This document shows positions 1-64,000 of a stretch of DNA of 64,000 nucleotides, piece by piece (the first letter of the stretch is position 1; the number at the start of each line of letters is the position of its first letter). The stretch covers positions 744,001-808,000 of the forward strand of contig QPGO01000007.1 of assembly GCA_008632985.1 (NCBI GenBank), given 5' to 3'. The notes beneath the pieces were generated by a model that had not been told where the DNA came from, ran no database searches, and saw nothing but the letters and a program-made list of their open reading frames with translations. Made by a program: the position numbers and the translations under genes. This stretch comes from Psammoneis japonica (taxonomy: Eukaryota).

Positions 1-57
1 TATCATGCTAACATCGTCGTCGAAAGCACCTCCCATAATGGAGTATTCGTCGTCCAT
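1..57 (-). CDS. Possible 5' end of a gene running off the window (MDDEYSIMGGAFDDDVSMI...)
   Basis: ATG at 57 (minus) with an open frame to the window edge; E2F-like site about 95 bp upstream. Too short to identify. Confidence 0.35.
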   Translation of the reverse strand, partial: MDDEYSIMGGAFDDDVSMI

Positions 58-150
58 GGTTGTTGCGCCGCCGCTGATGAAAAAAGTGTGTGCTGTGTGC
101 CGTGGAAAAGTGTACCGGGAAGCTCGTAGGAAAAAAATGACTGCTTGATT

Positions 151-158
151 TTTCCCGC
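151..158 (+). promoter_or_regulatory. E2F-type site TTTCCCGC
   Basis: Exact match to TTTSSCGC, between the putative minus-strand gene and the cyclin gene. Confidence 0.35.
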
Positions 159-1614
159 CAAACCGATTTTCGAACGCCGCGTTCTACGCAACTCGTGGTA
201 CGTTTTTTACGAGAGTCAACGCGAACCATGGTTGTTGTTTCCTACAGCATTGAACAACCGTCTCCAAAGAGAAAGCGCATAGACACGGTAATAGCAAATG
301 TCTCGTTGTACAGTATCATTTTGGTCGAGACCGATGACTTGAGTGTCGCTAGGTGTCGACTTTCCTCGTGGAGCGACAGCATCTCTAATTCATGCGGCAA
401 TCCTTCTCTATTGACACTATTTTCTCGATCATTTGAAATCATCGCATCATACATTCAAATATCACGGGATTCGAACATTGTCGTTGCCTTACAAACATTG
501 AAAATTGGCAAAGAGCGGCATAATCGGCAGGGCACATCGTCGACGCGAAAGGCAAGGATATCGAAGATCCATGCGCGCGGTGATACGCGCGTGAAGATTG
601 GAAGATTTGCGATATTCGTTCTCGTAGTATATTGTATATTTTTTAACCGTCAAGTCGTACAGTTTTGAACACAGCGCACTATCATCAAAATACACTAATT
701 ATTCATTCAACTCCAAATATGATAATTTTCAGTTGAGTTTTATTCATTTTATTCAAACTTTCATGTTTGTAAAAAGTACAACGACTATTGCCCGTGTTTA
801 AGCGATCAAAATATGTATATACAGCATCTCTGTGTACATTTAGAAACAAGCAGTCACGCTTACTAAAAGTCTACTGATTTCTACACTATTGCCCCTAGGA
901 TTTGAATTGCGCCCAAAATCGTCGTTGCCACAACCCGGACGTTGTCGCGCTATTTTCGCATCGACAGCCCATCAACACGCCGTCAGAATGTCTCTGAGAG
1001 CCAACGAACCAAAGCTGTTGTGTGTTGTGTAGGCATTACGTTGTTGACGCCAGAGACTGATGCAGTGAACGAGTATAGGGTGAGTATCATCATATTGACG
1101 AGTGTTGCGTGTGACAAGAACGCGGCGGAGCGTAATTTGTTTCGAGAGAAAGATCCGACGTTGACGCTGATAGTTCTCGTTTGATGCCGTGTAATTGCAC
1201 ATCTGGGGAGGTCGCGCTTATTCAGGACACGTACAACGGCCTATGCTTATGATACTTTGACTGAATTCTCTCTAGTATCGTATTGTACGCAATAGTGGGA
1301 CGCCGTTTGGGCATTGTCGTTGCAAAAGTCGATTTCTCGCGTCATTTTTCTCGTACGTGCTTTCTCGTACGTACGCATCATTCATCACGACGGAACGGTT
1401 AGAGAAGTCAAACATTACATTCTCCACTCATCCGATCGAAATCACGTCGATGACTCTCTATTGCATACGCTACATATGACTGCGTATTTTTGTGAATCGA
1501 TCGTTTCTCAATTGTACACCACGTCTGAAGCAAGCAACTCACCATCGAATTCTCTGTTTCGACAGACTGCTTGCGTGTTGTATAGAATAAGAAGGACATT
1601 TATAATTTATCAGG

Positions 1615-3600
1615 ATGCCAAAGATTTCCCGTACAACGAGGCAGTCGGCCGCTGCTGCCGCGCCTCCTGCAGATGAGGCAGACAATCCATCGGAGGCTAC
1701 AAGCAGAGCGACGCAGCCAAGAAGAGCTGCTTTGGTAAGTAAAATTCATCGTGGCTTTTTGGGTTGGTTGTCATATGTCTGTTACGTCTGTGTACGGTTC
1801 TCTACTGTTGTTGGAAGGCGCTGGTTCTCCGCCGATGTTGCATATGGTGTGCCGATAGCGCTGTTCTTTCTCGAAAGCGCCATTGGCTCTACAGTTTTTC
1901 CGGTGATGGCTATGTAGCTTCTACGGCGGATTTGTACGAATAAACCACGCATGATTGGCGCATGTGAAAGTTTGCGGAGCCTCCACATTTTCGTACTCTT
2001 TTATTTATCGAATCCACGTTTCTAAATCTAAATGTCGTTCGTTCTTTGTTCTATGCAGGGAGATGTTTCTAACCGTAGGTCAGCTAGACTGTCAAAGAAG
2101 CAAGATGATACGTACAAAACACAACAAGCGAATCGGAGCGAGCAGCAGGAGGTTGTAGAAGACGCTAGTGAAGTGCGACGGCGTTCACTGAGGTCCTCGA
2201 CGAACAAGGCGGCTGAAAAGGCGACTGATAAACCCAAGGCTGCAGAGAAAAAGAAGGTTGCTAGCAAGACAAGGGCGAGAAGCGCTTCAAAATCAAGGGA
2301 CCCTGCACAGCCGAAACAGAAGAAGGCTCGTGTTTCGAAGAACACCACGGTTGCAAAGAAGCCGAAGGCGGCAACCTCAAGAGTACGTACGCGTCCTCCA
2401 ACCCGTGATATTTACAAAAAGTCTGGCTTGAATCACTTGAAGAAAGCACCACCGCAGTCTGGTCGAGGACGACCGACTAAAAGCGTTCTTTGCAGTGAAT
2501 TTCTATCGACAACAGACTACAAGCTAGTTCGCAAGCCTTTCGACTCGTCCAAGTTTACTGCAGGTCTTGCGCCGCATGATCGCGCCCATCGAAAGAATGA
2601 TAATGAGGTGTCGAACTACGTCACGGATATCTTTCAAAGACTTTACAATGCTGAGGTGAGTTTAACCGTACATGCTCGTTAAGGAATTCTTTTTTCTGGT
2701 GTTCTCATCCAATCTGTTCTGCTGTATTGTGAAACTCCCAGACAACGACTCGGCCTCATTTGTACATAGATTCGCAGGAAGATATCAATTCAAGAATGAG
2801 AGCGATTCTTGTGGATTGGCTTGTGGAAGTCCACATGAAGTTTCGCCTTGTCCCGGACACTTTGTACTTGTGCGTGAACATTATCGATCGCTACTGCAGT
2901 GTCGTCCCCGTTAAACGCTCAAAACTCCAGCTAGTCGGTGTAACCGCCCTTCTTCTAGCCTGCAAGTACGAAGAAATATATCCTCCAGAGGTTCGAGACT
3001 GTGTTTACATAACCGACAGAGCGTACACTCGACAAGACGTTCTTGACATGGAGCAGGACATTGTCAAACAACTCGAATTCAAAATGACGGTGCCGACAGC
3101 TTATCCCTTTCTCCAGCGTTTCCTTCTACTTACCCAAGCCGAAGAACTCACGAAGACCGCAGCAAACTACTACCTGGAACGAGTCCTTCAAGAACACGAT
3201 GTTCTTGAATACAGACCGTCGCTTCTTGCAGCAGCCGCTGTGACTTTGGCTTTCAATAACCCTGACGTGCGCGAGAGGGATTATCTGCCAATAGAATGTC
3301 CTGGTATCGTAAGTCCTTCATGTGATAAGATCTATTTCCTATTTCTCCAATCAAACCATTGAACTCATACATTCTCATTCGTCTTTACAGCCACCTATTC
3401 TCTTGACATACACTGGATTCGATCCACAGGATATTGTGCAATGTGCGGCGTTGATGGCACATCATGTAGGAGAAGAGGTTACAACGGCTTCTCGCCGAAC
3501 TTTGAACGCTGTCAAGAAAAAGTTCAACCAATCCAAATACCAAAACATATCCACCGAAATCATGGATCCTGACATAGACGATATCCCTTACGACTTCTAA
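1615..3600 (+). CDS. Mitotic (B/A-type) cyclin, 4 exons: 1615-1734, 2059-2655, 2742-3308, 3391-3600
   Basis: GT-AG introns keep the frame. Splicing exon 1 to exon 2 builds the destruction box RAALGDVSN. Cyclin box MRAILVDWLVEVH...LQLVGVTALLLACKYEEIYPP is present. Confidence 0.93.
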
Positions 3601-4039
3601 GGCACTCGACTACATAGTGCATTGTGGAGACTGAATCAAGGCTCTCTCACTTGGAGTGTTTGAGATTCTCTAGCGAGTTTGTAGACATGCCTGTTATTCT
3701 TTTGTGGCTTCTACGACTCGCTTCCGGTTTGAGTTTCTGCTAAGGTTTTGTTGGATGTTGTCAGGATCATACAAGTCAAGATTATTTGAATTTAGGCTCT
3801 CGTGGTTCACACGAATCATTTATTACTTATGAGAATCAGTCGCGTCAATTACTTAAGTGTAGTTGATGACGAGCATAATTTTCTTTACTAAAACTATCTT
3901 GGGCTATGACTATTTTTGGGCTTTTAGTGGCTTCCGTCCAAGTCTTATCTACGTTTTTCCGTACAGTATTTTATGCTTTTTCAGGCCCAAATCGAGCGAA
4001 ACTATCTAGCTACTCTCGAAAAGAATGCATCCAACAAGG

Positions 4040-4575
4040 GAAAAGAGATAGTCTAGATGTCAATGACAAATATTTATCTCGTCCTTGCATTAGGAACAAA
4101 AGCTCAGCACAGTGCGGTTGCCTCTACCTATTCTCTACTCTAGACGACTCTCCATATCATACTATAGGTACCTCTAGCCAGGGCTACCGTACTGCTACTA
4201 CTCTCTAGAGAGACTCTAGAGCTGGCAAGTAATCTCTACCCTCTCTACTAGCTAGTAGAGAGAGCTAGTAGTAGGGCACTACCGTACTACGATAGGCTAC
4301 GACTGAAGAGCTCCCTCTTATGATATGCTCTCTTTAGAGCAACCATACAGTAGCTACTACTACTACTAATCTCTAGCCCTCTCTACTCTAGAGAGAGAGT
4401 ACCGTAGCTACTCTCTACTTTAGAGTGAGAGTACCGTAGACAGAGCTAGCTCTACCCTCTCTACGGTACTCTATCTACTCTCATATACTACAAGTAGTAG
4501 GGCTAGAGGGTCTCTACCGTACTCTAGTACCCCGAGCGAGAGAGTAGAGAGAGAGAGAGTAGAGCAGACAGGCTA
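4040..4575. repeat. Low-complexity CTAG/TACT/CTCT/AGAG-rich intergenic tract
   Basis: Dense ctctagag, tactactac, agtagtag and gagagagtaccgtag motifs; no clean period. Confidence 0.7.
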
Positions 4576-4859
4576 CGAGTGGCAGACAGACACGTACACG
4601 ACAGACGAACATGGTTGAAGTTGACCGTGTCCTCGTATTGATTCTACGTATTCTACGCATTCCCGATCCTTGCTGTCAAAATTTCCCACCATCGAAAAAT
4701 TTAGCTCATCAACGTACGTGAACGTAAGGATTTGGCGCGAAAAAAGCGGCTCGCCACGCATGTCACCGAGGGATCAATTGCAGTTGCTCCTCTTCCATCT
4801 TGTAACACCCAACCCACACAACGGTCTCTCATACCACTCTCTCTGTTGGGTTAGGAACG

Positions 4860-6436
4860 ATGGTGAAGATCGCAGCTCTTGCTCTGGGCCTGGCCCTTGC
4901 TACATCGGCTTCGGCCTTTGCTCCTCGGCATGTTGCCCAGCCGATTCGGTACGACCAACATATCAGAACGCTTTTGACACGCTTGTTGATGGCGGCTTCT
5001 CATTGTTTGTCTGCCAATGGAGAAACGAGCATTGAAACTAGCATGTAACTGCGGTTTCGGTCGATACGTTATTTTTGCAGCTCACACGATTCGTAAATTG
5101 CTACAATTGACTCACCTGCGGTCTTGTGTTTGTTTCGTTTCCCAGCGCCGGCGAAGCTAAGGTGTCACCAGTAGCCCTCAGTATGGCTTCTGACAAGAAA
5201 ATATCTAAGCGCAAGTTGGCATTGAAGGTACGTCATGGCTTTTGCACAAGGGATTTCTTGCGATTACGTTGTTCACTGGTTGAGTTTCTCACAGCGTTTT
5301 GATCGCATCGACAGACGTTGGCAAAGACAGCCGGAGCTCTTTCTACCGTCGCTCTAGCTACTACTGCGGCTCCTCCTGCCGCTCTCGCTGCCAAGAAGGT
5401 CGTTGAGGTTGTCGAGACCACTGACAACACCAAGAAGATTGTTGGCGTGGCTGTTGGAGTTGGTGCGGCTGCGCTTGCTGCAGCCAAGGTCCTTGGTGGA
5501 CCAAAGAAGCAGGACTTCTTGGAAGCTGATCCTTACTGGGACCAATCCACCGTTCCTGTCAATGTTTTCAAGAATAAGGCTCCCTTCACCGGCAAGGTTG
5601 TCTCCACCAAGCGAATTGTAGGGCCCAAGGCAACGGGAGAGACCTGCCACATTGTCATTGACCACAAGGGCAAGTTTCCTTACTGGGAAGGACAGTCATG
5701 GGGTGTCATCCCCCCAGGTGTCCGCGAAAAGGACGGCAAGCCTCACTCGGTCCGTTTGTACTCGATCGCGTCCAGTCGTTATGGTGATGATATGTCTGGC
5801 AATACGGGAAGTCTTTGTGTCCGTCGTGCCACTTACTGGTGCCCCGAGCTGAAAGCCGACGACCCTGCCAAGAAAGGCATCTGCTCCAACTTCCTCTGTG
5901 ATACCAAGCCTGGCGATGAAGTGCAAATGACTGGTCCCGCCGGTAAGGTGATGCTCTTGCCCGAGGAGGATCCCAACACGGATTACATTATGGTTGCTAC
6001 TGGAACTGGTATTGCTCCCTACCGTGGCTTTGTGCGTCGGTTGTTCACAGAGGACACGCCTGCGGCGAATGCTTACAAGGGACAAGCATGGTTGTTTTTG
6101 GGTGTTGCCAATAGCGATGCTCTTTTGTACGATGACGAGTGGCAAGAGGTGAAGAAGAACAACCCTGATCAATTCCGTCTTGACTATGCTCTTTCGCGTG
6201 AACAAGAGAACAAGAAAGGAGGCAAAATGTACATCCAAGACAAGGTCGAAGAGTACGCTGACGAAGTGTTTGAAAAGTTGGAGAATGGCGCACACATTTA
6301 CTTTTGCGGGTTGAAGGGAATGATGCCTGGTATCCAAGACATGCTCCAGGATGTCGCCAAATCGAAGAAGATTGACTACGATGAGTGGCTGAAGGGGTTG
6401 AAGAAGAACAAGCAGTGGCATGTGGAAGTGTACTAA
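4860..6436 (+). CDS. petH: Plastid ferredoxin-NADP+ reductase, 3 exons: 4860-4948, 5146-5227, 5315-6436
   Basis: Signal peptide ending ASAFAP; motifs [36 protein letters not shown]-terminal WHVEVY. Confidence 0.95.
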
Positions 6437-6809
6437 AGAGTGCTTGTACATCAATGCTGAAATTTGTTTCGGCTAAATTCATTTCGTGGTACAGTAGTTT
6501 GTAATGTAATCATCAATTGTCTATCAATGGTCTATCGATGTCTACCTGTACCGTACTTCTACTCTAGAGTAATAGAAGGTGCTTCCGTTACCGTGCATCG
6601 GCCATTGAAAGAATCCTGATCCGTGACTGGCGAGACGTTCGTGACTGACGACTGACGATGGACACTGCGTGTATGATCTTGAGTTGAAAAGATCGCACAT
6701 GTCACAATCTTGCTATTTGGTGTTGCCTCTCGTTCTCTTTTATCTCTCATTCATTTCAGGTAGCTTACCGACCAACCGGCAGTTATAGCCTGGATCACAA
6801 AATCGTGCA

Positions 6810-7592
6810 ATGGCAAAATTTGCACGAACAAGAACCGTTTTGCATCTAGCATTTTCACACGTCCATCAGTGGCTCCCGCCGCCACCAAACTTTGTCGGAG
6901 GCGAGTACGCGTCGCTGCCTTCATATCTGGAGAAAGCTGGAATCAAGAAAGTTGCACTCCTGCGACATGGGAATGCGGAACCAAGTCCTAACGGTGTTGA
7001 GTTTGATAGAGTCCTGTCAGAAGTTGGTCGGAGTCAAGCCCGTGAAGCTGGATCATCGTTTGGAAAGGAACTTCGGCCATTCTATCCAGAGTTGTTGGTT
7101 TCGCCGGCTCCTCGTACGGTTGAAACCGCTAAACTGTTCTTGGAACAAAGTGGCGTTCACATGACGACTCCCAAGGAAGGAAATCCAGTTTTATATGACG
7201 GCACCATGCAGCCTCTTGGAAGCCAACTGTTTCGCAAAATCGGTTATGCTCCCTTAAGGGACTACTTAGAAAACGACGATGAGGACGACCGGAAAGCGGC
7301 TCAAAACGTTCTTGGTGAATACAGCCATAATGTTATCCAACTTGTTTGTGATTCAATCAGAAACCCAAACGTCACTTCGCCAACACAGACAGATATGACG
7401 CTTCTGGTCGTAGGACACGCAATATACCTTCCAGCCGTAGCATTGGGCCTAGCCTCTTTACTTGGCTGTGACAAGAGCTCACAAGACGTTGTACTCTCGA
7501 CCAACACAAAAGAAGCAGAAGGCTACGTCATTGAGACAACTCCGCCTGGGGTAGAGCTTCTCGTGCGCCCTACCAACGTGAAGCAGCAATGA
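6810..7592 (+). CDS. Histidine phosphatase / phosphoglycerate-mutase superfamily protein (SixA-like)
   Basis: LLRHG motif, DRVLSEVGRSQA, SPAPRTVETA, LLVVGH. Confidence 0.8.
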   Translation: MAKFARTRTVLHLAFSHVHQWLPPPPNFVGGEYASLPSYLEKAGIKKVALLRHGNAEPSPNGVEFDRVLSEVGRSQAREAGSSFGKELRPFYPELLVSPAPRTVETAKLFLEQSGVHMTTPKEGNPVLYDGTMQPLGSQLFRKIGYAPLRDYLENDDEDDRKAAQNVLGEYSHNVIQLVCDSIRNPNVTSPTQTDMTLLVVGHAIYLPAVALGLASLLGCDKSSQDVVLSTNTKEAEGYVIETTPPGVELLVRPTNVKQQ

Positions 7593-7748
7593 CGTCGACG
7601 AGCTTCATGGGTGTGCGTTCTCCCGTCAGAATTCTCCACTTCACGAACGCTACCAGTATCAAACAAACTGAAAGCTAACTGACAAGCGCTGTTGGAAGAG
7701 CTTAATTCATAAGTGATATCAAAATCAAAAAATTAGAAATTATGTTGT

Positions 7749-9261
7749 TTACTCCAGTGCTTGTGCTCCTGCAACAATCTCGAGAATTTCTTGGGTGACC
7801 GCAGCCTGGCGGGCACGGTTGTACAGCAAACTGAGCTCCTTGGCAAGGTTTCCTGCGTTGTCACTTGCACTCTGCATAGACTGCATACGGGCAGCAAGCT
7901 CGGAGGCAACGGACTCTTGAAGGGTACGGAGGATCTGCCCATTAAGGTAGAGGGGCAAGATCGAGTTGACAATCTGAAGAGGGTCCTGCTCAAAGATCAT
8001 GTCGTTGGGGAAGTCTTGTGGTTCAGCAACTCCAAGGTCGGTGCGTTCGACGCCAAACTCTCCGTTCTCAGAAGTGAGCTGGAAGACCTCATCACCTTGG
8101 TTGGTGATCTCAGAAGCAGAGAAAGGAACCAACGTGCGCACACTAGGGGTGGAGGCAATGAGAGACACAAACTTTGTGTAGAAAAGCTCAACGGCATCGG
8201 TTTCTCCAGCAAGGTAGGTGTTGAGGATCTCTTCAGAGATAGCAAGCGCCTGGCTGGCATCGGGGTTCTGTCCGCAGTCATACGTCTTGCGGATTGGGTA
8301 GTTACGGCGCTCAAAGTAGGTAACTCCCTTCTTTCCAATAAGGATCATATCAGCATCAATGCCCTGTTCCTTGAGCTCCGCGAAACGAGCTTCAGCCTTC
8401 TTGATCATGAATGAATTGTATCCGCCGCAAAGACCACGGTCACCAGTGATCACAACAAGGGTAACCTTCTTGACATCACGCTGAGTGAGGAGAGGAAGGT
8501 CCATCGTTTCACCGCCAAGACGAGAGATAAGGCCTCCAAATACAGATTGGAGGGTCTCAGAAAAGGGACGGGTAGCAAGTACAGCATCCTGGGCACGGCG
8601 CACCTTGGCGGCAGCGACAAGCTTCATTGCCATCGTGATTTTCTTGGTATTCTGAACGGTGGCGATTCTGTCACGAATGGCTAGAAGAAAAAAAGAAACA
8701 AACATTAGCAAACAAATCAAATTATCGGTAGAGGATAAAACCATCTAACCAGGATGCTATCGGCAGAAACCCCATCATTCATCAAGAGTCTTGTGCGTCG
8801 TGAGAAAGAGCTCCCATCATTCGCTCTCAACTCTCAATTTCGGCTTCATAAAGACCGCTCTCAAGCTCTGTCACAGATATCTAATAAATGTTACCCCAGC
8901 GCTCATAGTTTCCATATTATAAATCGAAATTTTTCCTCGTCATGGTCGGTGAAGGAAAGTTGAACACAATTTCACAAAACGACGCGAGTTTTCTACGAGA
9001 GCTACACGTAGATTTCAGTATGGTACGTGTTGTTTCTCATACGCATGAAGAACTCGCCGTACAAAAGTACGTAGAGATACACGTACCGTTGGCTTTGCCA
9101 TCCATGACGATTGTCGCCCGACGAGTGCGGTGAGCAGAATTGTCGGCAACAACATTGTTAACGCTTTGACCAACCGATGGCGTTACAGTTGTGAAAGCTC
9201 CACCCGATGTGGTGAAAGCAGAGGCGGTCGCAAGAGCGGCAGCGACGCAAAGAAACTTCAT
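7749..9261 (-). CDS. atpC: Plastid ATP synthase gamma subunit, 2 exons: 9261-9087, 8680-7749
   Basis: Presequence MKFLCVAAALATASAF; spliced GKANAIRDRI; KITMAMKLVAAAK, GDRGLCGGYN, ELAARM, YNRARQAAVTQEILEIVAGA. Confidence 0.95.
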
Positions 9262-9896
9262 TTTGGCCGTGACTTTTGTGAACTTGGTCGCAAGTCGAAG
9301 TTTGATCTTTCGTCTCCGCACGTTCCGAACGCTTTTCGCGCGCGGACGTGTTCTGTGGTCCGCACGACTTCAACGATGGTGATACGTAGCGTTATTACCA
9401 GGGATGACGTATGTACAATTTTATATAAACAGATATTCGAGCCTGTAGTCTGTTGGTAAGTGCGTGTTTTGGTTTGGTCCAAAAAAAGTGCTACGTGTCT
9501 TTCCGTAGATTTCTACAGGGTTTGTACTACGCGACAGTGACGAGGATTTACGTCGCGTGACGTTGACTTTCCGACAGACTGACAGACTTGGTCGCGTTTT
9601 ACTTTATTTAGTTTATTCATAGTGGAAGGGTTTGAATATTTTGATACACAAAGTCGCTTAACTTCACCTACGAGCATTTATTTAGATGAATTCATTGACG
9701 TTACTATTTCATTTGATCTATAACGATCTTTTAATTTTTTCATTAAGCTTATGAGTTTATTTATTACCGAAGGATATATCAAAATACGTAATTTCGAAAA
9801 TCCATTTTGATTGACGCCGCGTCAGCGATGTTGTGGCCAAGCGTTCAGCAAAGCGAATGTCACATTATCCAGCAACTCGTCTAAAAGCGAAAGACA

Positions 9897-10339
9897 ATGA
9901 AGACTGTTATTGCTGTTCCTCTTCTTGCAATCATTGCGATGCTGTCGGGAGTCGCCCAGGGATTCGTTGCTGGTCCAGCGATTTCCCGCCCCGCCGCAGA
10001 CGTTTCCAGCACATCGCTAAACACCATGCTTTCCTATGGCGGAAAGAAAAAGAATTTCAGGGCAGGAAGTCCCTTGAAGAATGCTTGTGCTGCTTTGGGC
10101 GTCAAACCGAAATACAGCTGCAGAAAGTAAGCTACACGGTGTGACGGACAAGTACTTACTCGCTGTTTTGTATGGATGATGCTAAACATTCTTTCTTGCG
10201 CCTTTTCATCAACAGGGGTGATTGCGCGTCGTGCACGATTTCTGTGGGTGGACAGCGAGTCAAAGCTTGTGTCGGAAAGGTTCCACCGGAGCCCAAGCTT
10301 AAGAGTTTGCAAGAAAAGGGTCTCGAAATTAGAGGTTAA
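9897..10339 (+). CDS. Small plastid-targeted 2Fe-2S ferredoxin-like protein, 2 exons: 9897-10126, 10216-10339
   Basis: Splicing at AA|gtaag...cag|G gives YSCRKGDCASCTISVGGQRVKACVGK (C-x4-C-x2-C...C). Signal peptide ends AQG-F. Confidence 0.8.
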
Positions 10340-10713
10340 GCTTTGCTACTAGTCTTGGAGATTTTGAGCTTGACAACAACATGACGAGGCAAAAAAGTGA
10401 AAGCCTAATAATCTATCATTGACACACAAACGTTGGTACTTGAGTTGGCTACTGAAGGAACAAATCGTTTCAGCCACCAACGTGGTTTTTTTGTGTCTGC
10501 ATCCGTTCGAAACAACATATATCATCATGCTGTTCCAGACATCATGCTATGGACGCGAAACTGTTCCCGATGTCTTGTCGAGCTGTCTTCTTGTGTTGCA
10601 CTGTGGAAAGCAATCGTTTTTCGACTGTGTTTGTCATCTATTGTGTTATTTGTACATTGTTGATTCATATCCAAGGTTTGCATGAAAATTACCTCAAGAA
10701 CCGGCCAACCTCT

Positions 10714-11897
10714 CTAAGCCATCGCCATGGTCATGTTTTGGATCAGCCCAGTCACATGCTCCCCACTCGCATGATCTTCCTCCAACAGCACATTGACAAC
10801 ATCGCCCACCACAATTGTACTTGGCGGTTTCACGTCGTACTTCTTCGCTAGATCAGCAATTGTTTCCATATTTCCAACCACGGTTCGCTGCGTGGGGCAG
10901 CCGGCTCGTTCCACAATTGCCACGGGAGTCTTGGAGGGGTAGCCCGCCATGTTGATGAGTCGTTGGCACAATTCTCCAAGACGTCCAACCGCCATTAAAA
11001 AGACAATAGTTTGTTCCTTGTGATACTGAATCAAGTCGGGTGAGCTTCCCTCTCTGCCATAGCCGGTGCACATTACCACCTGATTCGACACTCCGCGGTG
11101 TGTCACGGGAATGTTTCCCAAGAGCGGAGCCGAGAAGGCAGCCGAAACGCCCTAACATAAGATCATCAAACGAAAATCAACGAAGCATAAGTATAAGTAA
11201 GATATTGCGAAAAAAATAATGAAACGGTCGAGCTCTCGTCGACATCAGAAAAACGCTTCAAGGCAACAACATAAAAAACTTACAGGGATGACCTTTGGCT
11301 CCACTCCAAATCTCCGAAACATCAATACCTCTTCTCCACCTCTACCAAACACAAAGGGATCTCCAATTTTGAGTCGAATCACATGTTTACCTTCCGCCAA
11401 TCCCTGATAGCCCACCAATAAATTTCTTCTTGAGCCAACTCGGCACATCCCGGTAACTTGCGTGCCACTTTGTATTCTCCTTGAATCAAGTCCAAAATTT
11501 CGTCGGATACGAGACGATCGACAATCACCAGGGCGTCGGGATCTGCCAAAAGACGGTGTGCCGCCATGGTTAAGAGCTCTGGATCGCCCGGACCGGATCC
11601 CACCAGCGTCACACGGCCGCCATTGGGCAAGGATGACTCTGGCTTTTTCGTCGTCAAGGGTGAAAGTGATTTTGAATCGGGAATGCCCCATTCATTCTCA
11701 TTCTTGATGGTGTAACCATTACTTTTACCAAAGACGGCAGTCGTACTATACCGAGTCAATGAACGTCTTGCTCTGGTGCTGGAAACAAATGCTGTAGCAT
11801 GATGGCTGGCTGTTGCTCTACACGACCCTGAAAGAACAGCAATAACCCTCAGCAACGCCGCTGTACGACCGCCCTTTCTCGGTGTGGCTTGCCTCAT
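10714..11897 (-). CDS. Uroporphyrinogen-III C-methyltransferase (siroheme branch); intron 11283-11152; apparent 1-nt frameshift near 11410
   Basis: [48 protein letters not shown]; plastid-type presequence (ATAF). Confidence 0.85.
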
Positions 11898-12650
11898 TTT
11901 ATTCTCTTGTTTCTAAAATAACTCTGGGGCAACAATTCTATTATTTGTGGTCGAAGCGTGCTGTTGTTTCGAACAATGACAAAAGAATATTCTTTGCTGG
12001 CAGATGTTTTGCAACAGGCGGAAGGATGTTTTGTGAGAAAGATTTGAGTGGATGGTGCCGGACCAACTTCTGTCGTTTTTCCGGCACTTTTGTTCAGAAA
12101 TCCTGTTTATTCATGCTTGTAGCTATATTAATAATGACGTTGTATATAATAATATTTTATTGGTCCTTAAGAATTAAATTGATTTCCCGCCAGCTCCTGA
12201 CGACATGATTGCGTCATCTGCGAACTCCAGCGCAGATGCCTAAAACAAACGCACCCATAACGCGAATCGGTTCTACGTTGGCTTTGTACGAGTATCTACG
12301 TAATGCATGACACATCAGCGGGAAGACATCACTCCGCATTCTCTGGCTTCTTCCACCCCGCTACCACGTCGCAACCGATCTGACAGATGGCGGATCTCTG
12401 GTACAAACATCAAGTAGGATGAACATAACCAAGACTGACTTTCCGCGCCACCTTCTCGTTTTCACGACCACCTACTGTCACAACTCAGCTTCAGCAGTGT
12501 TTTCGTTTGGTCAAACAAACGGGACTTCACTACATGAGTTCACAAAGTAATCATCTGTCACAACAACATCAGCTTCCCTGTTGAGTTTCGTTGTTGTTGA
12601 AAGTTACTTTTCTCATATCAAATGTGCTGCTTCCCAACTGATTGCAACAA

Positions 12651-13300
12651 TATGGTCAACGACACCCGCAAGAGACGCCTATCTACTACTGCTCCACCCA
12701 ACAAGCGTGTTCGCGTCATTCTTTCCGCCTTTCCCGCGCGATTAATGGCGTCCGACGTGTTGGAAAACAAGTCTCCCCACGACTTTGTCATGGAGGAATT
12801 GAAATCACAAGGAGTCCAAGCCGAGGTCCAGCCTCGAAGGATCTCAAGGACTTTTTCTCGGAACCAACACAAGAAGAAACAAATGCCTATGACCACGAAG
12901 TACTCAATGCCATTCGATCACGCGATCTTGATACGTTGCGCAAATTCCATCAAGACGGCCGTCCCCTCAAGTGCAGCAACAAGTTTGGAGAGAGTCTGTT
13001 GCATCTAGCATGCCGAAGGGGCTTCTTTGATGTGTCTTGTTCCTCGTCAAGGAGGCTGGTGTGACGGTCCGAGTCAAGGACGACTATGGAAGAACTCCTC
13101 TTCATGATGCCTGCTGGACTACCGAGCCAAATTTTGAGCTGTTTGCATTCTTACTGAAGGAGTGCTCTGACTTGTTGCTGTTGAGTGATGCACGTGGCTT
13201 CACTCCGTTGGCATACGCAAGAAGAGACCATTGGGATGAATACGTCAAGTTTTTGAAGAATCATTCAGACTTGATCGTTCCCACAAAGCTTGCTCAATGA
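12651..13300 (+). CDS. Ankyrin-repeat protein with apparent 1-nt frameshifts
   Basis: NKFGESLLHLACRRG, DDYGRTPLHDACW and DARGFTPLAYA, spread over three frames. Confidence 0.75.
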
Positions 13301-13634
13301 AAGTTCATTTTGGGGGAACAGAAAAGATATAGAATACACGCTAACACTATAGCGACTAGTTATAGAAACACACTTCAAACTCCTATCACATAACGATTCT
13401 ACTAGTGCGTCATCGCTATTCGTATCGATTAGCACACGGGAATTCCATGACGTTATGATGCAACTGGTCGTACAGTACTGACTCACGCTTCGCTCGCTTT
13501 TACTCCGAGTACTCAGTACATACAGTACTGAATAGTCATGGCAACACGTATGCGCTTCGACTGCAGTATGCTGTGGAGTAAGCTCACTACAGGCAAAGGA
13601 ATGCCACAGTGACAAATGCATGAAAGTACGTTGA

Positions 13635-16627
13635 CTATGTAGTATCATACGTAGCTCTAGAAAGTTTGAGAATGCTCAAGCTCCCTGAAAGAAGCGTCCT
13701 CTGCCGTATTCTTTCTAATGGAGTCGGTGTCCCCTTTTGTTTTCGTTTTGATCGCAATCGTAGTTTCTTGAGCCCTTTCCCTTCTTCCTGTTTGATATTG
13801 TGGGCGTCATGACGATGTTGGAGGTGTGTGATGGAGCAATGGAAACTCGGACTCTTCATCAATGGTTTCGTTGCGCAAGTCACTAATGCCAGTACTTGGG
13901 GGAGTGGAGGGACCCCATCTGCTTATTACTCGTCGGTTCAAAGCTCGCTCAGGGGGAGTATCAGTGCTTTGTGTCTCTGTCTCGTTGGTAGACGTTGGAC
14001 TGGACGGCATAGTTTGTATTTCTTCCGCGTTCTCATTTCCAACTTGTTCATTCTTTTCCCCGGCTGATTTTGGGTGCAATGTCGTTGCATTGAACAGGAA
14101 CAACATTGTAACAACGAAAACAGCCGTGTACAGCAATAGGAACTTTGACATGTCAATGGCGCTACTCCTCCAAGAAGGAAGCTCAAGAGTCCCCTCGTGA
14201 TATGCAATCGTGTTGGTGGTGAAGTCATGCCACATGTCCGAAATGGGGAACAAACGCGCCAAAGCGTTTTCAGAAGCTCGACCGATCCAGTGAGACCGAA
14301 CAAATAGGGCATGGAAACATCGGAGAAAAAAGCCAGGAACTCTTGTGGACAGACTAGTCACAGATGAAACAGAGCTACCCGTGTATCCCGCAATTTTCCC
14401 CAACCATCCAAGGACAGAGCTCTTCAGTGATTGGATTTCGTCAACAGCATCGTCCAAGACTGGGTCAACGACGGGATGAATGACGTTTTCAACGTACTGG
14501 CTCAAAAGTAAGAAAGCCAATACGCTTCACGCAAGCCAGCGACAAACAAGGCCTTGGCCGTGCTTGCCACAACGATACCAAAGGACATGACAGCAACTGA
14601 AAGGCGAATCATTGTGCTGTAGAATTGCTTTGTTCGACGTCCGCTCTTCATACCGAGATCGAGGGATTCGAAAGCGTAAACAAATGAAATATCGCACAGC
14701 ACAAAGTGCGTTGTTGCGCACAGCGCCAAGTACAACAGTGTCCCAAAGTCTTTCAACAACGAAAAACACAATCCATCTGAGTACGAAGTAAGACGCGAAA
14801 GCAAGCTCTTTGCCTGGAACAATGCCACCATCAAAATGAATAGGCAGAAACGACAATGAACCTGGTTTGCTTTTCATGGGAATGCAGTTTCCGTGTCCAT
14901 TTCCACGTAGCGTTTGTCTTTGCAGCTCTCGCATTTTCACCGGCTTCACCAGGAGCTGAGCTGGCGTTCTTCCGTCTGTTCTTCACTCCTTCAGCTCCTT
15001 GAGACGGGCCTGATCTTCTTCCGATAATGTTTTTCTCTTTAGACGGTCAGCAGCTCTTTGTCTAGCGTTTGCAATGTCTCTGGCTTTTCGTTCCTCAGCT
15101 TTCCGCTCAACTTCTCTCAAGTATCCAGCAATAGGATTGTTCTTCCACACGGATGATGCTCCAGATATGTCACTTATATTTGAATCCTCGTCGTCAAATG
15201 TCCGAAACACGGGTTCACTCTGTGCAACACTTCGCTCCGAATTCACACTTGACAAACTGCGATGGGTACTGTTCCCTCGCTTCAATTTTGCAGCTTCATA
15301 TTCCGATGCCGTTCTCAATTCTTCCGCAGTCAATTCAAGCGCTGCAACCGATGGCATGTCCCACCCTTTTGCTTCGCAATAGCTCTGAAACTTAGGCATG
15401 AGCCAACCATCGTAAAAGGCGGCTTCCTTCCGTATCATGCGTGCGTGAGCATTTTTGACGGGGTCCTTTGCGCATTTCATGGCAGCGCCTTGCAATTTGC
15501 TAATCAGAACCCCACAGAGCTTCTTCATGACATATTCAATCAGAGACTGCGGGAGGAAATCCAGATTGGGGTTGATGTTTGCAATCATTCGTGTTGTTGC
15601 CGACGTGGTGATAAGATGTCAACCATAGCGTGAAACTTTGTAATGGTCATGCGACCTGCTCCCATTCTCGTCGGAACGGGAGGAAGATCCAAATCCTGAA
15701 TAGCAGGGTCTTCCGACAAGTATCGTTCGTCCGCATCACGGCTATCGTCCTCTTCGTTTCTATCCGCAACACCCTGACCCACGAGAATCAGTGTTCCATC
15801 TTCCCAAATCGAATCGCATCCAATCGCTCGAAAGCATGCATCCCGCATCAAGCCAAAGTTGGGAAGTCCCGTCACAAACCATCCCACCACATCAATCTTG
15901 TCAAAATACTTAATGGCGACACTAGAGGTACAAAAGGGCGTCCATTTCTTGTGCAAATCAACCTCTCTCAACACCGCAACCTGTTCAAACAGTGGCACTC
16001 CATTCAAACTCCCATCCAGTTTGATACTCAGGCTTCCATCCGCTTCGCGACGATAATACGTGGCAACTCCAAAGAGGGTTTGTGAAAATATCCATTCGCC
16101 ATCGTCTGCCAATTCATGTCTAGCATTTCGAAAGAGGCGAGCTACAACCTGCAGCCGTGCAATAAAAACGGCAGAAATATAATGGTAAGCGAGTGTAGCT
16201 GTAGAACGCAAAACAATAAAATTCGGTTAGAAGCACTTACCTCTAACTTTTCAAATCGTGCTTTACTCTCCACAAACAACTCTTTTGCCTTTAGAAACTC
16301 ATTCAGTCGCGCTTGCTTGGCCGCCTTGTGTTCTTTCGCGTTTCGATGCCAGTGAATTCCCTTTCGTTTTGGCGGTTCCACCTTGATGGGTCCTTTATCG
16401 ATTCGATCACTCACATTTACATACAAGTCATGAGCTACGAGGTGACGCTCATCCTGAATCAAGGCCAAAACACGACGAACGTCCTTTAGCAGGGAGGAGC
16501 TTGGACTCCCATTGTCTCCGCTTGTTGTGGGTGGCTGAATCACAAAATCTCGAATTCCGTCACCATCACCACTCAACGAAGACATACTCGACATGTATGG
16601 AATGTATTTTCGACTCTCAGATTGCAT
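13635..16627 (-). CDS. START/SRPBCC-like lipid-binding domain protein with C-terminal hydrophobic segments; intron 16240-16149; several apparent frameshifts; 3' end uncertain
   Basis: EWIFSQTLFGVATYYR...LREVDLHKKWTPFC...RDACFRAIG...NPNLDFLPQSLIEYVMKK. Consecutive ORFs join by single-base shifts. Confidence 0.6.
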
Positions 16628-17559
16628 TTTTTATTATTTAGAGTGCTTGGAACTCCCAAAGACTATGCGTTGTTTTCACACATATGGGGCTTCGACTAGC
16701 ATAAAATGCAATATGATATAATCATTGACATATAAAAAACATTGATATGATTTATTAATGACGAATATACAAGAATGTTGAATGACTGCATATGACTTTT
16801 TGCGTAAGATTTGTACTGTTCTACGCACTTAACGAAGAAAATGCTGAGGCAATACATAGAATGACTCTTCTTAAGTACGAATTCAAATGAAGGTCATGCC
16901 CACGCCCGCCACGCAATTTAATCAAACATACGAGCATATATGAAGTATTATTCAAAGACGGAGTTGACAAACGGAGTATCGACGGTTGAATGTGTAACAT
17001 CTACAAAAACATTTAAATAGTTGAAAGGTATGGACTTTTGTGAGACATTTGTATATGATACACATGTAAAACCTGCTATTTGTTTTGGCAATAACCGTTA
17101 TCATTAAATAAAGGGGTACATAAAATCCAATACAAAATGTCTGACCGGTATAACAGGTACGTTTATGCTAGTCGTAGCCTCATACAAGCTTTGTGGTCGC
17201 TTCCCGGCTGTTCATCAGGCGGAGCGAGGTCACTGAATTTTTGGTCTGGCGAGCGTTGGTTCGTTTCAGACCTGTTTGTACTGGATTCTACGCATATCTC
17301 TCGTAGAAAAAGTCATGGATGCCGTGCGTTCGCAAGACTGAAAACTGCATCCGCGATTTCCGTACAAAGGACAGACACGCAATGCACGAAACGAAGTCAC
17401 ACGTAGGGCCTGCTACTTAGCTAGCTAGAGTAGCCACCACTCTCTACTAGCTAGCTAGAGAGCAGCAGCCACTCTAGAGAGAGCACAGCACGAAGAAACT
17501 TGAAACTTTAGGGCTGCTGTCTCTCTACTGGAGCAGCTCTCTAGTGGAGAGCAGGGCCC

Positions 17560-18880
17560 TCTAGAGGTGGGGGCCCCGTTCGACAACCTTGGCATTTGCC
17601 CCTGATGTTCCCAGCAGTCGTGGGCAGATCAACAAAGTCTCTTGAATCGACTGTGCCGCAGCAAGCTGACAAAAGTCCAACTTTCAAACCAACCCCAAGC
17701 TTGCAGCAGAAAGCTGGATGAGTTCTTGGGAACCTGTGTCTGTTCTCATCATCGATCTCAGCAAGATCAAACATTTGGAGTCAACCCCAAACGACTTTCA
17801 ATCTTCAATCCATTGTCTTGCAAAATCCATTTGGTCCTTCGTTTCTGGAGAGCAGCAGCTTTCCTCACTCCAGTCAGATGTTTGAAACAATTGGTTCACT
17901 TTCCTCAAAGCTTCCCCTTCAGTGTTGCCATGCCTCACAAGATGGAAGCCCGCGGTTGTTCCTGCATGTCCAACTCCACCTTGACAATGGACACAGACTG
18001 TCTTCTTGTGTTGTTCATGCTGCACTTGGCAGTGAGCACATTTTTTGTCTCTTTGATGACCAAGTTTGAGGTGCACTGGGCAATGAGCACACTTGTCTTC
18101 CACATCCAAACAAACAAGTTTGTGGTGCAGTTGTGCCTGTTGATGCTCAAAGTTTTTGAAAATCCACTTGCACTGCTTTGTGTGAGAAAAAGTTGAAAGT
18201 TGTTGAGTGGATCACCCAACACAATCATGCCACAAAATGCAAGGCCCCACCTGGAGGAGCTGGAACACATCAAAAAGCAATGCCCCCACAATCCAAGGAG
18301 TGCTTTCCAAGCTTTTCTTGTGTTTCTCTGGAGCTGCACTCTCTGGGGCATTCACCTGCAATCAGCTTGTGCAGTTGTTGGGTCAAGGCAGCTGGCTGAG
18401 CCAAAGGCCCTTGCATTTTGGAATTTGTCACTTCTCCAACCAAGTGGGCAAATCTGTTGCATCATTGCACTCATTCACTGCAGGAGATGGAATGCAAAAA
18501 GTGGTCAAAGTGTGGCTGGGAAACAAACCAAATGTTGGTGATCACCAGCAACCAGCCCAATGTCACAGACATGCAAGCATTTGAAAAGAGAAAGGGATGC
18601 TGAAACATGTTTTGTTGCTAAAGCTGCTCTGTCAAATGGCCTCTGTCTGGAAGAAAACATTGTCTGCATGACAAGCGCGGAGCACCCGTGGTTCATGGGG
18701 TGAGAGGTGGGAGCCCTTCATGGTGCATCAGCTGGCTGCAAGTGTTTGCGTTGGCCCCAACCCTCTCATTGCTTGCCAGTGTCCACAGTTGTTCAAATCA
18801 ACAAGGGTCAACTGGTGTCTGGCTTTTGTTTTGTTTTCATGCTCCTGCTGTGCACAGTTGGCAGTGGCCTGCGGCACTCT
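17560..18880. mobile_element. Degenerate repeat-derived sequence, family unassigned
   Basis: TpA- and CpG-depleted like the adjacent transposons; no motif I can assign. Confidence 0.4.
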
Positions 18881-20260
18881 TGACAGGATTTGAACAAGAT
18901 TTTAGTTTGTCATGCACAATTGTGTGTGCTCTCAGTTCTGCATGTGACATGTGATGCAGTTTGCTTTTGAGCCACTTGGCTCACAAGAATGATGGCAGCA
19001 GTCAGATGTTGTGATGCCAGTCTTTTGGCTCCTTCAACGGTCTCTGCACAGAGACTGGTCTGCTGTTTAGACAGCTTCAAGGAGTTGTTGTTTTCTTCCA
19101 CCCATTTTCTCTTCATTTTCTGTCAGATTGACAGTCTTGCTCATTTTCATCCGCCAAGCATTCACCATCATTGTCATCAACAATTTTTCAACAATGCACA
19201 TTGTTGTGGTGGAAGCACACACCCAATTTCATCATTGCTGAACATTTGGATTGGATCAGTGCATTCTGATCTGTTCAAGGTTCCTCATCACTGGACACAT
19301 GATCCATTCAATGGATGTTTGTTTGGTCAGGAATTCCACATTCCCCAACACTTGAGGTTCTGAATTCCCTGCAGTGGGCCCTGCTCCAGGTTGACAAACA
19401 GACCAACCTGTTCTGCTCAGGCTCCACTGCTGAACTGCAGGCACTTGCACTCATGTGATGCACTCCGACTCTGGCCTTGCCACAGGCACGCCAAGTCTGC
19501 TGCTCCACATCTGCTCAGACTGCTGGTCTTCTGCAGCTCCACAAGGCCCATGAGGATGACTGTGAGAGGAAGCAGCCATGACTGCAGTCTGTGTTGGTGT
19601 TCAGGGTGCACTTTCTCATGTTTGTTTGTTCACCCTTGGCATCTGATCAGGTCATCTGACTGACACAAAATGACAAAGATTTGGGGGTCTTGTCCACCTC
19701 TGGTTGGCATGTTGGCACAGGGTTTTCAACCCACCACTCTGCTTGTGCAAGCAACCCAAAGCACCGCCAGCTGCAGGCTTGGATTTGCCAGCACAACTCT
19801 GTGGACCGGATGGGAAGCTCAGCACTTGACCACAAATGGGGCAGCACAGCCCAGCAGCTTCTGATTTGCAACACAGTTCAAGATTTCAAGTCAAGCATCA
19901 AGTCAAGTTTCAAGTCAAATCAAGCTCAGCTTCTGGCCAGTTCAAGTTCCAATGCCCTCCTCAGCTGCACCATGGTGCTGGCCAGGCAGCAACAAACCAA
20001 TGGCTCAAGACAAACATTTGTTCTGAACCAAGCTGCAGACAGTCCACCGCACTCTGCCCTCAACATTGATGGGACAGACTCATGCCAGGTCCTCTTCACA
20101 TTTGCTCTGGGACAACTCAGTGCCCTGTTTTGCAATGACTGCACCAGCCAAATGCCTCTGCCATGTGGATGCAAAGCCCTCCTGGTGGTGTTGATTGGCT
20201 TCTACACTGTTAAAGTGCATGGAGGCACTGATGTCAGCAACAACCCAATTTTGTTTGTGC

Positions 20261-20591
20261 TTGAAGAATTCACTGACTGTCATCTCAGCCCTGACTGTGC
20301 AGCATCTCTCTCCACTGCCACAGTGCCATCTGCTCCCATGGCTGGCTTGTCACCCACCAAACCACATGACCCAGTGTGTGATTTCAAACAAGGCATCAAA
20401 TGTGACCCACTTGCCTCCCCCCTTTGTTCACCCTTGAAGAATTCACTGACTGTCATCTTGGCCCTGACCGCACAGCATCTCTCTCCACTGGCACCATGCC
20501 ATCTCCTCCCATGGCTGGCTTGTCACCCCCCAAACCACATGACCCAGTGCATGACTTCAAACACAAGGCATCAAATGTGACCCACTTGCCT
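20261..20591 (+). repeat. About 174-bp tandem duplication within gag
   Basis: ttgaagaattcactgactgtcatct...aaatgtgacccacttgcc at 20261-20415 and 20435-20591. Confidence 0.85.
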
Positions 20592-21249
20592 TCATGACTC
20601 ACAAGGTCTGACAAGCAGTGGCACACATGGCACACCTCCATCATTGCACAGGCATGCTCCCAGGGGATGTTGACCACACTCTCGATTTGAAGCACAAGCC
20701 CTCTGCACCCAAAGACAAGGCATTGTCACCTGAACAACAGAAGCACATGTTTGCCATCTTTGAATGCATCTTGCAAAATGACAAAGGCAAGGCACTTGTT
20801 CATGACATGTGGCAATGCCTGAGCCATGTGCCAAAAAATCTCTGAGTGTGCCTTTGCATCCACCCGTGCATCACTTGATTCATTGACCCTTCTCACTTGC
20901 CTCACCACTGCTTGTCTTGGTGATGGCACCTGGAAGAGATCCACCCAGGCCTTCACATTTCACTGGCAAGAGGACGCACTGGGTTGCATTGGTTTGCAAT
21001 CTTGTTGGTCAGGAGGAGGTCGTGGATGAGTTTGACAGTGCCAATGTGTTGTTGATGCTTGCAGTGTCATTTTATGAGCACTGCATGTGCCTGTCAATTG
21101 ACCAAGTCCACAACTTCAGGACACCATTGATTGCATTCCACAATGTGCTCTGGCAACTGGGGAGCAGTGGAAATGCATCAGATTTGCTGCTTGTGTCTGG
21201 AGGTCAATGCACCATCTTTGAGAGACAAACAAGAATGACAATGAGGAAA

Positions 21250-22560
21250 AGGGAGTGCCTGGGATGCATCTCATGAGTGGCAGCCTTGGCATGCACCAGC
21301 CAATTTGTCTGCACAAATGTTCACCTTTGCAGTTGATGGAGGGGAATGGACTGGGGCATTCTCATCTTGGTGTCCCTTGCCCCACTTGATGGTGAGGCTG
21401 GGTGAAGAAGCAATCTCCACTGAATCTCTCTTTGACGTCAAAGTGTGCAAAATTTCGTTGATTGTGTCCCAATCAGAAGCAAGTGCATTGGCTCCATGGT
21501 GCCACAAACAAAAATCATGAGAGTCATCTGACTTGCCTTCTGGAGATGGAGTGGGCAAGGCAAGATGCAATTTCTCTAGACAAGATGCCAGAGACTTGTT
21601 GTCACAATGTGTGTCCGCTGCTTGAGTCAACTTGGCTCGACAAGATTTGATGCATTGGCAAATGAAGCAGACAATGGAGAAGATTCTGCAGGCTTCTGTT
21701 TGGTGCAAAGACAACTTCTTTCCAAATGCTGGCCCAGCACAATCCACCAGTGGAACACCTTGGAGTGCAATGGTCCATCCAAATGCAGCACCTTTGTTCA
21801 CCAACCCATCACTTCCTGCTGCAAGCTCTGAAGAAACAAGCACTGCATCAAGACAAGAGGTGACATGTGCAGGTCCAACTCTGCAAACAACTCTGATTCC
21901 CATTGTGGCAATGCCTGCAGCATGTCAAGAAATGATGCTGGGGCAGGTTGGGGTGCAGAGGTTGTCAGCGAGGTTCATGGAAGATCAAACTTCCATCTGC
22001 CATCTTCTGTTGTGGTCAGTTCAACTGGATGGGATTCATCTGATGGTGCAGGAACAGTCTCCATCTCCCCAATGGAGTCCATTCTTGTGCCGTTGACCAA
22101 GAAAATTTTCAAACCCCATGGATCCTTTGACATGCAAGCAGTCCTCTGAAGGAGAGAAATGCACCGACACTTGCACTCACATCTGGGAAGGAGAGACCAA
22201 CCATTCTCCAAGTGGCTCTTTCAATTGGTGAGTGGTTGGATGACACAGGCAAGTGCAGAGTTTCCTCCATGCTGACCAAGCTCTGGCACCCAGTTTGTGC
22301 TGTTCAATGCCATTTAATGTGCCAACACTGCTCTGAATTGAGGGATCCCCTTTGACTTTTGTTGGGTCCAAGGTGAGGCTGTCTGACAGAGTCATGTCAG
22401 AAACAGAGAGCACCTGCAAAACACAAGCAACGCCAATTGATCCACCGGATTTCTTGGTGAGTGAAGAGCTGAGACTGAAGGGCAACATCCACAATGTGCT
22501 GGTCATTGTCTTGCTGCAGAGGAAGCACTCCGTTGTGAGTCAGGTGGACTTTGCCACAGA
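21250..22560 (-). mobile_element. Non-LTR (LINE-like) retroelement fragment with RNase H-like domain, nested in the Copia
   Basis: GSDG...AAFGW...CDNKSL...SDWD...KWGKGHQD...NICADKLA matches the RNase H domain of non-LTR elements. Confidence 0.65.
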
Positions 22561-25500
22561 CTCTGTTTAAAAAAAGTGAACAGAAGCAAACCAACAGGAT
22601 TCCACATGCAGAAGCACCACATCCACGTCCCACAAGAAACTCTCACCCATGCCCAAATTCAGTTTGAATCCATGCAACTGCAACATGCAACAGTTTGTGT
22701 GATCAACATTGCACACAGAATGGCACGATCCTCTCCTGTGAGCAACATTGTGGCCTCCTGCTTTCTGTGGCGGCACAGTGCGACAGCACTTTTGCACCCA
22801 AGATGGCCTCCTGTGCTCCACGCCACACCATCTGTGCCCATGACCTGGCCCCTGATGACACTTGCAATGACGTGTTCTTTGACATTGACAGTGATGTTGA
22901 CCTCATTCCAGCTCATGCCTCTCAATCTTGCAGCCCCACTCTTGCCAAGAAACAGTGGCATTGCATCCCGCCTGATCACCAGCACTCATGGGACACCCCA
23001 CCTCAGTCCTCCAAGGCCATCATCCTTGGCTTGCACACTGCTTGCACTGGCAACTGCCATGACTTGGTGGCCATCAACCTTCATGACTTCCCTCTGGGCA
23101 GCAATGGTGACATCAACTTGTCTGCCAATGCTCATGACCTTGCATCAACTCCTGAACCTCCCAATGCTGCAAATGATGCAATGAACACTAACCCCATCCT
23201 GGCACACCTTATGAAGTGCAAGCCTCTGCCACCCGATGATCTGCAATGTCCCTTTTTGCCTGACAAACCTCCCTTGACCCACTCTGGCGAGAAACCCCCT
23301 GGCTCAAAGTCATCACCTGGTGCTGCCACTGACATCAAAATTGATGGACACACCATTGCTGTGTCAACAATCACAATGTTGTTTGCTCTGCCTTGACTCA
23401 CAACTCAACTTGCACTGATGCTCTGGTGGATCATGATGCCAATGGTGGAATTGCTGGTGATGGTTGTTCATGTCATCACATGCACTGAACAGCAGGTTGA
23501 TGTGCGCAAGGTGTTGACGACCACCAGCTTGTCAACATTTCTGTCATCACTGCTGGCAGTGTCATCCACATGCAATGTGGACCCATCATTGCCATCCTTC
23601 ACCAGTGTGCCTGCACTGGAAAGGGCAACAAGAACATGCACTCTTGTGGCCAGCTTGAGTGGCACAAGCGTGACATCAACAACCAGTCAATCAAGGTCCC
23701 CAATGGCCTGCAACACATCACCACCATTGATGGCTGCATCATTCCCATCAACATCAAAGGTGGCCTGCCACACATTGCCATGTGCGTGCACACCAATGAC
23801 AAATGGGATGATCCACCCTGTGTTGTTCTCACTGGTGATGACACCTGGGACCCATCTGTGCTCAACCACCAGTTCGCCAATGATGAAAAATGGCACAATG
23901 CCATGTCCAACCTCCAGGATGACCCCACCACCAACCTCTTTGACGAGTTTGGCAACTGTGATCACCATCATGTCATGAACAACATGATGCTTGTGGGGAC
24001 TCCATCCTCAACAATGATCACATCCTCCCAACATCCGATTTCTTCTGTGAATGCCATGAGCCCAAAGTCACCCCCAAGGATCCCAACTTTGAGTCCCTGC
24101 ACCCCTGTTTTGGTTTCCTCTCAAAGGACACAGTTCACTGCACTTTTGATTGCATGACCCAATGTGCCCACATGCCTGCATGCATGCATTTGAAAAAGGT
24201 GCACAAGTTGCCCAACCCAACTCTCAATGTTCGCCGATGCAATGAATCCATTGCCACCAATGCTGTGCACTCCAGCACTCCTGCCATTGACTCTGGATGC
24301 ATCAGCACACAACTCTTTGTTGGCACAGAATCTTTCATCACCAATGTGTGCAGCACCAAGATGGACAAGGAATTTGTCAACATGCTCAAAGACAACATTC
24401 ACAGCTGCGGTGCTCTGTCCAAGCTCATCAGCGATCATGCTCAAGTTGAGATCAGCAACAAGGTCCTTGGCATCATCAGCGCCCTCTTTGCATCTAGCTC
24501 TTTGACAGCACCAGAACTTTGCTGAACACTGCTGCCAAACCATGAAGAACATGGCCATCACCATCATGAATTGCTTTGGCTCCCCAGCATGCATCTGGCT
24601 CCTTGCTCTCTCATGTGCATGTGCTTTGTCCTGAACCACCACTCCCAAAATCAGCCCCCTCCTCCATTTTCAATGGTGGGAACCTGTGTGCCACCACCTG
24701 GATGATTCCAACTGGCCATCTGAATGCCGCGAGTTGTGTGGTTGCTCTGTTGGCATTGCCAAACACATGGGTCATCAAATGACTTTCAAGATGCTTTGTG
24801 AAGACACTCAGAAGATTCTTTGCTGGTCCATCTGTGCCACCGCCCATGACCCATCAGCTTGCAATCTGCATCTTGATCCTTCTGATTCTTGATGGGGAAT
24901 CTGCTGCACCCTTCATCAAATCTGGCCTTGACTCTGAGGGTTTGCTGGATTCACCAGATGGGAAGGATGTCTGTCAGGATGCCCAAAATGCCGGTCTTTG
25001 ACCCCAAGGACATCATTGGATGCACCTTCCTCATGAAGCCACAATGGGATGGACAGTGCCACAGAGCCCGCATTGTCAAGGCATGATTGGGAAATCAGCA
25101 ACAACCCGGAACTTGTCAAGTTCATTTGTTCAGTTGACAACAATGAGTGCAAGGAAATCTTTGCATGCAATGACATCATCCATCACATGATGGAGCAAGA
25201 AGATGAGGACACCACTGTCTGGAAGTTCCAACACATCATCTCACATGAAGGACCATTGAGACCTCACAATCCCTCTTGGAAAGGCTCAAGCTACAATGCC
25301 ATGCTTGAATGGCAGAGTGGGGAGATCACATCTGACCTTCTTGCCATCATGGCCAAGGATGAGGATGACCCTGTCACTTGTGCCATCTGTGCATGCAAGC
25401 ACAGTCTGCTTGAAACTGATGGATGGAAATGCTTCCGCATCACAGCTCTGTGCCAGAAGAAGCTGTTCTGCAAGGCCAATCAAACCAAGCTGCAATCTTC

Positions 25501-28098
25501 TTTTTGTGCTGCGCCACACTGCAAGCATGGGCATGAAGTGGTCTGGGACTGCAAGCATGCCTTGGCCCTTGACAAGCGCAATGGCAACCTCAAGTGGGGA
25601 AGTGCAACAGATCTTGAGATGACTCAGCTTGGTGAGTGTGAGGTCTTCTTCCATGATTGTGGACACTGCAAGGATTCCAGCACCCCAGCAGGACACAAAA
25701 AGATTTGGCTGCACCTTGTCTGTGATGTCAAACATGACAGTGGGCACAAAGCACAACTTGTTGCCAATGGACACCTCACGGACACACCCATCAACAGTGT
25801 CCACTCTGGAGCAACAGTGCCCCTCCATGGCCTCCAACTGATGGTCTTTTCTCAGCCAAACTCAATGAGCTGGAGACATGGGTGACCAACATTGGCAATG
25901 CCCACCATGAAGCCATGACCAAGGAGAAACCGCACATTGTTGCAGGTCCCAAATTTGAAGAATTGGAAGGACACATCCTTGTCATCCACAAGGCTCTGCA
26001 TGGCTTCCACAGCTCTGGCAGCCTCCAATGGCTCAAACATTTTGCCAGTTGTCTGCAAGCTGAAGGATTCTTCCTGTGCCATGCCCAACCTGACATCTGG
26101 TGGCTGTGCCAGAATGGTGACCATTGCAAACATGTGGCAGTGCACGTGGATGACATGGCCTTTGCCATGAAAGATCCTCAGGCCTTTGTTGACACTCTCA
26201 CTGAGAAACACAAGTTCAAACTCAAAGGCACTGGACCATTGGAACTTCACCTTTGTTGCAACTTCTCACATGATTCCAGTGGCACACTGTGCCTTGCTCC
26301 TTGCAACTGCATTGAGAACATGGTCAAACTTGCACATGCCACTTTGGGGAGAATCCTTGCAGTGACGTGCTGTCCCCTCTTGAAAAGGGAGACCACCCTG
26401 AGCTCAACACCTTCAAACTGCTCCTGATGGCATCCATCTATTTCAGTTCTTGGTTGGTTCCCTGCAATGAGCTGCATCACTTGGTCACATTGACACCACT
26501 GCAGCCATCATGTCTCTCTCTCTGGCTTCTGCATGGCACCTTGTCAAGGCCACCTGGATCATGCCAAACATGTCTGTGGACACTTGTCCAAGATGCAACA
26601 TGGTGCCCTGTGTGTGCACACCAAGGAACCCAGCTGTTTGGACCTCCCCAAGCCTGTGTGTGGCTGGGCTCAAACCATGTGTGATGATGTGGAAGAGCTG
26701 CTTCCCGAAGACATGCCTGAGACTCTTGGCAAGTTTGTCACCACAACCCATTTTGTTGATGCAAACTTGTTCCATTGCATGCTCACTGGATGCTCCATCA
26801 TGGGCACCACTCATTTCCTCAACAAGTTTCTGGCTAAGAAACAGTCAAGACTGCAACTTGTGGATCTGAGTTCATTGCCACCAGGATGTGTGTTGAACAG
26901 ATCATTGATCTGTGCATCACGTTGTCTCATCTCGGCATCCCGACTCGTGACACCCGTTGCATGCTCAGGGACAGCAAGTCAGTTGTGGATGGTGCTGCTG
27001 TCCCACACTCCAAGTCACACAAACAACACACCACCCTCTTGTTCCATTGTGTGTTGAGGCAATTGCCTCTGGTTTCCTTGAGTTTCACTTCATTGAAGGT
27101 TCCCGCAACCCCGCTGACATTCTCTCAGCAAACAAAGGGGGTTGCTCCCAGGTTTGGAGCCTCCTCCATCCTCTCATGTTTTGGAACTTTGATCCTGGGG
27201 CCTTCAGCCAATCTAACTTGAAACCCATCTCTGTGGACTCCTCAAGCAAACTGGAAAGTGACTGGATTTAAACAAGATTTTAGTTCATCACACACATGAT
27301 TGTGTGTGCTCTTGGTTCAGCATGTGATGTGCGCACGATGCAGTTTGCTTTCAAGACACTCAGCTCACAAGAACAATGACAGCAACACCAACATCATGAC
27401 ACCAGTCTTTTGGCTCCTGCGATGGTTTCTGCATGGAGACTCATCTGCCATTTAGACAGCAGTGAGGAGTTGTTGTTTTCTTCCACCCGCTTTCTCTTCA
27501 TTTTCCATCATCTCTGCTCTCCACTTGCCCCCCTCTCCCAATGGAGACATTCATGTGACAAGACTGCAGTCAGCAACAGTGGTGGCAGCCAGCAGCAGCA
27601 GCAGTGGAAAGGAGGATGAGAGACATTGACACAACACTTGCTGTGGGGGGTGGTCAGCCCTCTTGTTGGCCTTGCCGCCGCTGGCCGCTGTTGTCACCAA
27701 CTTTTGGCTGGCCCCATCGTCTCTCTCCTGGCGGGCGGTTGTGTCTCCTCATTTTCTCATTCATCAGTGTGAAGGTTCACATCTGCAAGAAAAGGTGAGT
27801 AAACAAGTCTCAGGCAACACAGCTGAGGAAGTGATGGAAAGTGTTGTTGTGCGGCGATCAGATCGATTGAGATTGTCGATCGGCGGCTTCACTCGTGTCA
27901 TCGCTCATCTGTCATCTGCGCGCGCGTCAGGCCGCGAGGCACCGCGGCCGGGTACTCGTACCGTACCGTACATACGAGCATCGGGTGCAAAGGGATGATG
28001 AGGTTCGGCTTTCGCACTTCTACTCCTTATTCTCACTCATCACTCAAGTCACTCAGGCTTCTCCTTCCACAGGCTCAGTGCTCCTTCCAAACGTCATC

Positions 28099-29733
28099 AT
28101 GGACTTTGCCATCTTCGGAGAAGCGGAGACGGCTGCCAAAGCCGTGAATTCTTTAAATGGTTTCGCTCGGTTGTGGAAATTCAGGACCGGAAGTGACGAA
28201 GAACTCGACGAAGTATTCAGATACTTTGCTTATAATGCCACCTTTCAGTTTGACTCGCTCCAAGAACGCCTTGTCGATTTTGTCGTCTGCTACCGTGAAT
28301 TCTGTCCGGCTGATATTGACCGGCTTGATCCGAACAGCTGGCATACCTTGATGTTCTGTTTCTCCGCCTACAAGCATGGCTACGATGCTGGCTATCAAGA
28401 AATCTGCATGGTCGCCGCGGGATTGTGGGATATGCTGAAGAACACGGAGGAAGCTGACTTCCGAAAATGGCTTCAGTTCTTCATTTGGGCTCTAGCTGGT
28501 ACCTACTATGCAGCAGATGCCGGAGCAAAGGGTGAGCCGACTGTGAGCAAGTTGCTAGATCTGGACGAGTTTAGGGGTTCTTTACCTTTTGAGCAAGTCG
28601 TGGAGAAAGATCCTGGGTCGCATTTCGTGTTTATTTCGCACCGCTGGTTGGAAAAGCATCACCCCGACCCAGGAGGGGATCAGAAGGGCATCATAGTTGC
28701 TAGATGCGAGCGGGCGCAAAAGTTTTTGGACTATATTCTGGACCCGTCCACCATGCCCAATATCGCTGAATCCGATTTTGAGGCGACGCAGGGAGAGCTG
28801 GCAAACACCATTTTTGATGGTGAACTGCGTTGGTCAGTCTATTTCTTCGCCCGCTGTCAGCCCAAGTTACTCTTGTGGTATGACTATTACTCTGTTCCCC
28901 AAGGCGGTGATGTGGCTTCTAGAGAGTTGCGGGGTGCTTGTATGGCGGAGATTGCCCAGCTCTGTCGCTCCATGCCAGTTTTTGCAATCTCTTCTCCAGA
29001 CTATTTTGCGAGGGGTTGGTGTTTCTTTGAGAGTCTTCAGAGTCTTCTTGGGAATTCTGAACTACTTTTTTGCGAAAATGACCAGGCCTCTTCCAACAAT
29101 GTGACCATGCGAGAAGTTCTCAAGGACTGTTATGGTCGGTTTTGTAGAGAAATGGAGCAACGAAGATCTCCGAGCAATGTCTTGGCCACCCTTGGTATCG
29201 CTTGCACCAATGGATCGGACCTCGACTATCTTTCCGATATTCTCGAGAAGGATTCTGCCAAAGGGAATTATGGCATTACAACGTTCGGTTTCGTTGCTCA
29301 CCCCTATCTTACAGCGTACCGTAAGTTCATCCATGAGGTTGTCAGCCAGAGCGACAAGTCAAGCAATGAATGGGGTGCGTTGGTTAGTATGTTTGAATAT
29401 TTCCACGGCCGGGTAGTCAACTCAGTGCCAACGCCTGATGATACGATCGCACAAAGAGAGGAGATGGAGGAAGTGACATTGCGGTGGAACTATCCTGGAT
29501 ATGGCACAGCCTGCGTGTTGGAAATGAAGGAGGATTGGGAGAATGCACCAAGTTTTGCCGAAGATGTGCACTCGCTGTTTGAGCTCATGAAGGAAATGGC
29601 AAAAGAGAGTACTCTGGGTTTGTCAGTTTTGGAATTTGCAGACAATGAGTACCCCAGGTTTAAGGTACAGCTCGAAGAGGCTCTGGCTAGAACATCAGGG
29701 TTTCCAGTTCAGATTTGCACCAAGAATGAATAA
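28099..29733 (+). CDS. HET (heterokaryon-incompatibility)-like domain protein, intronless, 544 aa
   Basis: FVFISHRW...PDP, LWYDYYSVPQ, YFARGWCFFE and CTNGSD motifs; intact, Tyr-rich ORF. Confidence 0.75.
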   Translation: MDFAIFGEAETAAKAVNSLNGFARLWKFRTGSDEELDEVFRYFAYNATFQFDSLQERLVDFVVCYREFCPADIDRLDPNSWHTLMFCFSAYKHGYDAGYQEICMVAAGLWDMLKNTEEADFRKWLQFFIWALAGTYYAADAGAKGEPTVSKLLDLDEFRGSLPFEQVVEKDPGSHFVFISHRWLEKHHPDPGGDQKGIIVARCERAQKFLDYILDPSTMPNIAESDFEATQGELANTIFDGELRWSVYFFARCQPKLLLWYDYYSVPQGGDVASRELRGACMAEIAQLCRSMPVFAISSPDYFARGWCFFESLQSLLGNSELLFCENDQASSNNVTMREVLKDCYGRFCREMEQRRSPSNVLATLGIACTNGSDLDYLSDILEKDSAKGNYGITTFGFVAHPYLTAYRKFIHEVVSQSDKSSNEWGALVSMFEYFHGRVVNSVPTPDDTIAQREEMEEVTLRWNYPGYGTACVLEMKEDWENAPSFAEDVHSLFELMKEMAKESTLGLSVLEFADNEYPRFKVQLEEALARTSGFPVQICTKNE

Positions 29734-29899
29734 GAGCGGGAGATGCAAATCAGCTTACCATCTTGCAACTGTACATGATGGGCACGACATACCTGTCACG
29801 ACCTCTGCGTGCCGATTGATCAATTGATTGATCCACTGTTTCTATGTAGAATGCTAGAAATGTTTGCTTAGTAGAAAGCGTTGTCTACGAGAAAGTAAT

Positions 29900-31330
29900 C
29901 TGCATGACTGCACTGACAGGCTGGAGAGGAACCCCACTACAAACTGTCTTAACTACAAGATGGGTCCTGTGCCAACAGCAGCAGTGCTCCACACCCATCC
30001 GGTGGAAAATGGAGTTAGATCAATGGCAACTTGAGCAAGTCCTTTGTTGTTGTTTGGGCTGCAGGCATCAATGAACCAAATGCTGTCAATGGCCACGCTG
30101 GCCTGCATGGCCAGCATGGTTGGCATTTTGGCAAATGACAAATTGCTTGCCTGATCAATCCTCACAATGTGGTCTGCTGGCCATTTTCATGAATCACATG
30201 TGCATCCCCAGCTCCATGATCCAAGAAAGCTGCGGCAGTTCTAAGAACAAAGAACTCAACAAACTTGCCATTTTCATCACTGATGTCTCCCCCAGAGTTG
30301 GGAAAGATTTCCAAAATGATGACATTTTGGGAGGAGATCATCTGCTGATTGGAGAACTGCTTTGTGAGGTGGAAGGCAGCTCTGATGAAGAACAACAACT
30401 TGGTGAGGTGGAAGGTGCACTGCTCTGTGATGGAAAAGGCAGCACTGGCAGAGAAATGCTTGTTGAGGTGGAAGGGACAGTGCTTGGTGGTTTGGAAGGC
30501 TGCTCTGTCACAGTGCTGCTTAAAGAGGCAGAGTGCAGCTCTCATGGAAGACTGCTCTAAGAGGCAGAAGGTAGCTCCAGTCGACCGCTGCTTGGACAAG
30601 CAGAAAGAAGCTCTGATGGAGCACTGCTGGGAAAGGTGGAAGGCACTTTTGATGGACCAGTGCTTGGCAATGTGCTGGGATGATTCAGGGACAGAGAGGA
30701 CAAGGGCTGTTCTGACAAGACTTCATCATTGAGACTGCAGCTGAGGGCAGTTTGCACTCCAATGCCCAGTGCCCAGCAACTCTGGCACTGCAGATGACTC
30801 TTTTGAGCAGAAGAAGACATGCCGGTCAGCAAGCATGGAACTGGAAATGAAGGCCAGTGAAAGCAAGGCAGTTCCTCCAGCAATTTCTTGACTGGCATAG
30901 GTTGTCAGGTCCCACTCCACAAGCTGTTCATCTTCCATGGCCAAAATGGACACCACAGCCAAGGGAGTCATCCCATGTGCAGGCTTTGTCAACCAGGTCA
31001 TGAGCATGCTGATCTCATTCCACTCATCCTTCCACACAGCATCCAAGACCTCTTCTTTGAGGTCCACAGCAGCACCCAAGGAAACAATTGCATGTCAGAC
31101 TTTCAGCTCCACTCTTAAGAATCTTGACACCCAAAGTTGGTGGTTGTTTCTGAAGCTCCACCATGAGTGCAAGTGTCTGCTGCAGAGTGCAAGGTTGTTT
31201 GCCAGAGGAATGTCCACGAGAAGCTCAATCTTTGCTTGAAGCACCTTGTCTCAACATTTCTGAAAACTGATTTTGGTGAGCAGCCATTTCAAACATCCCA
31301 AATTGGCTGAAATCAACACAGCGACGCCTT
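29900..31330. mobile_element. Degenerate TpA/CpG-depleted repeat-derived block, unassigned
   Basis: Same compositional signature as the transposons; short repeated GEVEG-like units at 30350-30680. Confidence 0.4.
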
Positions 31331-31592
31331 CCAATTTGACGCTTCTTGTAATCTACGTGCAAAGATGATCTTGGTGAAGCTCCGCATCAGTGTTGAGAAC
31401 AACTAATTGCTGAAAGAGGTGGCAGCAGTGCATGTCTTACCTCTGCTGAAGAGCCTTTATAAAACCTAGAGTAAAATCATAATAACTTGAAAGTTTACTG
31501 ATACAAACCACTAATAGCTGGCTTAATGGATTGATACAGACACATCAACATGCATGAGTGATCTCCCGCAAGACCTTCATTCTACAAAAAGT

Positions 31593-33594
31593 TCAGTACA
31601 CTTCCACGTGCCATTGCTTGTTCTTCTTCAACCCCTTTAACCACTCATCGTAATCGATATTCTTCGATTTGGCGACACTTTGGAGCATGTCTTGGATACC
31701 AGGCATCATTCCCTTCAACCCGCAAAAGTAAATGTGGGCTCCATTCTCCAACTTTTCAAACACTTCATCAGCATACTCTTCGACCTTGTCTTGGATGTAC
31801 ATTTTGCCTCCTTTCTTGTTCTCTTGTTCACGCGAAAGAGCATAGTCAAGACGGAATTGATCAGGGTTGTTCTTCTTCACCTCTTGCCACTCGTCATCGT
31901 ACAAAAGAGCGTCGCTGTTGGCAACACCCAAGAACAACCATGCTTGTCCCTTGTAAGCATTCGCTGCAGGAGTGTCCTCTGTGAACAACCGACGCACAAA
32001 GCCACGGTAGGGAGCAATACCAGTTCCAGTAGCAACCATAATGTAATCCGTGTTGGGATCCTCCTCGGGCAAGAGCATGACCTTACCGGCGGGACCAGTC
32101 ATTTGCACTTGATCGCCTGGCTTGGTATCACAGAGGAAGTTGGAGCAGATACCCTTCTTGGCAGGGTCGTCGGCTTTCAACTCGGGGCACCAGTAAGTGG
32201 CACGACGGACGCAAAGACTTCCAGTTTTGCCAGACATATCATCACCGTAACGACTGGAAGCGATTGAGTAGAGACGGACCGAGTGAGGCTTTCCGTCCTT
32301 TTCACGGACACCTGGGGGGATGACACCCCATGACTGTCCTTCCCAGTAGGGAAACTTGCCCTTGTGGTCAATGACAATGTGACAGGTCTCTCCCGTTGCC
32401 TTGGGTCCAACAATTCGCTTGGTGGAGACAACCTTTCCGGTAAAGGGAGCCTTATTCTTGAAAACATTAACGGGAACGGTGGACTGGTCCCAGTAAGGGT
32501 CAGCTTCCAAGAAGTCCTGCTTTTTGGACCCTTTTACAAACTCACTACCGGTAATGAGAGCTAGGGCGGCGAGTGCGGCAAGCCCACCCTTTTTCCCCGC
32601 AAGGGTAATGGCAGACACAATCACACCGGCGGAAACGACACCGGTAAAAATAGAAGACAAGGCTACCGCTGTGGGCATACCCAAGAGAAAAGCACCCATT
32701 GCTCCCGTCCAAGCACCGGTTCCTGGAAGTGGAATACCGACAAAGGCAGCCAACGAAGCCCACTGTTTCTCTACTGAACCTACACCAAGACTTGCCGACT
32801 TTTCTTCTGCACGAGAAAGCATGGGAGCCATCAATTTTCTAATGGAACAGCATTATGGTGAGCAAGGTGCAAACAATATTTGCACACAAGGGTAAATAAA
32901 TAGCAAAAGCATCACTCCAAACGACTCACTTGAGCTTTTCATTGCGGAGCAGAAACATCAGGGGAACAATTGGCATCATGTTACCAATCACACAGGCTGG
33001 CAAGACTGTAGTGATGGGCAAGCCCATCCAAAAGCCTACAGGCACTGCACCACGAAGTTCGACTACGGGCAAGGCTGAAATAATTGCCAAAACTGCCACA
33101 TCGGGAAGGCCAAAGGACTGAAAGTACTGCGCAATCTTTTGTCCTACATGCAAATGTTCCGTCGAAGCACCGGCAGTCGCAGCTAGAGCGGGTCCAGTAC
33201 TGAGCAAAGTTAATGCACTAAACGCAAGAGCAGCCCGTGTAAAAATCTTCAATGTCGCCTTGCCAAACTTAAACTTCCTCGTTTTCGAAAAGGATGCTTC
33301 CGAAACATCTGAAGATTTCGTATAGAGCGGTCTAGTAACACTGACTCTATCGCTGATAGGAGAAAGAGCAGTCCGAGCAGCATTTACTCGATACACATTA
33401 CACGAATTGAACCTATTTAGGGGAAAAGCAACGACACAAGACGATTTTGGTGGTGAATGACACAAACAACATGACAGTCGCGCTAGCTAGCAACTACCCT
33501 ACGGATCAACATACCGCACAGAGGGACCTGAAGAAAAGGCATCTATCAAAGGCAGGCCCAGAGTCACAAAGGCGGCAAACGACAACAGCTTCAT
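31593..33594 (-). CDS. Plastid-targeted fusion of a 'small multi-drug export' type membrane domain and ferredoxin-NADP+ reductase; exons 33594-33515, 33412-32930, 32838-31593
   Basis: Presequence ...[40 protein letters not shown], then in the same exon [12 protein letters not shown]...WHVEVY, nearly identical to the FNR at 5501-6436. Confidence 0.85.
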
Positions 33595-33753
33595 CTTTCG
33601 TCTCCTTTTTGATGCGTCGCCTTGTCGATTGATGCCGATGTGCGGCCGCGGCATGGCGACTGAGCAACGAACGGCGGACGGTGGACTGCGGGCGTTTCGC
33701 GCAAACCCGGATGTCGTCTGGGACCAAATCCTGGAGCGGTTTTTGTTCCTTTG

Positions 33754-34451
33754 NNNNNNNNNNNNNNNNNNNNNNNNNNNNNNNNNNNNNNNNNNNNNNN
33801 NNNNNNNNNNNNNNNNNNNNNNNNNNNNNNNNNNNNNNNNNNNNNNNNNNNNNNNNNNNNNNNNNNNNNNNNNNNNNNNNNNNNNNNNNNNNNNNNNNNN
33901 NNNNNNNNNNNNNNNNNNNNNNNNNNNNNNNNNNNNNNNNNNNNNNNNNNNNNNNNNNNNNNNNNNNNNNNNNNNNNNNNNNNNNNNNNNNNNNNNNNNN
34001 NNNNNNNNNNNNNNNNNNNNNNNNNNNNNNNNNNNNNNNNNNNNNNNNNNNNNNNNNNNNNNNNNNNNNNNNNNNNNNNNNNNNNNNNNNNNNNNNNNNN
34101 NNNNNNNNNNNNNNNNNNNNNNNNNNNNNNNNNNNNNNNNNNNNNNNNNNNNNNNNNNNNNNNNNNNNNNNNNNNNNNNNNNNNNNNNNNNNNNNNNNNN
34201 NNNNNNNNNNNNNNNNNNNNNNNNNNNNNNNNNNNNNNNNNNNNNNNNNNNNNNNNNNNNNNNNNNNNNNNNNNNNNNNNNNNNNNNNNNNNNNNNNNNN
34301 NNNNNNNNNNNNNNNNNNNNNNNNNNNNNNNNNNNNNNNNNNNNNNNNNNNNNNNNNNNNNNNNNNNNNNNNNNNNNNNNNNNNNNNNNNNNNNNNNNNN
34401 NNNNNNNNNNNNNNNNNNNNNNNNNNNNNNNNNNNNNNNNNNNNNNNNNNN
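33754..34451. other. Assembly gap (N run)
   Basis: Run of n. Confidence 1.
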
Positions 34452-35251
34452 TTGGGAGCAACCCCAATGCTTGCTGAGAATGTCAGCAGGGTTGTGGGAG
34501 CCTTCGATGAAGTGGAGCTCAAGGCAACCAGAGGCAATTGCCTCACGCACACGGTGGAACGACAGTGCGGTGTGTCGCTTGTGTAACTTGGAGTGCGGGA
34601 TGGTGGCACTGTCTACAACCGACTTGTTGTCACCGAACATGTAACTGACATTGCGGATCGGGATGCCAAGGCAGCGCAGGGTGATGCGCAGGTCGACAAT
34701 CTGTTTGACACAAGTCCTTGCTGCAACAAATTCAGACCCGCAGGTCGCAGTCTCCAGGGTGGCTTGCTTCTTGGAGAACCAATCAGCCGGGAATTTGTTG
34801 AGGAAGTGGAGCATTCCCATGACAGAGCATCCAGTGAGCATGCAATGGTGCAAGTTTGCATCGACGTAGTGGGTGGCAGTGACGAACTTGCCAAGGGGCG
34901 GTGGAGCGTCCTTCGGGATCATCTCTTCTGCTTCGCCGCACACGGAATGCATCCATTCATGGGCCGGAGCAGGGAGATCTGAATGGTCGGGCTCTTCCGT
35001 ACAAATGCGGAGAGCGCCGTGTCGCATCTTGGAGAGGTGCCCACAGACGCGTTTGGCACGATCCAAGTGGCCTTGACGGGGTGCAGCTCGGAAGCTAGAG
35101 AGTGACATGGCGGCCGTGGCAATGTCAATTCGACCAAGAGACACTGCCCATTGGAGTGAACCAACAAGGGACTGGAACTTGTGAATGCCATCGGGCTCCA
35201 GCAGTTCGGAAGTGTCCAGTTCGGGGTGGTCGCCCTTCTCCAGAGGTGACA
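34452..35251 (-). mobile_element. Inverted Copia RT-end/RNase H fragment, paralogous to 42240-43040
   Basis: LSPLEKGDHPELD...WFSKKQATLETATCGSEF...NPADILSKHW on the minus strand. Confidence 0.92.
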
Positions 35252-38200
35252 GATTAACAGTCTTGCTCATTGTCAACCCATTGAGCAACCGCCATCGTCG
35301 TCGTTGATTTGCCGACGACGCCACTTCAATTCTGCATGGACCTCCGTACATGTTCCACATGCATCGGCAAGTTTACGCGCATCCAACACCAGGGCATCGG
35401 CAGGAAGTTAACGTCACGGTCATGGCCTCCTCACCGCTGGACATCTGGATTGATTGTGCCACCTTTGATCGCTGAAGACATGCATTCAACGGTCATGTCC
35501 AAGTCCATCCTTGATCCTCATCCCTTGACATGCCCATTCATCGGTTAACGGTCAAGAACCCTGCATGTTCAAGGATCTCTGTCGCTGAAGACACATGTGT
35601 GCACATGTCTTCACGGCCAAGGACTTGAACCCACTCTTTGGACTGCGGCTTTGCCACCACTCTACAAGCACGCCGAGTCTGTTGCACCTGATCTACCCCG
35701 GACTGCTGGTGCTCTGCAGTTCCACTGGGTCCACGAGGACGACTGTGAGAGCAAGCAGCCGTGATTGCAGCCTACGTTGGGGCGAGGGTGTTTTCCCGCG
35801 TTTGTTCGTTCGTCCACAGTGCCTGGCGCCTGCGTCAACTGGCCAGCCTGATCGGAAAATCCAACCGACATAAAATGAGAACGGTTTGGGGGTCTTGTCC
35901 ACCTCCAGTCAGCTTGCCTGCGGGGGTTTGCAACCCGCTGCTCCGCTCGCAAGCAACCCAAAGCGCCACTGGCTGCGGGTTCGAACGTGCCGGCACAACT
36001 CTAAGGACCGGACAGGAAGTTTAGCACTTGACAACGAACGGGACAGCAAAGCCCAGCGACTTCTGATTTTGGGGCAGTTCAAGATTTCAAGTCAAGTCCA
36101 TTTCAAGTCAAGTCTGTTCTCACCCAAGCTTCAAGTCTGTCTTCGCTTCCCAACAAGAATTGATTGTCCTGACACCACTTTTGTCTACCATGGTTCTCAC
36201 TTGTCAGCAACAAACCGATGGTTTTGAGCACGTTGTTGGAACCGTGCTTGCCCAAGGTGCTGGGAGTCCTCTTCGTTTGGCTTTGGCCCAAGACGGCATG
36301 GACTCGCATCAAGAACTGTTCACGTTCATGCCGTCCCAAATCGACTCGCTTGAGTGCGACAACGGCACCAATGTGATCCCTTTGCCCCGCGGTTGTGAGA
36401 ACATGTTGGCAGCCCCAGTTGGTCTGTACATTGTCAAAGCACACAAAGGTCTTGACGTTGCCAATGACTCCTCGTTGTTCACGCATGACGAGTTCCTTGC
36501 CCACCGCCTCAGCCCCGACTGCATGTCTTCTGTGTCCATCGGCAGCTCACCCCTCGCACCTCCGCATGTCACCAACCCGACCAAGGCACGCGACCCGGTG
36601 CGAGACTTCAAGCGAGGCATCAAGCATGACCCCACCGCTTTCACGGCTCTCAAATCCGACAAGCAGTGGCACACTTGGCACACCTCACTTGTGGCACAAG
36701 CCCGTGCCCCCAAGACGTCGAGTGCATCCTAGACTCGTCGTACAAACCGACCAGCCCCAAAGACAAACTGCTCTTTGCTGAACAGCAAAAGTGCATGTTT
36801 GCCGTCTTCGAACGCATCCTTCTCACCGACAAGGGCAAGGCTCTCATTCGCGAAAATGTGGGGTCTTCTGACACCCAGACCGTCTGCCGCGCCTTGTCTG
36901 AGCATGCGCTCGCCTCCACCCGTGCATCTGTCGAGTCCCCCACCTTGCTGGCGTGCCTCACCACCGCACGTCTTGGTGATGGCACTTGGAAAGGTCCGAC
37001 CCACGGGTTCATCCTTCATTGGCAAGATCAGTTGCGCAAGTGCGAGGCACTCATCCCGGCCAGTGACCACTTCTCTGAAGGACAGAAGTGCATCATGCTC
37101 GAGAATGCCGCACACCCTGTCGAGGAACTCCGTGCTGTCAAGAACCAAGCTGATCAGCATCGCACGCAGAGTGGCAAGAGCCTCACATACGATCAACACT
37201 GTGGCTTGCTGATGTGTTTTCATCCCAGGTGAGAAACGCGCATGCGGAGGTGAGACATTTCGTCTGTCCCTTTTCCATTGCCATGCTTTTTGTGCGAGCA
37301 AATCTGACTGGACTTTCCCCCGATTTTTCATTTCTTCTTTCTGCAGACATGTTTATTTTGAAAAGCCAGCCGTCATTCTCATTGGTTGAAGGGTGCGCAC
37401 AAGAAAAGCGCTTTCTCGAAAGCGGCATTTTTTGGAGTGAAACTGACAGCTGTCTGCTCGTTGTTGTTATTCTGGTGCATTTGAGAGACTGTTCCACTGT
37501 TTCTTTCACCGAATCTGACCACTTTGAAAGAATGCACGCATTGTTCATTGTGTGAAGAGCTCACACCAAAAAAGAACGGCGTTCTAACTCTGTCATTTGC
37601 ACAAGAAAAATCGGGGGAACTGACTTCGCACGTGATTTTTTTGCGCGATCGGCCATTTCAAAGATCGACTGATTTGTCGACCTGTGTGGGACACTTGAGT
37701 GAACAAAACAATGGGATTGAAATGGCAGCGTCAAAGTTCAATGTGTGTCTAGTCATTGTGTGATTTGACATGCTCAAGCAGAGTTAAAGATGAAATGTTG
37801 ACAAAATTTCACCGCTCAAAATGACTGGTTCTATCTTAGAATAAAATAAAATGGCTGCAACACTGAGATGTCGCTAATGGCATTGTTCTACTTTACAACA
37901 ATGAAACTGTCACACTTGCATCTGAGATTCTTTATCCTCACACACCCTCAAAACCGAACACATGACGATTCTCTTGTCAGCAGCGAAATCTGATGTTGTC
38001 GCGCGACCCAAAAGCGTCGTCCACAACGACTCAAAGTGTGGACGATACATTGTGAGAATCACAGCAACGTGTCATAGAAACATTCTTCGTTGTCAGTGTC
38101 CGGTGTCAAGTAGATGGAGCAGCGCGTTGATGAGAATCCTACTTCGCAAGCTGAGGAAGAGAGAAAGAGGCATCAAAAATGTCATGAGTCAAAAGGCCAT

Positions 38201-41200
38201 CCACAAGGCACAACAAAAAACAAAGATCAAATTTTCAACCACATCATCGCACCGAGCGTTGTCTTGTTGACCTGTCTCGGCATTCTTACCTTCTCAGTCA
38301 CAACATCCGTTGGTGCAAGAATGGACGAGTTCATGGCGACGGCATGGTGCCATTTTCGGTTTGCGCGAATTGTGGTTTGTGGTTCGAGACATGGAAAAAC
38401 ACATTTTTGCTGTCATGGAGCTCGTTTTTTACTAAGATTTTTGGTGCTAAATGCACGTCTCATGTAGAAACACGTAGAAAACCTCGTGATGTGACCAAAA
38501 GTTTCTCACCCAGGATGAAAACACATCTGCTCCTCTCCGCGGCAGCTCAATGCGACAGTGCGTTTCAACCCAAGACGACACCTCGAGCTCCCCGACGCGC
38601 CATGTGCGCACACGACGTCTGCTCCGAGGAACCGTCCAATGATGTGTTCTGTGACATTGACAGTGACATTGACGTCCTTCAGGCCAATGCTGCCTGCACC
38701 CGTGGTCCCAGCCTCACCGGTGACCAATGGAAACGTCTCCCTCCCGACCACCAACGGATTTGGGATTCGTTGCCCCATTCCTCCAAGGCGATCATCCTTG
38801 AGCATTCTTGCCCGCCTCCCCGCAACCCGCAAGACAGCAACTGCCATGAGTCCATTGCGGCCAACCTTCACGACCACCGCCTTGGGAGTGACGGTGATGT
38901 CAACTTGTCCAACACGACTCCTGCTGACTCTGGTGACTCCACTCCAAATGTGGGTGCCACTTTGGACAATCCCATCCTGGCGCACCTCACCAAGCGCAAG
39001 CCACTGCCACCCGGTGATCTGCAACGTCTGTTGTCTCCTAACCAAGCCCCCAATGCTGGTCGACCGGGGCCATCCGCCGCTCCCTCTACCCCGCCAGCTT
39101 CTGCCGATGACACAGAACTTGGCGGCTGCACTTGCCATCGCGTTGATGACCACAATGTCATTTGCTCTGCCTCTGCTCATTGCTCCACACGCACTGGTGC
39201 TCTGGTCGATCGTGGGGCCAACGGCGGCATTGCTGGCGACGACGTTCGCATCATTGCACGCACCTCTCGCCAAGTCGACGTTCAGGGCATTGATGACCAT
39301 CAATTGGTGGACATCCCTGTTGTCACCGCTGGTGCCGTCATTGAGACCCAGTGTGGTCCCGTCATCGCCATCCTCCATCAGCACGCATGCACGGGCAAGG
39401 GCAAGACCATCCATTCCTGCGGCCAGCTTGAATGGTGCAAACAGGATGTCAACGATCGCTCTGTCAAGGTGCCCAACGGCTTGCAATGCATTGCCACTCC
39501 TGGTGGCTGTGTCATCCCCATTGACATCAAGGGCGGCCTGCCTTGTGTTGCCATGCGACCTTGCACTAATGCCGAGTGGGACACCCTGCCCCATGTCATC
39601 CTCACCGGTGATGACACATGGGATCCTTCCGTCCTCGATCACTCTGTCACTGACGATGACCAGTGGTGCGACGCGATCTCTGACCCACAGGACGGTCCCA
39701 CTGCCAACCTGTTTGACGGGTGCGGCAACTGCCGTCATCGTGTCATTGTCAACGAGACCATCATGTCCACTTCCTTGTCTGCCGATCACGCGTCCACCCT
39801 CGATGATCACCTCATTCTGAACAACGACGTGTTCTGCGAGTGTCATCTACATGCGATTGACCCCAAGGACGACGACGTTCCGCCCCTGGAGCGCACTGTG
39901 CAGCCCAAGGACCCCCCCTTCGAGTCTCTTCGGCCTTGCTTTGGCTTCCCACCTGCCGATGCGGTCCGTCGTACTTTTGACTGCACCACGCAGTGCGCCC
40001 GCATGCCAGCCGGCACACACCTTGGGAAGGCCTGCAAATCACCCAACCCCGCCCTTAACGCACACCGCCGCAACGAGCCTGTCGCCACTGACACCGTTTG
40101 TGCCGACACCCCGGCCGTCGACTCTGGTTGCACCAGCGCCCAACTGTTTGTTGGCACCGAGTCTGCCGTCACTGACGTCTGCGGCACCAAGACGGACAAA
40201 GAGTTTGTCAACACACTCGAGGATCAGATCCGTGAGCGTGGTGCCCCATCCAAACTCATTGGCGACCGTGCTCAAGTTGAGATCAGCAACAAAGTGCTCG
40301 GGATCCTACGAGCCCTCTTCATCTCCAGCTGGCAAAGTGAGCCTCACCAGCAACACCAAAACTTTGCCGAGCGTCGACACCAGACCGTGAAGCGCATGGC
40401 GAACACTGTCATGGATCGTTTTGGTTCGCCCACCCACACATGGCTGCTGGCGCTCATGTGCGTGTGCTTCACACTCAACCATGCAGCATCCCCACGTCTC
40501 CACTGGCACACGCCCCTCGAGACTCTCACTGGCTCCACCCCGGACATCAGCCCATTGCTTCGCTTTCACTGGTGGGAACCCGTGTGCTTCCACCTTGATG
40601 ACTCCGATTGGCCGTCCGAATCCCGTGAGTTGCGTGGATGCTTTGTTGGCATTGCTGAGCACGTCGGCCACCAGATGACCTTCAAGATTCTCTCTGACGA
40701 GACTCAGAAGATCCTCCACTGGTCCAACGTACGCTCCGCCACCACCGATCCTGCCGTTCGAAACCTGCGTCTTGATCCTCCTGATGGGGAGCCACCTGAA
40801 CCCATCATCAAATCTCGCCATGATGACAACCCCGTCGATTCTCCTGATGGGGAGATCAGGACACCCAAGATGCCAGTTTTCGATCCGCAAGACATCATCA
40901 GACGCACCTTCTTCATGCAGCCACAAGAGGACGGACAATGCCACAGAGCTTGCATCGTCAAGGCCGTCGAAGACCACGAATGGAAAGTGAACGGCAATCC
41001 CGAGCTTGCTAAGTTCATCTGCTCTGTCAACAATGACGAACACGAGGAAGTCCTTGCCTGCAACGACATCATGAATCACATTGAGCAAGAAGACGAAGAC
41101 ACTGCTGTTTGGAAATTCCGACGCATCGTGTCACACGAAGGACCTCTGAAGCCTCATGACCCAACCTGGAAAGGCTCAAGCTACAACATCATGCTTGAAT

Positions 41201-43375
41201 GGGAAAGTGGGGAGATCACGTCCGAGCCTCTTGCCATCATCGCCAAGGACAACCCCATCACCTGCACCATCCATGCACGAGAGAACGGACTTCTCGACAC
41301 GGATGGCTGGAAGCGGTTCCGCACCATTGCGAGGCGCCAAAAGAAGCTATTTCGCATGGCCAACCAAGCCAAGCTTCGCTCCTTCCGCACTGCACCTCGC
41401 TGCAAGTGCGGACACGAAGTTCCCCGGAACTGCAAACATGCCATGTCACTAGACGAACGCAATGGCAACCGCAAATGGGGAGACGCAACTAATCTCGAGA
41501 TGGACCAACTCGAGGAATACGAAGTCTTCCATGACTGCGGGCCCTTCGAGTCTTCCACTCCTCCTGCGGGACACAAGAAGATCCGAGTGCACCTGGTGCA
41601 CGACGTGAAACATGACGGTCGCCACAAGGCACGACTCGTAGCCGATGGGCACCTCACGGACATGCCTGTTGACAGTGTCTGCTCCGGAGCAGTCTCCCTC
41701 CGTGGCCTTCGGCTGATGATTTTCCTGGCCGAACTCAACGAGTTGGAGACATGGGCCACCGACATTGGCAATGCCTGCCTTGAAGCCACCACCAAGGAGA
41801 AGCTCTACATTGCAGCCGGACCCGAATTTGGCAAACTCGAAGGACACATCCTTGTCATCCACAAGGCCCTGCATGGACTGCACAGCTCCAGCCTCCGCTG
41901 GCACGAGCGCTTCGCCGACTGCCTGCGAGCTGAAGGCTTCTTCCCCTGCCGCGCCGAACCCGACATTTGGATGCGCAGGAACGGCGACCACCATGAATGC
42001 ATTGCCGTTTATGTGGATGACCTCGCCATTGCTGTGAAGGACCCTCAATCTTTCGTTGACACTCTCACGGAAAAGTGCAAGTTCAAGCTCAAGGGTGCGG
42101 GACCCATTGAGTTCCATCTGGGTTGCGACTTTTCCCGGGATCCCGACGGCACCTTGTGCCTGTCTCCGCGCAAGTACATCGAGCGCATGGTCGACAGCTG
42201 CACCCGACTGTTTGGGGAGAAACCTGCCACCAACGCCCTGTCACCTCTGGAGAAGGGCGACCACCCCGAACTGGACACTTCCGAACTGCTGGAGCCCAAT
42301 GGCATTCACAAGTTCCAGTCCCTTGTTGGTTCACTCCAATGGGCAGTGTCTCTTGGTCGAATTGACATCACCACGGCCGTCATGTCACTCTCTAGCTTCC
42401 GAGCTGCGCCCCGTCAAGGCCACACTTGGATCGTGCCAAATGCGTCTGTGGGTGCCTCTCCAAGATGCGACACGGCGCTCTCCGCATTCGCATGGAAGAG
42501 CCCGACTGTTCGGATCTCCCTGCTCCGGCCTGTGAATGGATGCATTCCGTGCACGGCGAAGCAGAAGAGATGATCCCAAAGGACGCTCCACCGCCCCTTG
42601 GCAAGTTCGTCACTGCCACCCACTACGTCGATGCAAACTTGTGCCATTGCATGCTCACCGGACGCTCTGTCATGGGAATGCTCCACTTCCTCAACAAATT
42701 CCCGGCTGATTGGTTCTCTAAGAAGCAAGCCACCATGGAGACTGCGACCTGCGGGTCTGAATTTGTTGCCGCAAGGACTTGTGTCGAGCAGATTGTCGAC
42801 CTGTGCATCACCCTGCGCCACCTTGGCATCCCGATCCGCAATGTCAGTTACATGTTCGGTGACAACAAGTCGGTTGTAGACAGTGCCACCATCCCGCACT
42901 CCAAGTTACACAAGCGACACACCACACTATCGTTCCACCGTGTGCGTGAGGCAATTGCCTCTGGTTGCCTTGAGTTCCACTTCATCGAAGGCTCCCGCAA
43001 CCCTGCTGACATTCTCAGCAAGCATTGGGGTTGCTCCCAAATCTGGGACCTTCTCCGCCCCCTCATGTTCTGGAACTTCATTCCATCCGAAGTCGAATCT
43101 GTTTCTGTGGCTCCTCAAGCAAACTGGGGAGTGACAGGATTTGAACAGGATTTGGGTGCGCGCGAAATGTCGCGCGCTGTTTAGTTTGCCGCGCACAGTT
43201 TTGTGTGCTTTAGTTCCGCGCGTTCGCGCACGATGTAGTTTGCTTTCGAGCCACGAGGCTCACAAGAATAACAACAGCAGCCCGATCACACTGACTTGCA
43301 CGTCTTTCGGCTCCTGCAATGGTCTCTGAGCGGAGACTCATCTGCCATTTAGACAGCAGCAAGGAGTCATTGTTT
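35252..43375 (+). mobile_element. Younger Ty1/Copia element: PBS about 35252, gag from about 36190, pol to about 43130, PPT about 43125-43131, truncated 3' LTR 43132-43375; no 5' LTR
   Basis: Protease LVDRGANGG; integrase VATDTV, SEPHQQHQNFAERR; RT HLVHDVKHDGRHKARLVADG, YVDD; RNase H; frameshifts at about 36705 and 42421. Confidence 0.95.
37211..38527. mobile_element. Non-autonomous TIR DNA transposon (1317 bp) inserted in Copia gag, 4-bp TSD TGCT
   Basis: 27-bp TIRs gatgtgttttcatcc(ca/tg)ggtgagaaac; tgct at 37207-37210 and 38528-38531. Removal restores GLLLS, as in the old copy at about 22750. Confidence 0.9.
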
Positions 43376-46300
43376 GAACTCTTGCCATTTGCCTTCAATT
43401 TCTGTCATCCTTTGTGTGGAAGTTGATTGGATTCGGGTTAGAGATCCATGCGGTCTCGAGGTTGGCCTTTGGTGTGGCAAAGGTGATGCTGCAGCTGTCC
43501 AAAGACAACACTCTTTGATGCATCATGGCCGCACACACACCCCAGCCGTGACTTCAAAAAGCAAGTTGCACTCACAAAAGCAAGCTGCACTCTCTCGTCT
43601 CAGCTTCGTTTGCCCCCTGCCAGACCTCTCTCACCCCCACAAAGTCACCTTGATTCAAAAATGTGTTGGTTCATTCCCAATGATGGCAGCATCAGTGAGC
43701 AAAGCAGCTCTTGCCAGAGACTCCAAGTTGTCTGCTGGTGCTGGCTGCGCCTCTCCTCTCTTGCCTCTTGGCGATCCCAAGGCTGCCGCTCTCTGCTCAC
43801 TCTGGCTGGCGCCACATCACCAGCATGCTGAAAAGCCCCCATCAACCCTTGTGTTGATGCCATGCCAGTGTTTGTCATGTGTGCAGCTCCCCAGTTGGTT
43901 GGTGGAGTCAAGCCAGAGCGCCACCCTTTTCTGCTGCATTGTCAGGGCAAAAGTGCCACAGTGCACATCTCCAGAGCTCCCAATGAGCTCCCTCCAAAAC
44001 TTTGCTTGGAAGCAAAAGCTGGGCTCCACATGCCTTTTTGCACCATGTTCTCCATTTTAGCCAACAACCAGATTTTGACCAAAGCACTCACTGGCAAAGC
44101 ACAGCTCCAGACTTGGCAGCAGCTGCAACCAAAGCTTTGCACAAGCTTCTCCAGCTCTGACATGAAGCACAGATGACAAAACAGGTTTTCATCAGATGAC
44201 ACTCTTTGATGCATCACAGCCACATGCACATCCCAGCTGTGACATCAAAAAGTGCACCACAAAAGTCATTCTCAGCTTTGTTGGCCCTGACGAAAGAACT
44301 CTCTTGCCCCCACAAAGTCACCTTGATCCAGCTGTGTGAGTTCATTCCCAATTGTGACCACATCAATGGCCAAAGCAGCTCTTTTGTGCCAGAGTCTCCA
44401 AGTCATCTGCTGGTGCCAGCTCTCTCTTGCCAACCCTTGGGCTGCTGCTCTGCTTGCTCTGGCACCACATTGCCAGTGTGCCCCATCAACCCTTGTGTTG
44501 ATGCCAGGCACCAGTGTTTGTCATGTGTGCACCAGCTCCCCAGTTGATTGGTGGAGAGTCACACAAGAGCCATCCACTTCTGCTGCATTGCCAGGATGAA
44601 AATGCCACAGTCACATCTCCAGAGCTCCCAATGAGCTCTCTCCAAAAATTACTTGGAAGCAAAGCAGCTGGGCTCCATGCCCCTTTCGCACCGTGTCCTC
44701 CATTTTACCAGCAACCAGATTTTGACCAAAGCACTCACTGGCAAAGCACAGCTCCAGACTTGGCAGCAGCTGCAAAGCTTTGCACAAACTTCTCCGCTCT
44801 GTCATGAAGTGCAAATGATGAAACAGGTTTTCATCAGCTTTTTCTGACTCTTCAGGAGTCTGAAATGCTTCAGTGTGAAGCTTCTGTGGAAAGCAAACAC
44901 AAGACCAATGAAGAGAGGCTGAATGAACAGTGCCCCCCACACACAATCATCATGCTTGTCATTGTGGCACTGTTGGGCACCACCTGCTGGAAGCAAGCTG
45001 TTGCTGGACAGCAACGTTTGGTCATTTGGCAGCAAAAAGGCAAAATTGGCCATCTGTTGCTCTGTGCTGGCACAGTGCACCAAGTGCCCAGCACCAATGT
45101 GCTGGACAGATGTGCAATCTTCAAAACAACAGCAAAGAGTTGCCAGCATTTTGAGTGCCTGATGGCTGATTTTTTTTGCCTCATGCCTCATGGCCAGTGT
45201 GGGCCACCACCCCCTTTGATCCCCCAGCAGGAGGAAGCATTGAATGTGTGCCAAGGTGCCATGCCAAAACAGATCATTCAGATGCATGCTGCTTGGACAT
45301 TGACTTTGTTGCAACCACGGCACCCTTGCATGGTCATTGGCAAGCACCGCAACATGCCCTTCTGACATTTCATCTGCCAAAGCAAGTCCTGGATTGCTTG
45401 CCACAATGACTGGACTGCCACTGTCATCCAGGAAAATGGTGTGTCCATGCCGACCATGACAGTCATGTCCTTTTGTGCATTCTCCCATTAAAAAGTCCAC
45501 AAGGATGGTGTGCAGCTGCACTGGCGAGCCAACACTTGACCAGCACTGATGTCATGAGTGCCAGCCCTTTTGGCTTCCCAGCAGCAACAGCTGTCCCCCT
45601 GAGTGACACTCTCAAAAAGATGCTGCACACCCAAAAATGGGTGAAGTGTCTGTCTGAGTTGTTGACATGATGAAGTGCTGTGACTGCACACTGATGCCAT
45701 CAAACAGATCTGCAACCAGTGGCATTGTCCCCACATTGCCCTGCAGCAAGAACATTGCCTGTGCCCAGCAGGGGCAGATCAAAGCCAAGCCCACCATCCT
45801 GCTGAACTCATTGATCAATGTCACCACCAAGCTGCCCCCCAACAAAGTCTGTGCACAACATGCCAAAACACTTGAATGCACCCATGCCAAGTCCACCTCC
45901 ATCATTCAAACAGGCTCCAACAGCCAGTGCAGTGATGCTGTCATTCAGAAACATGGCACAACCAAAGAAATCATTCATGTCTCTTCTGCCAGTGGCTGGC
46001 AGGACTTTGCTGGCAGGACCAACCAAACCAAAGTGCCGCCATGCAGCCAAAAATGTCAGTGTCTTGTTCTGCCCCTGCATTGTGTGACAATGAGATGGAA
46101 CCTCTCTGAAGCAGTCATCCTCAGTGAAGCCATTTGTCAGATCATGCAACACATGCACAGTGAGCATGACACACCAATGAGAGTGTGGTGCACTGGCAAA
46201 CCTTTGTCACAGACTCATGTCTTGCTGTTTTTCTCAGCTCTTCTTGCATGGGCAGCATGCAAATCAAATCAAACCCGCATTTTGTCTGAAACCAAATCCG

Positions 46301-49300
46301 GAGTTGTTTTGTGTTCCTTGGTGCAGCCAACAGTCAAACAAGGGCAAGGAAATGGATTGGATTCAGGCCAAAGATCTGTGCTGTCTTGAGGCCAGCTTTG
46401 GGTGTGGCAAAGGTGATGCTGCAGCTGTCCAAAGACAAGACTCTTCAATGCGCCACAACCACATCCCTCCCAGCCACATCAAAATGTGCACCACAGAAGT
46501 TGCCTCAATTCACTTGTGTTGCCAGAACTCTCTCACCCCCACAAAGTCACCTTGATCAAGTTGTGTGAGTTTGTTCCCAATCATGACAGCCCCAATGGCC
46601 AAAACAGCCCTTGCCAGAGATTCCAACTTGTCTGTCAGTGCTGGTTCTTGTCAATCCTTGGATCACTGCTTTCCAGCAAAGCATTGCTGGTGGCTAAAAA
46701 GTGTGTGTCAATCCTGGCATCAATGCCATGCCACCATTTGTCATGTGTGCTGCTCCCCAGTTGATTGGTTGATCCAAACCAATCAGCTGATGAGCAGCAG
46801 GGGGGGGGGGGGGGGGCAACCAGCCACCAGCCAAAAAGCCAAAAAGCTTTTTGCCCACTCCTCCTGGCTGCAATGACAGATCATCATCTTCAGATGGCAT
46901 GTGGCGGTGTTGCCTCAGGACAAAAATGTGCCATTGTTAAAAAAGCAGGCAGCAGTCCTTTCCATTGTCATGTCAAAAATTTTGAAGTTGTTTTTGTGTG
47001 TGCCACTCATTTCTCAGCAGAAGTCTCAACCAGCCATGATTTCTTCTTTTCATGACATGGTGCTCCCAGCATGTCATGTGCCCCTGTGACATTTGTTCAC
47101 ATGTGTGGTGCTCAACATGCAGATCTTTTTATGCTGGCTGCTTTATCCCACAACCCTCAAAGGTTTCTGGCCAGACAAGCCCAAGTCAGTCTTGGCCATG
47201 GCTCACTTGCCACTGTACAAAAAAACTCTGGAATTACAAAATTGCATGGAAGCAGCACCAGGACCCCAGCAGAAATGCCAAAAAAGTCTGGAACATGCAG
47301 AAACTGTGTGGAATCCAGCATAGAATCAGTGCCAGGAATGTCAAAAAATCATGACATTCAAGACTTTTTTGGCATTTCTGCAGAGACCCTGGTGCTGCTT
47401 CCATGCAAATTCAATGTTCCTGAGTTCTTTTGCGGGGCAGCTTGTGGCAGCTGAAAAAGTCAGGTTCTACACCTGCTGTGCCATTGTCCATTTTCAGCCA
47501 ATGACCAGATTTGTGCCAAAGCACTTGCTGGCAAAGGACAGCTCCACAGACTTGTTCTTGGTGGCAGCAGCAAAGTTTTCTTCTGGCTTCTCCATCTCCG
47601 CCAAGAAACTCAGATGATGAGCCATGTTTTGCTCATCTCTCCAGGAGTCCACTGAAACACTCAAGTGTGGGGAAATTCCTGTGGATGAGTTAAACGAAAA
47701 ATGGCTGATTTTGTTGAAAGGGACCCTTTTTGCAATTGTTGTGCTGTTCAGTGCCTCACTTTTTGAAACATGTGGTGGTGTGCAAGTTGATCTTTTGGCC
47801 CTGTGCACTTGTTGCTTTGCAGCAACTCAATTGTCATGTGTTTCTTCAGGTCATCATTGTCTGGGCTGCTGCTGCTGCTGCTTTGTTTGTGACAGAGTGT
47901 CTTCTTAAGACCCTGTTCAAACACCATCAAACATTGTCACACCTGAAAAATGCAAAAAGACAGTGCAGGCACAATGTGAGAGCCACAGTCTCCTGCAGGC
48001 CCATCTTAAAATGCAGCAGTTTGTGCAGCATGCCCCAAGGCAGCATCAATGACTTTCCAAAGGACTGGTGGTCATTGTGCAAGAAACACACAAGTGACAA
48101 AGTTGCAAGCATCTCAGGCAATGCAGTTCTCCCCCCTTGGCTGCTGCATCTTGGCAAACTGTGCAGCCGTGCAATCTTTGTGTGTGTGTGTGTGTGTGTG
48201 TGTGCTGTGTGTGTGCACATTGCTGCCAAACAAGTGCAAGCCATGATGAGCAAACAAGCCAAGAGGAGTTTCCAACTTTTTGCAGGAGAGCATGCAAAGG
48301 CAAGGTGGTGGTCTGAGCAAGAAGCCAGAAACTCATTCAACACACCCAAGAACTTGCAGTCAACATCACATGCAGTTTGTGCACTGAGTCCAACCTTGTG
48401 CTGGCAACCACAAAAGGATTTCTCAGCCAGGCCCAGCCCAGGCACAAAGGCATTCAGCAAGTGTTGGTTTGGTTTTGTCACAATCAGCTGTGCTGTGCAA
48501 CAGTGCAACAGCTGTTGTGGAAAATGAGATCTGTTGAAGTGCTTGAATTTAGAAAAGAGGCTGACGCAAGACCATTTGCAAGACATTGTTGGTTTGAAAA
48601 TCAAGGATGTTCTTGTTGAAAAAAGCAACTTCATTGCAGATGGTTGGAGCAAAGGAGGCACACTGCAGTGCTGTGTGTCACTTGGAAAAGCCAAAGTGTG
48701 GTGGGACATTGGCCTGGTTTGGGAGATGGTTGTGGGTCTTTGTTTGGGCATCCGCAGCCACTTGGATGCAGACAAGAGCATGAGAAAACAATGAGCCACT
48801 GGGCAAAAACACTGTGGAAAAAATGTGTGGCGTTGTTTGTGTCACTTTGAAGTTGTCTGCACATGGGCACAAGGAGCAGATGCAAAATGTCCCCCAATGG
48901 GAGGTGAAGCCTCCACAGCATGTTTGCTGCTTTGTTCTGCTCTTGCCCCACTTTTGCTTGCCACCACACAACCATTGCTTGTCCTGGACATCCCTGCTGC
49001 AGGCAACCTCTCTGATGGAGCCACTGCTGCTGCTCCTGCTGCTGTGGGAGCCAAAGCAGATGACTCATTGAAATTGGCACAGGCAGCTGCCACCATTGTC
49101 TGATGTTTCTGGCGGGAATCCAGGGACACTGCAAATGATGAAAAGATTGTAGATTCTGTTAAAATTTTTGACCAGCCTTTGCAGCAGTTTGCCAACAAGA
49201 GCTGCCACTGGTGGATTTGTTTGCCCAAACCTTTTTTGCACAACTCATTTGCAAACAAGTGTTTGTGGAATGTCAAGGGCCCCAATTGGCTGCAAACTTG

Positions 49301-52300
49301 TTTACAAACCAAAGAGCTTGAACAGCTCACAATGCAGTCATCACATGCAAATCACATGCACCCAAATCACATCTTGCCACTTGCTTGCTTGGTGCAACTC
49401 CACATCCAGTTGGATGTGACTGGGTTCATCTGCCACATCACACTCAAGTGCAACAGCTTGATTGGCAACAGCAAACAAACAGCCAATTGTTGTTGTGCCA
49501 CTGTGCCATTGCCAGGAGGCCACATCCCATTGGAAATGAGCATCACTGATGAAGACAGCACACATTGGACAGAGAAACAATCCTCAAAATGACAGAAGAG
49601 TCCTGCCATTTTGATTGCCTGGTTGAGTTTTTCTCTTGTCACACTGGATGGCTGGTGCAGGCCACCACTCCCTCTGATCTGCATGACAGGGAGCAGCTGC
49701 GGGGATGGGTTGCTTTGCAGCCAACAAACTGCACTCTTTGCAACAAGGTGGCATGCTGGAAAAATGTTTGCACATGACAAAGGCTGGACTCACTCCTGTG
49801 ATGAGCAAGCAGAAAAAAATGATGCATGGCATGATCACCTTTCACCTTCTTGATTGAAAATGCACCAATGCAATGTGTGGAGTTGGGTGTCTGGGCAAAG
49901 AGAGCAATGGAGAACATGTGCTGCAAGATTGTTTGGTGACAGCAACTCTTGTGGTGCTTCTTCTCTAGCTTGTGGCTGGACCCAGCTGGCCACAAGCAGT
50001 TTTTCTTGACAAATGTTTTGCCTTGCTGTTTGATGCCTTGACATTTTTTCCAAAAAGTCACAGCTGCACTCATGTTTGTGCCAAGTCATGGTGCAAGAAG
50101 CAAGGCTTTGTCAGAGCCATGCCCATTGGAATCCTCAACTCCTCTGCAACCACTTCTTTGCAGAGCCAGCCAGAGAGGAGTGTCTGGCAAACTGCCACTG
50201 CAGACTCAGCACAAATTTTTGGTGGAGTGAATGCAATGGACACCTCCAAAGCCAATTGGAACTTTGGCTTCCCCATTTTGCAATGAGTCACAGACATTGA
50301 CAAGTCTCTGTCACTCCACATGATGATGCTGCAACCTGCACTGCACCCAGTGGCAGCATTGTTTGTCAAAGCAAAGAAGTGTGCTTCCTGTCAAAAAGTG
50401 ACTTCTAGTTTCGTGCAAGCATGTGCATCATGTCAGGGGTTTGGTTCTTCCTGAGAAGCTCAGGTTTGCATCCAAATCTGACAATGCAGCTGCAATCCAT
50501 TGCTGCTGGATGGTCGACCTTCACTCAGCTGATCTTCAAGTTTGAACACCATCACAGGTGCCAAACTGGCATTTGAATGAGGGGCACGACCCAGTCCAAC
50601 CATGGATCCATCAGCTGACAAGGACACCCACAGTCTAAATGAAATGCTCTCAGTTGCACCATTTGGATGTTGCCCTGCTTTGTGACTCACTTTCCTGTGC
50701 TTGGACAATGTTGAAAGATTCCAACTCCTCCAACTTCACTCATGTTTGTTGATTTGTGCCAGGTGCTTCCCACAGCCACCACATGACCATTTTGCTTCCA
50801 CTCAAAGACAATGAAGAACCAATTGGATCATTTTGCTGCTGGGGGCATGGAGTTTGACCTTGTTGCAACCATGCCAACTTTGCGTGATCACAGGCAAACA
50901 ACACCAAAACACATCATCCTGACATTTCATCTGCCCAAAGTCCTGGTTCACCCATCACAATGACCAAACTGCTGTCATCCAGGGAAACAGTGTGTGTTCA
51001 TGCTGACCAAAGTGGTTTCCCTCTTTGTGTGGTTCCCCATTGAACCCATGAGAACAATGTGTGATTGCACTCACAAATTGACACACTTGACCAGCACTGA
51101 CTTCACAAGTGTCATTTCTCAACTCCCCAATGCCAACAACTGTCCCCAAGCAATTCAAAAACACTGAACACCAAAAACTGGGTTTGCTGAAAAGAGTCTG
51201 TCTGAGTTGTTGCCATCAAGCATGGAGATTGCACTGGCACAATCAAACCACCCATCCAGAATCAACAAAATTAAATCTGCATTGTCATGTGGCAAGAATG
51301 TCTCCTGTTGTGTCTTCTGCCAACATGGGCTTGGGTCAAAACAAGAGAGTGTGGCCAAGTGCTGGAGAAAATGCAAGCCACTTCAAGCTGGGCCTCAAGC
51401 CCAGATGAGCTCTCAAGTGTGCATTCACAACACATGCACAAAAGCACAGCTGTTTGAGACAGCTGACATTTTTTTGTTTTTGTCCTGGAGTTGCTGCAAC
51501 ATTTGAGCAAGGCTGTTTGTGAGTTTTTGCTTGTGAGCACAGTTGACAACTGCCCTGGCTTGCACCCATCATCAGCTGATGAGTGCAAAGTCAACAACAC
51601 AAAATCTTCATGATGACTGCAGCTGTTGCCTTTGCTCAAAAATGCAGTTTTCCATCATGGGGCGATGTCAAACCACACTGATCATTTGGCACATGGAGAC
51701 CATGGCTCCACAAAACCAGTCTCATGGCAGCAACTCCCAACCTCCACCTGCAAACTTGTGGCTCATGGTTTTACCTGCTCCTGAGCAAGGCATGGTGCAC
51801 ATGGAAATTTCTCCCCGATTTTAAAAACCTGCAAAGCACCTGGAAATGAGTGATTTGCATTTGACATTTGCCATCAAATGAAGATCATGCAGCACTCACA
51901 TGACACAAGACAAGCATGGCACTGGGGACAGAGAAGGCCCCACACTGATTTGAGGTGTTGCCATCATCTTGGCACACTGATGGACAAAGAAGAATGTGGC
52001 AGTTTGGCCACAATTTTCCGGTGCAAAATGCAGTGCAGGTTGCACCACAACACCGCTCTCAGTTCTTCTGAGACACATTCTTGGCTGCAAGGAAGAGAAC
52101 AACAGTGAAAACAATGGCACAAGTGCAAAAAAGATAAAGATGACAGCAGTGTGATGAGACAAGGTGCACAACAATCAGCAGAAGCTTTGCTGCTGAGCAC
52201 TTCATTTGCACATCTGTTGGCACTCCAACAGCTGAAAAAGCAAGCACTTTTTGTCACTTCAAGTGAGTGCATGTTTTCAGCTGTGCCTGCTGGAAAAGAA

Positions 52301-52600
52301 GAGATGATCTTTGACAATGAATTTGTGAAAGAACACATCACAAAATCACATGAAAATTTTCCAATCAACAATCAGGTGTTGTGTTGGGGGTGCACTTTCA
52401 ACAATGAATGTGCAAACAAATTCAACAATGAAATGTGCAAACAAATAGACAACCCAGTGCTCCAACAACACACATGGGGGTTTTATTTGTGTGGCACGCC
52501 GCACAAATTTGAGCAAATCTCGTGGCTCCACTGATGCGTTGGACTGTCCACGTTGCGGCAGCACTTGAAGTTGTGAGCCACGAGATTGAGCCACAGCAAG
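43376..52600. mobile_element. Degenerate repeat block of unassigned family with internal dispersed duplications
   Basis: Related units at about 43420-44190, 44195-44830 and 46350-46770, and at about 45360-45680 and 50915-51220; near absence of TpA and CpG. Confidence 0.6.
47220..47432. repeat. About 70-bp inverted repeat / foldback (MITE-like)
   Basis: ttgcatggaagcagcaccagg...gcagaaatgccaaaaaagtct at 47242-47289 pairs with agacttttttggcatttctgc...cctggtgctgcttccatgcaa at 47361-47408. Confidence 0.8.
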
Positions 52601-52949
52601 CTGATTCTTTTCTTTCCAACAAAAAATCATGTTTTTGAATAAGCCCTTCTGTGCCTAATTCGAAGCGAAGGATGAAAATTCCAGAATTCATTTGGAATGA
52701 ATAGTTGGGTTGTGGGATCGAGCTCATATTCGATTTTGATTTGAGATTGGGTATCTCTGCTGCGAACCTGGGGGCCTGGGTGTTCACCAAAAATGACTAG
52801 TCGTAGATGAAACTCTAGAGTGGTATAATAGTGGATCAACGCTTCGAGACTAGTTATGGTGTTAACTTGCCATCGTTTTACTCTTTCGTTTGTTCAATAC
52901 CCAGTTCAGTTGACAAATTTGCAACCAGGGCTAGCGATGCGTTTCAGTT

Positions 52950-55503
52950 TCAAACCTGATTATCCGTGAAATCATCTTCGGATGTCATAACTGTATCTGC
53001 AAAGCTGCTCCTAGCTCGAAAGAACCGCTGTAGGGTCACTGCAGCCTTTCCTTCATCACCGTCCACACTAGCACAGACTGCTTCCGAACCACTGAACATG
53101 GGGTATTCTTCTTCGGCATCACTACCTACCGGATCACTGCTGTTGCGTTGCGAGGTCTCTTTCGATACTAGTGTACGCCATTTCATATATCGTACAATAC
53201 TTTCTGGGTCTGTTCCATCCTCTTCAGAATCCCCAACGCCGAGTCCAAGCTTCTTTTTGAGATTAGACCGGTTTGACAACTCCGCAATTGAATTTCGCAC
53301 ACCCTGTCTAGCCTTTTGATTCAACAGAATGCAGCCCAATACCTCCGCAAGGCTTAGATAAAACAAGGACCACACTCCCTTTGCCCACACTATTGCGAGC
53401 ACCATGTTAACCACCCCAAAGATAACGGGAAGGAATAGTTTTCCGATCTTGTCTGCATATCCCAGCTGGAATTCGCTGCTCCGTTTGATCTGTTGATAGC
53501 TGGACTCGTAGGCAGTAATGAGGAACGCGATGAAATGGAAACTGAGAGAAAGCATGAGAAATACGTCGAGCAAGGTAAAGGCCGTATCAACTTCTGATAC
53601 GGAGGCTTCTCGCAAAGCCAACGACGCCAGAATCGTTGTAATTGCCATTCCACCACGGTCCAAATTTATGCTATCAGACCGAGCAGGAATCCAGAACTGC
53701 GCAAAGGAGATGATATTGAGGAGAAAGCTAGGAACAACCAACGACAAGATGACAAAAGTTGGATCTCTTGCCATCCCCACACGATAATGGACAACCTCGT
53801 AGTTTGTATTCTCAATGTCCATGTTGACAACAGTGGCGCCTTGCTCCCAATCATTGTTGGTAATTGTGACATCAAAAGCCTCGTCATCCGGTAACTCCAA
53901 AGTTGGCGCAAGCGTGAATTCGTCAGGAGTGTAGGATGTCACGTCAACGCCACATCTATGATCGTCAAACGGAAAGTGCAAAAGGGTATCGTCCATCGTA
54001 CCACAGCGATACTCAGCAGCGCTGATGCTTTGTTCCCAAACAACACTACCATCCCGATAGACAGTCGTGGACACTGTCTCAATGCGACCAAGGGAAGTGC
54101 TAAGCATGTTGCTCAGGACTACAACTGGGTGCCATATCGTAGCAACGTCCACACGAATGAACTCAGTATCCGGAAAGCTCACTGAACTCCATGCAAGACG
54201 CTTGTCTTTCCATGAGAGCACGAGCAGCCCTTGACCAAATATGGACGATGTTGCGGCGTTGACCTCGAATATCTGAAAGTTCTTCAGTGCTGCAACAACC
54301 GGCACTGGCTGCTTTATATCTGAGGGATTCACATTGTTGCACGCGCGGAACTTATAAATGGAGGAATTTTGGGGTTGTACAAGACAAGACGTTCTCGTAG
54401 AACTACCTTGGAAGGGTCCTTGACTCGAATGGCAACTGCTGTAGACACTTCGTTAGGGAGAGATGAAACGAGCTCGCTCCAAGCTGATTCCTGAAGCATG
54501 TTGTAGTCGTTCAGACCGCAAGTGGGGCCTGGATTCACGCTACAATCGGTCGGTTCACCAAATTCACCATCGCCTGTCGCTTTGGGAGATAAGAGGGTCT
54601 GCATTGTGTACACCACTCCACTTGGAGGAGTCTGATCGACGGTGGCAAACATGTCACCAGATTCGAGCAAGGGTATAGTGTAGGCGTTAGCATCATATCC
54701 GCCCACTAATAGCTTCTTGTCCGGACGTATTTGGCGAGCGGAAACTAGTGCACCCAGCGCCATGTCGTCGTTGGCTGCAATGACGGCATTGACGGAGCCG
54801 TCGCGTAGAAAGACTGGCGACATTATGGCGGCCGCTTTGTGGCACTCCAATCTGCATAGAAGGAATATTTGACGTTGTGCTTGGCTTCTGGGCAGGTCTC
54901 GTTCATGCCCCGAATGAAGTTCTGGATTCGGGCCGTAGAGTGCCCCGCGTCCGGTGGCCCGTACAAAACGGCGATGGTGGCAGGGGCGATCGAGGCAGCG
55001 GCGCGACAAAACTCCTCTCCAACTTGTCTTCCACCAGCGGCATTATCTGGAAAGACCTCGGTTGATCTAATGTTCTCTTCCGTCCTGTTCACTTCAAGAG
55101 CCTCAAAATCGGGCTGGTTTTCGATGAACCATCCAATAACACCGGCGCGGAGTGCTGGCAGATATCTTTCACCAATGTTCCCAGGGTTACAAGCGCCCTC
55201 TTCGCAATGATGGGTCTGCAGGATCGTAGCTACGAAGTGAATGTCGGCATCAGGGTTGACCGCTTTCCGGTCAGTAACCGCAGTAACAGCCTTCATTTCA
55301 TCTTGATCTGAGGCAATACAAGTCACCGATTCAAAGTCTATGAGTTCAACGAGATTGTCTTTCAAGTTAGTGAAGAATTCCGACTTTTTTGTTTCTTTGC
55401 ATCCTTGCATAATCAGGTGGCGTTCCACCGTTGGCGAAGCGCACTGAACCACACGTTGACCATGCCAAAAGGTGAAACAAAGAAGGCCGAAGAACCGGAT
55501 CAT
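52950..55503 (-). CDS. Signal peptide + periplasmic-binding-protein-like domain + pentameric ligand-gated ion channel + C-terminal IQ-like motif; two apparent 1-nt frameshifts (about 54835 and 54340)
   Basis: DNAAGGRQVG, ARIQNF, VIAANDDMALGA, VGGYD, ATVDQ (RbsB-like); LYNPKIPP, WKDKRLAW, IWHP, C...FPFDDHRC, DRGGMAITTIL, TLLDVF (pLGIC); AAVTLQRFFRAR. Confidence 0.8.
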
Positions 55504-58029
55504 CGTGAAAACGTCGTTTCCGCTTGCTTCAGCGCGCTGCGGTGCGATCCTTTTTTCATCTTATTATATAAACTTGTGGCTGGGTGAATCCGGTGAATTC
55601 GCTCTCTACAAAATTAGACACGTCGGAGAGATCCGCCACATCGTCGACACAAAATCATGTGATGCTGTGCGACATTTTTTTATGTTTTTTTTGATGAATT
55701 CGGACATGCATGTCTGACGTGGTTGTCCGCGCGCGTTGTGGCAGCCGGGCGAACGCCAGACTTAGACTGAAACCCGAAACACGATGTCGCTGCTTCCGAC
55801 AACTTCAGGCGACGTTCTCAAGGTTCAACATTGAAGGTGTGGCATAGGAGAACATTCATTCGTCGACATTTATGATAGAGATGAAGGAGAAAATATCCTG
55901 ACTGTTGTGGGAGGTGATGCTGAGCTGAAAACAAGAGCTCATCCACAAGTGCATCCGTCGCCTTTTCCTATCGCAACCGCCTGATCGACTCAGAATGCCA
56001 AGAAATTCACGAGGAGGGGTTGTTTAAGGAATTAGAGAGACCCTTCATGTAATAAAGGAAGCTACTATGGGCAAGACAAGGAAACAAAAGAGCAATTCGA
56101 GGACGTGAGGACCCGCAAGCTGGTGGACCCACAAATCTGCCAATCTACCACCGGAGACAATTTGCAATGTAGGAGACGACTCCTAGTTGTAACTAGCAAT
56201 TACAAGCACTAGTCCATGCTACTTTATCATATTACGTATTAAAAATCTATTCTTATCATTGCAGTAATGATTTCCAGCGCTTGGAGCCTTGCAGAGAGAA
56301 CTGCCTGCGCACACCAAGAACAGGATCAATCCCACTTCCGGGCTTCAATGTCACTAATTGTGTTTGTTGACTTTTGCCAAAGCTCATATTGGATGTCCTC
56401 CTACGTAGCAGATGCTTCCTGTGCTATTCTATAAAGTGTCCAATCTATATTATTAACAAACTGTGCATCGTTCGGTGTATGCAAAATGATTAAAATGGTG
56501 TCCGACAAATGGGTTCCGGCCAGCTGTCGTCATTTACCTATCACTGGCAGCATTTTCTACAGTTTGATCCCGATCTTAGAAATATTGACCACTTCAAAAC
56601 GCCTCTTTGCAGACAATATGAACAATTTAAGCCGTGCTCCGAGTCGATTTGGTTGGAGCTGGAATGTTCAAAGGATCCGAGGTCCAACTGCTTGCGGCTC
56701 CTCAGGAACTCGCATAAATTTTTGGCACCTGATAACTGCCCAGGATCGTCTCACTTAGTCATAGAGGGTGGTGTTTGAGCCATTGATTGAAACTTTTGGA
56801 TGGATTAATGTAGACATTGAGTCGATTTGAATGTCGCAAATGATCGTGACAAGCGAGGATTGCCGCGCTTGCTTTTGTTTTTGAAACGGAAAACACTGCC
56901 AAAGAAAGAGCTTGTGCCTTTCTATGTCATCTTTATCGAATATATCGTCCAAGTCATGGGTACCAGCATAATACATTCCACTTTACACCTTCAAAACATT
57001 TGCTGTCGTGTCGGATGCAGAAGAAACAAAGAAATTGAGTGAAAAGTTCAGATGACGATTAAAGGCATCAAATGAAGATGCCTTGCTTTAGTGCCCTTAC
57101 CTTATCATCATAACGAGGTTTTAACATGCTATCCAGGTGTTTCTTACACTTGGTGTTAAATATTGCCGCCGCCGCAACCGATCCCATGGTCGACTTGAGT
57201 TGCGTCGCGTTATTGCGTTTTCGATGAAGAAAAATTGATTTTATGGGTTATGAGCGTTTTGTCGAAAATCACAGCGCGGACGTGGCCCAAACTACTACAG
57301 AAAGAATAAACAGGCGTCAGACGCCAGTTTCCTAGCGTTTTACCGGTAAAATAATTATTTAGAAATTGCGTACAATTTTAAAAAAGAGATAAGGTTGGAT
57401 CGAAAAATGCGACAGAGACGCACAAAAACGCGACACAACACGACAAGCGACAATGGCGACCATGTGGGGATGAAAACAATATCCACACTAATTTCAGGCA
57501 TACTGTAGTAACAATATAAATATGATAAGTGTAACTGATACAATATTTGGCTCACTGGTGTCTATCTAATAGCTCTAATCGATCATTCGAGATGATGCCA
57601 TTGTCATCAATATCCCGTATTTTGCTACGCGTAATTCACGTAGAAAATTGCAAAAAAAGCCATTGACAACGATGCTCTGAAATCAACCACAAACTGCATC
57701 CAGAGTCAATATGGGCACACATCTATACTTATTACTCGCCATACGACATATCTAATGCGTTTCGTCCCACAAAAATTAGTCAATAGCGTCACCGGCGGCA
57801 CGCCATTGTCAGCATCGAATGCCGTACAAAAAGCACGGGGACGACGGAAATCGACTTCTTCTGTCGCATTTGTCTGTCTATCGCCCGTTTGTCTCGTAGA
57901 ATCTACGAGAAAGTTCCCATACATTTTACGGTCTGTCCATGCTTCATCTGACGCCTGTTTATTCCTGACAACCGATTGTTCTGCGCGTAGCAAAAGCGTC
58001 GTGATAACATACATACAGTAGACTACCCG

Positions 58030-58302
58030 CACCCCTGTGCAGGGGATGCTATGGGATGCAGGTTGGTGTGGTGTGTGATGACATCATCACACGCGCTGAG
58101 TTGCATACTGTACTGTAAGTTCACATCACATTCACACTACTGTAATAATTACAGTACCTACAACATGTCGCTAAATTTGGCTTATGTACAGTAGCCTAAT
58201 ACTGTAATAGCATATAAAAATTTTCATGACGTCTAAATTACATGACCATGCGCGCGCGCTGCCATCACATCCATACCGGTACTCTCCCCTAGCACAGGGG
58301 TG
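58030..58302. mobile_element. Putative MITE (about 270 bp)
   Basis: Terminal inverted repeat cacccctgtgc(t)agggga / tcccctagcacaggggtg; TSD not clearly resolved. Confidence 0.5.
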
Positions 58303-58466
58303 GACTAGGTACCCGGCTCCCAAGCCGGGAGTGGGTACCCGGTAAACCCGAAAGATGGAAGATGCAAAGATGCGAGTCCAGAATCATCCAGAATAGAATA
58401 CAAGCCTGTTTTGAGTCTTGAGTCTCCTGTTTTGTTGACAACAGCCAGAAGCAACGTGAGAGCATC

Positions 58467-59279
58467 ATGCCGCAAACAGGTTCAACGACAGTGGCCTTTT
58501 TGGCAGGAGGAGCTGTGGGAGCGATGGCTACTCTTCTATGCCTTGCCAGAATGCGACGAGGCCGCTATGCTGGTCAAAAAAAGCGACTTGTTAGGAACCA
58601 CAATATGGCACAACCAGCACCAACCTCCTCCAATCCGGATCGAGCGCGCATGGATCAAATCCTTGCGTTCATGAGAGAAACAGACAAGCTCAAGCTCGTG
58701 GATCGAACCGTTTATGTAACGGGTGGAAAGAAAAAAGAAAATTCGGCCGAACATTCGTGGCATTTGGCCCTGCTCTACATGGCACTCCAAGAGGACCTTC
58801 CATTGTGTGACAGTAGCGAGACAGCAGAAGATCGGCTCCGCATGTTGGAAATGCTCCTCATTCATGATCTTGTTGAAGTCTATGTCGGCGATACACCATT
58901 ACTGGAAAATGTTATTGTACGACCCGACGGAGATATGATGGAAGATGACCAGAAGTGGGCACCCAAACAGCGCGAGGAACATGCAGCAGCGGAAAAGCTC
59001 TTTGCCCTTCTTCCTGACGATCTCGCTACGCATTTTCGAGAGTTGTATGACGAATTTGAACAATGGTCAAGCCCCGTAGCCAAGGTTGCAAAGGGATTGG
59101 ACAAACTTCACTGTCTTGTACAAAACTCGTGTTGCAATGGTATGGATTACAAGGCCTACAACAGCACCTATGCTGGCGAAGTGTCGTTGATTGACAAGTA
59201 TGTAGAATTCGATCCTACCCTCAAGGTTTTGGCCGAAATTATCCTGCAACACGCCAAGGAACAGGGATGGCTGGGCTAA
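58467..59279 (+). CDS. HD-domain hydrolase (HDDC2/YfbR-like 5'-deoxynucleotidase family)
   Basis: LKLVDRT, ENSAEHSWHLA, LIHDLVEVYVGD, LYDEFE, AKGLDKL; hydrophobic N-terminal segment. Confidence 0.85.
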   Translation: MPQTGSTTVAFLAGGAVGAMATLLCLARMRRGRYAGQKKRLVRNHNMAQPAPTSSNPDRARMDQILAFMRETDKLKLVDRTVYVTGGKKKENSAEHSWHLALLYMALQEDLPLCDSSETAEDRLRMLEMLLIHDLVEVYVGDTPLLENVIVRPDGDMMEDDQKWAPKQREEHAAAEKLFALLPDDLATHFRELYDEFEQWSSPVAKVAKGLDKLHCLVQNSCCNGMDYKAYNSTYAGEVSLIDKYVEFDPTLKVLAEIILQHAKEQGWLG

Positions 59280-60002
59280 GAAGAAGAACCACCGGAGAAA
59301 CTCGCGGTTTTATCCTTGACGGGCCCTCTTTGTTGTGGATCCGCAATGTATCGTCCTGTAGCTATTACCTGCTTTCGTTTCAAGACCTCTATGTAGCGGT
59401 GTCACTCGTTGTTGGGGACATGTTCATTTGAAGGTACCTTTTTTTGCACAGTAGTTGCTAGAGCTACTGAGAAGGACTGATTCCTTCAAATGATACTTTC
59501 TATTTCTATGCATATCTAAAAGGCACATGGATGTTATACGGCATATATTCGCGTGTGCACAAAGGCAAATCTCCGAAGACTCTCATTCATGCGAACGCCA
59601 AAGACACACAAGTGCTCGTCCTCCTCCTTCTCCTCCTCCATGTGCTGCTTTGTGCCACGACGACGATCAGGCCACGACGGCCAAGTGCCGACGAGCGGGT
59701 CGCGAGAGGGCGGTGCGACTGGATTGAGGCACCATGTTGCGTTGGCCGGCCTGCACTTGCTGTGCGGTGAATAAATTACCCTGCAGTCGCATGAACTAGG
59801 GACAAGACTAAAAGAAAGCTTGTGACATCGTGCTGCTTTTCTAGAAGTGAGATCCAAGCCTGAGGAACCGTTCTGCGCCCAATCGCCAATGACAAAGCAC
59901 ACTGCACTAACTTGAATTGATCACATGGTAAATTCTTCAGTCCCCTCAAGTCGATGAATTGAACAATGAGTCGGCTTGACCCAATTTGCTCTCCGGCCAC
60001 AT

Positions 60003-63000
60003 TCAGTCACTCTGGCATGACAAGGGAACCCTGATGACCTGCAACAACCCCCATGGGCAAAGGGAACCAGATGTGACAGACAACCAGTCTTTGCTGATGT
60101 CATGGAGGATCATCCCCACAAGTCCATCTCGCTTCATGCCACCACACATGATCTTGGTTGCAAGATCTGCTGGATTGCATTCCAAATGAATGTGTCCAGC
60201 AAGTGACTCACCAACTGCCATGGACTCCCTCACGGCATGGTGGCAAATGGAGTTTGACTTCTTCTTTAAAGCAGACTCTGGACTTTGCGCATTGTGGACA
60301 ACTGACTTGTTGTCCCCACAGATGTGGGATGGACCAGCCAGTGGTGCACCCATCATCCTTGACTTGTGTTGCAAGCCACACAATGGCTCCATGCCTTGCT
60401 TCATGGCTGTGAACTCAGCTCCAAAATCCAAGGGTTCAATCGTGCTTTGGCGCTTGGAAAACCACACCATCAAGGCCACATTCATGTGGATGAAGAAGCT
60501 GGTGTGTGAGCGCCTCGTCAACTTGTCATTTGCATGATCCAAGTCAACAAACAAGCACAGATCAACCTCCAAGCCCAGAGGTTCTGGTGCATTGGGTGGG
60601 ATTGCTTCATGCACATTCCCATGGTTTGTCCAGACGCACCTCTGCATTCTTGATGGCCTGCTGGACACACTTGCTGGAGCTCATTGCAGTGTGCATGCAG
60701 ACAAAAGGTTGTTTTTGTCACGCCCTTTGTGACATTTAAAGGCTGCAACATGTCGCCGTGATGCATCAACTCTTGTTGGCAGCTGCGCACTGCACTCCTC
60801 CCCATGTGTCACGCGTCCATGCGGCTCTTTACTGACGTGCACTGACACTGCACGGTTTTCGTGGAACAGTGTGGGTACGTGCGAAGGAACATGCAGAACT
60901 GCACAGAGTTTTACGCGTTCGACAGTGATCAACGTTGCTGCGGACAACTCCCACTCAGGGTTTTGAACCCCTGGCCTCCTGCCCAATGGTTGCGATGAAC
61001 CACTCCGCTGTGAATTCACGGTGCAGTGTGCATGCAGACAAAAGGTTGTTTTTGTCACGCCCTTTGTGACATTTAAAGGCTGCAACACGTCGCCGTGATG
61101 CATTGACTCTCATTGGTGGCTGTGTGTTGCATCATGCCCCATGCACAGATGCCATTTGGCATTTGCACCTCTCAGATCTTGGCACCCAGACACATCTCAG
61201 GGTTGCTGATTGAACCAGGCTTCATCTCGAAGCAATGATCCAACTCCTTGAGTGCACTCATGGCATTGTGGTGTGCCATCAGCACATCATCCAGATGCAG
61301 CAGTGCATGTGTGCAGTGCCGAAGCCCATCCTTGGGTTGGACCACTTCCTTGAGCCATGCATCAAGATTGGCCAGGCAAGGCTTCCACCCAAGATGGTGC
61401 ATGCAGGAGGCCAAGTGACTCCTGAAGGCCGCACCTGTGCTCTGCAAACCACAAAGCACATGCTTGACTGTCGCACACCTCCCTGCATTGTGTCTGAACT
61501 TTGGACACAGAGTCGCAGTGATCTTCTCACTGTCAGGTGCAGCAACACAAGCATTTTCAATGTCAGCTGCTTTGACCTCTGAGTCATTTGGAGCAGCTGG
61601 AGTCAAGGCAATCCTCACACTCTCACGTGACATGATGCTTGCATGCCTCAAGGTGGCAGGAGCATCAGCAGCATGTCCGCCAGCCACACAGCGTGCCTTG
61701 TGCTTGAAGTCTTGCAGCTTCATGTTGAACACCAAGTGACATTTGATGTGCTTGCATCCTGTCAGTTCCTTGTTGTCATCAATGATCTCAAACGCCTTGT
61801 TGACTGTGCCCATTTCCTTGTCTGCAGCATCTTGCCACAGGTGATTTCCATTTGCCTGGTCAATCTTGACTGCCTCATTGTACATCTTGGGAGTGCACAT
61901 CCCGCACTTGTGCATCCGTTTGTGATGCCACTTGTTTGCTGCAGCACTGATCTGCTGCTGTTTCTTAAAGGCACATGGAGCCCACCATGCAAAGGCTGGT
62001 CCATCCTTGATTGGCTCTGGCACACTCAGCCAACTTGGCCGGGTTGGATTCCTTCAAGTCTGCAAGGTGTTCCCAAGTCAAGGTTCCATCCTTCCAACAA
62101 ACACAAAGGTGCCATCCTTTGGTCATCTTGCACATGATTTGGTGTCCTCTGCTGTCCTGCAGGAAAGTGCCATCCTTCTGGACTGCATGCCCATCAGTCT
62201 TGTGATCAACAATGGTGTCCAGAAGCAAGTGCTGGTTGCTTTTGTTGTCACATTGTGCCAACATGTTCTCGGCCATGACGTTGGCCACAAACTCCACTTT
62301 CTGACCATCAGGAAATCAATCTCATGCACACAAGTGTCCAGAATGAAATTGGCACTGGCTCTGCCCATTGGTGTTCCATCTCAATCAAGCTTGCACTGTT
62401 TGACTGTCCCAGTTTGTTGGGTGTCCCTGTGAGGCAACAATGCTTCTGAGTTTGCACAAACATCAAAAGCAGCATCAGGGATGTTGTCCTTGTTGGGTGC
62501 ACTCACGGGAGCATCCTGGTCTTCATCATCCTTGCATGGATCAAAAGTGGGGGTCACAGCATCAGGGTCATCAATGTCTCCAACCATCATGCCCAGACCT
62601 GGCTTGGCCTCCATCAGCTCATCAAATTTCTTGTGCAATGCCAAGTGCATCTCGGGTGCTGTTCCTCAGGGTTCAAGGGTCAACAGGATGAATGGTGGAC
62701 AACTTGTCCATTGTCTTTTAGCATCTTGGCCATCACAGTGGGACCTGTGTCTCAACTTGGACCAAGGCAACACCCTGGGACTTCCTTGTCCTTGGGGAAT
62801 GAGACGGCTGTGTCCCCAAACATGACCCAGTCATGCCAGCCAAACTTGCACATGTGCGAAATGTCAGCTGTCTGTCCAGACACTGTGGTTTGTGGAACCT
62901 CCCCATCTAACTTGCAAATGTTGTGGACAGCATTGGATCAGATGAGAGCTTCAAGCTCAAGACAATCGTCCCAAAGGCATTTTGGGGCTTGAGTCTTCAC

Positions 63001-64000
63001 CAATTTGCATCCGACACCTTGCTTGAATTCATGAATGGTGCCTGCAGCAAAGTTGGACCATGGAGCACAGGGTTCAGTCTGCTTGACATGGCAGTCAGCC
63101 TCCCTGGCCTTCTTGCTGAACTGACCCAGTGTCTGCTCTTTTCCCCCATCCATGATCATTGTGTGGGGTGTGCCGTCTTGCATGAAGAGCAAGAACAGTG
63201 CTTCATGCGCCAATCCTTTAGATCTCAGAGGACAAGCCCATGCCCAACTGTTGGACATGCCAAAGACTTGTGCACAGGCATTGTCCCTTCTTGATTAAGT
63301 CAATGAGATTAAGGTGTTGGAGTGCATCTCCTTTGCAATGCACCTGTGTTGCAACTGTCAGTCATTGGTCCAAAATCTCTGTGACAGCATTGGATGAAGA
63401 GCCGTTTGTGCGCCACACTGCATCATGACTTTGACAGTGTTCTCAGCATCCTTGACACTGACAGACCAATTCTTGGCCAATTGTTCTGCATCAATGTGCA
63501 GTCCCCACTTCGTCATCTTGAGCAAAGAGAGACCAATGGAGGCTTGCAGCATGTGGTCATCGCATGTGTGTGAAATGTCTTGAAGCGGCTGATTCCCCAG
63601 GTGGTCTGAGGTCTCTTGAGCTGTGGTGCATGAGAGCTTTGTGCTCATGATGTGAATCTGAGGACATGCATTGTCCCCGGTCTCAGGCACATGACCAAGA
63701 GAGTCCGTCATGGAATCCTCTCTGGTTTGAAAGTTGGCAGTTTGTGGGTCCCATTCCGGGGACTCGCAAGAAAGTTCTGCTGCTGTGCCATCTTGCATGG
63801 CTGCTTCATGCTCCACAACAGCAGGTTTGGAAGTGGGAAAGCAACTCATGATGCCATTTAATTCCAACGGAATCAGGAGCTTGTCCCCATTTGCATCTGT
63901 CAATGTCGCCGCATGTGACTTGCTGTCAGGCTTTGTCAGTGGGAAATCGGTTGTGGGTTAACTCCCACGTCATTCAGCCATAACTGCACAGGACACAAAA
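60003..64000 (-). mobile_element. Degenerate Ty1/Copia element of a second family, running off the window and interrupted at about 60680-61170
   Basis: Integrase QTEPCAPWSNFA; RT KCHLVFNMK...KARCVAGGH, ADIENAC, LCGL, LHLDD; RNase H WFSKRQSTIE...GAEF, GDNKSV, NPADLATK. Confidence 0.88.
60684..61140 (+). repeat. About 120-bp direct repeat (60684-60803 and 61022-61140) in the insertion interrupting the Copia
   Basis: gcagtgtgcatgcagacaaaaggttgtttttgtcacgccctttgtgacatttaaaggctgcaaca occurs twice. Confidence 0.85.

What the first reader, a model, noticed from the sequence alone, without database searches (positions are those of the whole stretch)
17600..27890. Surviving TpA sites reveal a context preference (TAY attacked, YTAR spared)
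Seen: the few TpA left in this roughly 10-kb block are mostly TTAG, TTAA, CTAG or CTAA (about 18903, 19068, 20211, 21576, 22316, 22568, 24496, 26835, 27215, 27269, 27281, 27453). There are a few CTAC/TTAT/CTAT, and I saw essentially no GTAC or ATAT. YTAR is the only context in which both strands read TA-purine. Inference: the preferred target is 5'-TAY. Established: TadA acts on UACG in tRNA and TadA-derived DNA editors prefer TA, while Pol eta favours WA. The context could therefore discriminate between mechanisms.
Basis: partly seen in the sequence, partly recalled or inferred. Interest (0 to 1): 0.8.

Follow-up and report, generated by a model that had tools for sequence, protein, structure and literature searches.

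The report
Flank-dependent TpA erasure in diatom transposons
In a diatom genome, dead jumping genes have lost nearly all their T-A steps through A-to-G changes, and the few that survive sit next to particular letters, which gives a fingerprint of the still unknown process that does it.

Summary
Window 17600-27890 holds 20 TpA in 10,291 bases: 14 YTAR, 5 YTAY, 1 RTAR and 0 RTAY. Unmutated relatives carry about 53 TpA per kb.

The block is a dead Ty1/Copia retrotransposon, with short flanks, in a pennate diatom. TpA and CpG were converted to TpG/CpA after integration, on both strands.

The YTAR excess recurs in all five depleted blocks of the window: 73 of 155 TpA against 25 expected (p=5e-27). 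It also recurs in two of three TpA-depleted Copia contigs from metagenomes. It survives normalisation to each block's own TpG+CpA pool, and two family alignments support it.

Loss rises with the base 3' of the A (A&lt;G&lt;C&lt;T), and an A at +2 protects as strongly.

The direction of change at ancestral Tyr codons fits "TAY preferred" in the window (YTAY gives TGY 36, CAY 9). It does not fit in the metagenome family (10:15).

The same TpA-to-TpG/CpA hypermutation was reported in 2026 for Bigelowiella natans. My searches found no report for diatoms, and the main text of that preprint holds no flank analysis.

The parts
17560..27799 (.). Block A: zone depleted of TpA and CpG (the finding's block). 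TpA observed/expected 0.03, CpG 0.14, TpG/CpA about 1.9.
18881..19120 (+). 5' LTR of the Copia element in block A
   Evidence: blastn against 27259-27505, 78.5% over 247; alignment A1
27259..27505 (+). 3' LTR of the same element. Of 253 aligned bases 198 are identical. 42 of the 55 differences are transitions, and 13 dinucleotides read TG in one LTR and CA in the other.
19121..27258 (+). Internal part of the dead Ty1/Copia element. It has gag-pol remnants in several frames and an RVT_2 match at 25738-26427.
   Evidence: Pfam; tblastn of 120 relatives
18901..18905 (+). Surviving TTTAG. It is homologous to 27279-27283 and to the 3' end of copy C, so it is a true survivor and not a new mutation.
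   Evidence: invariant columns in alignment A1
19066..19070 (+). Second surviving TTTAG. It is homologous to 27451-27455 and is kept in copy C as well.
29900..31500 (.). Block B: short zone depleted of TpA and CpG. 21 TpA remain: 8 YTAR, 0 RTAY.
34452..43500 (+). Block C: a paralogous Copia copy about 71% identical to A. TpA is depleted (8.5 per kb) but CpG is kept (observed/expected 0.84). It has an open 1461-codon frame at 38188-42573 (P0001). 34452-35252 is an inverted duplicate of 42238-43040.
43501..52500 (.). Block D: 9 kb depleted of TpA and CpG, of unknown origin. It has no Copia homology, and none of the 27 frames scanned reaches a Pfam cut-off (one weak DUF6535 match, E=0.02). 28 TpA remain: 14 YTAR, 1 RTAY.
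60000..64000 (-). Block E: another Copia remnant (RVT_2 at 61172-62053, minus strand), depleted of TpA and CpG. 16 TpA remain: 11 YTAR, 2 RTAY. It runs off the window.

Best explanation
Block A is a dead Ty1/Copia LTR retrotransposon, plus 1.3 kb and 0.3 kb of flank, in a pennate diatom genome.

Shown: after integration its duplex DNA was hit site by site, on either strand, by transitions that turn TpA into TpG or CpA. About 96% of TpA are gone. More slowly, or separately, CpG also turned into TpG/CpA.

Shown: the TpA process has a flank preference. A TpA is lost more slowly when the A is followed by a purine (loss order of the +1 base: A < G < C < T) and by an A at +2. A TpA is palindromic, so it survives only if both of its A's sit in the slow context. 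That is why the survivors are YTAR, and above all TTTAAA- or TTTAGA-like sites.

Inferred: the agent is an enzyme aimed at transposon or silent chromatin. Most likely it is a DNA adenine deaminase (A to hypoxanthine, read as G) that needs T at -1. It would be the same kind of process as the TpA hypermutation of integrated viruses seen in mutation-accumulation lines of Bigelowiella natans. The CpG loss is most simply ordinary decay of methylated CpG; this is inferred and not tested.
For: What it is. RVT_2 matches. LTR pair at 18881-19120 and 27259-27505. Diatom host: the plastid ATP synthase gamma is 84-91% identical to Nitzschia, Bacillariaceae and Cyclophora proteins.

Mutational origin. P0001 has 0.41% Tyr, 4.2% Cys and 4.9% His. 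Its 120 relatives have 3.0-5.0% Tyr and on average about 1% Cys and 3.5% His. At ancestral Tyr codons in the window copies, 61 now read TGY, 30 CAY, 11 TAY and 17 something else. In 46 unmutated loci 1,278 of 1,575 such codons still read TAY.

Post-integration, DNA level, both strands. The two LTRs of A are identical at only 198 of 253 positions. 42 of the 55 differences are transitions, and there are 13 TG-versus-CA discordant dinucleotides. A against C shows 135 TG/CA discordant sites in 5,607 aligned bases. L034 against L035 (94.5% identical) shows 87 of 99 substitutions as transitions, 25 TA-versus-TG/CA sites and 20 discordant sites, and 8 of 15 shared Tyr sites are discordant. The strand hit at neighbouring sites is random (runs test z=0.63, 137 sites).

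Specificity. Only TpA, and in A, D and E also CpG, fall. ApA/TpT do not.

Flank rule.
- Five of five blocks show a YTAR excess: 73/70/12 against 25.4/76.7/52.9 expected, p=5e-27.
- It holds against the blocks' own TG+CA pool (p=9e-13).
- Additive half-site model: +1 C +0.74, G +0.27, T +1.41 relative to A, p=2e-14. The +2 term adds LRT 68.
- Family alignments: TpA kept in at least one copy versus both copies mutated is YTAR 13:19, mixed 12:56, RTAY 3:39 for A/C (p=0.0013), and 16:3, 12:10, 2:7 for L034/L035 (p=0.006).
- Direction at Tyr codons in the window: YTAY 36:9 (p=7e-5), RTAY 25:21. By preceding base: T 12:1, C 24:8, G 19:12, A 6:9.
- At the same Tyr site with a different preceding base in A and C: Y-preceded 15:1, R-preceded 9:8 (p=0.017).
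- TTTAG survivors are kept at homologous places in both LTRs and in copy C.

Precedent. bioRxiv 10.64898/2026.01.13.699255 (abstract, Results and Discussion read): 230 of 231 de novo mutations in two viral inserts are A>G or T>C, all of them on TpA.
Against: The direction test fails outside the window. L034 gives YTAY 1:8 and RTAY 7:2. L035 gives 5:4 and 5:2. L023 gives 4:3 and 7:3. Pooled this is 10:15 against 19:7, Fisher p=0.025 in the opposite sense. It is heterogeneous with the window (p=0.0013), and all data pooled are null (p=0.60).

In the A/C alignment the Y..Y class has 41 discordant sites, more than a 4:1 strand preference would give.

The rates come from survivors and from pairs of copies, not from observed mutations, and the model form (decay or steady state) is assumed.

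The +2 effect is as large as the +1 effect, so 'TAY' is an incomplete description.

No enzyme was seen, because no genome is held. Adenine- and thymine-directed chemistry give the same sites.

The contigs laid on block C list 429 variable places over the 20-kb stretch laid. This suggests that many TpA losses are shared by much of that family, so part of the loss in C may be inherited and not independent. This rests on 40 shown rows and on depth-weighted shares.

Whether the CpG loss belongs to the same machinery is open.
Confidence: 0.6

Rival explanations
1. The process and the flank rule are the same, but the chemistry acts on thymine and not adenine. Examples would be oxidation to 5-hydroxymethyluracil or another T modification that pairs with G, or a biased T:A repair. 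The rule then reads 5'-R-T-A (A>G>C>T at -1 of the T), and no adenine deaminase is involved.
For: Every site-level result is symmetric under complementation, so nothing here separates A>G on one strand from T>C on the other. The hits are strand-random, as expected for action on duplex DNA. From recall, not from any call: 5-hydroxymethyluracil in dinoflagellate DNA is reported to be enriched at TpA.
Against: No diatom thymine-modifying pathway aimed at TpA is known to me. The only published account of this signature proposes adenine deamination, also without proof.
Confidence: 0.2
2. The context of the remaining TpA does not reflect the editing agent. It comes from where new TpA arise by ordinary mutation, or from selection keeping a few functional motifs such as stop codons or LTR signals.
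For: YTAR contains TAA and TAG. Two survivors are conserved LTR motifs. Blocks A, D and E are old enough for new mutations to have arisen.
Against: Normalising to the xTGy+xCAy pool, which is the main source of new TpA, leaves the effect in place (p=9e-13). The excess is seen in coding, non-coding and unidentified blocks. It also appears in the young, partly depleted copies C, L034 and L035. The pair tests and the Tyr direction test in the window do not depend on survivors being old. One or two stop codons per element cannot give 73 sites.
Confidence: 0.08
3. The TpA-poor sequence is an evolved property of a still-amplifying element lineage, for instance escape from a TpA-reading defence. It would be inherited by the copies and not inflicted on each of them.
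For: Summed contig depth over block C is 10,000-177,000, against 53-94 over block D and the genic flank. Many positions look uniform among the laid contigs. The 1461-codon frame is open.
Against: Most conserved Tyr codons of the polyprotein now read Cys or His in copy C (29 Cys, 10 His, 8 Tyr and 6 other of 53), which is unlikely in an active element. TpA to TpG/CpA cannot create an in-frame stop, so an open frame is expected anyway. The LTRs of A diverged after insertion. A/C and L034/L035 are hit independently. An unrelated block (D) and the flanks are depleted too. The tool warns that summed depth is not a copy number.
Confidence: 0.06
4. A-to-I editing of the retrotransposon's RNA (ADAR-like, or ADAT-type mRNA editing as in fungi) before reverse transcription.
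For: U at -1 is the ADAR and ADAT preference (Discussion of the preprint).
Against: The two LTRs, identical at integration, now differ by TG/CA discordances. Both strands are hit equally and without runs. A block with no retroelement homology (D) and the flanks are hit as well. The ADAR hot spot is UAG (passage), whereas TAG is among the spared contexts here. From recall: ADAR is confined to animals.
Confidence: 0.03
5. Error-prone repair synthesis by a Pol eta-like polymerase, which favours WA motifs.
Against: ApA/TpT are not depleted: observed/expected is 1.09-1.27 for ApA and 0.99-1.20 for TpT in the blocks, against 0.94 and 0.98 in relatives. The loss is confined to TpA and is near-complete, which a polymerase error spectrum does not explain.
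Confidence: 0.03

Closest known systems
TpA hypermutation of integrated NCLDV and virophage DNA in Bigelowiella natans (Mettrop et al., bioRxiv 10.64898/2026.01.13.699255; abstract, Results and Discussion read)
   Same: The changes are T/A to C/G transitions on TpA giving TpG or CpA, on either strand. They are confined to foreign or mobile DNA in blocks. The long-term signature is TpA depletion with CpA+TpG enrichment. Reverse-transcriptase and DDE domains are enriched among TpA-depleted genes.
   Different: The host here is a diatom (stramenopile), not a chlorarachniophyte. The targets are LTR retrotransposons plus an unidentified block. Erasure is near-complete (96% against about 45% for their NCLDV). 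CpG loss accompanies it in four of five blocks. No de novo events were observed here. The flank rule has no counterpart in the preprint's main text: 0 hits for 'context', 'flanking' and 'trinucleotide'.
Repeat-induced point mutation (RIP) of fungi
   Same: Transition hypermutation inactivates transposons in resident DNA, works in blocks and has a dinucleotide preference.
   Different: RIP is C>T at CpA and creates TpA. Here TpA is destroyed and GC rises. A 934-base, 95% identical duplicate of a host gene in this window is untouched, so duplication alone does not seem to trigger the process.
TadA/ADAT tRNA adenosine deaminases and TadA-derived adenine base editors
   Same: The target A is preceded by U/T. 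The native site reads U-A-C, and a TadA-8e variant (A48E) edits A in 'YAC' (passage in PMC13109818). A pyrimidine at +1 is favoured here too.
   Different: Here T beats C at +1, and +2 also matters (an A there protects). Natural TadA/ADAT act on tRNA loops. No natural enzyme of this family is known to erase TpA in duplex genomic DNA. No candidate gene could be examined.
ADAR editing of double-stranded RNA
   Same: A to G with U preferred at -1.
   Different: The ADAR hot spot is UAG, while TAG is relatively spared here. The process here acts on integrated DNA.
Decay of methylated CpG in silenced transposons
   Same: CpG goes to TpG/CpA in blocks A, B, D and E. C-to-A comparison: 158 CG>TG and 112 CG>CA.
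   Different: It does not touch TpA. Copy C shows that the two losses are separable: TpA observed/expected 0.16 with CpG 0.84.

Membership tests
TpA-to-TpG/CpA hypermutation of foreign DNA (B. natans type) | Changes are almost only A>G and T>C | tested here: met
   L034 against L035: 87 of 99 substitutions are transitions, 65 of them at TpA-derived sites. LTR pair: 42 of 55 differences are transitions. Tyr codons changed to TGY or CAY.
TpA-to-TpG/CpA hypermutation of foreign DNA (B. natans type) | Confined to the TpA dinucleotide, giving TpG or CpA depending on the strand | tested here: met
   Only TpA falls and only TpG/CpA rise in copy C. ApA, ApT and the others are unchanged. In A, D and E, CpG falls as well.
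TpA-to-TpG/CpA hypermutation of foreign DNA (B. natans type) | Localised to mobile or foreign DNA, with neighbouring genes spared | tested here: met
   There are five blocks with edges sharper than 200-500 bases. Three are Copia. Genic DNA has TpA observed/expected 0.4-0.8. Caveat: two non-transposon-like domain matches lie inside depleted zones.
TpA-to-TpG/CpA hypermutation of foreign DNA (B. natans type) | Occurs de novo in resident DNA at a rate orders of magnitude above background | not testable with these tools
   Only indirect evidence: LTR divergence after insertion and independent hits in close copies. No mutation-accumulation data exist for this organism. The runs found are contigs of one sample.
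Fungal RIP | C>T at CpA (or CpG), leaving TpA-rich, AT-rich DNA | tested here: not met
   TpA is depleted 20-30 fold. GC is 0.49-0.58 in the blocks.
Fungal RIP | Triggered by sequence duplication | tested here: inconclusive
   The host-gene duplicate 5504-6437 / 31592-32525 (95% identical) has 27 and 28 TpA, and its differences fall at third codon positions. Block D is at single-copy depth yet depleted. Selection on the gene copies could mask any hits.
ADAR-type RNA editing | 3' neighbour G preferred (UAG hot spot); acts on RNA | tested here: not met
   The +1 order is T>C>G>A. The LTRs diverged after integration. The hot spot is taken from a passage in PMC10661471.
TadA/ADAT-like deaminase as the agent | Target A with U/T at -1 and C at +1 (native U-A-C; 'YAC' in the TadA-8e A48E variant) | tested here: inconclusive
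   -1 T is absolute. At +1, C is favoured over purines but T is favoured more. +2 matters too. The direction test is heterogeneous.
TadA/ADAT-like deaminase as the agent | A deaminase gene with the HxE...PCxxC motif whose product acts on DNA | not testable with these tools
   No genome is held for this window.
Pol eta WA-motif mutagenesis | A>G at both TpA and ApA | tested here: not met
   ApA observed/expected is 1.09-1.27 in the blocks against 0.94 in relatives.
Ty1/Copia LTR retrotransposon (identity of block A) | RVT_2 reverse transcriptase, polyprotein homology and flanking direct LTRs | tested here: met
   RVT_2 match with E=1.6e-5, below Pfam's cut-off in A but 5e-25 in the paralog C. 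tblastn of 120 Copia polyproteins matches at 20.0-21.0 kb and 22.5-27.5 kb. LTRs found.

The most novel reading that the evidence does not exclude
Diatoms possess a TpA-specific DNA-editing defence that erases TpA from transposons in resident duplex DNA. It is the same kind of system as in the chlorarachniophyte B. natans, so it would be widespread or ancient in the SAR supergroup. Its flank fingerprint (T at -1; +1 T>C>G>A; not A at +2; strand-random, non-processive) is the signature of a natural enzyme that deaminates adenine in double-stranded DNA. No such natural activity has been characterised.
Probability: 0.35. Interest if true: 0.85.

Novelty: new member of a known kind. Interest (0 to 1): 0.62.

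Why it matters
A TpA-directed hypermutation of foreign DNA has so far been reported once, in 2026, for a single rhizarian alga. The enzyme was not identified, and the main text gives no flank analysis.

This window shows the same signature carried to near-completion in the retrotransposons of a diatom, a different supergroup branch and an ecologically dominant one. It is also present in environmental contigs.

The flank rule is a concrete, testable fingerprint: loss order TAT > TAC > TAG > TAA, with protection by A at +2. It can be checked against the published de novo mutations. It can be used to screen candidate deaminases in vitro. It can also be used to recognise the process in other genomes.

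If the agent is a natural deaminase of adenine in duplex DNA, it would also interest the base-editing field.

For annotation there is a practical warning. Hypermutated elements keep long open frames, because the process never creates stop codons, and they lose their tyrosines, so they look like odd but intact genes.

Tried and rejected
- Whole genome: none is held, so I could not do a genome-wide NTAN census or a search for candidate deaminases.
- Earlier findings of this scan: nothing on this genome or this sequence, and the word hits were unrelated phage cases.
- Estimating strand direction from tetramer excess over a relatives' baseline: too noisy. It gave negative excesses and shares outside 0-1, so I dropped it. 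Only its survival fractions by class were of use: pooled YTAR 32 of 72, YTAY 31 of 151, RTAR 9 of 56, RTAY 19 of 151.
- Estimator q=2a/(2a+b) on L034/L035: counts too small (YTAR 0.22, mixed 0.40, RTAY 0). I replaced it with the retained-versus-discordant table.
- Sequencing runs: only four runs of one sample hold the stretch, all kept as contigs, and no RNA holder is listed. This gives no evidence on expression and no independent strain in which to see new mutations.
- Pfam on 27 frames of block D: nothing reaches a curated cut-off; one frame gives a weak DUF6535 match (E=0.02, 15.2 bits).
- Literature: five searches found no paper on TpA loss in diatom transposons. Maumus et al. 2009 (PMC2806351) has no mention of hypermutation, dinucleotides or deamination (term search only). 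Gaudelli et al. 2017 is not held. 'YAC' in PMC9399415 means yeast artificial chromosome. One search and one term look-up failed on syntax.
- Strand-coordinated (processive) editing: rejected by the runs tests.
- Repeat-triggered action on the duplicated host gene: not seen.

Full report
**1. The observation**

Window 17600-27890 (10,291 bases) contains 20 TpA and 93 CpG. Two more YTAR sites were missed (18619 and 23189, both CTAA). The remaining six are CTAC x2, TTAT x2, CTAT, and one GTAA at 27800 on the block edge. There is no RTAY at all.

The block is one of five in the window in which TpA is almost absent and TpG/CpA are doubled:
- A, 17560-27799
- B, 29900-31500
- C, 34452-43500
- D, 43501-52500
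- E, 60000-64000

In A, B, D and E, CpG is also nearly gone. In C, CpG is kept (observed/expected 0.84). No other dinucleotide is shifted much. ApA and TpT are, if anything, slightly raised. Unmutated relatives carry 52.6 TpA per kb. Blocks A, C, D and E carry 2.0, 8.5, 3.1 and 4.0 per kb.

**2. What the block is**

The host is a pennate diatom. An intronless plastid ATP synthase gamma gene in the window is 84-91% identical to proteins named for Nitzschia, Bacillariaceae and Cyclophora. Neighbouring genes are a cyclin, ferredoxin-NADP reductase-like genes, an HD-domain phosphohydrolase and others.

Block A is a dead Ty1/Copia element:
- It has an RVT_2 match.
- tblastn of 120 Copia polyproteins matches at 20.0-21.0 kb and 22.5-27.5 kb.
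- Its LTRs lie at 18881-19120 and 27259-27505.

Block C is a paralog, 71% identical over 5,607 aligned bases, with a 1461-codon open frame (P0001). Block E is a third Copia remnant on the minus strand. Block D has no recognisable homology.

**3. The depletion is mutational, post-integration and at DNA level**

- P0001 has 0.41% Tyr, 4.2% Cys and 4.9% His. All 120 relatives have 3.0-5.0% Tyr, and on average about 1% Cys and 3.5% His.
- At codons where at least 60% of at least 20 relatives have Tyr, the window copies (excluding the inverted duplicate in C) now read TGY 61, CAY 30, TAY 11 and other 17.
- In 46 unmutated metagenome loci the same test gives TAY at 1,278 of 1,575 codons.
- The two LTRs of element A, identical at integration, are now identical at 198 of 253 positions. 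Of the 55 differences 42 are transitions. Thirteen dinucleotides read TG in one LTR and CA in the other. Copy C shows TA or CG at several of those places.
- A against C shows 135 TG/CA discordant sites. This is about what full independence predicts for roughly 5% ancestral TpA. It also shows 270 sites where C's CpG is TpG or CpA in A.
- The strand hit at successive sites is random (runs test z=0.63 over 137 sites). This argues against processive single-strand events and against RNA editing.
- TpA to TpG/CpA can never create an in-frame stop. The long open frame of copy C is therefore expected and is not evidence of function.

**4. The context effect**

Baselines:
- Against 42 unmutated Copia relatives (9,136 TpA; YTAR 16.4%, mixed 49.5%, RTAY 34.1%), the five blocks hold 73 YTAR, 70 mixed and 12 RTAY of 155. 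The expected counts are 25.4, 76.7 and 52.9 (chi-square 121, p=5e-27).
- Each block is individually significant: A 15 of 20, B 8 of 21, C 25 of 70, D 14 of 28, E 11 of 16.
- The window's own genic DNA gives the same baseline.
- Normalised to each context's own xTGy+xCAy pool, which is both the product pool and the main source of new TpA, heterogeneity remains (p=9e-13). TTAA is 28 against 10.2 expected, ATAC/GTAT 3 against 18.2, and ATAT 0 against 8.4.

Model:
- An additive half-site Poisson model fits well. Relative to A at +1, the extra log-loss is G +0.27±0.14, C +0.74±0.15 and T +1.41±0.21 (likelihood ratio 66.9, p=2e-14).
- A plain Y/R term gives 54.0 of that. The four-base model is better (p=0.0015).
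- Adding +2 improves the fit as much again (likelihood ratio 67.7). Any base other than A at +2 adds about 1.0.
- Survivor half-sites have A at +2 in 46% of cases, against 24% in the pool.

The spared site is therefore TA followed by a purine and then A, on both strands.

Two TTTAG survivors stand at homologous positions in both LTRs of A and in copy C. They are true survivors and not regained sites.

**5. Family alignments**

The count is TpA kept in at least one copy versus both copies mutated discordantly.
- A/C: YTAR 13:19, mixed 12:56, RTAY 3:39 (p=0.0013).
- An independent pair from metagenomes, L034/L035, is 94.5% identical with no gaps. 87 of its 99 substitutions are transitions, with 25 TA-versus-TG/CA sites and 20 TG/CA discordant sites. 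It gives 16:3, 12:10 and 2:7 (p=0.006).
- Of 49 related metagenome loci, three (L035, L034, L023) are TpA-depleted with CpG kept (observed/expected TpA 0.13, 0.27, 0.31). Their survivors are YTAR in 6 of 13, 13 of 26 and 12 of 49 (p=0.012, 8e-5, 0.095).

**6. Direction of change**

This is the only test that separates a +1 effect from a -2 effect.

At an ancestral Tyr codon x|TAY, a hit on the top-strand A gives TGY and a hit on the bottom-strand A gives CAY. The bottom-strand A has the complement of x as its 3' neighbour.

In the window:
- YTAY gives TG 36 and CA 9 (p=7e-5). RTAY gives 25:21. Fisher p=0.014.
- By preceding base: T 12:1, C 24:8, G 19:12, A 6:9. This is the order found from the survivors.
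- At Tyr sites shared by A and C where the preceding base differs in class, the Y-preceded copy shows 15:1 and the R-preceded copy 9:8 (p=0.017).
- The roughly 1:1 ratio at RTAY excludes a simple sense-strand bias.

Against this:
- The three metagenome contigs give YTAY 10:15 and RTAY 19:7 (p=0.025, opposite sense). L034 alone gives 1:8 and 7:2.
- L034 and L035 share ancestry. Counting their concordant sites once gives 5:8 by my hand count.
- The two data sets are heterogeneous (p=0.0013), and the pooled contrast is null (p=0.60).
- The 41 discordant Y..Y sites in A/C also exceed what a 4:1 preference predicts.

I therefore treat the flank dependence of survival as established. The strand-direction argument is supportive for this genome but not general.

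**7. Mechanism**

Shown: a TpA-specific, strand-symmetric, non-processive transition process acts on integrated DNA. It is confined to blocks and has a 3'-flank dependence.

Inferred: it is enzymatic adenine deamination directed at transposons or silent chromatin.
- The -1 T requirement and the pyrimidine preference at +1 resemble the U-A-C site of TadA/ADAT and the 'YAC' preference of a TadA-8e variant, A48E (passage, PMC13109818).
- The ADAR hot spot UAG (passage, PMC10661471) is the opposite of what is seen.
- Pol eta is excluded because ApA is intact.
- A thymine-directed chemistry at R-T-A is formally indistinguishable.
- The CpG loss is most simply decay of methylated CpG. Copy C shows that it is separable from, and slower than, the TpA loss.

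**8. Comparison with the literature**

The same signature was reported in a 2026 preprint on Bigelowiella natans. In mutation-accumulation lines, 230 of 231 mutations in two integrated viral regions are A>G or T>C, all on TpA. Transposon domains are enriched among TpA-depleted genes (abstract, Results and Discussion read).

Its main text has no occurrence of 'context', 'flanking', 'trinucleotide' or 'CpG'.

Five full-text searches and a term search of the main diatom retrotransposon paper found nothing on this in diatoms.

I file the finding as a new member of a known, very recently described kind, with a new and testable flank fingerprint.

**9. Open points**

- The contigs of the one sample that holds the stretch pile up on block C at a summed depth of 10,000-177,000, against 53-94 on block D and the genic flank. 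Three tiny runs cover only block C. The family is therefore probably very abundant, although the tool warns that this is not a copy number.
- Among the 40 difference rows shown (of 429), 15 are places where the window copy has TpG or CpA and most other contigs have CpG, and one more is the reverse. Twelve rows (six sites) are TG/CA discordances. Four are places where other contigs still have TpA.
- Many TpA losses thus look shared across the family. Part of the loss in C may therefore predate its amplification. I could not resolve this without the genome.

Noticed in passing
window 34452-43500 against 17560-27799: TpA loss and CpG loss are separable. Copy C has lost 84% of its TpA but keeps its CpG (observed/expected 0.84). 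Its paralog A has lost both. 270 CpG of C read TpG or CpA in A. At 43500 CpG drops from 0.78 to 0.26 within one 500-base bin.
   Followed up: partly
window 34452-43789: Contigs of the only sample that holds the stretch pile up here at a summed depth of 10,000-177,000, against 53-94 on block D and the genic flank. Three tiny runs cover only this element. The family is probably very abundant. Many positions look uniform among those contigs, so part of the TpA loss may be shared by descent. Unexplained.
   Followed up: partly
window 17801-18211 (-) and 30729-31094 (-): Two matches to non-transposon domains lie inside depleted zones. One is a PTP-SAK dual-specificity phosphatase domain (E=1.8e-7, above the Pfam cut-off) in the 1.3 kb upstream of the 5' LTR. 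The other is a CBM96 carbohydrate-binding module (E=8.5e-8) in block B. Either the process spreads into flanking or host-like genes, or these are captured or foreign genes.
   Followed up: no
window 5504-6437 and 31592-32525: An inverted duplicate of a ferredoxin-NADP reductase-like gene, 934 bases long and 95% identical. Its 47 differences fall mostly at third codon positions, and it has 27 and 28 TpA. It is not hypermutated.
   Followed up: yes
window 33754-35252 and 42238-43040: Copy C lacks a normal 5' LTR. 34452-35252 is an inverted copy (95-97%) of 42238-43040, directly after a 698-base run of N. Contigs from the runs instead join 43401 to 35250. This may be a rearrangement or an assembly artefact.
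   Followed up: no
window 38188-42573 (+): A 1461-codon open frame persists in a copy where most conserved Tyr codons now read Cys or His. TpA to TpG/CpA never creates an in-frame stop, so such frames will be called as genes even though they are probably dead.
   Followed up: yes
window 43501-52500: Block D is 9 kb, at single-copy contig depth, and depleted of both TpA and CpG. It has internal repeats (43.4-43.9 kb against 46.3-46.8 kb). It shows no Copia homology, and none of the 27 frames scanned reaches a Pfam cut-off. Its origin is unknown.
   Followed up: partly
L034, L035, L023 (metagenome contigs): Three of 49 related Copia loci from metagenomes are TpA-depleted with CpG kept. L034 and L035 are 94.5% identical yet differ mainly by independent TpA hits. 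Seven other loci (L005, L027, L032, L045-L048) show CpG depletion only.
   Followed up: partly
window 17600-27890: Of the 93 surviving CpG, 28 are in CCGC/GCGG. The CpG loss may have a context preference of its own. Some of these sit in the CpG-rich edge after 27850.
   Followed up: no

What the first reader, a model, noticed from the sequence alone, without database searches (positions are those of the whole stretch)
18881..43375. Two mutational clocks: TpA loss precedes CpG loss
Seen: the younger Copia (35.25-43.4 kb) is still CpG-rich (cgccgcaacgagcc, cgacgacgttcgc) yet nearly TpA-free. The related older copy (18.9-27.5 kb) has lost both: YVDD at 42010 reads HVDD at 26143, and Arg codons have become Cys/His/Gln/stop. 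Inference: TpA conversion saturates fast, and slower CpG decay, presumably 5mC deamination, follows. Both drain into TG/CA, giving the TG/CA-saturated sequence at 43.4-52.6 kb.
Basis: partly seen in the sequence, partly recalled or inferred. Interest (0 to 1): 0.78.

Follow-up and report, generated by a model that had tools for sequence, protein, structure and literature searches.

The report
Fast TA erasure, slow CG decay
In this diatom, transposons usually lose their TA steps (to TG or CA) many times faster than they lose CG steps, a sign of a targeted A-to-G DNA mutation process so far reported only in one unrelated alga, but the TA loss depends on the locus and is not a reliable clock.

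Summary
The window is from a diatom. The young Copia has TpA o/e 0.16 and CpG 0.83; the old one 0.03 and 0.13. They are sister families (8.9% transversions apart), not two ages of one family, so I tested the order within families. In 56 copies of the young family, TA sites turn to TG or CA independently in each copy (16-86% lost) while CpG loss is 1-17%; the median rate ratio is 18. LTR pairs show this happens after insertion, on both strands. A DNA transposon is hit equally; a duplicated host gene is spared. T-A-pyrimidine is preferred about 2.3-fold. Only CpG decay behaves as a clock: in a sister family it tracks transversions (rho 0.78), TpA loss does not (0.06), and same-age copies keep 59% or 12% of TAs by locus. 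17 of 80 environmental relatives carry the same scar. Closest known: TpA hypermutation of integrated viruses in Bigelowiella natans (2026 preprint). A host DNA adenine deaminase is the likeliest cause (about 55%, not shown). This scan had already noted the TA erasure, and its lead over CpG, elsewhere in this genome.

The parts
35250..43407 (+). Young Ty1/copia (CoDi-like) element, family A: internal region and 3' LTR; 5' LTR missing. About 74% of TA sites and 15% of CG sites converted
   Evidence: RVT_2 match; maps to 273-7104 of a full-length 7104-bp copy; conversion (L001)
43134..43407 (+). 3' LTR (274 bp) of the young element
   Evidence: paired LTRs with 5-bp target duplications in 18 of 20 other loci
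42010..42021 (+). YVDD codons of reverse transcriptase; TA kept here, TG in 6 and CA in 1 of 30 copies
37211..38527 (.). 1317-bp non-coding DNA transposon with terminal inverted repeats and a 4-bp target duplication, inserted in the young Copia; its family shows the same TpA-first decay
34452..35252 (-). Inverted fragment (RT end and RNase H) of a second family-A copy, cut by the N gap
   Evidence: 95% to 42238-43040
18881..27510 (+). Old Copia of a sister lineage with both LTRs (about 18881-19126 and 27259-27510); TpA and CpG both nearly gone
   Evidence: 8 transversions in 240 bp between its LTRs against 10 in 4915 bp for family A
26143..26154 (+). HVDD codons (Tyr codon now CAC) of the old copy
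20975..22700 (.). Insert in the old copy with no match to family A, also TA/CG-erased (TpA 0.03, CpG 0.13)
   Evidence: gap in the alignment
43408..52600 (.). TG/CA-saturated block of decayed repeats, end state of both processes; 15 of its 29 surviving TAs are in the resistant YTAR context; no Pfam family found in 8 ORFs
59950..64000 (-). Third decayed Copia, intermediate state (TpA 0.07, CpG 0.27)
   Evidence: RVT_2 at 61175-62053
5498..6437 (+). Control: host oxidoreductase (NAD_binding_1) gene duplicated at 31592-32530, 95% identical, TAs kept
31592..32530 (-). Control: second copy of the duplicated host gene

Best explanation
Two separate mutation processes act on inserted mobile DNA in this diatom. 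(1) A fast, targeted one changes the A of TpA to G on either strand of chromosomal DNA after insertion (shown), preferring T-A-pyrimidine (shown). It hits retro- and DNA transposons, spares genes, strikes hardest early and varies strongly between loci (shown by copy comparisons). The likeliest chemistry is adenine deamination to hypoxanthine by a host TadA/ADAT-type enzyme aimed at silenced chromatin, fixed at replication (inferred). (2) A slow one changes CG to TG or CA in step with transversion age (shown), most likely by deamination of 5-methylcytosine in CG-methylated transposons (inferred from diatom literature). TG and CA are targets of neither process, so old elements end TG/CA-saturated. 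The usual order is TpA first, but only CpG decay is a clock; TpA loss is a dose that records locus and early history.
For: Polarity: at 93 TA-type columns in 30 copies the states are TG 1195, CA 842, TA 671, CG 4 of 2716; with 56 copies only 5 of 94 such columns lack a TA; conserved Tyr codons read TGY or CAY. After insertion: 18 LTR pairs differ at 82 TA sites, 53 TG/CA swaps, 66 CG sites, 15 other transitions, 10 transversions in 4915 bp; hazards TA 1.25, CG 0.12, transversion 0.001. No RNA step needed: 25 copies of the DNA transposon have TG 685, CA 638, TA 465; CpG kept 1440 of 1617. Context: hazard TAC 1.02, TAT 1.12, TAA 0.44, TAG 0.47; 0.73, 0.71, 0.21, 0.24 in seven environmental pairs; bacterial TadA depends on UACG and TadA-8e prefers UA (PMC12296453, passages). 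Order: rho 0.83 and ratio 18 in 56 copies. Not a clock; the oldest family-A copies and family B1 copies have the same residual density of one-strand sites (2.58 and 2.61 per kb) although B1 has lost far more CpG. Separable: four environmental relatives lost CpG but kept TpA. CG methylation of diatom transposon islands: PMC9998398 (passages).
Against: No enzyme is identified. The deaminases found look like the ordinary set, with no expansion or chromatin-domain fusion seen. Sequence cannot tell whether the A or its partner T is the damaged base. Strand coordination is weak (1058 of 1993 neighbours in the same direction against 1007 expected), so there are no long single-strand tracts as a processive deaminase might leave. 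Methylation was not measured and I did not identify a DNMT5 gene in the three weak methylase loci examined. Copies were sampled by similarity to three query copies, not at random. TA-type columns were defined partly by the copies that keep them (corrected with an outside anchor).
Confidence: 0.6

Rival explanations
1. Same targets and order, different chemistry: a modified base placed at TpA in silenced DNA (N6-methyladenine that is then deaminated or miscopied, or an oxidised thymine that pairs with G) drives the change.
For: Both processes are confined to the same islands and are spared together in some 5' LTRs (TA kept and CG kept correlate across 34 LTRs, rho 0.56). The weak strand coordination suits a site-by-site mark.
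Against: The TAY preference resembles TadA's UAC site. No MT-A70 match in the genome, but the control rang nowhere, so this says little. TET/JBP genes were not searched.
Confidence: 0.22
2. Strict two-clock model of the first reader: both losses run at constant genome-wide rates, TpA about 18 times faster.
For: Family A trajectory; L-shaped window plot; fresh TA-rich MITE copies inside old erased DNA, and a mutated copy with 6 of 23 TAs but 24 of 32 CGs kept.
Against: Same-age B1 copies keep 70 of 118 or 47 of 381 TAs (p 3e-23) with CG kept 222 of 402 and 588 of 1142 (p 0.2). TpA loss is unrelated to transversion age in 20 family-B copies. One LTR of a pair can keep all 18 TAs.
Confidence: 0.1
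3. The TpA process started or intensified recently and hit all elements at once, so in old copies CpG loss came first and the apparent order is an artefact of looking at young families.
For: Residual TA density is equal in old family-A and B1 copies. On contig C196 a very young copy (16% TA, 1% CG lost) and an older one (37% TA lost, about a third of CG) differ about tenfold in ratio.
Against: Residual one-strand sites keep falling in still older groups (2.6, 1.5, 1.1, 0.6 per kb) and two-strand sites reach zero. The same signature occurs in four other element lineages from environmental DNA, which argues against a recent quirk of one strain.
Confidence: 0.1
4. Editing or misincorporation during the retrotransposon's RNA/cDNA cycle (ADAR-like), or codon and composition bias of the element.
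For: ADAR favours a 5' U (stated in the Bigelowiella preprint); two A_deamin genes exist in the genome.
Against: The two LTRs of one insertion differ at TA sites; both strands are hit; a non-coding DNA transposon is hit equally; TAG is disfavoured; catalytic-region Tyr codons are destroyed.
Confidence: 0.02

Closest known systems
TpA hypermutation of integrated NCLDV and virophage DNA in Bigelowiella natans (Mettrop et al., bioRxiv 10.64898/2026.01.13.699255; parts 1-4 of 5 of the text read, supplements not seen)
   Same: TpA to TpG/CpA on both strands, aimed at foreign DNA, host genes spared, rate about a thousandfold above background, not constitutive; ADAT2 proposed, not shown.
   Different: Other supergroup (Rhizaria, not diatoms). 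There the measured targets are viral insertions, transposons only hinted at by Pfam enrichment. Its main text has no occurrence of 'CpG', 'diatom' or 'copia', so no ordering against CpG decay, and no 3' preference in the parts read.
CpG decay of CG-methylated transposons; DNMT5-dependent CG methylation of CoDi elements in Phaeodactylum tricornutum (Hoguin et al., PMC9998398; passages read)
   Same: CG to TG/CA, confined to transposon islands, rising with age.
   Different: Explains only the slow process; 'TpA' and 'deamina' do not occur in that paper's main text.
Repeat-induced point mutation (RIP) of ascomycetes (recalled; RID/DNMT4 link from PMC9998398 passages)
   Same: Host mutation of mobile DNA after insertion, dinucleotide-specific, both strands, destroys coding capacity.
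   Different: Opposite direction (RIP makes TpA from CpA; recalled). A 940-bp, 95%-identical host-gene duplicate here keeps its TAs.
TadA/ADAT2 adenosine deaminases (PMC12296453 passages; amphioxus ADAT2 DNA activity, PMC10354150, search listing only)
   Same: A-to-G outcome and a 5' T/U, 3' C context.
   Different: Native substrate is tRNA; no link to transposon DNA is shown here or in what I read.

Membership tests
Bigelowiella-type TpA hypermutation | Changes are TpA to TpG or CpA on both strands | tested here: met
   TG 1854, CA 1317, TA 926, CG 10 at 245 columns in 17 full-length copies
Bigelowiella-type TpA hypermutation | Confined to inserted foreign DNA, host genes spared | tested here: met
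   TpA o/e 0.01-0.22 in elements, 0.58-0.66 in gene stretches
Bigelowiella-type TpA hypermutation | Acts on chromosomal DNA after integration | tested here: met
   LTR pairs; DNA transposon copies
Bigelowiella-type TpA hypermutation | Rate orders of magnitude above background | tested here: met
   Hazard 1.25 per TA site against 0.001 transversions per site; other A-to-G private changes 0.4%
Bigelowiella-type TpA hypermutation | Active in only some cell lines (regulated) | not testable with these tools
   Needs mutation-accumulation lines; strong variation between loci is seen
Bigelowiella-type TpA hypermutation | Works on single-copy sequence | tested here: inconclusive
   One single-copy flank lacks TA for 204 bp; two other flanks proved to be repeats
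Bigelowiella-type TpA hypermutation | Same enzyme (ADAT2 proposed) | tested here: inconclusive
   An ADAT2-like gene with HAE, PCIMC and RNDRFGG is on C26, but ADAT2 is expected in any eukaryote
RIP | C-to-T changes that raise TpA | tested here: not met
   TpA is consumed
RIP | Triggered by duplication as such | tested here: not met
   Host duplicate shares 23 TAs of 27 and 28; one case only
RIP | Needs a RID/DNMT4 methyltransferase, premeiotic timing | not tested
   A chromodomain-plus-methylase gene lies on C34; no tree built, no timing data
5mC-driven CpG decay | CG to TG/CA on both strands, rising with age, in repeats | tested here: met
   531 TG and 393 CA; rho 0.78 with transversions
5mC-driven CpG decay | The CpGs are methylated | not testable with these tools
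   27 methylase-domain matches in the genome; no methylome
ADAR-type RNA hyper-editing | One strand only, RNA intermediate | tested here: not met

The most novel reading that the evidence does not exclude
Several diatom lineages share with Bigelowiella an old eukaryotic genome defence in which a natural DNA adenine deaminase with a T-A-pyrimidine preference is steered to newly silenced mobile DNA and kills it within a few percent of a CpG-decay lifetime by destroying Tyr codons. It would be the A:T counterpart of RIP and APOBEC, a natural adenine base editor for chromosomal DNA, and the pair of TpA dose and CpG clock would date each insertion and map where the defence fails.
Probability: 0.4. 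Interest if true: 0.9.

Novelty: new variant of a known kind. Interest (0 to 1): 0.72.

Why it matters
If right, a TpA-directed A-to-G mutator is not a curiosity of one rhizarian alga but rewrites transposons in diatoms, with hundreds of replicate copies from which rate, context and timing can be read. It points to an unknown natural enzyme that makes A-to-G changes in chromosomal DNA. It also matters in practice: LTR-divergence dating and repeat annotation in such genomes are inflated many-fold unless TA and CG sites are masked (201 of 226 LTR differences were at such sites), and the CpG clock, not TpA, should be used for age. Loci that escape TpA loss give a direct handle on how targets are chosen.

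Tried and rejected
Treating the two window copies as one family: rejected (8.9% transversions). Retro-cycle editing and composition bias: rejected. Duplication as trigger: not supported. Spreading into flanks: 8 of 10 flanks that looked unique among my loci had at most 1 TA in the first 150 bp, against 2% of controls, but 2 of the 3 checked genome-wide were repeats and several TA-rich 'flanks' were young MITEs; unproven. Long strand-coordinated tracts: only a weak excess. TA retention in an LTR does not follow TA density of its flank (rho -0.07). Enzyme hunt: PF00383 9 matches, PF14437 5, PF02137 4 (two genes), PF05063 0 with an empty control; nothing singled out. Exact look-up of two deaminases found nothing. 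Pfam on 17 ORFs of erased blocks: no match under E 0.001. ESM Atlas gave only bacterial clusters for the ATP synthase gene; lineage came. A protein search for named diatom Copia relatives returned no species names among the 120 listed. Sequencing runs: no RNA holder listed; no reads laid. A wide random survey of the genome was not obtained, so the window plot rests on 24 chosen stretches plus the window. The tree is a quick tree; the careful search did not finish. Literature searches for a diatom report found only the Bigelowiella preprint; the library lacks most subscription papers.
Full report
Setting. The window lies at G000:C9:744001-808000 in a 91.4-Mb assembly of 597 contigs. The plastid-type ATP synthase gamma gene at 7752-8744 is 84-86% identical to named diatom proteins (Nitzschia inconspicua, Bacillariaceae, Cyclophora tenuis), so the host is a diatom. 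Gene stretches alternate with sharply bounded blocks of mobile DNA.

Observation. Confirmed in number and place. The young Copia has 69 TA against 423 expected and 504 CG against 604; the old one 18 against 549 and 68 against 530; 43408-52600 has 29 against 617 and 50 against 534; gene stretches have TpA o/e 0.58-0.66 and CpG 0.84-1.04. No shuffle of 200 came near. YVDD at 42010 and HVDD at 26143 are as stated. An outside test uses 22 Tyr and 28 Arg columns conserved in 55 of 80 environmental relatives: the young copy keeps 5 Tyr codons of 21 scored (8 TGY, 5 CAY) and 25 of 28 Arg; the old keeps 1 of 21 and 2 of 28.

Anatomy. The young element spans 35250-43407, has lost its 5' LTR to an inverted fragment of a second copy, and holds a 1317-bp DNA transposon at 37211-38527. 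The old element spans 18881-27510 with both LTRs, which differ by 8 transversions in 240 bp, against 10 in 4915 bp for 18 young-family pairs; it is truly older. But it is not an older member of the same family: it lies 8.9% transversions from the young copy, as do all 30 loci found with it (7.8-10.1%), while its nearest kin are at 2.6-3.6%.

Direction and place of the TpA change. In 30 copies of the young family A, 93 columns vary among TG (1195), CA (842) and TA (671) with only 4 CG in 2716; 258 CG columns keep CG in 6557 of 7514. With 56 copies, all but 5 of 94 such columns show TA in some copy. Each copy picks TG or CA independently. The two LTRs of one insertion, identical at birth (established knowledge), differ at 82 TA sites, 53 TG/CA swaps and 66 CG sites but only 15 other transitions and 10 transversions (2 of 20 loci had one LTR; one nested pair, L077, is in this count and was dropped afterwards). 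So the change happens in the chromosome, on both strands. The DNA transposon shows the same in 25 copies: TG 685, CA 638, TA 465, with 1440 of 1617 CG kept; no RNA step is needed.

Context. The per-strand hazard is 1.02 for TAC, 1.12 for TAT, 0.44 for TAA and 0.47 for TAG. Survivors in old DNA are mostly YTAR, where neither strand reads TAY: 13 of 18 in the old copy, 15 of 29 in the saturated block (the YTAR grouping follows note e1-7618706, seen). Neighbouring sites go the same way slightly more than chance (1058 of 1993 within 30 bp, null 1007, p 0.006), and kept sites cluster (306 against 270, sd 7).

Order. In family A, TA loss runs from 16% to 86% while CG loss runs from 1% to 17% (rho 0.83, 56 copies); the hazard ratio has median 18, range 8-54, and private transversions average 0.05%. 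In LTRs the hazards are 1.25, 0.12 and 0.001. Of 297 one-kb windows from 24 chosen stretches and the window, 46 of 113 with TpA under 0.15 still have CpG of 0.5 or more, and 0 of 143 with TpA of 0.3 or more have CpG under 0.25. Fresh TA-rich MITE copies sit inside erased DNA, and a mutated sister keeps 6 of 23 TAs but 24 of 32 CGs.

Against a clock. In 20 copies of sister family B, CpG loss tracks private transversions (rho 0.78, p 5e-5) and TpA loss does not (rho 0.06). With sites defined from outside the family, three B1 copies keep 70 of 118 TAs and eight equally old ones 47 of 381 (p 3e-23), while CG retention is the same (222 of 402, 588 of 1142; p 0.2). The codon test agrees: L044 keeps 14 of 22 Tyr but 9 of 23 Arg, L050 12 of 22 and 14 of 28. 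These copies lie on C160, C196 and C356, where neighbouring elements are also TA-rich. Within single elements the 5' LTR region can be spared from both losses (0.29 TA and 0.04 CG lost in the first kb of L085, against about 0.8 and 0.1 elsewhere). The oldest A copies and the B1 copies have equal residual density of one-strand TA sites (2.58 and 2.61 per kb) though CG density is 65 and 42 per kb; older groups fall further to 1.5, 1.1 and 0.6. TpA loss is thus front-loaded and locus-dependent. A recent intensification cannot be excluded.

Other hosts. Of 80 related reverse-transcriptase loci from metagenome contigs, 17 keep at most half of the conserved Tyr codons, with Cys or His in their place and Arg largely intact. 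They fall in four places of a quick tree, beside intact kin; 13 form one cluster and some are near-copies. Against intact kin they show the same change (L232 against L248: 28 TG, 26 CA, 19 kept) and the same TAY preference (0.73, 0.71 against 0.21, 0.24). Four others have lost CpG (o/e 0.05-0.37) and kept TpA (0.50-0.75), so the processes are separable. The hosts are unknown; diatoms are inferred from the element type.

Mechanism. Shown: target dinucleotide, both strands, after insertion, 3' preference, class independence, sparing of genes, relative rates. Inferred: adenine deamination by a host enzyme. A TA that has become TG reads CA on the other strand and is no longer a target, which explains the rarity of TA-to-CG (10 of about 4100). 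Bacterial TadA depends on UACG and TadA-8e prefers UA (PMC12296453, passages). The genome holds TadA-like, ADAT2-like and two A_deamin genes but nothing that singles one out. CpG decay fits CG methylation of diatom transposon islands (PMC9998398, passages); 27 methylase-domain matches exist, DNMT5 was not identified. I put the deaminase at about 55%, a modified-base route at about 22%.

Known and new. The Bigelowiella natans preprint (10.64898/2026.01.13.699255; parts 1-4 of 5 read; supplements closed, and its mutation table may bear on the 3' preference) reports the same TpA signature in integrated viral DNA at about a thousandfold the background rate, in some lines only. It does not mention diatoms, CpG or copia. 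Seven searches found no report for diatoms; most subscription papers are outside the library. It works like RIP in logic but fails RIP's direction and trigger. I file it as a new variant of a barely described kind. Earlier notes of this scan describe the TA erasure in many other pieces of this genome, two also its lead over CpG; they are not independent support.

Verdict. Real and unusual. The order TpA before CpG is the rule in the copies sampled; 'two clocks' should read one clock (CpG) and one fast, locus-dependent dose (TpA). Interest 0.72.

Noticed in passing
L138, L139, L140 (G000 C301, C297); also matches on C10 and C28: Several cytosine-methylase gene copies lie in TpA-erased DNA (TpA 0.07-0.10, CpG 0.66-0.74), some with stops; a TA-normal chromodomain-plus-methylase gene is on C34 (L141). 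Possibly methylase copies carried or silenced as mobile DNA.
   Followed up: partly
L065:313-1785 (G000 C79): ORF joining a zinc-dependent deaminase domain to a DIOX_N / 2OG-Fe(II) oxygenase.
   Followed up: no
L259 (C40) and L260/L261 (C79): Two separate A_deamin (ADAT1/ADAR-type) genes; no RNA-binding domain in the ORFs scanned.
   Followed up: partly
G000:C196:46000-86000, C160, C356: Transposon-dense stretches where TpA erasure is weak; C196 holds the least-mutated family-A copy seen (2 TA differences between its LTRs).
   Followed up: partly
L085, L082, L086 (first kb of the element): 5' LTR and leader spared from both TpA and CpG loss; L085 keeps 38 TA sites in a row. Local protection or recent gene conversion.
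   Followed up: partly
L121:3129-3518, L123:3006-3402 and kin: A roughly 390-bp MITE family with long inverted ends; many copies are TA- and CG-rich inside fully erased DNA, others are erased.
   Followed up: partly
flanks of 113 insertions (families of window 37211-38527 and 43134-43407): Only 19 of 113 flanks had 4 or more TAs at 250-450 bp: new insertions survive almost only inside older erased DNA.
   Followed up: partly
L089 5' flank (G000:C85:18999-19589): Single-copy DNA with no TA for 204 bp next to an LTR but 11 CGs, then dense TAs; a hint of spreading over about one nucleosome.
   Followed up: partly
family A, non-TA non-CG columns: Private A-to-G changes (0.40%) outnumber C-to-T (0.21%) even outside TpA, perhaps off-target activity of the same process.
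   Followed up: no
window 17600-18880 and 30000-31250: Further erased blocks (TpA 0.01 and 0.09) of unknown origin; no Pfam match.
   Followed up: no
window 52953-54452 and 54332-55560: Host genes with a neurotransmitter-gated ion-channel ligand-binding domain and a periplasmic-binding domain.
   Followed up: no
G000 C41:506240 and C317:55748: Identical dCMP-deaminase loci on two contigs, probably two haplotypes of one locus.
   Followed up: no

What the first reader, a model, noticed from the sequence alone, without database searches (positions are those of the whole stretch)
31593..33594. Chimeric plastid protein: membrane 'small multi-drug export' domain fused to FNR
Seen: a single exon runs in frame from [14 protein letters not shown] and further hydrophobic helices into a full FNR, and the identity with the other FNR starts abruptly at KKQDFLEAD. 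Upstream exons give ELRGAVPVG and a plastid presequence. Inference: a polytopic membrane-anchored FNR, either a recent chimera or an older fusion homogenised by gene conversion. It would link this poorly characterised membrane family to thylakoid electron transport.
Basis: partly seen in the sequence, partly recalled or inferred. Interest (0 to 1): 0.72.

Follow-up and report, generated by a model that had tools for sequence, protein, structure and literature searches.

The report
Diatom FNR with built-in membrane anchor
This diatom gene joins a transporter-like membrane domain of unknown job to the enzyme that makes NADPH in photosynthesis; the fusion is old and shared by many diatoms, and it probably fixes the enzyme to the photosynthetic membrane, where position is known to shift how electrons are routed.

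Summary
The gene is real: three exons, 602 aa, with a plastid presequence, a thylakoid-type second signal, a complete PF06695 (DedA-superfamily) membrane domain and an intact FNR. A spliced contig skips both introns and crosses the junction. It is not a recent chimera: 113 of the 120 best long relatives also carry FNR, in centric and pennate diatoms. The neighbouring FNR gene is a second, equally old class with a single membrane helix; a soluble FNR lies elsewhere. The two anchored classes keep distinct N-termini, but their FNR domains pair by species (98.7% here, 99.7% Phaeodactylum, 95.1% Seminavis; AU tests reject either class as a clade). That is concerted evolution, and it explains the abrupt identity at KKQDFLEAD. 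Best reading: a thylakoid-integral FNR facing the stroma (0.65). Location, topology and the job of the membrane domain are inferred. Ten literature searches found no description, but three relevant papers were not held. This scan noted the fusion before in two other genomes. New variant of a known kind; interest 0.62.

The parts
33515..33594 (-). Exon 1: signal peptide (residues 1-19, 33594-33538) followed by Phe at +1, the usual start of a diatom plastid presequence
   Evidence: model, hydropathy peak 3-21; splice seen in contig X2-10; the +1 Phe rule is recalled
33413..33514 (-). Intron 1, GT-AG, 102 nt
   Evidence: skip of 102
32930..33412 (-). Exon 2: transit peptide, second signal, first half of PF06695
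33181..33267 (-). Thylakoid-type second signal (residues 76-104): basic stretch, hydrophobic core, A-L-A cleavage site (inferred)
   Evidence: coordinates; hydrophobic core in 35 of 35 and an A-x-A-like site in 31 of 35 fused relatives with a scorable N-terminus
32839..32929 (-). Intron 2, GT-AG, 91 nt; same place and phase in the independent diatom contig L013
32538..33156 (-). PF06695 / DedA-superfamily membrane domain (residues 113-288): two helix-turn-helix motifs ([23 protein letters not shown]), two core helices and one extra C-terminal helix; the only PF06695 match in the genome
   Evidence: 23 of 23 family-conserved residues kept; model of a stand-alone relative at pLDDT 87.8
31593..32525 (-). 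Complete ferredoxin-NADP+ reductase domain (residues 293-602) with [32 protein letters not shown] and a free C-terminal Tyr
   Evidence: dN/dS 0.035 against the neighbouring paralogue
4860..6436 (+). Paralogue 'gene 2': 430-aa FNR with presequence, thylakoid-type signal, short acidic stretch and one membrane helix (exons 4860-4948, 5146-5227, 5315-6436; introns inferred); inverted relative to the fused gene, 25 kb away
   Evidence: class widespread in diatoms (anchor in 114 of 115 scorable hits among the 120 listed); FNR domain 98.7% identical to the fused one

Best explanation
A conserved diatom gene for an integral thylakoid FNR. The precursor enters the plastid by its bipartite presequence. 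A second signal puts the mature N-terminus in the lumen and is cut off. The PF06695 domain crosses the membrane three times (plus two re-entrant loops) and leaves FNR on the stromal face on a short linker, where it passes electrons between ferredoxin and NADP(H). The membrane domain is an older plastid protein with its own conserved job (transporter- or flippase-like); the fusion places one pool of FNR wherever that protein sits. The cell also makes a single-helix-anchored FNR and a soluble FNR, so three pools of nearly the same enzyme differ mainly in location. Gene conversion between the two anchored genes keeps their catalytic domains alike. Shown: gene structure, splicing across the junction, domain content, age, purifying selection, pairing of FNR domains by species. 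Inferred: thylakoid location, topology, role in routing electrons, conversion as the mechanism.
For: Spliced contig across both introns and the junction. 113 of the 120 listed hits of 230-734 aa match FNR, 106 nearly full length; an ESM Atlas cluster of 54 members carries both families in all members; an independent genomic contig shows the same frame and the same second intron. The membrane domain is 76-85% identical in eight diatom orthologues, against 84-92% for FNR. Second signal: hydrophobic core in 35 of 35 fused, 86 of 97 single-helix and 30 of 33 distant mostly stand-alone relatives; fused and single-helix signal regions align at 97% probability, E 1.7e-11, while the distant set aligns with neither (0.5%, 1.8%). 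The loop predicted as stromal holds 6 Lys/Arg. The core topology of two re-entrant loops and two helices is from passages of 10.1101/2020.06.27.174763 and 10.1101/2020.12.18.423352. Concerted evolution. Tethering FNR to PSI raised cyclic flow in Chlamydomonas (PMC11912148, abstract and passages).
Against: No localisation, proteomic or activity data seen. The Arabidopsis relative At2g02590 is listed among plastid solute transporters (PMC2246286, one passage), which fits an envelope location as well. The signal features had no control set of non-thylakoid plastid proteins. The third helix passes my hydropathy cut-off in only 73 of 115 relatives, DSSP shows one continuous helix over the last two segments of the domain model, and the loop GKKGG would put two lysines in the lumen. 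The full-length model is poor (pLDDT 57). Stand-alone forms exist in Thalassiosira, so the fusion is dispensable in some diatoms.
Confidence: 0.65

Rival explanations
1. The same fusion sits in the inner plastid envelope (or serves dark metabolism) and runs NADPH to ferredoxin for membrane-bound users such as desaturases or the import machinery, like Tic62-bound or root-type FNR.
For: The best solved match of the FNR domain of relative P0028 is maize root FNR (E 3e-136) well ahead of leaf FNRs (E 1e-87). The Arabidopsis relative is tabulated as a plastid solute transporter.
Against: The soluble FNR of this genome is 91% identical to the fused one, so root-type likeness is not special to the fusion. 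A cleavable second signal with an A-x-A site is typical of thylakoid proteins (recalled) and is shared with the single-helix class.
Confidence: 0.15
2. The two domains work as one machine: FNR-derived electrons or the local redox state drive or gate the membrane domain (ion-coupled transport, lipid or prenyl-phosphate flipping, or quinone binding).
For: The membrane domain keeps 23 of 23 family-conserved residues, more than a passive anchor needs. The fusion has lasted across centrics and pennates although a one-helix anchor already exists. 4 of 41 same-strand neighbours of prokaryotic relatives are lipid-carrier genes (BacA, PAP2, GtrA-glycosyltransferase, polysaccharide synthesis, no control).
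Against: The linker varies from a few to over 40 residues among relatives, which suggests loose coupling. The domain stands alone in Thalassiosira, a raphidophyte, a brown alga, a dictyochophyte and Arabidopsis. None of the 80 loci but the diatom one had an FNR match.
Confidence: 0.12
3. A polyprotein: the two parts share targeting signals and are cut apart after import, giving a free membrane protein and a soluble FNR.
For: Linker length and sequence vary widely; unfused forms exist.
Against: No conserved cleavage motif or second transit peptide is seen in the linker; in this gene it is under ten residues. A soluble FNR gene already exists.
Confidence: 0.06
4. Recent chimera or assembly artefact in this genome.
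For: Identity with the neighbouring gene starts abruptly at the junction; an assembly gap lies 160 nt upstream of the start codon and retrotransposon remains flank the gene.
Against: DNA and spliced contigs cross the junction; the two FNR copies differ at 43 of 308 codons, 39 of them silent; the architecture is shared by many diatoms.
Confidence: 0.02

Closest known systems
Plant-type ferredoxin-NADP+ reductase, root-type clade (maize root FNR, PDB 1jb9 / 3lo8)
   Same: Whole catalytic domain aligns at E 3e-136 (query P0028); FAD, NADP and C-terminal Tyr motifs present in the window protein.
   Different: Carries an N-terminal second signal and a polytopic membrane domain; none of the 60 PDB chains listed matched outside the FNR part.
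[quoted passage not shown]
   Same: Pfam match above cut-off; 41% identity over 188 residues to the Arabidopsis protein; motifs at both predicted re-entrant loops kept.
   Different: Known members stand alone; passages read describe the family as core-only, whereas the plastid clade has an extra helix and a second signal, and here an enzyme. No multidrug export was shown in anything I read; function is given as unknown.
FNR tethering by TROL, Tic62 and LIR1 in vascular plants
   Same: Membrane attachment of FNR on the stromal side.
   Different: Those are separate anchor proteins (passage of PMC5683061) with reversible binding (recalled); here the anchor is covalent and unrelated.
N-terminally extended FNRs: cyanobacterial CpcD-PetH and eustigmatophyte FNR-N docked on PSI
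   Same: An N-terminal module built into FNR sets its position (NCBIfam NF058510; 10.64898/2026.08.10.743057, abstract and passages).
   Different: Those modules are soluble docking segments; the eustigmatophyte one is said to be confined to that group. The diatom modules are membrane-integral, and the CpcD-PetH match covers only the FNR part, below the cut-off.
Engineered PSAF-FNR chimera of Chlamydomonas (PMC11912148)
   Same: FNR fused to the stromal C-terminus of a thylakoid membrane protein by a short linker.
   Different: Artificial and bound to PSI; the diatom proteins are natural and their partner complex is unknown.

Membership tests
Plant-type FNR | FAD-binding and NADP-binding domains with the RxYSIAS, GxxSxxL, ATGTGIAP and CGLKGM motifs | tested here: met
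Plant-type FNR | Free C-terminal tyrosine | tested here: met
   protein ends in EVY before the stop
Plant-type FNR | Ferredoxin:NADP+ oxidoreductase activity | not testable with these tools
   only purifying selection (dN/dS 0.035)
PF06695 / DedA superfamily | Pfam PF06695 above gathering score over the whole profile | tested here: met
   63.2 and 37.9 bits for the two exon parts, cut-off 30.7; 105 bits over positions 1-121 in orthologue P0576
PF06695 / DedA superfamily | Two re-entrant loops turning at conserved prolines in an inverted repeat | tested here: inconclusive
   Prolines kept and short helix pairs at both places in the model; coordinates were not inspected and no solved relative was found
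PF06695 / DedA superfamily | Transport, flippase or scramblase activity | not testable with these tools
   proposed only, in passages read
Diatom plastid-targeted protein | Signal peptide followed by Phe at +1 and a transit peptide | tested here: met
   hydrophobic 3-21 and A-F at 19-20; A/S/G-F at a like place in the 12 full-length fused sequences printed (my pattern caught 9 of 12). No targeting predictor was run
Thylakoid membrane protein with cleavable lumen-type signal | Basic region, hydrophobic core, A-x-A site after the transit peptide | tested here: inconclusive
   features present in most relatives but no negative control; location untested
Cyanobacterial CpcD-PetH (NF058510) | CpcD linker domain N-terminal to FNR | tested here: not met
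   match covers profile positions 106-405 only, 353 bits against a cut-off of 635
Chlamydomonas ANR1 cyclic-flow effector | Homology of the membrane domain to ANR1 (Cre03.g164000) | not tested
   sequence could not be fetched; three primary papers not held

The most novel reading that the evidence does not exclude
The PF06695 domain is a thylakoid unit that binds or flips prenyl lipids, and the fused FNR delivers electrons to plastoquinone held in its cavity or gates its transport. The fusion would then be a diatom route for cyclic or chlororespiratory electron flow, and the first assigned function for the plastid PF06695 family, Arabidopsis At2g02590 included.
Probability: 0.1. Interest if true: 0.88.

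Novelty: new variant of a known kind. Interest (0 to 1): 0.62.

Why it matters
Whether the position of FNR sets the split between linear and cyclic electron flow is an open question that has needed engineered fusions, because FNR is essential (PMC11912148). Diatoms appear to carry natural, gene-encoded positions: soluble, one-helix and polytopic, with almost the same catalytic domain. Each could be knocked out singly. The fusion also gives a first functional handle on a plastid DedA-superfamily protein conserved up to Arabidopsis. It has been easy to miss: the Phaeodactylum gene is split into two partial NCBI models, and the FNR half (XP_002180511) was used as the plain diatom FNR in a published sequence list (PMC5683061).

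Tried and rejected
Recent chimera and misassembly: rejected. Repeated birth of the single-helix gene from the fused gene in each lineage: rejected, because the gene 2 N-terminus matches centric single-helix proteins at 57-73% (E 1e-8 to 4e-20) and gives no BLAST hit to its own fused neighbour. ANR1 link: I recalled that Chlamydomonas ANR1 might be of this family; the gene id I recalled belongs to another protein, the right id is Cre03.g164000, its sequence was not obtained and the primary papers were not held; left open. Complex prediction of the FNR domain of P0028 with the stand-alone membrane domain P0153: no answer (score 0.00, alignments not used). Structure searches for the membrane domain: no sequence match under E 0.2, no Foldseek match at E 0.001, best Z 6.0 at rmsd 7-8 to ArsB and TRAP transporters, too weak to use. 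Full-length AlphaFold model: pLDDT 57, not used. Run search: no RNA holder listed. Contig depths were not used to rank expression. Collapsed or mixed contigs over the FNR part in X1 were not used as evidence of conversion: 32 of 32 listed variant letters are simply gene 2 letters. The W/Y difference near the FNR start does not mark the fused class. The count of 22 of 113 fused domains nearest to a single-helix one was dropped, since some truncated fused proteins were misfiled there. Prokaryotic neighbourhoods: no ferredoxin or FNR among 41 neighbours from 40 of 80 loci examined. A genome-wide look at earlier notes gave 7 unrelated findings.

Full report
Observation. The - strand holds a three-exon gene: 33594-33515, 33412-32930 and 32838-31593, with GT-AG introns of 102 and 91 nt, giving 602 aa. 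Pfam places PF06695 across exons 2 and 3 and the FNR NAD-binding domain in exon 3. It is the only PF06695 match in the genome (2 of 2 candidates, both exons of this gene). In public runs of one sample, a DNA contig spans 32352-33753 unbroken, and a second run's contig skips both introns exactly and continues about 175 nt into the FNR part. That contig stays separate from the gene 2 contig down to 32352; the two genes differ at 9 places in 32352-32522, so I infer that it carries the fused gene's own letters there, which the table does not show directly. The run is labelled 'DNA?' and may share its source with the window. The 3' part of the fused transcript was not seen on its own.

Age. A search with the membrane part of exon 3 among proteins of 230-734 aa gave 317 hits; of the 120 listed, 113 match FNR and 106 hold it nearly whole. 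The length limit favours fused forms. Named members include the pennates Seminavis, Epithemia and Cylindrotheca and the centrics Chaetoceros, Ditylum, Dactyliosolen, Leptocylindrus and Corethron. In Phaeodactylum tricornutum, two consecutive partial models (EEC47918, EEC47919) match the two halves of one unnamed 607-aa fusion protein at 139 of 139 and 297 of 298 residues. A metagenomic DNA contig (L013) shows the same frame into FNR and the same second intron. An ESM Atlas cluster of 54 members has both families in all members. Two more distant unnamed fusions (P0522, 63% in the membrane part; P0204) may lie outside diatoms; their lineage was not established. Among shorter proteins only 7 of the 120 listed match FNR; many are fragments, but several end in a short acidic tail and cluster with Thalassiosira records. 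Stand-alone relatives were named in Fibrocapsa, Choristocarpus, Octactis and Arabidopsis (At2g02590). So the membrane protein is an old plastid protein, fused to FNR early in or before diatoms and unfused in at least some Thalassiosira; whether by loss was not tested.

Three FNR classes. The genome has three close FNR genes: the fusion; gene 2 at window 4860-6436 (430 aa); and a 339-aa soluble form on contig C555. Gene 2 is not a plain FNR. After its presequence come a second signal, a short acidic stretch and one hydrophobic helix (residues 99-117), and it joins FNR at the same KKQDFLEAD. This class is widespread: 114 of 115 scorable hits among the 120 listed carry the helix and lack the PF06695 motif, with names from Nitzschia, Pseudo-nitzschia, Amphora, Seminavis, Odontella, Helicotheca, Cyclotella, Discostella and Conticribra. 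Profiles of the second-signal regions of the two classes align at 97% probability (E 1.7e-11); a set of 33 distant relatives aligns with neither. One anchored class therefore probably arose from the other long ago; the direction is not shown.

Why identity starts abruptly. The fused and gene 2 FNR domains differ at 39 silent and 4 replacement codons of 308 (dS 0.24, dN/dS 0.035); both are far from the soluble gene (dS 1.2-1.3). Similarity stops at the stop codon and at the junction. The gene 2 N-terminus is 57-73% identical to centric single-helix proteins but has no BLAST hit to its neighbour. Yet FNR domains pair across classes within a species: 98.7% here, 297 of 298 in Phaeodactylum, and 95.1% as mutual nearest neighbours among 220 domains in Seminavis. 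In all, 9 of 113 fused domains have a single-helix partner at 95% or more; five of these pairs are unnamed on both sides and one on one side, and they could include assembly chimeras. On 23 named sequences that I chose, AU tests reject monophyly of the fused class (p 3e-6) and of the single-helix class (p 6e-4) for the FNR domain (quick tree); a 56-row tree with hand-picked pairs shows the same cherries. The longest identical run is 45 codons against 28 expected (p 0.026), a weak sign of tracts. Old N-termini with young shared catalytic domains point to recurrent gene conversion. The two genes lie 25 kb apart and inverted here; in Phaeodactylum they are 8-9 accession numbers apart on records of equal length; in Seminavis the contigs differ.

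How it most likely works. The N-terminus reads as signal peptide (1-19), Phe at +1, transit peptide, then a second signal ending in A-L-A at 104; reading these as plastid and thylakoid signals rests on recalled rules. Published models give PF06695 a core of amphipathic helix, re-entrant loop and membrane helix, repeated in inverse orientation (passages). Mapped here, the core starts and ends on the same side, the loop with 6 Lys/Arg lies on the other, and the extra third helix brings FNR back to that side. With the N-terminus in the lumen this leaves FNR in the stroma, the same in-out result as the one-helix class. Against this: the third helix passes my cut-off in 73 of 115 relatives, the domain model shows the last two segments as one helix, and two lysines would face the lumen. 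The membrane domain keeps 23 of 23 family-conserved residues and 76-85% identity across diatoms, so it probably keeps a job of its own. Among 41 neighbours of prokaryotic relatives, 4 concern lipid carriers (no control), which agrees with the recalled role of DedA proteins in undecaprenyl-phosphate recycling but is only a hint.

Comparison with what is known. FNR tethering is a known theme: TROL, Tic62 and LIR1 in plants (PMC5683061, passages), CpcD-PetH in cyanobacteria, a soluble N-terminal docking segment in eustigmatophytes (10.64898/2026.08.10.743057, abstract and passages). Densities fitted as FNR were seen on PSI in Thalassiosira thylakoids (PMC8331139, passages). An engineered PSAF-FNR raised cyclic flow (PMC11912148, abstract and passages). 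A review notes low constitutive cyclic flow in most diatoms (PMC11314055, passage). Ten full-text searches showed no description of a PF06695-FNR fusion or of a helix-anchored diatom FNR. I saw listings and selected passages only, read no supplements, and three papers on ANR1 and PETO were not held, so earlier mention is not excluded. The architecture is already present in public databases. Two earlier notes of this scan describe the same fusion in other genomes; I saw only their short texts, after forming my reading, and they are not independent support.

Verdict. A real, spliced, ancient diatom fusion; a new variant of a known kind (self-anchored FNR), one of two membrane-anchored FNR classes whose catalytic domains evolve in concert. 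Interest 0.62.

Noticed in passing
window 4860-6436 (+): Second membrane-anchored FNR class (second signal, acidic stretch, one helix), conserved in centric and pennate diatoms including Thalassiosirales; not found described in the searches run.
   Followed up: yes
window 7752-8744 (-): Plastid-type ATP synthase gamma subunit frame (PF00231, E 1e-91), 1.3 kb from the single-helix FNR gene.
   Followed up: partly
window 38188-42573 (+) and pieces at about 19.6-27 kb, 33.6-37 kb, 42-46 kb: Ty1/copia-type pol frame of 1461 aa (RVT_2) with several decayed copies between and beyond the two FNR genes.
   Followed up: no
window 33754-34451: Assembly gap of 698 N, 160 nt upstream of the fused gene's start codon.
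   Followed up: no
window 27871-29733 (+): 620-aa open frame with no Pfam match at E 0.01.
   Followed up: partly
L004 (G000:C211:87095-88073) and L006 (G000:C471): A fourth, divergent FNR-like gene with a signal peptide (55-58% to the fused FNR) and a frameshifted near-copy of the same region on another contig.
   Followed up: partly
window 31525, run X1: One contig leaves the window sequence about 70 nt past the fused gene's stop codon (loose end): possibly another haplotype of the 3' flank.
   Followed up: no
L031:2513-3319, L037:10283-10816, L059:8651-9748, L087:6759-8669: Prokaryotic PF06695 genes next to BacA, PAP2, GtrA-glycosyltransferase and polysaccharide-synthesis genes.
   Followed up: partly
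NCBI EEC47918 / EEC47919: The Phaeodactylum tricornutum fusion gene is annotated as two partial proteins.
   Followed up: yes

Follow-up and report, generated by a model that had tools for sequence, protein, structure and literature searches.

Within the 64,000-nucleotide stretch of DNA analysed here (the window), two copies of one Copia retrotransposon family, A and B, differ reciprocally: where one has a cysteine codon (TGY) the other has a histidine codon (CAY), and this in both directions. Which codon stood at these positions in their common ancestor, and what process, acting on which template, left TG in one copy and CA in the other?

Reciprocal differences and the ancestral codon

The copies align over 803 columns at 95.6% identity (Table 1) and differ by 35 substitutions (33 transitions and 2 transversions) and by a single indel, 2 bp that are extra in A at 42421-22. 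An earlier sequence-only reading had described them as highly similar apart from six TG/CA codon pairs, and this holds: all six pairs are present, with the flanks G-x-L, PD-x-S, A-x-EW, SV-x-G, NL-x-HC and LR-x-LG, and each copy carries both kinds of change (A four TGY and two CAY, B two TGY and four CAY). Differences at Y-R dinucleotides comprise 7 CA/TG, 7 CA/CG, 6 CG/TG, 2 CA/TA and 1 TA/TG, and only 5 mismatches lie outside them. When 35 differences were scattered randomly over 801 positions in 200,000 trials, adjacent double differences numbered 1.49 on average and the probability of at least seven was 0.0004. At 42380 and 42975, B has T>C changes that lie away from TpA and count against the explanation that we favour. 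A seventh reciprocal site, absent from the earlier list of six, spans a codon boundary at 42369-70; here the homologues have Thr (29) or Ala (17 of 70) after the Ile, and contigs of run X1 show C>T in 7 cases and A>G in 6.

Table 1. Features of the window, with residue counts among 70 homologues; ancestral residues are those that the homologues indicate.
Feature	Position	Strand	Details
Block 1, TpA-/CpG-poor	17563..27800	.	holds element C; 19 TA in 10,238 bp, TA o/e 0.029; CG o/e 0.14; TG+CA o/e 1.89
Element C, older Copia copy	18881..27510	+	72% identity to A; LTRs 18881-19125 and 27259-27510
Block 2, TpA-/CpG-poor	30017..31115	.	TA o/e 0.073; CG o/e 0.074
Assembly gap	33754..34451	.	698 N; adjoins copy B and hides its 3' continuation
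Copy B	34452..35252	-	inverted 5'-truncated fragment of the same Copia family as A; 3' end meets the N gap
Element A, Copia gag-pol coding region	36190..43184	+	tblastn with P0002; Pfam RVT_2, E 4.8e-25
Copy A segment	42238..43040	+	RNase H end of Copia polyprotein; 95.6% identity to B (35252-34452)
Site 7	42369..42370	+	A CA, B TG (A ATC ACC; B ATT GCC); spans codon boundary
Site 1	42453..42455	+	A TGC (Cys), B CAC (His, 35039-35037); ancestral Tyr; Y 67, R 0
Site 2	42507..42509	+	A TGT, B CAT (34985-34983); ancestral Tyr; Y 55, F 9, L 4, R 0
Site 3	42531..42533	+	A TGT, B CAT (34961-34959); ancestral Tyr or other aromatic; Y 47, F 16, H 4, R 0
Site 4	42552..42554	+	A CAC, B TGC (34940-34938); ancestral Tyr; Y 68, R 0
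Site 5	42642..42644	+	A TGC, B CAC (34850-34848); Y 27, M 24, F 13, L 4, C 1, R 0
Site 6	42819..42821	+	A CAC, B TGC (34673-34671); ancestral Tyr; Y 66, F 1, gaps 3, R 0
3' LTR of element A	43185..43409	+	71-75% identity to both element C LTRs
Block 3, TpA-/CpG-poor	43440..52445	.	unclassified repeats; 26 TA in 9,006 bp, TA o/e 0.043; CG o/e 0.081
Block 4, TpA-/CpG-poor	59930..64000	.	TA o/e 0.065; CG o/e 0.27
Degenerate Copia in block 4	60153-61966	-	RVT_2 E 2.9e-7, under family cutoff; tblastn match

Two long frames, 38188-42420 and 42423-43184, contain the A segment between them, and B keeps an open frame of 267 codons that matches residues 1567-1832 of P0002 at 74% identity (tblastn). The 2-bp insertion of A is missing from 12 X1 contigs, the stretch 37217-38497 of A is unmatched by P0002 in tblastn, and a search for a 5' LTR to partner the 3' LTR of A found none. 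As the X1 contigs indicate, the family is very high-copy, and the assembled copies A and B may be chimeric consensus sequences.

Among 70 full-length homologous polyproteins (57–68% identity to A), arginine, the ancestral residue that the sequence-only reading had set against tyrosine, occurs at none of the six codons; residues other than Tyr are mostly Phe or Met. These outgroup homologues refute CGY ancestry at the six sites. Judged by the same comparison, they show the six codons to have been tyrosine (TAY) in the common ancestor of A and B, with site 5, where element C has Phe, likely Tyr but the least certain of the six. Other members of the family were surveyed as 2,291 X1 contigs placed on 1.1 kb, whose variant letters represent 52 transitions and 6 transversions. 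The alignment with other copies that had been proposed revealed both TG and CA forms, implied a few TA forms at three reciprocal sites, and implied no CG form at the reciprocal sites listed. At site 1, CA is present and neither a TA nor a CG form is implied; at site 4, 22 contigs have C>T and 16 have A>G, which implies that TA survives in part of the family. Where A itself retains TA (42625, 42850, 42719, 42929), other copies read TG or CA.

Loss of tyrosine codons and of TpA

Tyrosine accounts for 43 of 803 conserved columns, and A keeps it at 6 of them, with Cys at 22, His at 8 and Arg at none, while it keeps 658 of the 760 other columns (Fisher p = 2e-24). Each of the 70 homologues keeps Tyr in 34–45 of 46 Tyr columns and has Cys or His in at most 3. 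Independent hits on the two strands would give many Arg, and the absence of Arg beside these counts (Fisher p = 1e-4) therefore means that each site was hit once: the two products are mutually exclusive. Cys outnumbers His in A (p = 0.016), an asymmetry that a fully symmetric model would leave unexplained and that may point to an influence of strand or of the 3' neighbour. The claim that the mutations were near saturation stands for A overall, where 30 of the 36 Tyr columns that now read Y, C or H are converted; it fails for the period since A and B split, in which TpA hits amount to only 8/15 and 9/15, against 6/52 and 7/52 CpG sites lost.

The change is specific to TpA. The observed/expected ratio (o/e) of TA falls from 0.54–0.66 in host DNA to about 0.135–0.16 in A and 0.03–0.07 in the older blocks, while that of CG is 0.84–0.85 in A and 0.07–0.27 in the older blocks; TG+CA rises to about 1.9 in the repeat blocks, and GC is 0.564 in A (38188-43184) versus 0.47 in the host. 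The depletion is confined to sharp-edged blocks, and the host genes of the window have normal composition. The left edge of block 1 is at 17562/17563; from there to the 5' LTR of element C, TpA is already depleted over 1.3 kb that match no repeat in the window. Block 2 gave no Pfam match, and block 3 neither a Pfam match nor, by tblastn, a Copia match. A host gene present in duplicate served as a control: over 937 bp at 95.1% identity its copies differ by 46 mismatches, none of them a CA/TG swap, and have 23 TA in common. The plastid-targeting signals of the host genome look heterokont, which is what we take the motif to signify. A diatom host, as the sequence-only reading assumed, is plausible.

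Element C (TA o/e 0.033, CG o/e 0.13) is bounded by LTRs that start with TG and end with CA, with the 5-mers ACTCT and TCTCT at its flanks. Its LTRs, identical at integration, now differ by 48 mismatches that include 14 CA/TG swaps, so mutation went on after integration. When the 14 swaps are polarised by the LTR of A, which belongs to a different subfamily, the ancestral state is TA at 2 and CG at 3, and the argument for TpA-specific change after integration rests on these 2 polarised sites. Together with the de novo signature of Bigelowiella natans, the LTR swaps indirectly support the earlier view of a process that targets DNA and can hit either strand.

Similar losses are seen beyond the window. 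The metagenome contigs L001 and L002, whose DNA identity to the window is only 55–61%, have a TA o/e of 0.07–0.31 and mostly show Cys or His in place of the Tyr residues of P0121, and homologues without Tyr are also found among ENA and JGI proteins.

A proposed process and its alternatives

In our judgement the host probably hypermutates integrated Copia copies, A:T to G:C at TpA only, turning Tyr codons into TGY or CAY at random. The self-complementary dinucleotide TpA would be the sole target, and the strand that is hit would decide the product, TpG from one and CpA from the other. As either hit would remove TpA from both strands, a site would be altered once and then frozen; with one random hit per site, the Tyr codon of each copy would end as TGY (Cys) or CAY (His) by chance, and of the sites that two copies have both lost, about half would be expected to read TG in one and CA in the other. 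The process would act on integrated chromosomal DNA inside sharply bounded repeat blocks, TpA being lost first, with a rise in GC, and CpG later, since TpA loss would outpace CpG decay. Because TpA>TpG/CpA changes cannot make in-frame stops, dead copies would retain long open frames. We infer that the process is a defence against mobile DNA. For its agent, a candidate TadA/ADAT-like adenine deaminase that requires a 5'-T and takes DNA, either double-stranded or transiently single-stranded, as its substrate has, we think, about an even chance of being correct.

The altered base might instead be the thymine, although we consider this unlikely. A putative enzyme would modify or oxidise T in TpA (chemistry of the 5-hydroxymethyluracil type), and mispairing with G would give T>C on either strand, which explains the symmetric pattern equally well. 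5-Hydroxymethyluridine prefers TpA and oxidised thymine is mutagenic, but we know of no thymine modification that gives saturating T>C. In dinoflagellates 5-hydroxymethyluridine is reported to silence transposable elements (PMC11572971, available part), while the only paper on the TpA signature, in its available part, favours adenine deamination on indirect grounds (bioRxiv 10.64898/2026.01.13.699255).

Editing during the retrotransposition cycle, by an adenosine deaminase acting on genomic RNA and/or transient single-stranded cDNA so that insertions arrive already mutated, seems to us more doubtful still. The comparison of A with B alone fits two-strand editing at the cDNA stage as well as post-integration mutation, A and B are possibly separate insertions, the Cys excess of A suits partial plus-strand editing, and TadA-type enzymes change UAC to UGC in RNA (PMC5630033, available part). 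However, every copy examined was hit on both strands, some being His-rich (P0211, for one, shows His at 6 Tyr columns and Cys at 2); the LTR pair of element C has diverged by TG/CA swaps; TpA loss starts outside that element; and the B. natans signature arises, according to the available text, in single-copy integrated DNA of a kind other than retroelements.

A technical artefact, in which modified-base miscalls or a chimeric repeat consensus create the TG/CA swaps, is very improbable: the family is extremely repetitive, copy B adjoins an assembly gap, and the runs that contain the sequence derive from one sample, maybe the assembly's own source, but Tyr>Cys/His changes with low TpA also occur, for different families, in independent ENA and JGI assemblies, host genes of the same window are normal, and the long open frame is kept, as real stop-free changes would leave it. 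Almost certainly wrong is methyl-CpG decay, whereby 5-methylcytosine deamination on either strand would turn ancestral CGY (Arg) into TGY/CAY: such decay is real in the copies (13 A/B differences are CG versus TG or CA, Arg is conserved in 64–70 of 70 homologues at 42441, 42489, 42663 and 42804, and the older blocks and 3 polarised LTR sites bear its mark), but the homologues lack Arg at all six sites, other copies imply TA and no CG form at the reciprocal sites listed, A holds a CpG o/e of 0.84 while that of TpA is 0.135, and most of its conserved Arg columns survive, with 52 unchanged, 3 R>C and 1 R>H.

Comparison with known systems

Like fungal RIP, the proposed TpA hypermutation strikes mobile or repeated DNA with transitions only, is dinucleotide-specific, has sharp regional edges and leaves elements inactivated. 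RIP, however, changes C:G to T:A mainly at CpA, and so generates TpA and stop codons and reduces GC; here, on the contrary, TpA is destroyed, GC goes up (A 0.56 versus host 0.47) and stops are impossible, and, again unlike RIP, the 937-bp host duplication (95% identity) is unaffected. With methyl-CpG decay it shares a self-complementary Y-R dinucleotide that becomes TG or CA on either strand, giving reciprocal differences between copies, but CG>TG/CA is a G:C>A:T change, with another target and direction, and is slower here. Such decay operates alongside TpA loss in the same elements.

TadA mRNA editing turns TAC (Tyr) into TGC (Cys) inside a TACG motif in a loop (PMC5630033, available part), and TadA/ADAT and ADAR enzymes share with the present case a preference for A after U/T. 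Their RNA edits are not inherited, whereas the changes here are genomic and on both DNA strands. By the same partial account TadA needs TACG, while of the 22 codons of A that went from Tyr to Cys only 6 precede a G, and ADAR hyperediting would be expected to spare fewer AA-context codons than the 38 Lys and 20 Asn conserved columns kept in A.

The signature agrees with that of an A:T>G:C hypermutation, restricted to TpA, which was described in 2026 in B. natans, a chlorarachniophyte (Rhizaria). In the available part of that report, mutation-accumulation lines gained 231 mutations in two integrated viral regions; A>G or T>C made up 230, which the authors placed on TpA dinucleotides (bioRxiv 10.64898/2026.01.13.699255). 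In both cases only TpA is hit, with TpG or CpA according to strand and a bias to GC, and the target is chromosomal DNA in bounded regions of foreign or mobile origin; low-TpA coding sequences of B. natans are enriched in reverse-transcriptase and DDE domains, a trait also shared. The terms CpG, LTR, Copia and diatom are absent from the available text, which likewise holds no description of one-hit exclusivity or of the Tyr>Cys/His readout; unlike in that account, CpG is lost here too, later than TpA. There the mutations are de novo, in single-copy giant-virus (NCLDV) and virophage insertions that retain 3.3% and 9.2% TpA; here the loss is fixed, 83–98% saturated and in multi-copy Copia LTR retrotransposons. 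We infer that the two processes are identical. What the present case would add is a nearly saturated TpA signature, carried by Copia retrotransposons of a genome with heterokont-looking plastid signals.

Reciprocal codons in copies A and B

We compared copy A (42238-43040, plus strand) with copy B (35252-34452, minus strand, its end adjoining a 698-N assembly gap), two inverted members of one Copia family. The pairwise alignment has 803 columns at 95.6% identity, with 35 substitutions, 33 of which are transitions, and one 2-bp indel at 42421-22. The sequence-only reading had listed six codons that are Cys (TGY) in one copy and His (CAY) in the other; all six were present, flanking residues included, at 42453, 42507, 42531, 42552, 42642 and 42819, and a seventh TG/CA swap was seen at 42369-70, straddling a codon boundary. 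Adjacent double differences numbered 7 against a mean of 1.49 expected by chance (P of 7 or more = 0.0004). By pyrimidine-purine (Y-R) dinucleotide the differences were CA/TG (7), CA/CG (7), CG/TG (6), CA/TA (2) and TA/TG (1), and only 5 mismatches fell outside such dinucleotides. All 7 reciprocal sites are TG/CA, and at 6 of the 7 the outgroup residue is Tyr.

To assign the ancestral state, we used a word-based search that gave 1,568 homologues, of which 120 were listed, each with PF07727 and an identity of 45-68% to A. Of the listed homologues with 1,600 residues or more, the first 70 in order of id (57-68% identical to A) were aligned with A and B; the others, most of them shorter, were left out. 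Arg was found in 0/70 homologues at each of the six sites, while Tyr was found in 67 at 42453, 55 at 42507, 47 at 42531, 68 at 42552, 27 at 42642 and 66 at 42819. The other residues are chiefly Phe, plus Met at 42642, which is the least secure of the six sites for an ancestral Tyr. Since Tyr is encoded only by TAY, the DNA ancestor of these sites was TA, and the proposal of ancestral Tyr codons, for which Arg in outgroups was the critical check, is supported. Methyl-CpG decay as their source needs an ancestral CGY (Arg) codon and is rejected by the same count. It does operate in these copies: at 42441, 42489, 42663 and 42804, 64-70 of the 70 outgroup proteins carry Arg where Cys is now found in one of the copies.

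As a check within the family, 2,291 contigs assembled from read run X1 were placed on 42100-43200; the 4 runs that carry the sequence belong to one sample of one study, with no RNA run listed among them, and could be the very reads from which the assembly was made. Equal numbers of contigs carry the alternative letters at 42453/4 and at 42507/8, giving the CA form. Contigs with C>T outnumber those with A>G at 42552/3 (22 vs 16), 42819/20 (10 vs 9) and 42369/70 (7 vs 6), implying that a few copies are still TA. No CG form is implied at these five sites, which are the ones listed (42531 and 42642 are not among them).

TpA-poor elements and their host background

Element A, which contains copy A, is a nearly full-length Copia-type element. 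As in Ty1/Copia elements, a Copia-type reverse transcriptase (Pfam RVT_2, E = 4.8e-25) lies inside a gag-pol polyprotein, and the intact homologue P0002 aligns over its residues 1-1848 to 36190-43088; Pfam gave no separate detection of the integrase and protease domains. A 1.3-kb stretch inside the element (37217-38497) has no P0002 match and a lower GC (0.45 for 37001-38000), and possibly represents an insertion or a region peculiar to the lineage. A search of the window gave no 5' LTR for the young element A. The truncated 5' end of copy B directly touches A's leader region, where this LTR would be expected, and the junction (35252/35253) reflects a rearrangement of two elements or else a join made in assembly. 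The older element C has LTRs of ~250 bp with TG..CA ends, and its flanking 5-mers agree at 4/5 positions, as a target-site duplication. When 29 frames from the TpA-poor blocks were run against Pfam, 27 had no match and 2 had weak RVT_2 matches (25738-26424, 61175-62053). The block at 43440-52445 holds only 26 TA and 42 CG in 9 kb and has internal repeats (for example 43837-44195 and 44481-44837). Neither Pfam nor Copia sequences match it, and this fully converted repeat region stays unclassified.

Features of the window and their dinucleotide composition (o/e, observed/expected dinucleotide ratio)
Feature	Coordinates	Strand	Size or identity	TA o/e	CG o/e	GC	TG+CA
Host stretches				0.54-0.66	0.75-1.03	about 0.47	
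Element A				0.16	0.85	0.54-0.56	
Open frame of element A	38188-42573		1,461 codons				
Frame continuation in A after private 2-bp insertion	42423-43184						
3' LTR of element A	43185-43409						
Copy B, inverted, 5'-truncated fragment of A's family	35252-34452	-					
Element C, older relative of A	18881-27510	+	72% DNA identity to A				
Element C and three other blocks	17563-27800, 30017-31115, 43440-52445, 59930-64000			0.03-0.07	0.07-0.27		about 1.7-1.9

Within this one 64-kb window the loss of TpA is confined to foreign or mobile DNA (TA o/e 0.03-0.16 in repeats vs 0.54-0.66 in host stretches). The blocks have sharp edges; TA is frequent up to 17562 and then absent until 18619. Element A is low in TA and high in CG and the older blocks are low in both, showing that TpA was lost first and CpG later. 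Since the split of A and B, 8/15 TpA sites have changed in A and 9/15 in B, the CpG values are 6/52 and 7/52, and all other positions have changed at 0.37% per nucleotide. We conclude that methyl-CpG-type decay trails TpA hypermutation in the window.

As a control, we examined a duplicated host gene for ferredoxin-NADP reductase (937 bp, 95.1% identical), which showed 0 CA/TG swaps in 46 mismatches and 23 shared TA. This reductase-like pair is inverted (5303-6436, plus strand; 31593-32852, minus strand) and normal in TpA content; by eye, the second copy is fused in frame, at its N terminus, to a stretch resembling transmembrane segments. The host genes here are long and have few introns. Signal peptides with ...ASAF or ...ASAFAP at their ends precede the ATP synthase gamma gene (signal peptide at about 8.9-9.2 kb, minus strand) and one reductase copy (signal peptide at about 4.8-5.0 kb, plus strand). 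Such a motif is typical for diatoms and other algae with complex plastids of the red lineage, but not for chlorarachniophytes; it suggests a heterokont- or diatom-like host, and the window is therefore probably not from Bigelowiella natans. A protein-cluster search with the ATP synthase gamma gene gave bacterial clusters alone and no information on the host.

One change per site, on RNA or on DNA

To extend the analysis beyond the six sites, we took the 803 columns with conservation in at least 70% of homologues, 43 of them Tyr and 760 other. Element A keeps 658/760 of the non-Tyr columns, while at the 43 Tyr columns it has Tyr 6, Cys 22, His 8, Phe 3, other 4 and Arg 0 (Tyr vs rest, Fisher p = 2e-24). 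Each homologue, by comparison, retains 34-45 of 46 Tyr columns and has Cys or His at no more than 3. Thus 30/43 TAY columns are now TGY or CAY in A and none is CGY, the pattern of A:T>G:C change targeted to TpA. These counts of Tyr, Cys, His and Arg reject independent hits on the two strands (p = 1e-4). As the first hit deletes the TpA from both strands, each site is altered once. Furthermore, since TpA>TpG or CpA cannot make in-frame stops, A keeps its 1,461-codon frame despite 30 lost conserved Tyr.

Cys exceeds His in A (22:8, p = 0.016), which could be a strand effect or a 3'-neighbour effect. Flanking bases showed no clear difference between kept and converted Tyr codons of A; a preference for a 3' pyrimidine might cause the bias, on very small numbers. 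The six retained conserved Tyr codons all lie within 41182-42624, in the 3' part, and none of the 12 such sites that precede 41100 is retained; these are too few for calling a gradient.

The independent change of each copy on DNA, as put forward from sequence alone, is supported by the two directions within each copy and by the LTRs of element C. The LTRs of a retrotransposon are identical at integration. Between those of C there are 48 mismatches, and 28 of these positions make up 14 CA/TG swaps; in A's LTR, taken as a rough outgroup, 2 of the 14 read TA and 3 read CG, the rest being already TG/CA or unalignable. TpA-specific action may have followed integration, and the evidence for it is thin. 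The depletion of TpA sets in 1.3 kb before C's 5' LTR (17563-18880), with CpG persisting to about 17953. This stretch has no repeat match within the window; either the loss has spread to DNA next to the element, or the stretch is a piece of an element not recognised as such.

Every copy examined shows both directions, and His prevails in some of the environmental copies; this counts against editing of sense RNA being the sole source. ADAR-type hyperediting would leave A>G confined to the transcribed strand, at UA and AA contexts and in RNA. It is rejected: the hits fall on the two strands (Cys 22, His 8) and in genomic DNA, and Lys and Asn codons are retained in A (38 and 20, against 4 K>R and 2 N>D). 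A hairpin RNA made of the inverted A and B would, if edited, give swaps of a single direction, and this model is rejected by the split of 4 TG/CA and 3 CA/TG. Assembled repeats can be chimeric.

Occurrence in metagenomes and relation to known systems

Among 270 homologues retrieved, 4 proteins from ENA and JGI metagenome assemblies are Tyr-free, with Cys+His at 8.6-11%; they have Cys or His at Tyr columns and mostly retain Arg. The Copia-like proteins P0142, P0195, P0211 and P0214, from ENA/JGI metagenomes, are Tyr-free, and the JGI metagenome contigs L001 and L002 are TpA-poor. The two contigs came from a single-protein locus search that gave 2 loci, neither of them the contig of P0263 itself. 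They have just 55-61% DNA identity to the window, with TA o/e 0.07-0.31 and CG o/e 0.20-0.59, and look like one family from sister samples and hence one source. At the 21 Tyr positions of P0121, L001 has 2 Tyr, 8 Cys and 3 His. Tyr-free proteins and TpA-poor contigs elsewhere indicate that further element families, and possibly further organisms, bear the mark of the same process.

Altogether, what is seen here is probably a second and saturated case of the very recently described kind of TpA hypermutation, in another host lineage and on retrotransposons. We tentatively consider, as a possibility that falls a little short of probable, a genome defence resembling repeat-induced point mutation (RIP) run in reverse, in diatom-type algae and chlorarachniophytes and maybe common across marine SAR protists. 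Deamination of DNA adenine, or a modification of thymine, strictly at TpA and acting once per site, would wipe out Tyr codons and raise GC without ever making stops, before and faster than methyl-CpG decay, and would leave Tyr-free 'ghost' polyproteins in ocean metagenomes. Its readout at the protein level is conserved Tyr replaced by Cys or His with Arg retained. The rule of one hit per site constrains the enzyme's recognition, and comparing the deaminases or base-modifying enzymes common to the affected lineages offers a route to the gene. For annotation, long open frames in such algae may be dead Tyr-less elements that gene callers will report as proteins, and dating of insertions by LTR divergence is badly inflated by TpA hypermutation.

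TpA-only hypermutation is represented by one 2026 preprint on one organism in the literature searched, in which we found no description of the signature in diatoms. According to that preprint, 231/302 nuclear mutations in mutation-accumulation lines of B. natans fell in two integrated viral regions, at about 1000x the background rate; 230/231 were A>G or T>C, stated by the authors to fall on TpA, and an ADAT2-like DNA adenine deaminase was proposed (bioRxiv 10.64898/2026.01.13.699255). Low-TpA coding sequences were enriched for reverse-transcriptase and DDE domains, and the terms CpG, LTR, Copia and diatom are absent from the text searched (bioRxiv 10.64898/2026.01.13.699255). The B. natans targets are integrated viruses, whereas here LTR retrotransposons carry a saturated signature. 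A term search of a paper on diatom Copia elements gave no mention of hypermutation, RIP, deamination or dinucleotides (PMC2806351). A study of TadA describes Tyr to Cys recoding in E. coli mRNAs at a TACG motif (PMC5630033), which lends the adenine-deaminase idea some chemical plausibility; in A, however, only 6/22 Tyr>Cys codons have G next. Finally, fungal RIP changes C:G to T:A (CpA>TpA), raising TpA and lowering GC, and is rejected here, where the opposite is seen: TpA is depleted to o/e 0.03-0.16 and GC is 0.56 in A vs 0.47 in the host. That the same signature is saturated in LTR retrotransposons of a genome with heterokont-type plastid signals, and recurs in metagenome contigs unrelated to it, points to a more general defence against mobile DNA, the mirror image of fungal RIP.

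Follow-up and report, generated by a model that had tools for sequence, protein, structure and literature searches.

The question raised by this locus is why a Copia-type retrotransposon should read Cys or His at positions where its relatives carry Tyr. The DNA analysed was a single window of 64,000 nucleotides from the diatom Psammoneis japonica (contig QPGO01000007.1, positions 744,001 to 808,000), and the evidence consists of fixed differences in this one 64-kb window. A previous sequence-only reading had attributed the substitutions to a process that changes TpA to TpG or CpA on both strands of transposon DNA, and had placed the signature at 35252-43375, within what it described as a well-preserved Copia.

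The element in question, B, lies at 35253-43407 on the plus strand and consists of an internal region and a 3' LTR, the latter included in the 3' end at 43044-43407 (+; repeat family D1). Its predicted coding content identifies it as a Ty1/Copia LTR retrotransposon: an RVT_2 match was obtained (E = 5e-25), and a 1461-aa open frame at 38188-42573 (+), with predicted integrase and reverse transcriptase (RT), can be aligned with homologues over 813 of 861 residues, both upstream of the RT, where the integrase precedes RVT_2, and through it. The nearest proteins are found in assemblies of algae and in marine metagenomes, and an LTR Copia organization with RVT_2 is shared with the CoDi-type Ty1/Copia elements of diatoms, as these are presented in the available part of PMC2806351. 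The description as well preserved did not hold, given that the 5' LTR is absent, the pol frame is shifted and a 1.3-kb segment is rare in other copies. The frameshift is due to 2 bases near 42421 that most copies do not have (of the 59169 depth units of sequencing run X1, 49262 leave them out), so that the putative RNase H part of pol is found in the next frame (42396-43184, +). The 1321-bp segment (37207-38527, +) is without counterpart in most family copies of the read contigs, where a joint of 37206 to 38528 is present in all four runs and the depth drops across 37173-38452. B ends with ...TGTCA at 43407, and in contigs of all four runs this position is joined to 35253 through a single G, that is, an LTR end followed by an internal start, as in complete copies. 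Fragment A (34452-35252, minus strand; RT/RNase H part), which adjoins the start of B, is part of another copy of this family in inverted orientation; its other side runs into an N gap (33754-34451). A and the region 42238-43040 form inverted repeats (95-97%).

All the peptides quoted in the sequence-only reading are located in the frames 38188-42573 (+) or 42396-43184, and the observation proved to be real and to go beyond what had been reported. Alignments of public homologues gave a family consensus with Tyr at the Cys/His sites of B, in agreement with the family motifs given in the sequence-only reading: QYA, TTQYA, VYA, DVY, YKYG, GYKKIRVHFVYDVK, SVYSG, DIGNAYL, KALYGL, YEYIAVYVDD and, in the RNase H part, TYGSEF, which reads TCGSEF in B. 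The B frame contains 6 TAY, 61 TGY and 72 CAY codons out of 1462, as compared with 99, 53 and 43 out of 2741 in a pool of seven host ORFs from the window. Its Tyr content is 0.4%, whereas the 150 best HMMER homologues have a median of 3.8%. A few public homologues are likewise without Tyr. When conserved columns were defined against 22 long homologues, B retained Tyr at only 3 of 16 conserved Tyr columns, as opposed to 221 of 243 other conserved columns (Fisher p = 2.3e-10). Cys or His was found at 10 of these 16 columns (C 6, H 4), the remaining ones carrying Y (3), F (2) or A (1). None of the 22 conserved Arg columns of B reads C or H, and CGY codons can therefore be discarded as the source of the Cys and His. 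The outcomes of the Tyr codons, 13 TGY and 10 CAY, indicate that the two DNA strands are about equally affected. The long open frame of B can be regarded as a by-product, because TA>TG/CA changes create no stops and remove TAA and TAG.

The strand-symmetrised observed/expected ratio (O/E) of TpA is 0.163 (75 seen, 461 expected) in the young Copia DNA at 34452-43407 and 0.638 (1331/2086) in host-like DNA elsewhere in the window; B itself has about 0.16 of the expected TpA and about 0.82 of the expected CpG. The signature is not limited to the young element, as had been supposed. A stronger depletion, together with erasure of CpG, can be observed at 17.6-27.75, 30.0-31.3, 43.4-52.6 and 60.0-64.0 kb. 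In the 24,593 bp of these older relics the TpA ratio is 0.045 (71/1585) and that of CpG is 0.14 (about 24.6 kb), and the loss of TpA is greater with age, from 0.16 in the young Copia to 0.02-0.05 in older DNA. The ratio of TpG/CpA is correspondingly 1.88 in the relics, 1.45 in the young Copia and 1.16 in host-like DNA, with ApT flat at 0.91-0.94 in all three and G+C only slightly raised in the relics. Sharp borders (to about 250 bp) separate the blocks from host DNA; the blocks match LTR structure and end at host genes, which bears out the proposed transposon targeting.

The first relic block (17601-27750), in which TpA and CpG are almost gone, contains an older full-length related Copia, C (18881-27510, +), together with flanking fragments. 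C has LTRs at 18881-19125 and 27259-27510 with TG...CA termini, flanked by a short target-site duplication (ACTCT and TCTCT, 4/5 match), TpA and CpG ratios of about 0.02 and 0.1, and a weak RVT_2 match in 25738-26424. B can be aligned to it across 35618-43409 (identity 69.5% over 7383 aligned positions), and the final ~250 bp of B match its LTRs. The 442 CpG sites of B read TG or CA in C at 311 positions and are kept at 23. In the oldest copy the Y of YVDD is gone. The second block (29960-31340) is a 1.4-kb TpA- and CpG-poor island with a host gene on each side. The third (43408-52600) is repeat-derived DNA with TpA at 0.03-0.07, CpG at 0.05-0.08 and internal repeats of 67-78% identity; it appears single-copy in run X1 (word depth ~65-97 in 29 of 30 bins), and no Pfam match was obtained among the four ORFs tried. 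The fourth (60001-64000) runs past the window end; on its minus strand a degraded Copia RT can be recognised at 61175-62053, with an RVT_2 match (E = 2.9e-7) just below the cut-off.

The changes were made on the DNA in place, as can be seen from steps at which copies and LTRs of the family disagree. The two LTRs of one element are identical when it is inserted. A comparison of the two in C gave 48 differences over 245 positions, comprising 14 discordant CA/TG steps (28 positions), 5 single YpR changes and 15 other differences. Similarly, among 13 conserved Tyr codons none remains Tyr in C, and the 10 that are mutated in both B and C are concordant in 5 cases and TGY/CAY discordant in the other 5. 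Between A and B, 30 of the 35 differences in 801 aligned positions (4.4%) are at YpR steps, and the TA steps comprise 7 discordant, 5 shared and 3 single ones. As a control we used a host gene of similar divergence, a predicted NAD_binding_1 oxidoreductase at 5498-6437 (+) with an inverted duplicate at 31592-32530. This pair (95% identity) differs at 47 of 939 positions (5.0%), chiefly third codon positions, and has 23 shared TA and no discordant TG/CA step (p = 1.2e-4 against the 7 discordant and 5 shared TA of A and B); it is thus not hypermutated. A and B have undergone 17 or more TA changes in 30 copy-sites, which, set against 5 non-YpR mismatches in 801 positions, gives an excess at TpA of about 100-fold or more, an estimate based on small counts and on the assumption that A and B were identical with intact TAs when they split. 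With the same small counts and assumption, TpA loss between them is some 6-9 times faster than CpG decay.

These observations bear directly on the idea that the changes predate integration, as ADAR-like A-to-I editing of the RNA or deamination of the cDNA that was then fixed by retrotransposition. The preference of ADARs for a 5' U would fit TpA, according to the main text of the preprint 10.64898/2026.01.13.699255. Editing of RNA or minus-strand cDNA, however, predicts a single coding-strand outcome, contrary to the 13:10 ratio of TGY to CAY, and it does not accommodate the 14 discordant steps between the LTRs of C, the deepening of the loss with age or the involvement of a non-coding relic at single-copy depth. 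It is contradicted by the LTRs and by the TGY:CAY ratio, and we consider it extremely improbable.

The context of the surviving TA sites indicates a preference at the level of half-sites. Read on the strand on which the changed base is A, the susceptibility is TAT ≥ TAC > TAG >> TAA, with TAA/TTA as the most refractory context. TTAA makes up 22 of the 71 surviving TAs of the relics, versus 48 of 1331 in host DNA, and there is not a single ATAT or ATAC survivor in the relics, versus 117 and 164 in host DNA. An additive half-site model is supported by likelihood-ratio chi2 values of 98-111 (3 df) in the relics and 30-33 in the young copy. The 5 TAs common to A and B, together with the surviving TTAA and CTAA sites, show that susceptibility varies, and some of the apparent context effect may be due to TAs that arose anew through G>A or C>T changes of the ordinary kind.

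Much the same data speak to whether any dedicated system is needed, or whether errors made when heterochromatin is replicated or repaired have a spectrum that simply becomes visible where selection is absent, for example through a Pol eta-like WA>WG polymerase, GC-biased gene conversion or UV photoproducts at TA. The relics are indeed unconstrained DNA, and host-like DNA is itself low in TpA (0.64) and high in TpG/CpA (1.16). Intergenic host DNA beside the blocks nevertheless keeps 6-27 TA per 250 bp, compared with 0-4 within the blocks, and absence of selection is therefore insufficient to produce the pattern. The Pol eta-like option, offered in the sequence-only reading, is unsupported because ApA is not depleted (0.99-1.27 in relic bins) and TAA/TTA is the most refractory context. 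Gene conversion is at odds with the unchanged ApT and the little-raised G+C, and the rate excess of about 100-fold between copies just 4.4% apart likewise speaks against a general error spectrum. An explanation of this type is very unlikely.

The bases themselves were compared with contigs, rather than raw reads, from four runs of one sample, possibly the assembly's own data. The family is highly abundant there, with a summed word depth of 1e4-2e5 as compared with ~70 for single-copy DNA. Among the best-supported 40 of 671 differences between window and contigs, 15 have TG or CA on the window side where other copies have TA, and 2 show the reverse; at position 40061, for instance, the whole depth of run X1 reads TAC where the window has CAC. 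None of the three refuting conditions named in the sequence-only reading was borne out: changes of TA to TG/CA are far above all others, the family has no Cys/His at those of the sites that could be viewed, and the bases are backed by independent contigs of a sequencing run. Independent contigs agree with the relic DNA, with 0-7 differences per piece of 315-873 nt (7 records). Among related loci in metagenomes (80 kept of 420 confirmed), TpA ratios range from 0.22 to 1.00, being at least 0.6 in 55 and at most 0.33 in 3, and some relatives have CpG at 0.10-0.23 yet TpA at 0.43-0.57 and 3.9-4.7% Tyr. Low TpA is, on this comparison of sequences, not inherent to the Copia family. That the family is simply built of Cys, His and few TAs, or that sequencing or assembly created the pattern, could draw on the possible identity of the runs with the assembly data and on the few public homologues without Tyr. 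Both versions are contradicted by the contig copies with TA and the related loci with normal TpA, as well as by the median homologue Tyr content, the agreement of independent contigs and the coincidence of the blocks with LTR structure ending at host genes, which leaves them next to no probability.

Among known systems, the RIP of ascomycete fungi provides the obvious comparison. RIP changes C to T mostly at CpA, makes TpA, creates stops and lowers G+C; it acts premeiotically on any duplication longer than a few hundred bp and more than ~80% identical, and needs the DNMT-like RID. The diatom pattern resembles it as an in-genome transition hypermutation of repeats that affects both strands in a dinucleotide context and leaves host genes alone. 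As had been proposed, its direction is the opposite one, TpA falling (0.045) and CpA/TpG rising (1.88), and in further contrast to RIP no stops are made. A likeness to RIP in the way targets are found is an inference at most; unlike a RIP substrate, the 939-bp host duplicate at 95% identity, with its 23 shared TA, was not affected. RID has relatives in some diatoms, the DNMT4 enzymes, to which the available part of PMC9998398 assigns no function. Editing by APOBEC or ADAR in animals acts on cDNA or RNA before integration and marks a single strand. It resembles the diatom pattern in that retroelements are disabled through transition hypermutation of the deaminase type, and in the 5' U preference of ADARs; the diatom changes, in contrast, affect both strands equally and after integration. 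Deamination of 5-methylcytosine explains the CpG>TpG/CpA half of the diatom pattern and cannot act on TpA; diatom transposons are CpG-methylated, as stated in the available parts of PMC2806351 and PMC9998398.

The closest match is a very recently described kind of hypermutation in an unrelated alga, the chlorarachniophyte Bigelowiella natans (Rhizaria), where integrated NCLDV and virophage DNA is mutated at TpA (Mettrop et al., bioRxiv 10.64898/2026.01.13.699255, April 2026). According to its main text, two integrated viral regions together acquired 231 new mutations, of which 230 were A>G or T>C and lay without exception at TpA; the rate was ~1000x background. The events were observed in some mutation-accumulation lines only, two single-copy inserts had 3.3% and 9.2% TpA left, and RT and DDE domains were over-represented among TpA-poor CDS. 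As far as that account goes, both algae have A:T>G:C transitions at TpA alone, yielding TpG and CpA, limited to foreign or mobile DNA with host genes spared (host-like TpA of 0.64 in the diatom), and both bear the long-term trace of TpA-poor, CpA/TpG-rich blocks and CDS with reverse-transcriptase domains. They differ in that the mutations of B. natans were watched directly and hit viral inserts, while in the stramenopile we have fixed differences alone, in LTR retrotransposons. Near-complete erasure (O/E 0.02-0.05), accompanied by CpG erasure and a flanking-base preference, further sets the diatom pattern apart; the words CpG, context and diatom are absent from the preprint's main text. The process is therefore no longer undescribed in kind; for diatoms no report of TpA hypermutation was found in the literature searched, and neither TpA nor deamination nor degenerate copies are mentioned in the available part of the CoDi paper (Maumus et al. 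2009, PMC2806351).

We consider it highly likely that an in-place process changing TpA to TpG/CpA is targeted to transposon DNA. After insertion, the transposon would meet, at its resident site, a DNA-level transition process that turns one or the other A:T pair of a TpA step into G:C, the base pair beside the mutated one setting susceptibility (half-site reading). A second, slower process, CpG to TpG/CpA, would be the ordinary decay expected of CpG-methylated transposons, and the two combined would leave old copies almost without TA and CG. Tyr, ATA, TTA, TAA, TAG and other TA-containing signals would be lost, with no stops made. Of this, the mutation spectrum, the symmetry between strands, the timing after insertion, the confinement to repeats and the order of contexts are shown by the data. 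This combination of targeted TpA mutation, slower CpG decay and half-site reading is likely to be the best explanation as a whole. A role in genome defence is suggested, although the continuing high abundance of the family in the contigs speaks against it. An enzyme may be at work that is guided by the silent-chromatin state of transposons, chromatin being our guess for the cue over homology or small RNA.

Adenine and thymine cannot be separated by sequence as the attacked base, because TpA is its own reverse complement. Within a targeted process we tentatively put adenine deamination first, with a TadA/ADAT2-like DNA adenine deaminase, the type of enzyme proposed for B. natans, as presumably the most likely agent; thymine modification is a less probable possibility, and the remainder falls to something else. 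Oxidised thymines mispair with G. A TET/JBP-type dioxygenase could thus oxidise T at TpA in silent transposons, and the resulting 5-hydroxymethyl- or 5-formyl-uracil would lead to T>C by mispairing or error-prone repair, making the CpG and TpA losses alike modified-pyrimidine transitions in self-complementary YpR steps. The palindromic TpA, with counts as compatible with T>C as with A>G, and the loss of CpG and TpA from the same blocks agree with this route, as does the transposon-enriched, silencing 5hmU made by a TET/JBP homologue in dinoflagellates, another SAR lineage (available part of PMC11572971). That part, however, reports neither a TpA preference nor a mutational consequence, and the literature searched holds no 5hmU or TET/JBP data for diatoms. 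TpA is moreover lost far faster than CpG, and some metagenome relatives that have lost CpG and kept TpA and Tyr show that the two losses can be separated. Attack on thymine appears unlikely overall.

Whichever base is attacked, the targeted process would end about 250-300 bp or less from the repeat edge. The ~290 bp past the 3' LTR of C (27513-27799) are also without TA, reflecting either a slight spread of the process or an unrecognised fragment.

The dinucleotide composition of the window was analyzed separately for the Copia sequences, for the TpA- and CpG-poor repeat remains (relic blocks) and for the remaining host DNA (host-like), which served as the baseline. The sequence-only reading had proposed a TpA>TpG/CpA hypermutation aimed at transposons, an "inverse RIP", in the Copia element at 35252-43375; the TpA depletion of this element was confirmed, but it is not confined there and reaches much wider in the window. 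Affected blocks were found at about 17.6-27.75 kb, 29.96-31.34 kb, 43.4-52.6 kb and 60.0-64.0 kb, and the depletion is restricted to repeats, with sharp borders (about 250-300 bp) at which the number of TA per 250-bp bin drops from 6-27 to 0-4. In the relic blocks (24,593 bp) the observed/expected ratio (O/E) was 0.045 for TpA (71/1585), 0.142 for CpG (211/1490), 1.88 for TpG/CpA and 0.91 for ApT. The corresponding values were 0.163 (75/461), 0.822 (549/668), 1.45 and 0.94 for Copia copies A and B together (8,956 bp), and 0.638 (1331/2086), 0.978, 1.16 and 0.91 for host-like DNA (29,653 bp). Gene conversion does not fit the dinucleotide composition of these three fractions, nor does relaxed selection alone, as the TA counts change so sharply at the block borders. 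Since the young Copia retains most of its CpG, the loss of TpA precedes that of CpG, and old copies finish without either.

Copy B, a Ty1/Copia retrotransposon at 35253-43407 (+), encodes an RVT_2 reverse transcriptase (E = 5e-25) within its main open frame of 1461 aa (38188-42573), and the next frame (42396-43184) carries the RNase H part. Copy A (34452-35252, - strand) belongs to the same family but is incomplete and inverted; it is 95-97% identical to 42238-43040, adjoins the start of B and enters an N gap. Copy C (18881-27510, +) is an older complete relative with LTRs at 18881-19125 and 27259-27510, termini TG...CA and flanks ACTCT/TCTCT; it is 69.5% identical to B over 7383 aligned positions. 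Among 13 relic-block ORFs compared with Pfam, 11 had no match and two, degraded and located in two blocks, gave weak RVT_2 matches. The block at 43408-52600 (about 9 kb) is nearly without TA and CG, contains internal repeats of 67-78% identity (e.g. 43508-44195 vs 44199-44837), and gave no Pfam match among the four ORFs tried. Just past the 3' LTR of copy C, a stretch of about 290 bp (27513-27799) has no TA, compared with about 13 expected at host density, and CpG returns at 27676; either the TpA process extends slightly beyond the element, or this stretch is a fragment that was not recognised as such.

Composition is normal in the host genes of the window, among which are a cyclin, two NAD-binding oxidoreductases, an HD-domain protein and the chloroplast ATP synthase gamma subunit. 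The best named relatives of this subunit are from diatoms (Nitzschia inconspicua, Bacillariaceae, Cyclophora; 85-91% identity), which identifies the host as a diatom, in agreement with the sequence-only reading. The oxidoreductase genes (NAD_binding_1/FAD_binding_6) form an inverted duplicate, 5498-6437 (+) and 31592-32530 (-), 25 kb apart and 95% identical. Both copies look functional, judging by differences that fall mostly at third codon positions; the copy at 31592-32530 has an extra Sm_multidrug_ex domain within the same ORF.

All the Cys- and His-containing peptides quoted in the sequence-only reading are present in the window, and the alignment consensus of public homologues carries Tyr at these positions, as had been supposed. 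TAY codons account for 6/1462 codons of the Copia frame and 99/2741 of seven host ORFs, TGY codons for 61/1462 and 53/2741, and CAY codons for 72/1462 and 43/2741, respectively. The Tyr content of the element is 0.4%, versus a median of 3.8% in the 150 best of 31,313 HMMER hits, only four of which are below 1.5%. At the 16 Tyr columns conserved in an alignment of 22 long homologues, the element has Y in three cases, C in six, H in four, F in two and A in one, whereas it kept the residue in 221 of 243 other conserved columns (p = 2.3e-10). Decay of CGY (Arg) codons could also produce Cys and His, but the element has neither residue at any of the 22 conserved Arg columns, and such an origin was therefore rejected.

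The reality of these bases was assessed with contigs from four sequencing runs of one sample, possibly the assembly's own data, matched to 35253-54452 at 80% likeness. In one of the runs (X1), word depth was about 65-97 in 29 of 30 bins over the relic and a host gene, and the block at 43408-52600 had single-copy depth. X1 pieces of 315-873 nt showed 0-7 differences from the window each, and thus the TA- and CG-free sequence is also backed by that assembler; within the limits of a single sample that may be the assembly's own, the bases of the relic are supported, which contradicts an artefact of sequencing or assembly. The Copia reached summed depths of 1e4-2e5 from 14,130 contigs, indicating a very abundant family. 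X1 and the window show 573 transition and 85 transversion differences. The polarity of the best 40 of 671 differences was as follows: the window has TG/CA where other copies have TA in 15 and CG in another 15, CG where others have TG/CA in three, and TA where others have TG in two, with five other changes. At 40061, for example, all of the depth carries TAC and the window CAC. As other copies carry TA at 15 of these 40 sites and homologues carry Tyr, the family itself does not have Cys/His at the sites examined; a family with Cys/His there would have spoken against hypermutation.

The contigs were also informative about the structure of copy B, whose 5' LTR was not found by local alignment. 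In all four runs position 43407 is joined to 35253 via one G; this joint corresponds to an LTR end followed by an internal start in complete copies, so that B has lost its 5' LTR. Fragment A meets B at 35253, exactly where the 5' LTR of B should end, and the A/B junction suggests a rearrangement of two elements and not a simple truncation. The frameshift of B is due to two bases at 42421 that are absent from most family copies. Most copies also lack a segment of 1321 bp of B (37207-38527), which contigs of all four runs skip and where depth is reduced; it seems that the commonest form of the family is a shorter derivative, or that B carries an insertion at this place.

Related Copia elements were then sought in metagenomes with a six-sequence alignment and intact peptide patterns, a scan that favours intact copies and under-samples hypermutated ones. 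It matched the patterns 602 times and confirmed 420 loci; in the best 80 of these TpA O/E ranged from 0.22 to 1.00, being at least 0.6 in 55 and at most 0.33 in three. This mostly normal TpA content, together with the TA of other family copies, contradicts a composition intrinsic to the family. Three loci (L019, L025 and L031) combine a CpG O/E of 0.10-0.23 with near-normal TpA (0.43-0.57) and 3.9-4.7% Tyr in the RT, and thus some hosts undergo CpG decay but not the TpA process. Three others (L077, L030 and L079) have 1.0-1.5% Tyr with raised Cys and His. Conserved Tyr columns are replaced likewise in three public proteins about 50-55% identical to the element (12/12 in P0171, 6/8 in P0256 and 7/10 in P0208). 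These three proteins and the latter three loci belong to other Copia lineages (about 50-62% identity), and the signature therefore exists in other records and lineages beyond the family of the window.

The comparison of copies within the window shows how the changes arose. The two LTRs of an element are identical at insertion. Those of copy C differ at 48 of 245 positions, which comprise 14 discordant steps, i.e. dinucleotide sites with TG in one copy and CA in the other (28 positions), five single changes at pyrimidine-purine (YpR) steps and 15 other changes. Of 13 conserved Tyr codons, copy B retains three and copy C none (seven TGY, six CAY); among the ten altered in both, five agree and five are TGY in one copy and CAY in the other, as expected for two independent even-odds hits on TAY. 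Between copies A and B, 35 of 801 positions are different (seven discordant steps, 13 CpG-type singles, three TpA-type singles and five others) and five TA are shared, whereas the host duplicate has 47 differences in 939 positions, none of them a discordant step, and 23 TA in common (p = 1.2e-4 for discordant steps and shared TA). At least 17 of 30 TA copy-sites in the A/B pair were changed, against about 0.3% of ordinary positions per copy, an excess of about 100-fold or greater that is rough, given the small counts and the assumption that the copies were identical at the start; CpG was lost at about 13 of 104 copy-sites. Both strands are affected, as had been proposed, with balanced coding-strand outcomes (13 TGY and 10 CAY). 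This symmetry, together with the differences within the LTR pair, excludes editing of RNA or of a single cDNA strand; the changes arose after insertion, in place, on DNA and independently in each copy. At the CG sites of B, copy C reads TG in 177 cases and CA in 134 (binomial p = 0.017); CpG decay is thus mildly biased by strand, unlike the TpA outcomes.

The surviving TA steps revealed a rule for the flanking bases. TTAA makes up 22 of the 71 survivors in relics but 48 of 1331 TA in host DNA, and CTAA/TTAG 19/71 and 95/1331, respectively; ATAT and ATAC/GTAT have no relic survivors, compared with 117 and 164 occurrences in host DNA (chi-square p = 1.6e-20 for flanks). In a half-site model, the two pairs of the TpA step mutate independently of each other, and the base on the outer side of each pair determines its rate. 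With either host DNA or 55 metagenome Copia loci of normal TpA content taken as the reference, this model accounts for all ten tetranucleotides, with likelihood-ratio chi-square values (3 df) of 98-111 for relics and 30-33 for the young Copia. According to the base 3' of the changed A, the cumulative dose in relics and in the young Copia was 2.7 and 1.8-1.9 for T, 2.3 and 0.9 for C, 1.25 and 0.5 for G, and 0.3-0.5 and 0.4-0.65 for A, which gives the order TAT ≥ TAC > TAG >> TAA. Some surviving TA may be new ones generated by ordinary changes, which would last only in slow contexts. The Pol eta-like WA spectrum, suggested earlier as one option, does not fit the ApA counts or the refractory TAA.

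The CpG half of the signature is the ordinary decay of CpG-methylated transposons, and diatom transposons are described as CpG-methylated (PMC2806351, PMC9998398). For the TpA half, we infer an enzyme that would be steered to silenced transposons; homology alone is unlikely to guide it, because the 939-bp host duplicate is spared. In tRNA, the A34 on which TadA and ADAT act is always preceded by U33, a setting that would suit the TpA rule. The enzyme could act by adenine deamination on DNA, as proposed for Bigelowiella, but oxidation of thymine by a TET/JBP enzyme fits equally well, as TpA is its own complement, and dinoflagellate transposons are described as marked and silenced by 5hmU (PMC11572971). 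In two integrated viral regions of Bigelowiella natans, 230 of 231 new mutations were reported to be A>G or T>C, all at TpA, at a rate about 1000 times background and in some lines only; TpA-poor CDS of that genome are enriched for RT and DDE domains (bioRxiv 10.64898/2026.01.13.699255). The spectrum, read in our window from fixed differences, and the kind of target are the same; the window differs in its diatom host, LTR retrotransposon targets, near-saturated loss and accompanying CpG loss, and in its context rule, on which the text of the preprint is silent (bioRxiv 10.64898/2026.01.13.699255). Compared with fungal RIP, the process is a chemical mirror image, and two defining features of RIP, a rise in TpA and the mutation of any duplicated sequence, were not found in the window.

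Our search of mainly open-access literature found no description of TpA hypermutation in diatoms or other stramenopiles, the Bigelowiella preprint being the only case that emerged; the window thus adds a diatom to a kind of process described only months ago. The trace is far stronger here than in that sole prior case, one rhizarian alga in one 2026 preprint, and suggests a widespread, perhaps ancient system and not an isolated oddity. A tentative and somewhat doubtful extension is that SAR lineages (at least diatoms and chlorarachniophytes) share an old defence in which chromatin guides DNA base editing to erase TpA, with the half-site order TAT ≥ TAC > TAG >> TAA; together with CpG methylation, this defence would remove both self-complementary YpR steps from silenced invaders, perhaps through one deaminase family with A and C activity. 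If so, a widespread counterpart of RIP, opposite in chemical direction and leaving reading frames open, would have been overlooked in algal genomes. Testable constraints on the enzyme come from the half-site order and from how the process compares with CpG decay. The enzyme would be an A:T>G:C DNA editor that occurs in nature and depends on sequence context, and it could be found by knock-out, as some diatoms are genetically tractable.

The changes also have consequences for annotation. No stop codon can result from TA>TG/CA, which instead removes TAA and TAG; Tyr, ATA and TTA codons disappear as well, and the Y of the YVDD motif has become His in copy C. Per kb, relics contain 1.6 TAA, 0.7 TAG and 26 TGA, versus 8.9, 10.6 and 19 in host DNA (TAA plus TAG, 2.3 vs 19.4). 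This loss explains the intact look of the Copia frame and the long ORFs present in every frame of the relics, which gene finders could take for genes. Protein-similarity searches will find too few of the transposons with rewritten Tyr, Ile and Arg codons, and insertion ages estimated from LTR divergence will come out far too high if YpR steps are left unmasked. In the dead repeats at 17600-27750, 43400-52600 and 60000-64000, many ORFs of 180-300 aa were observed in all six frames.
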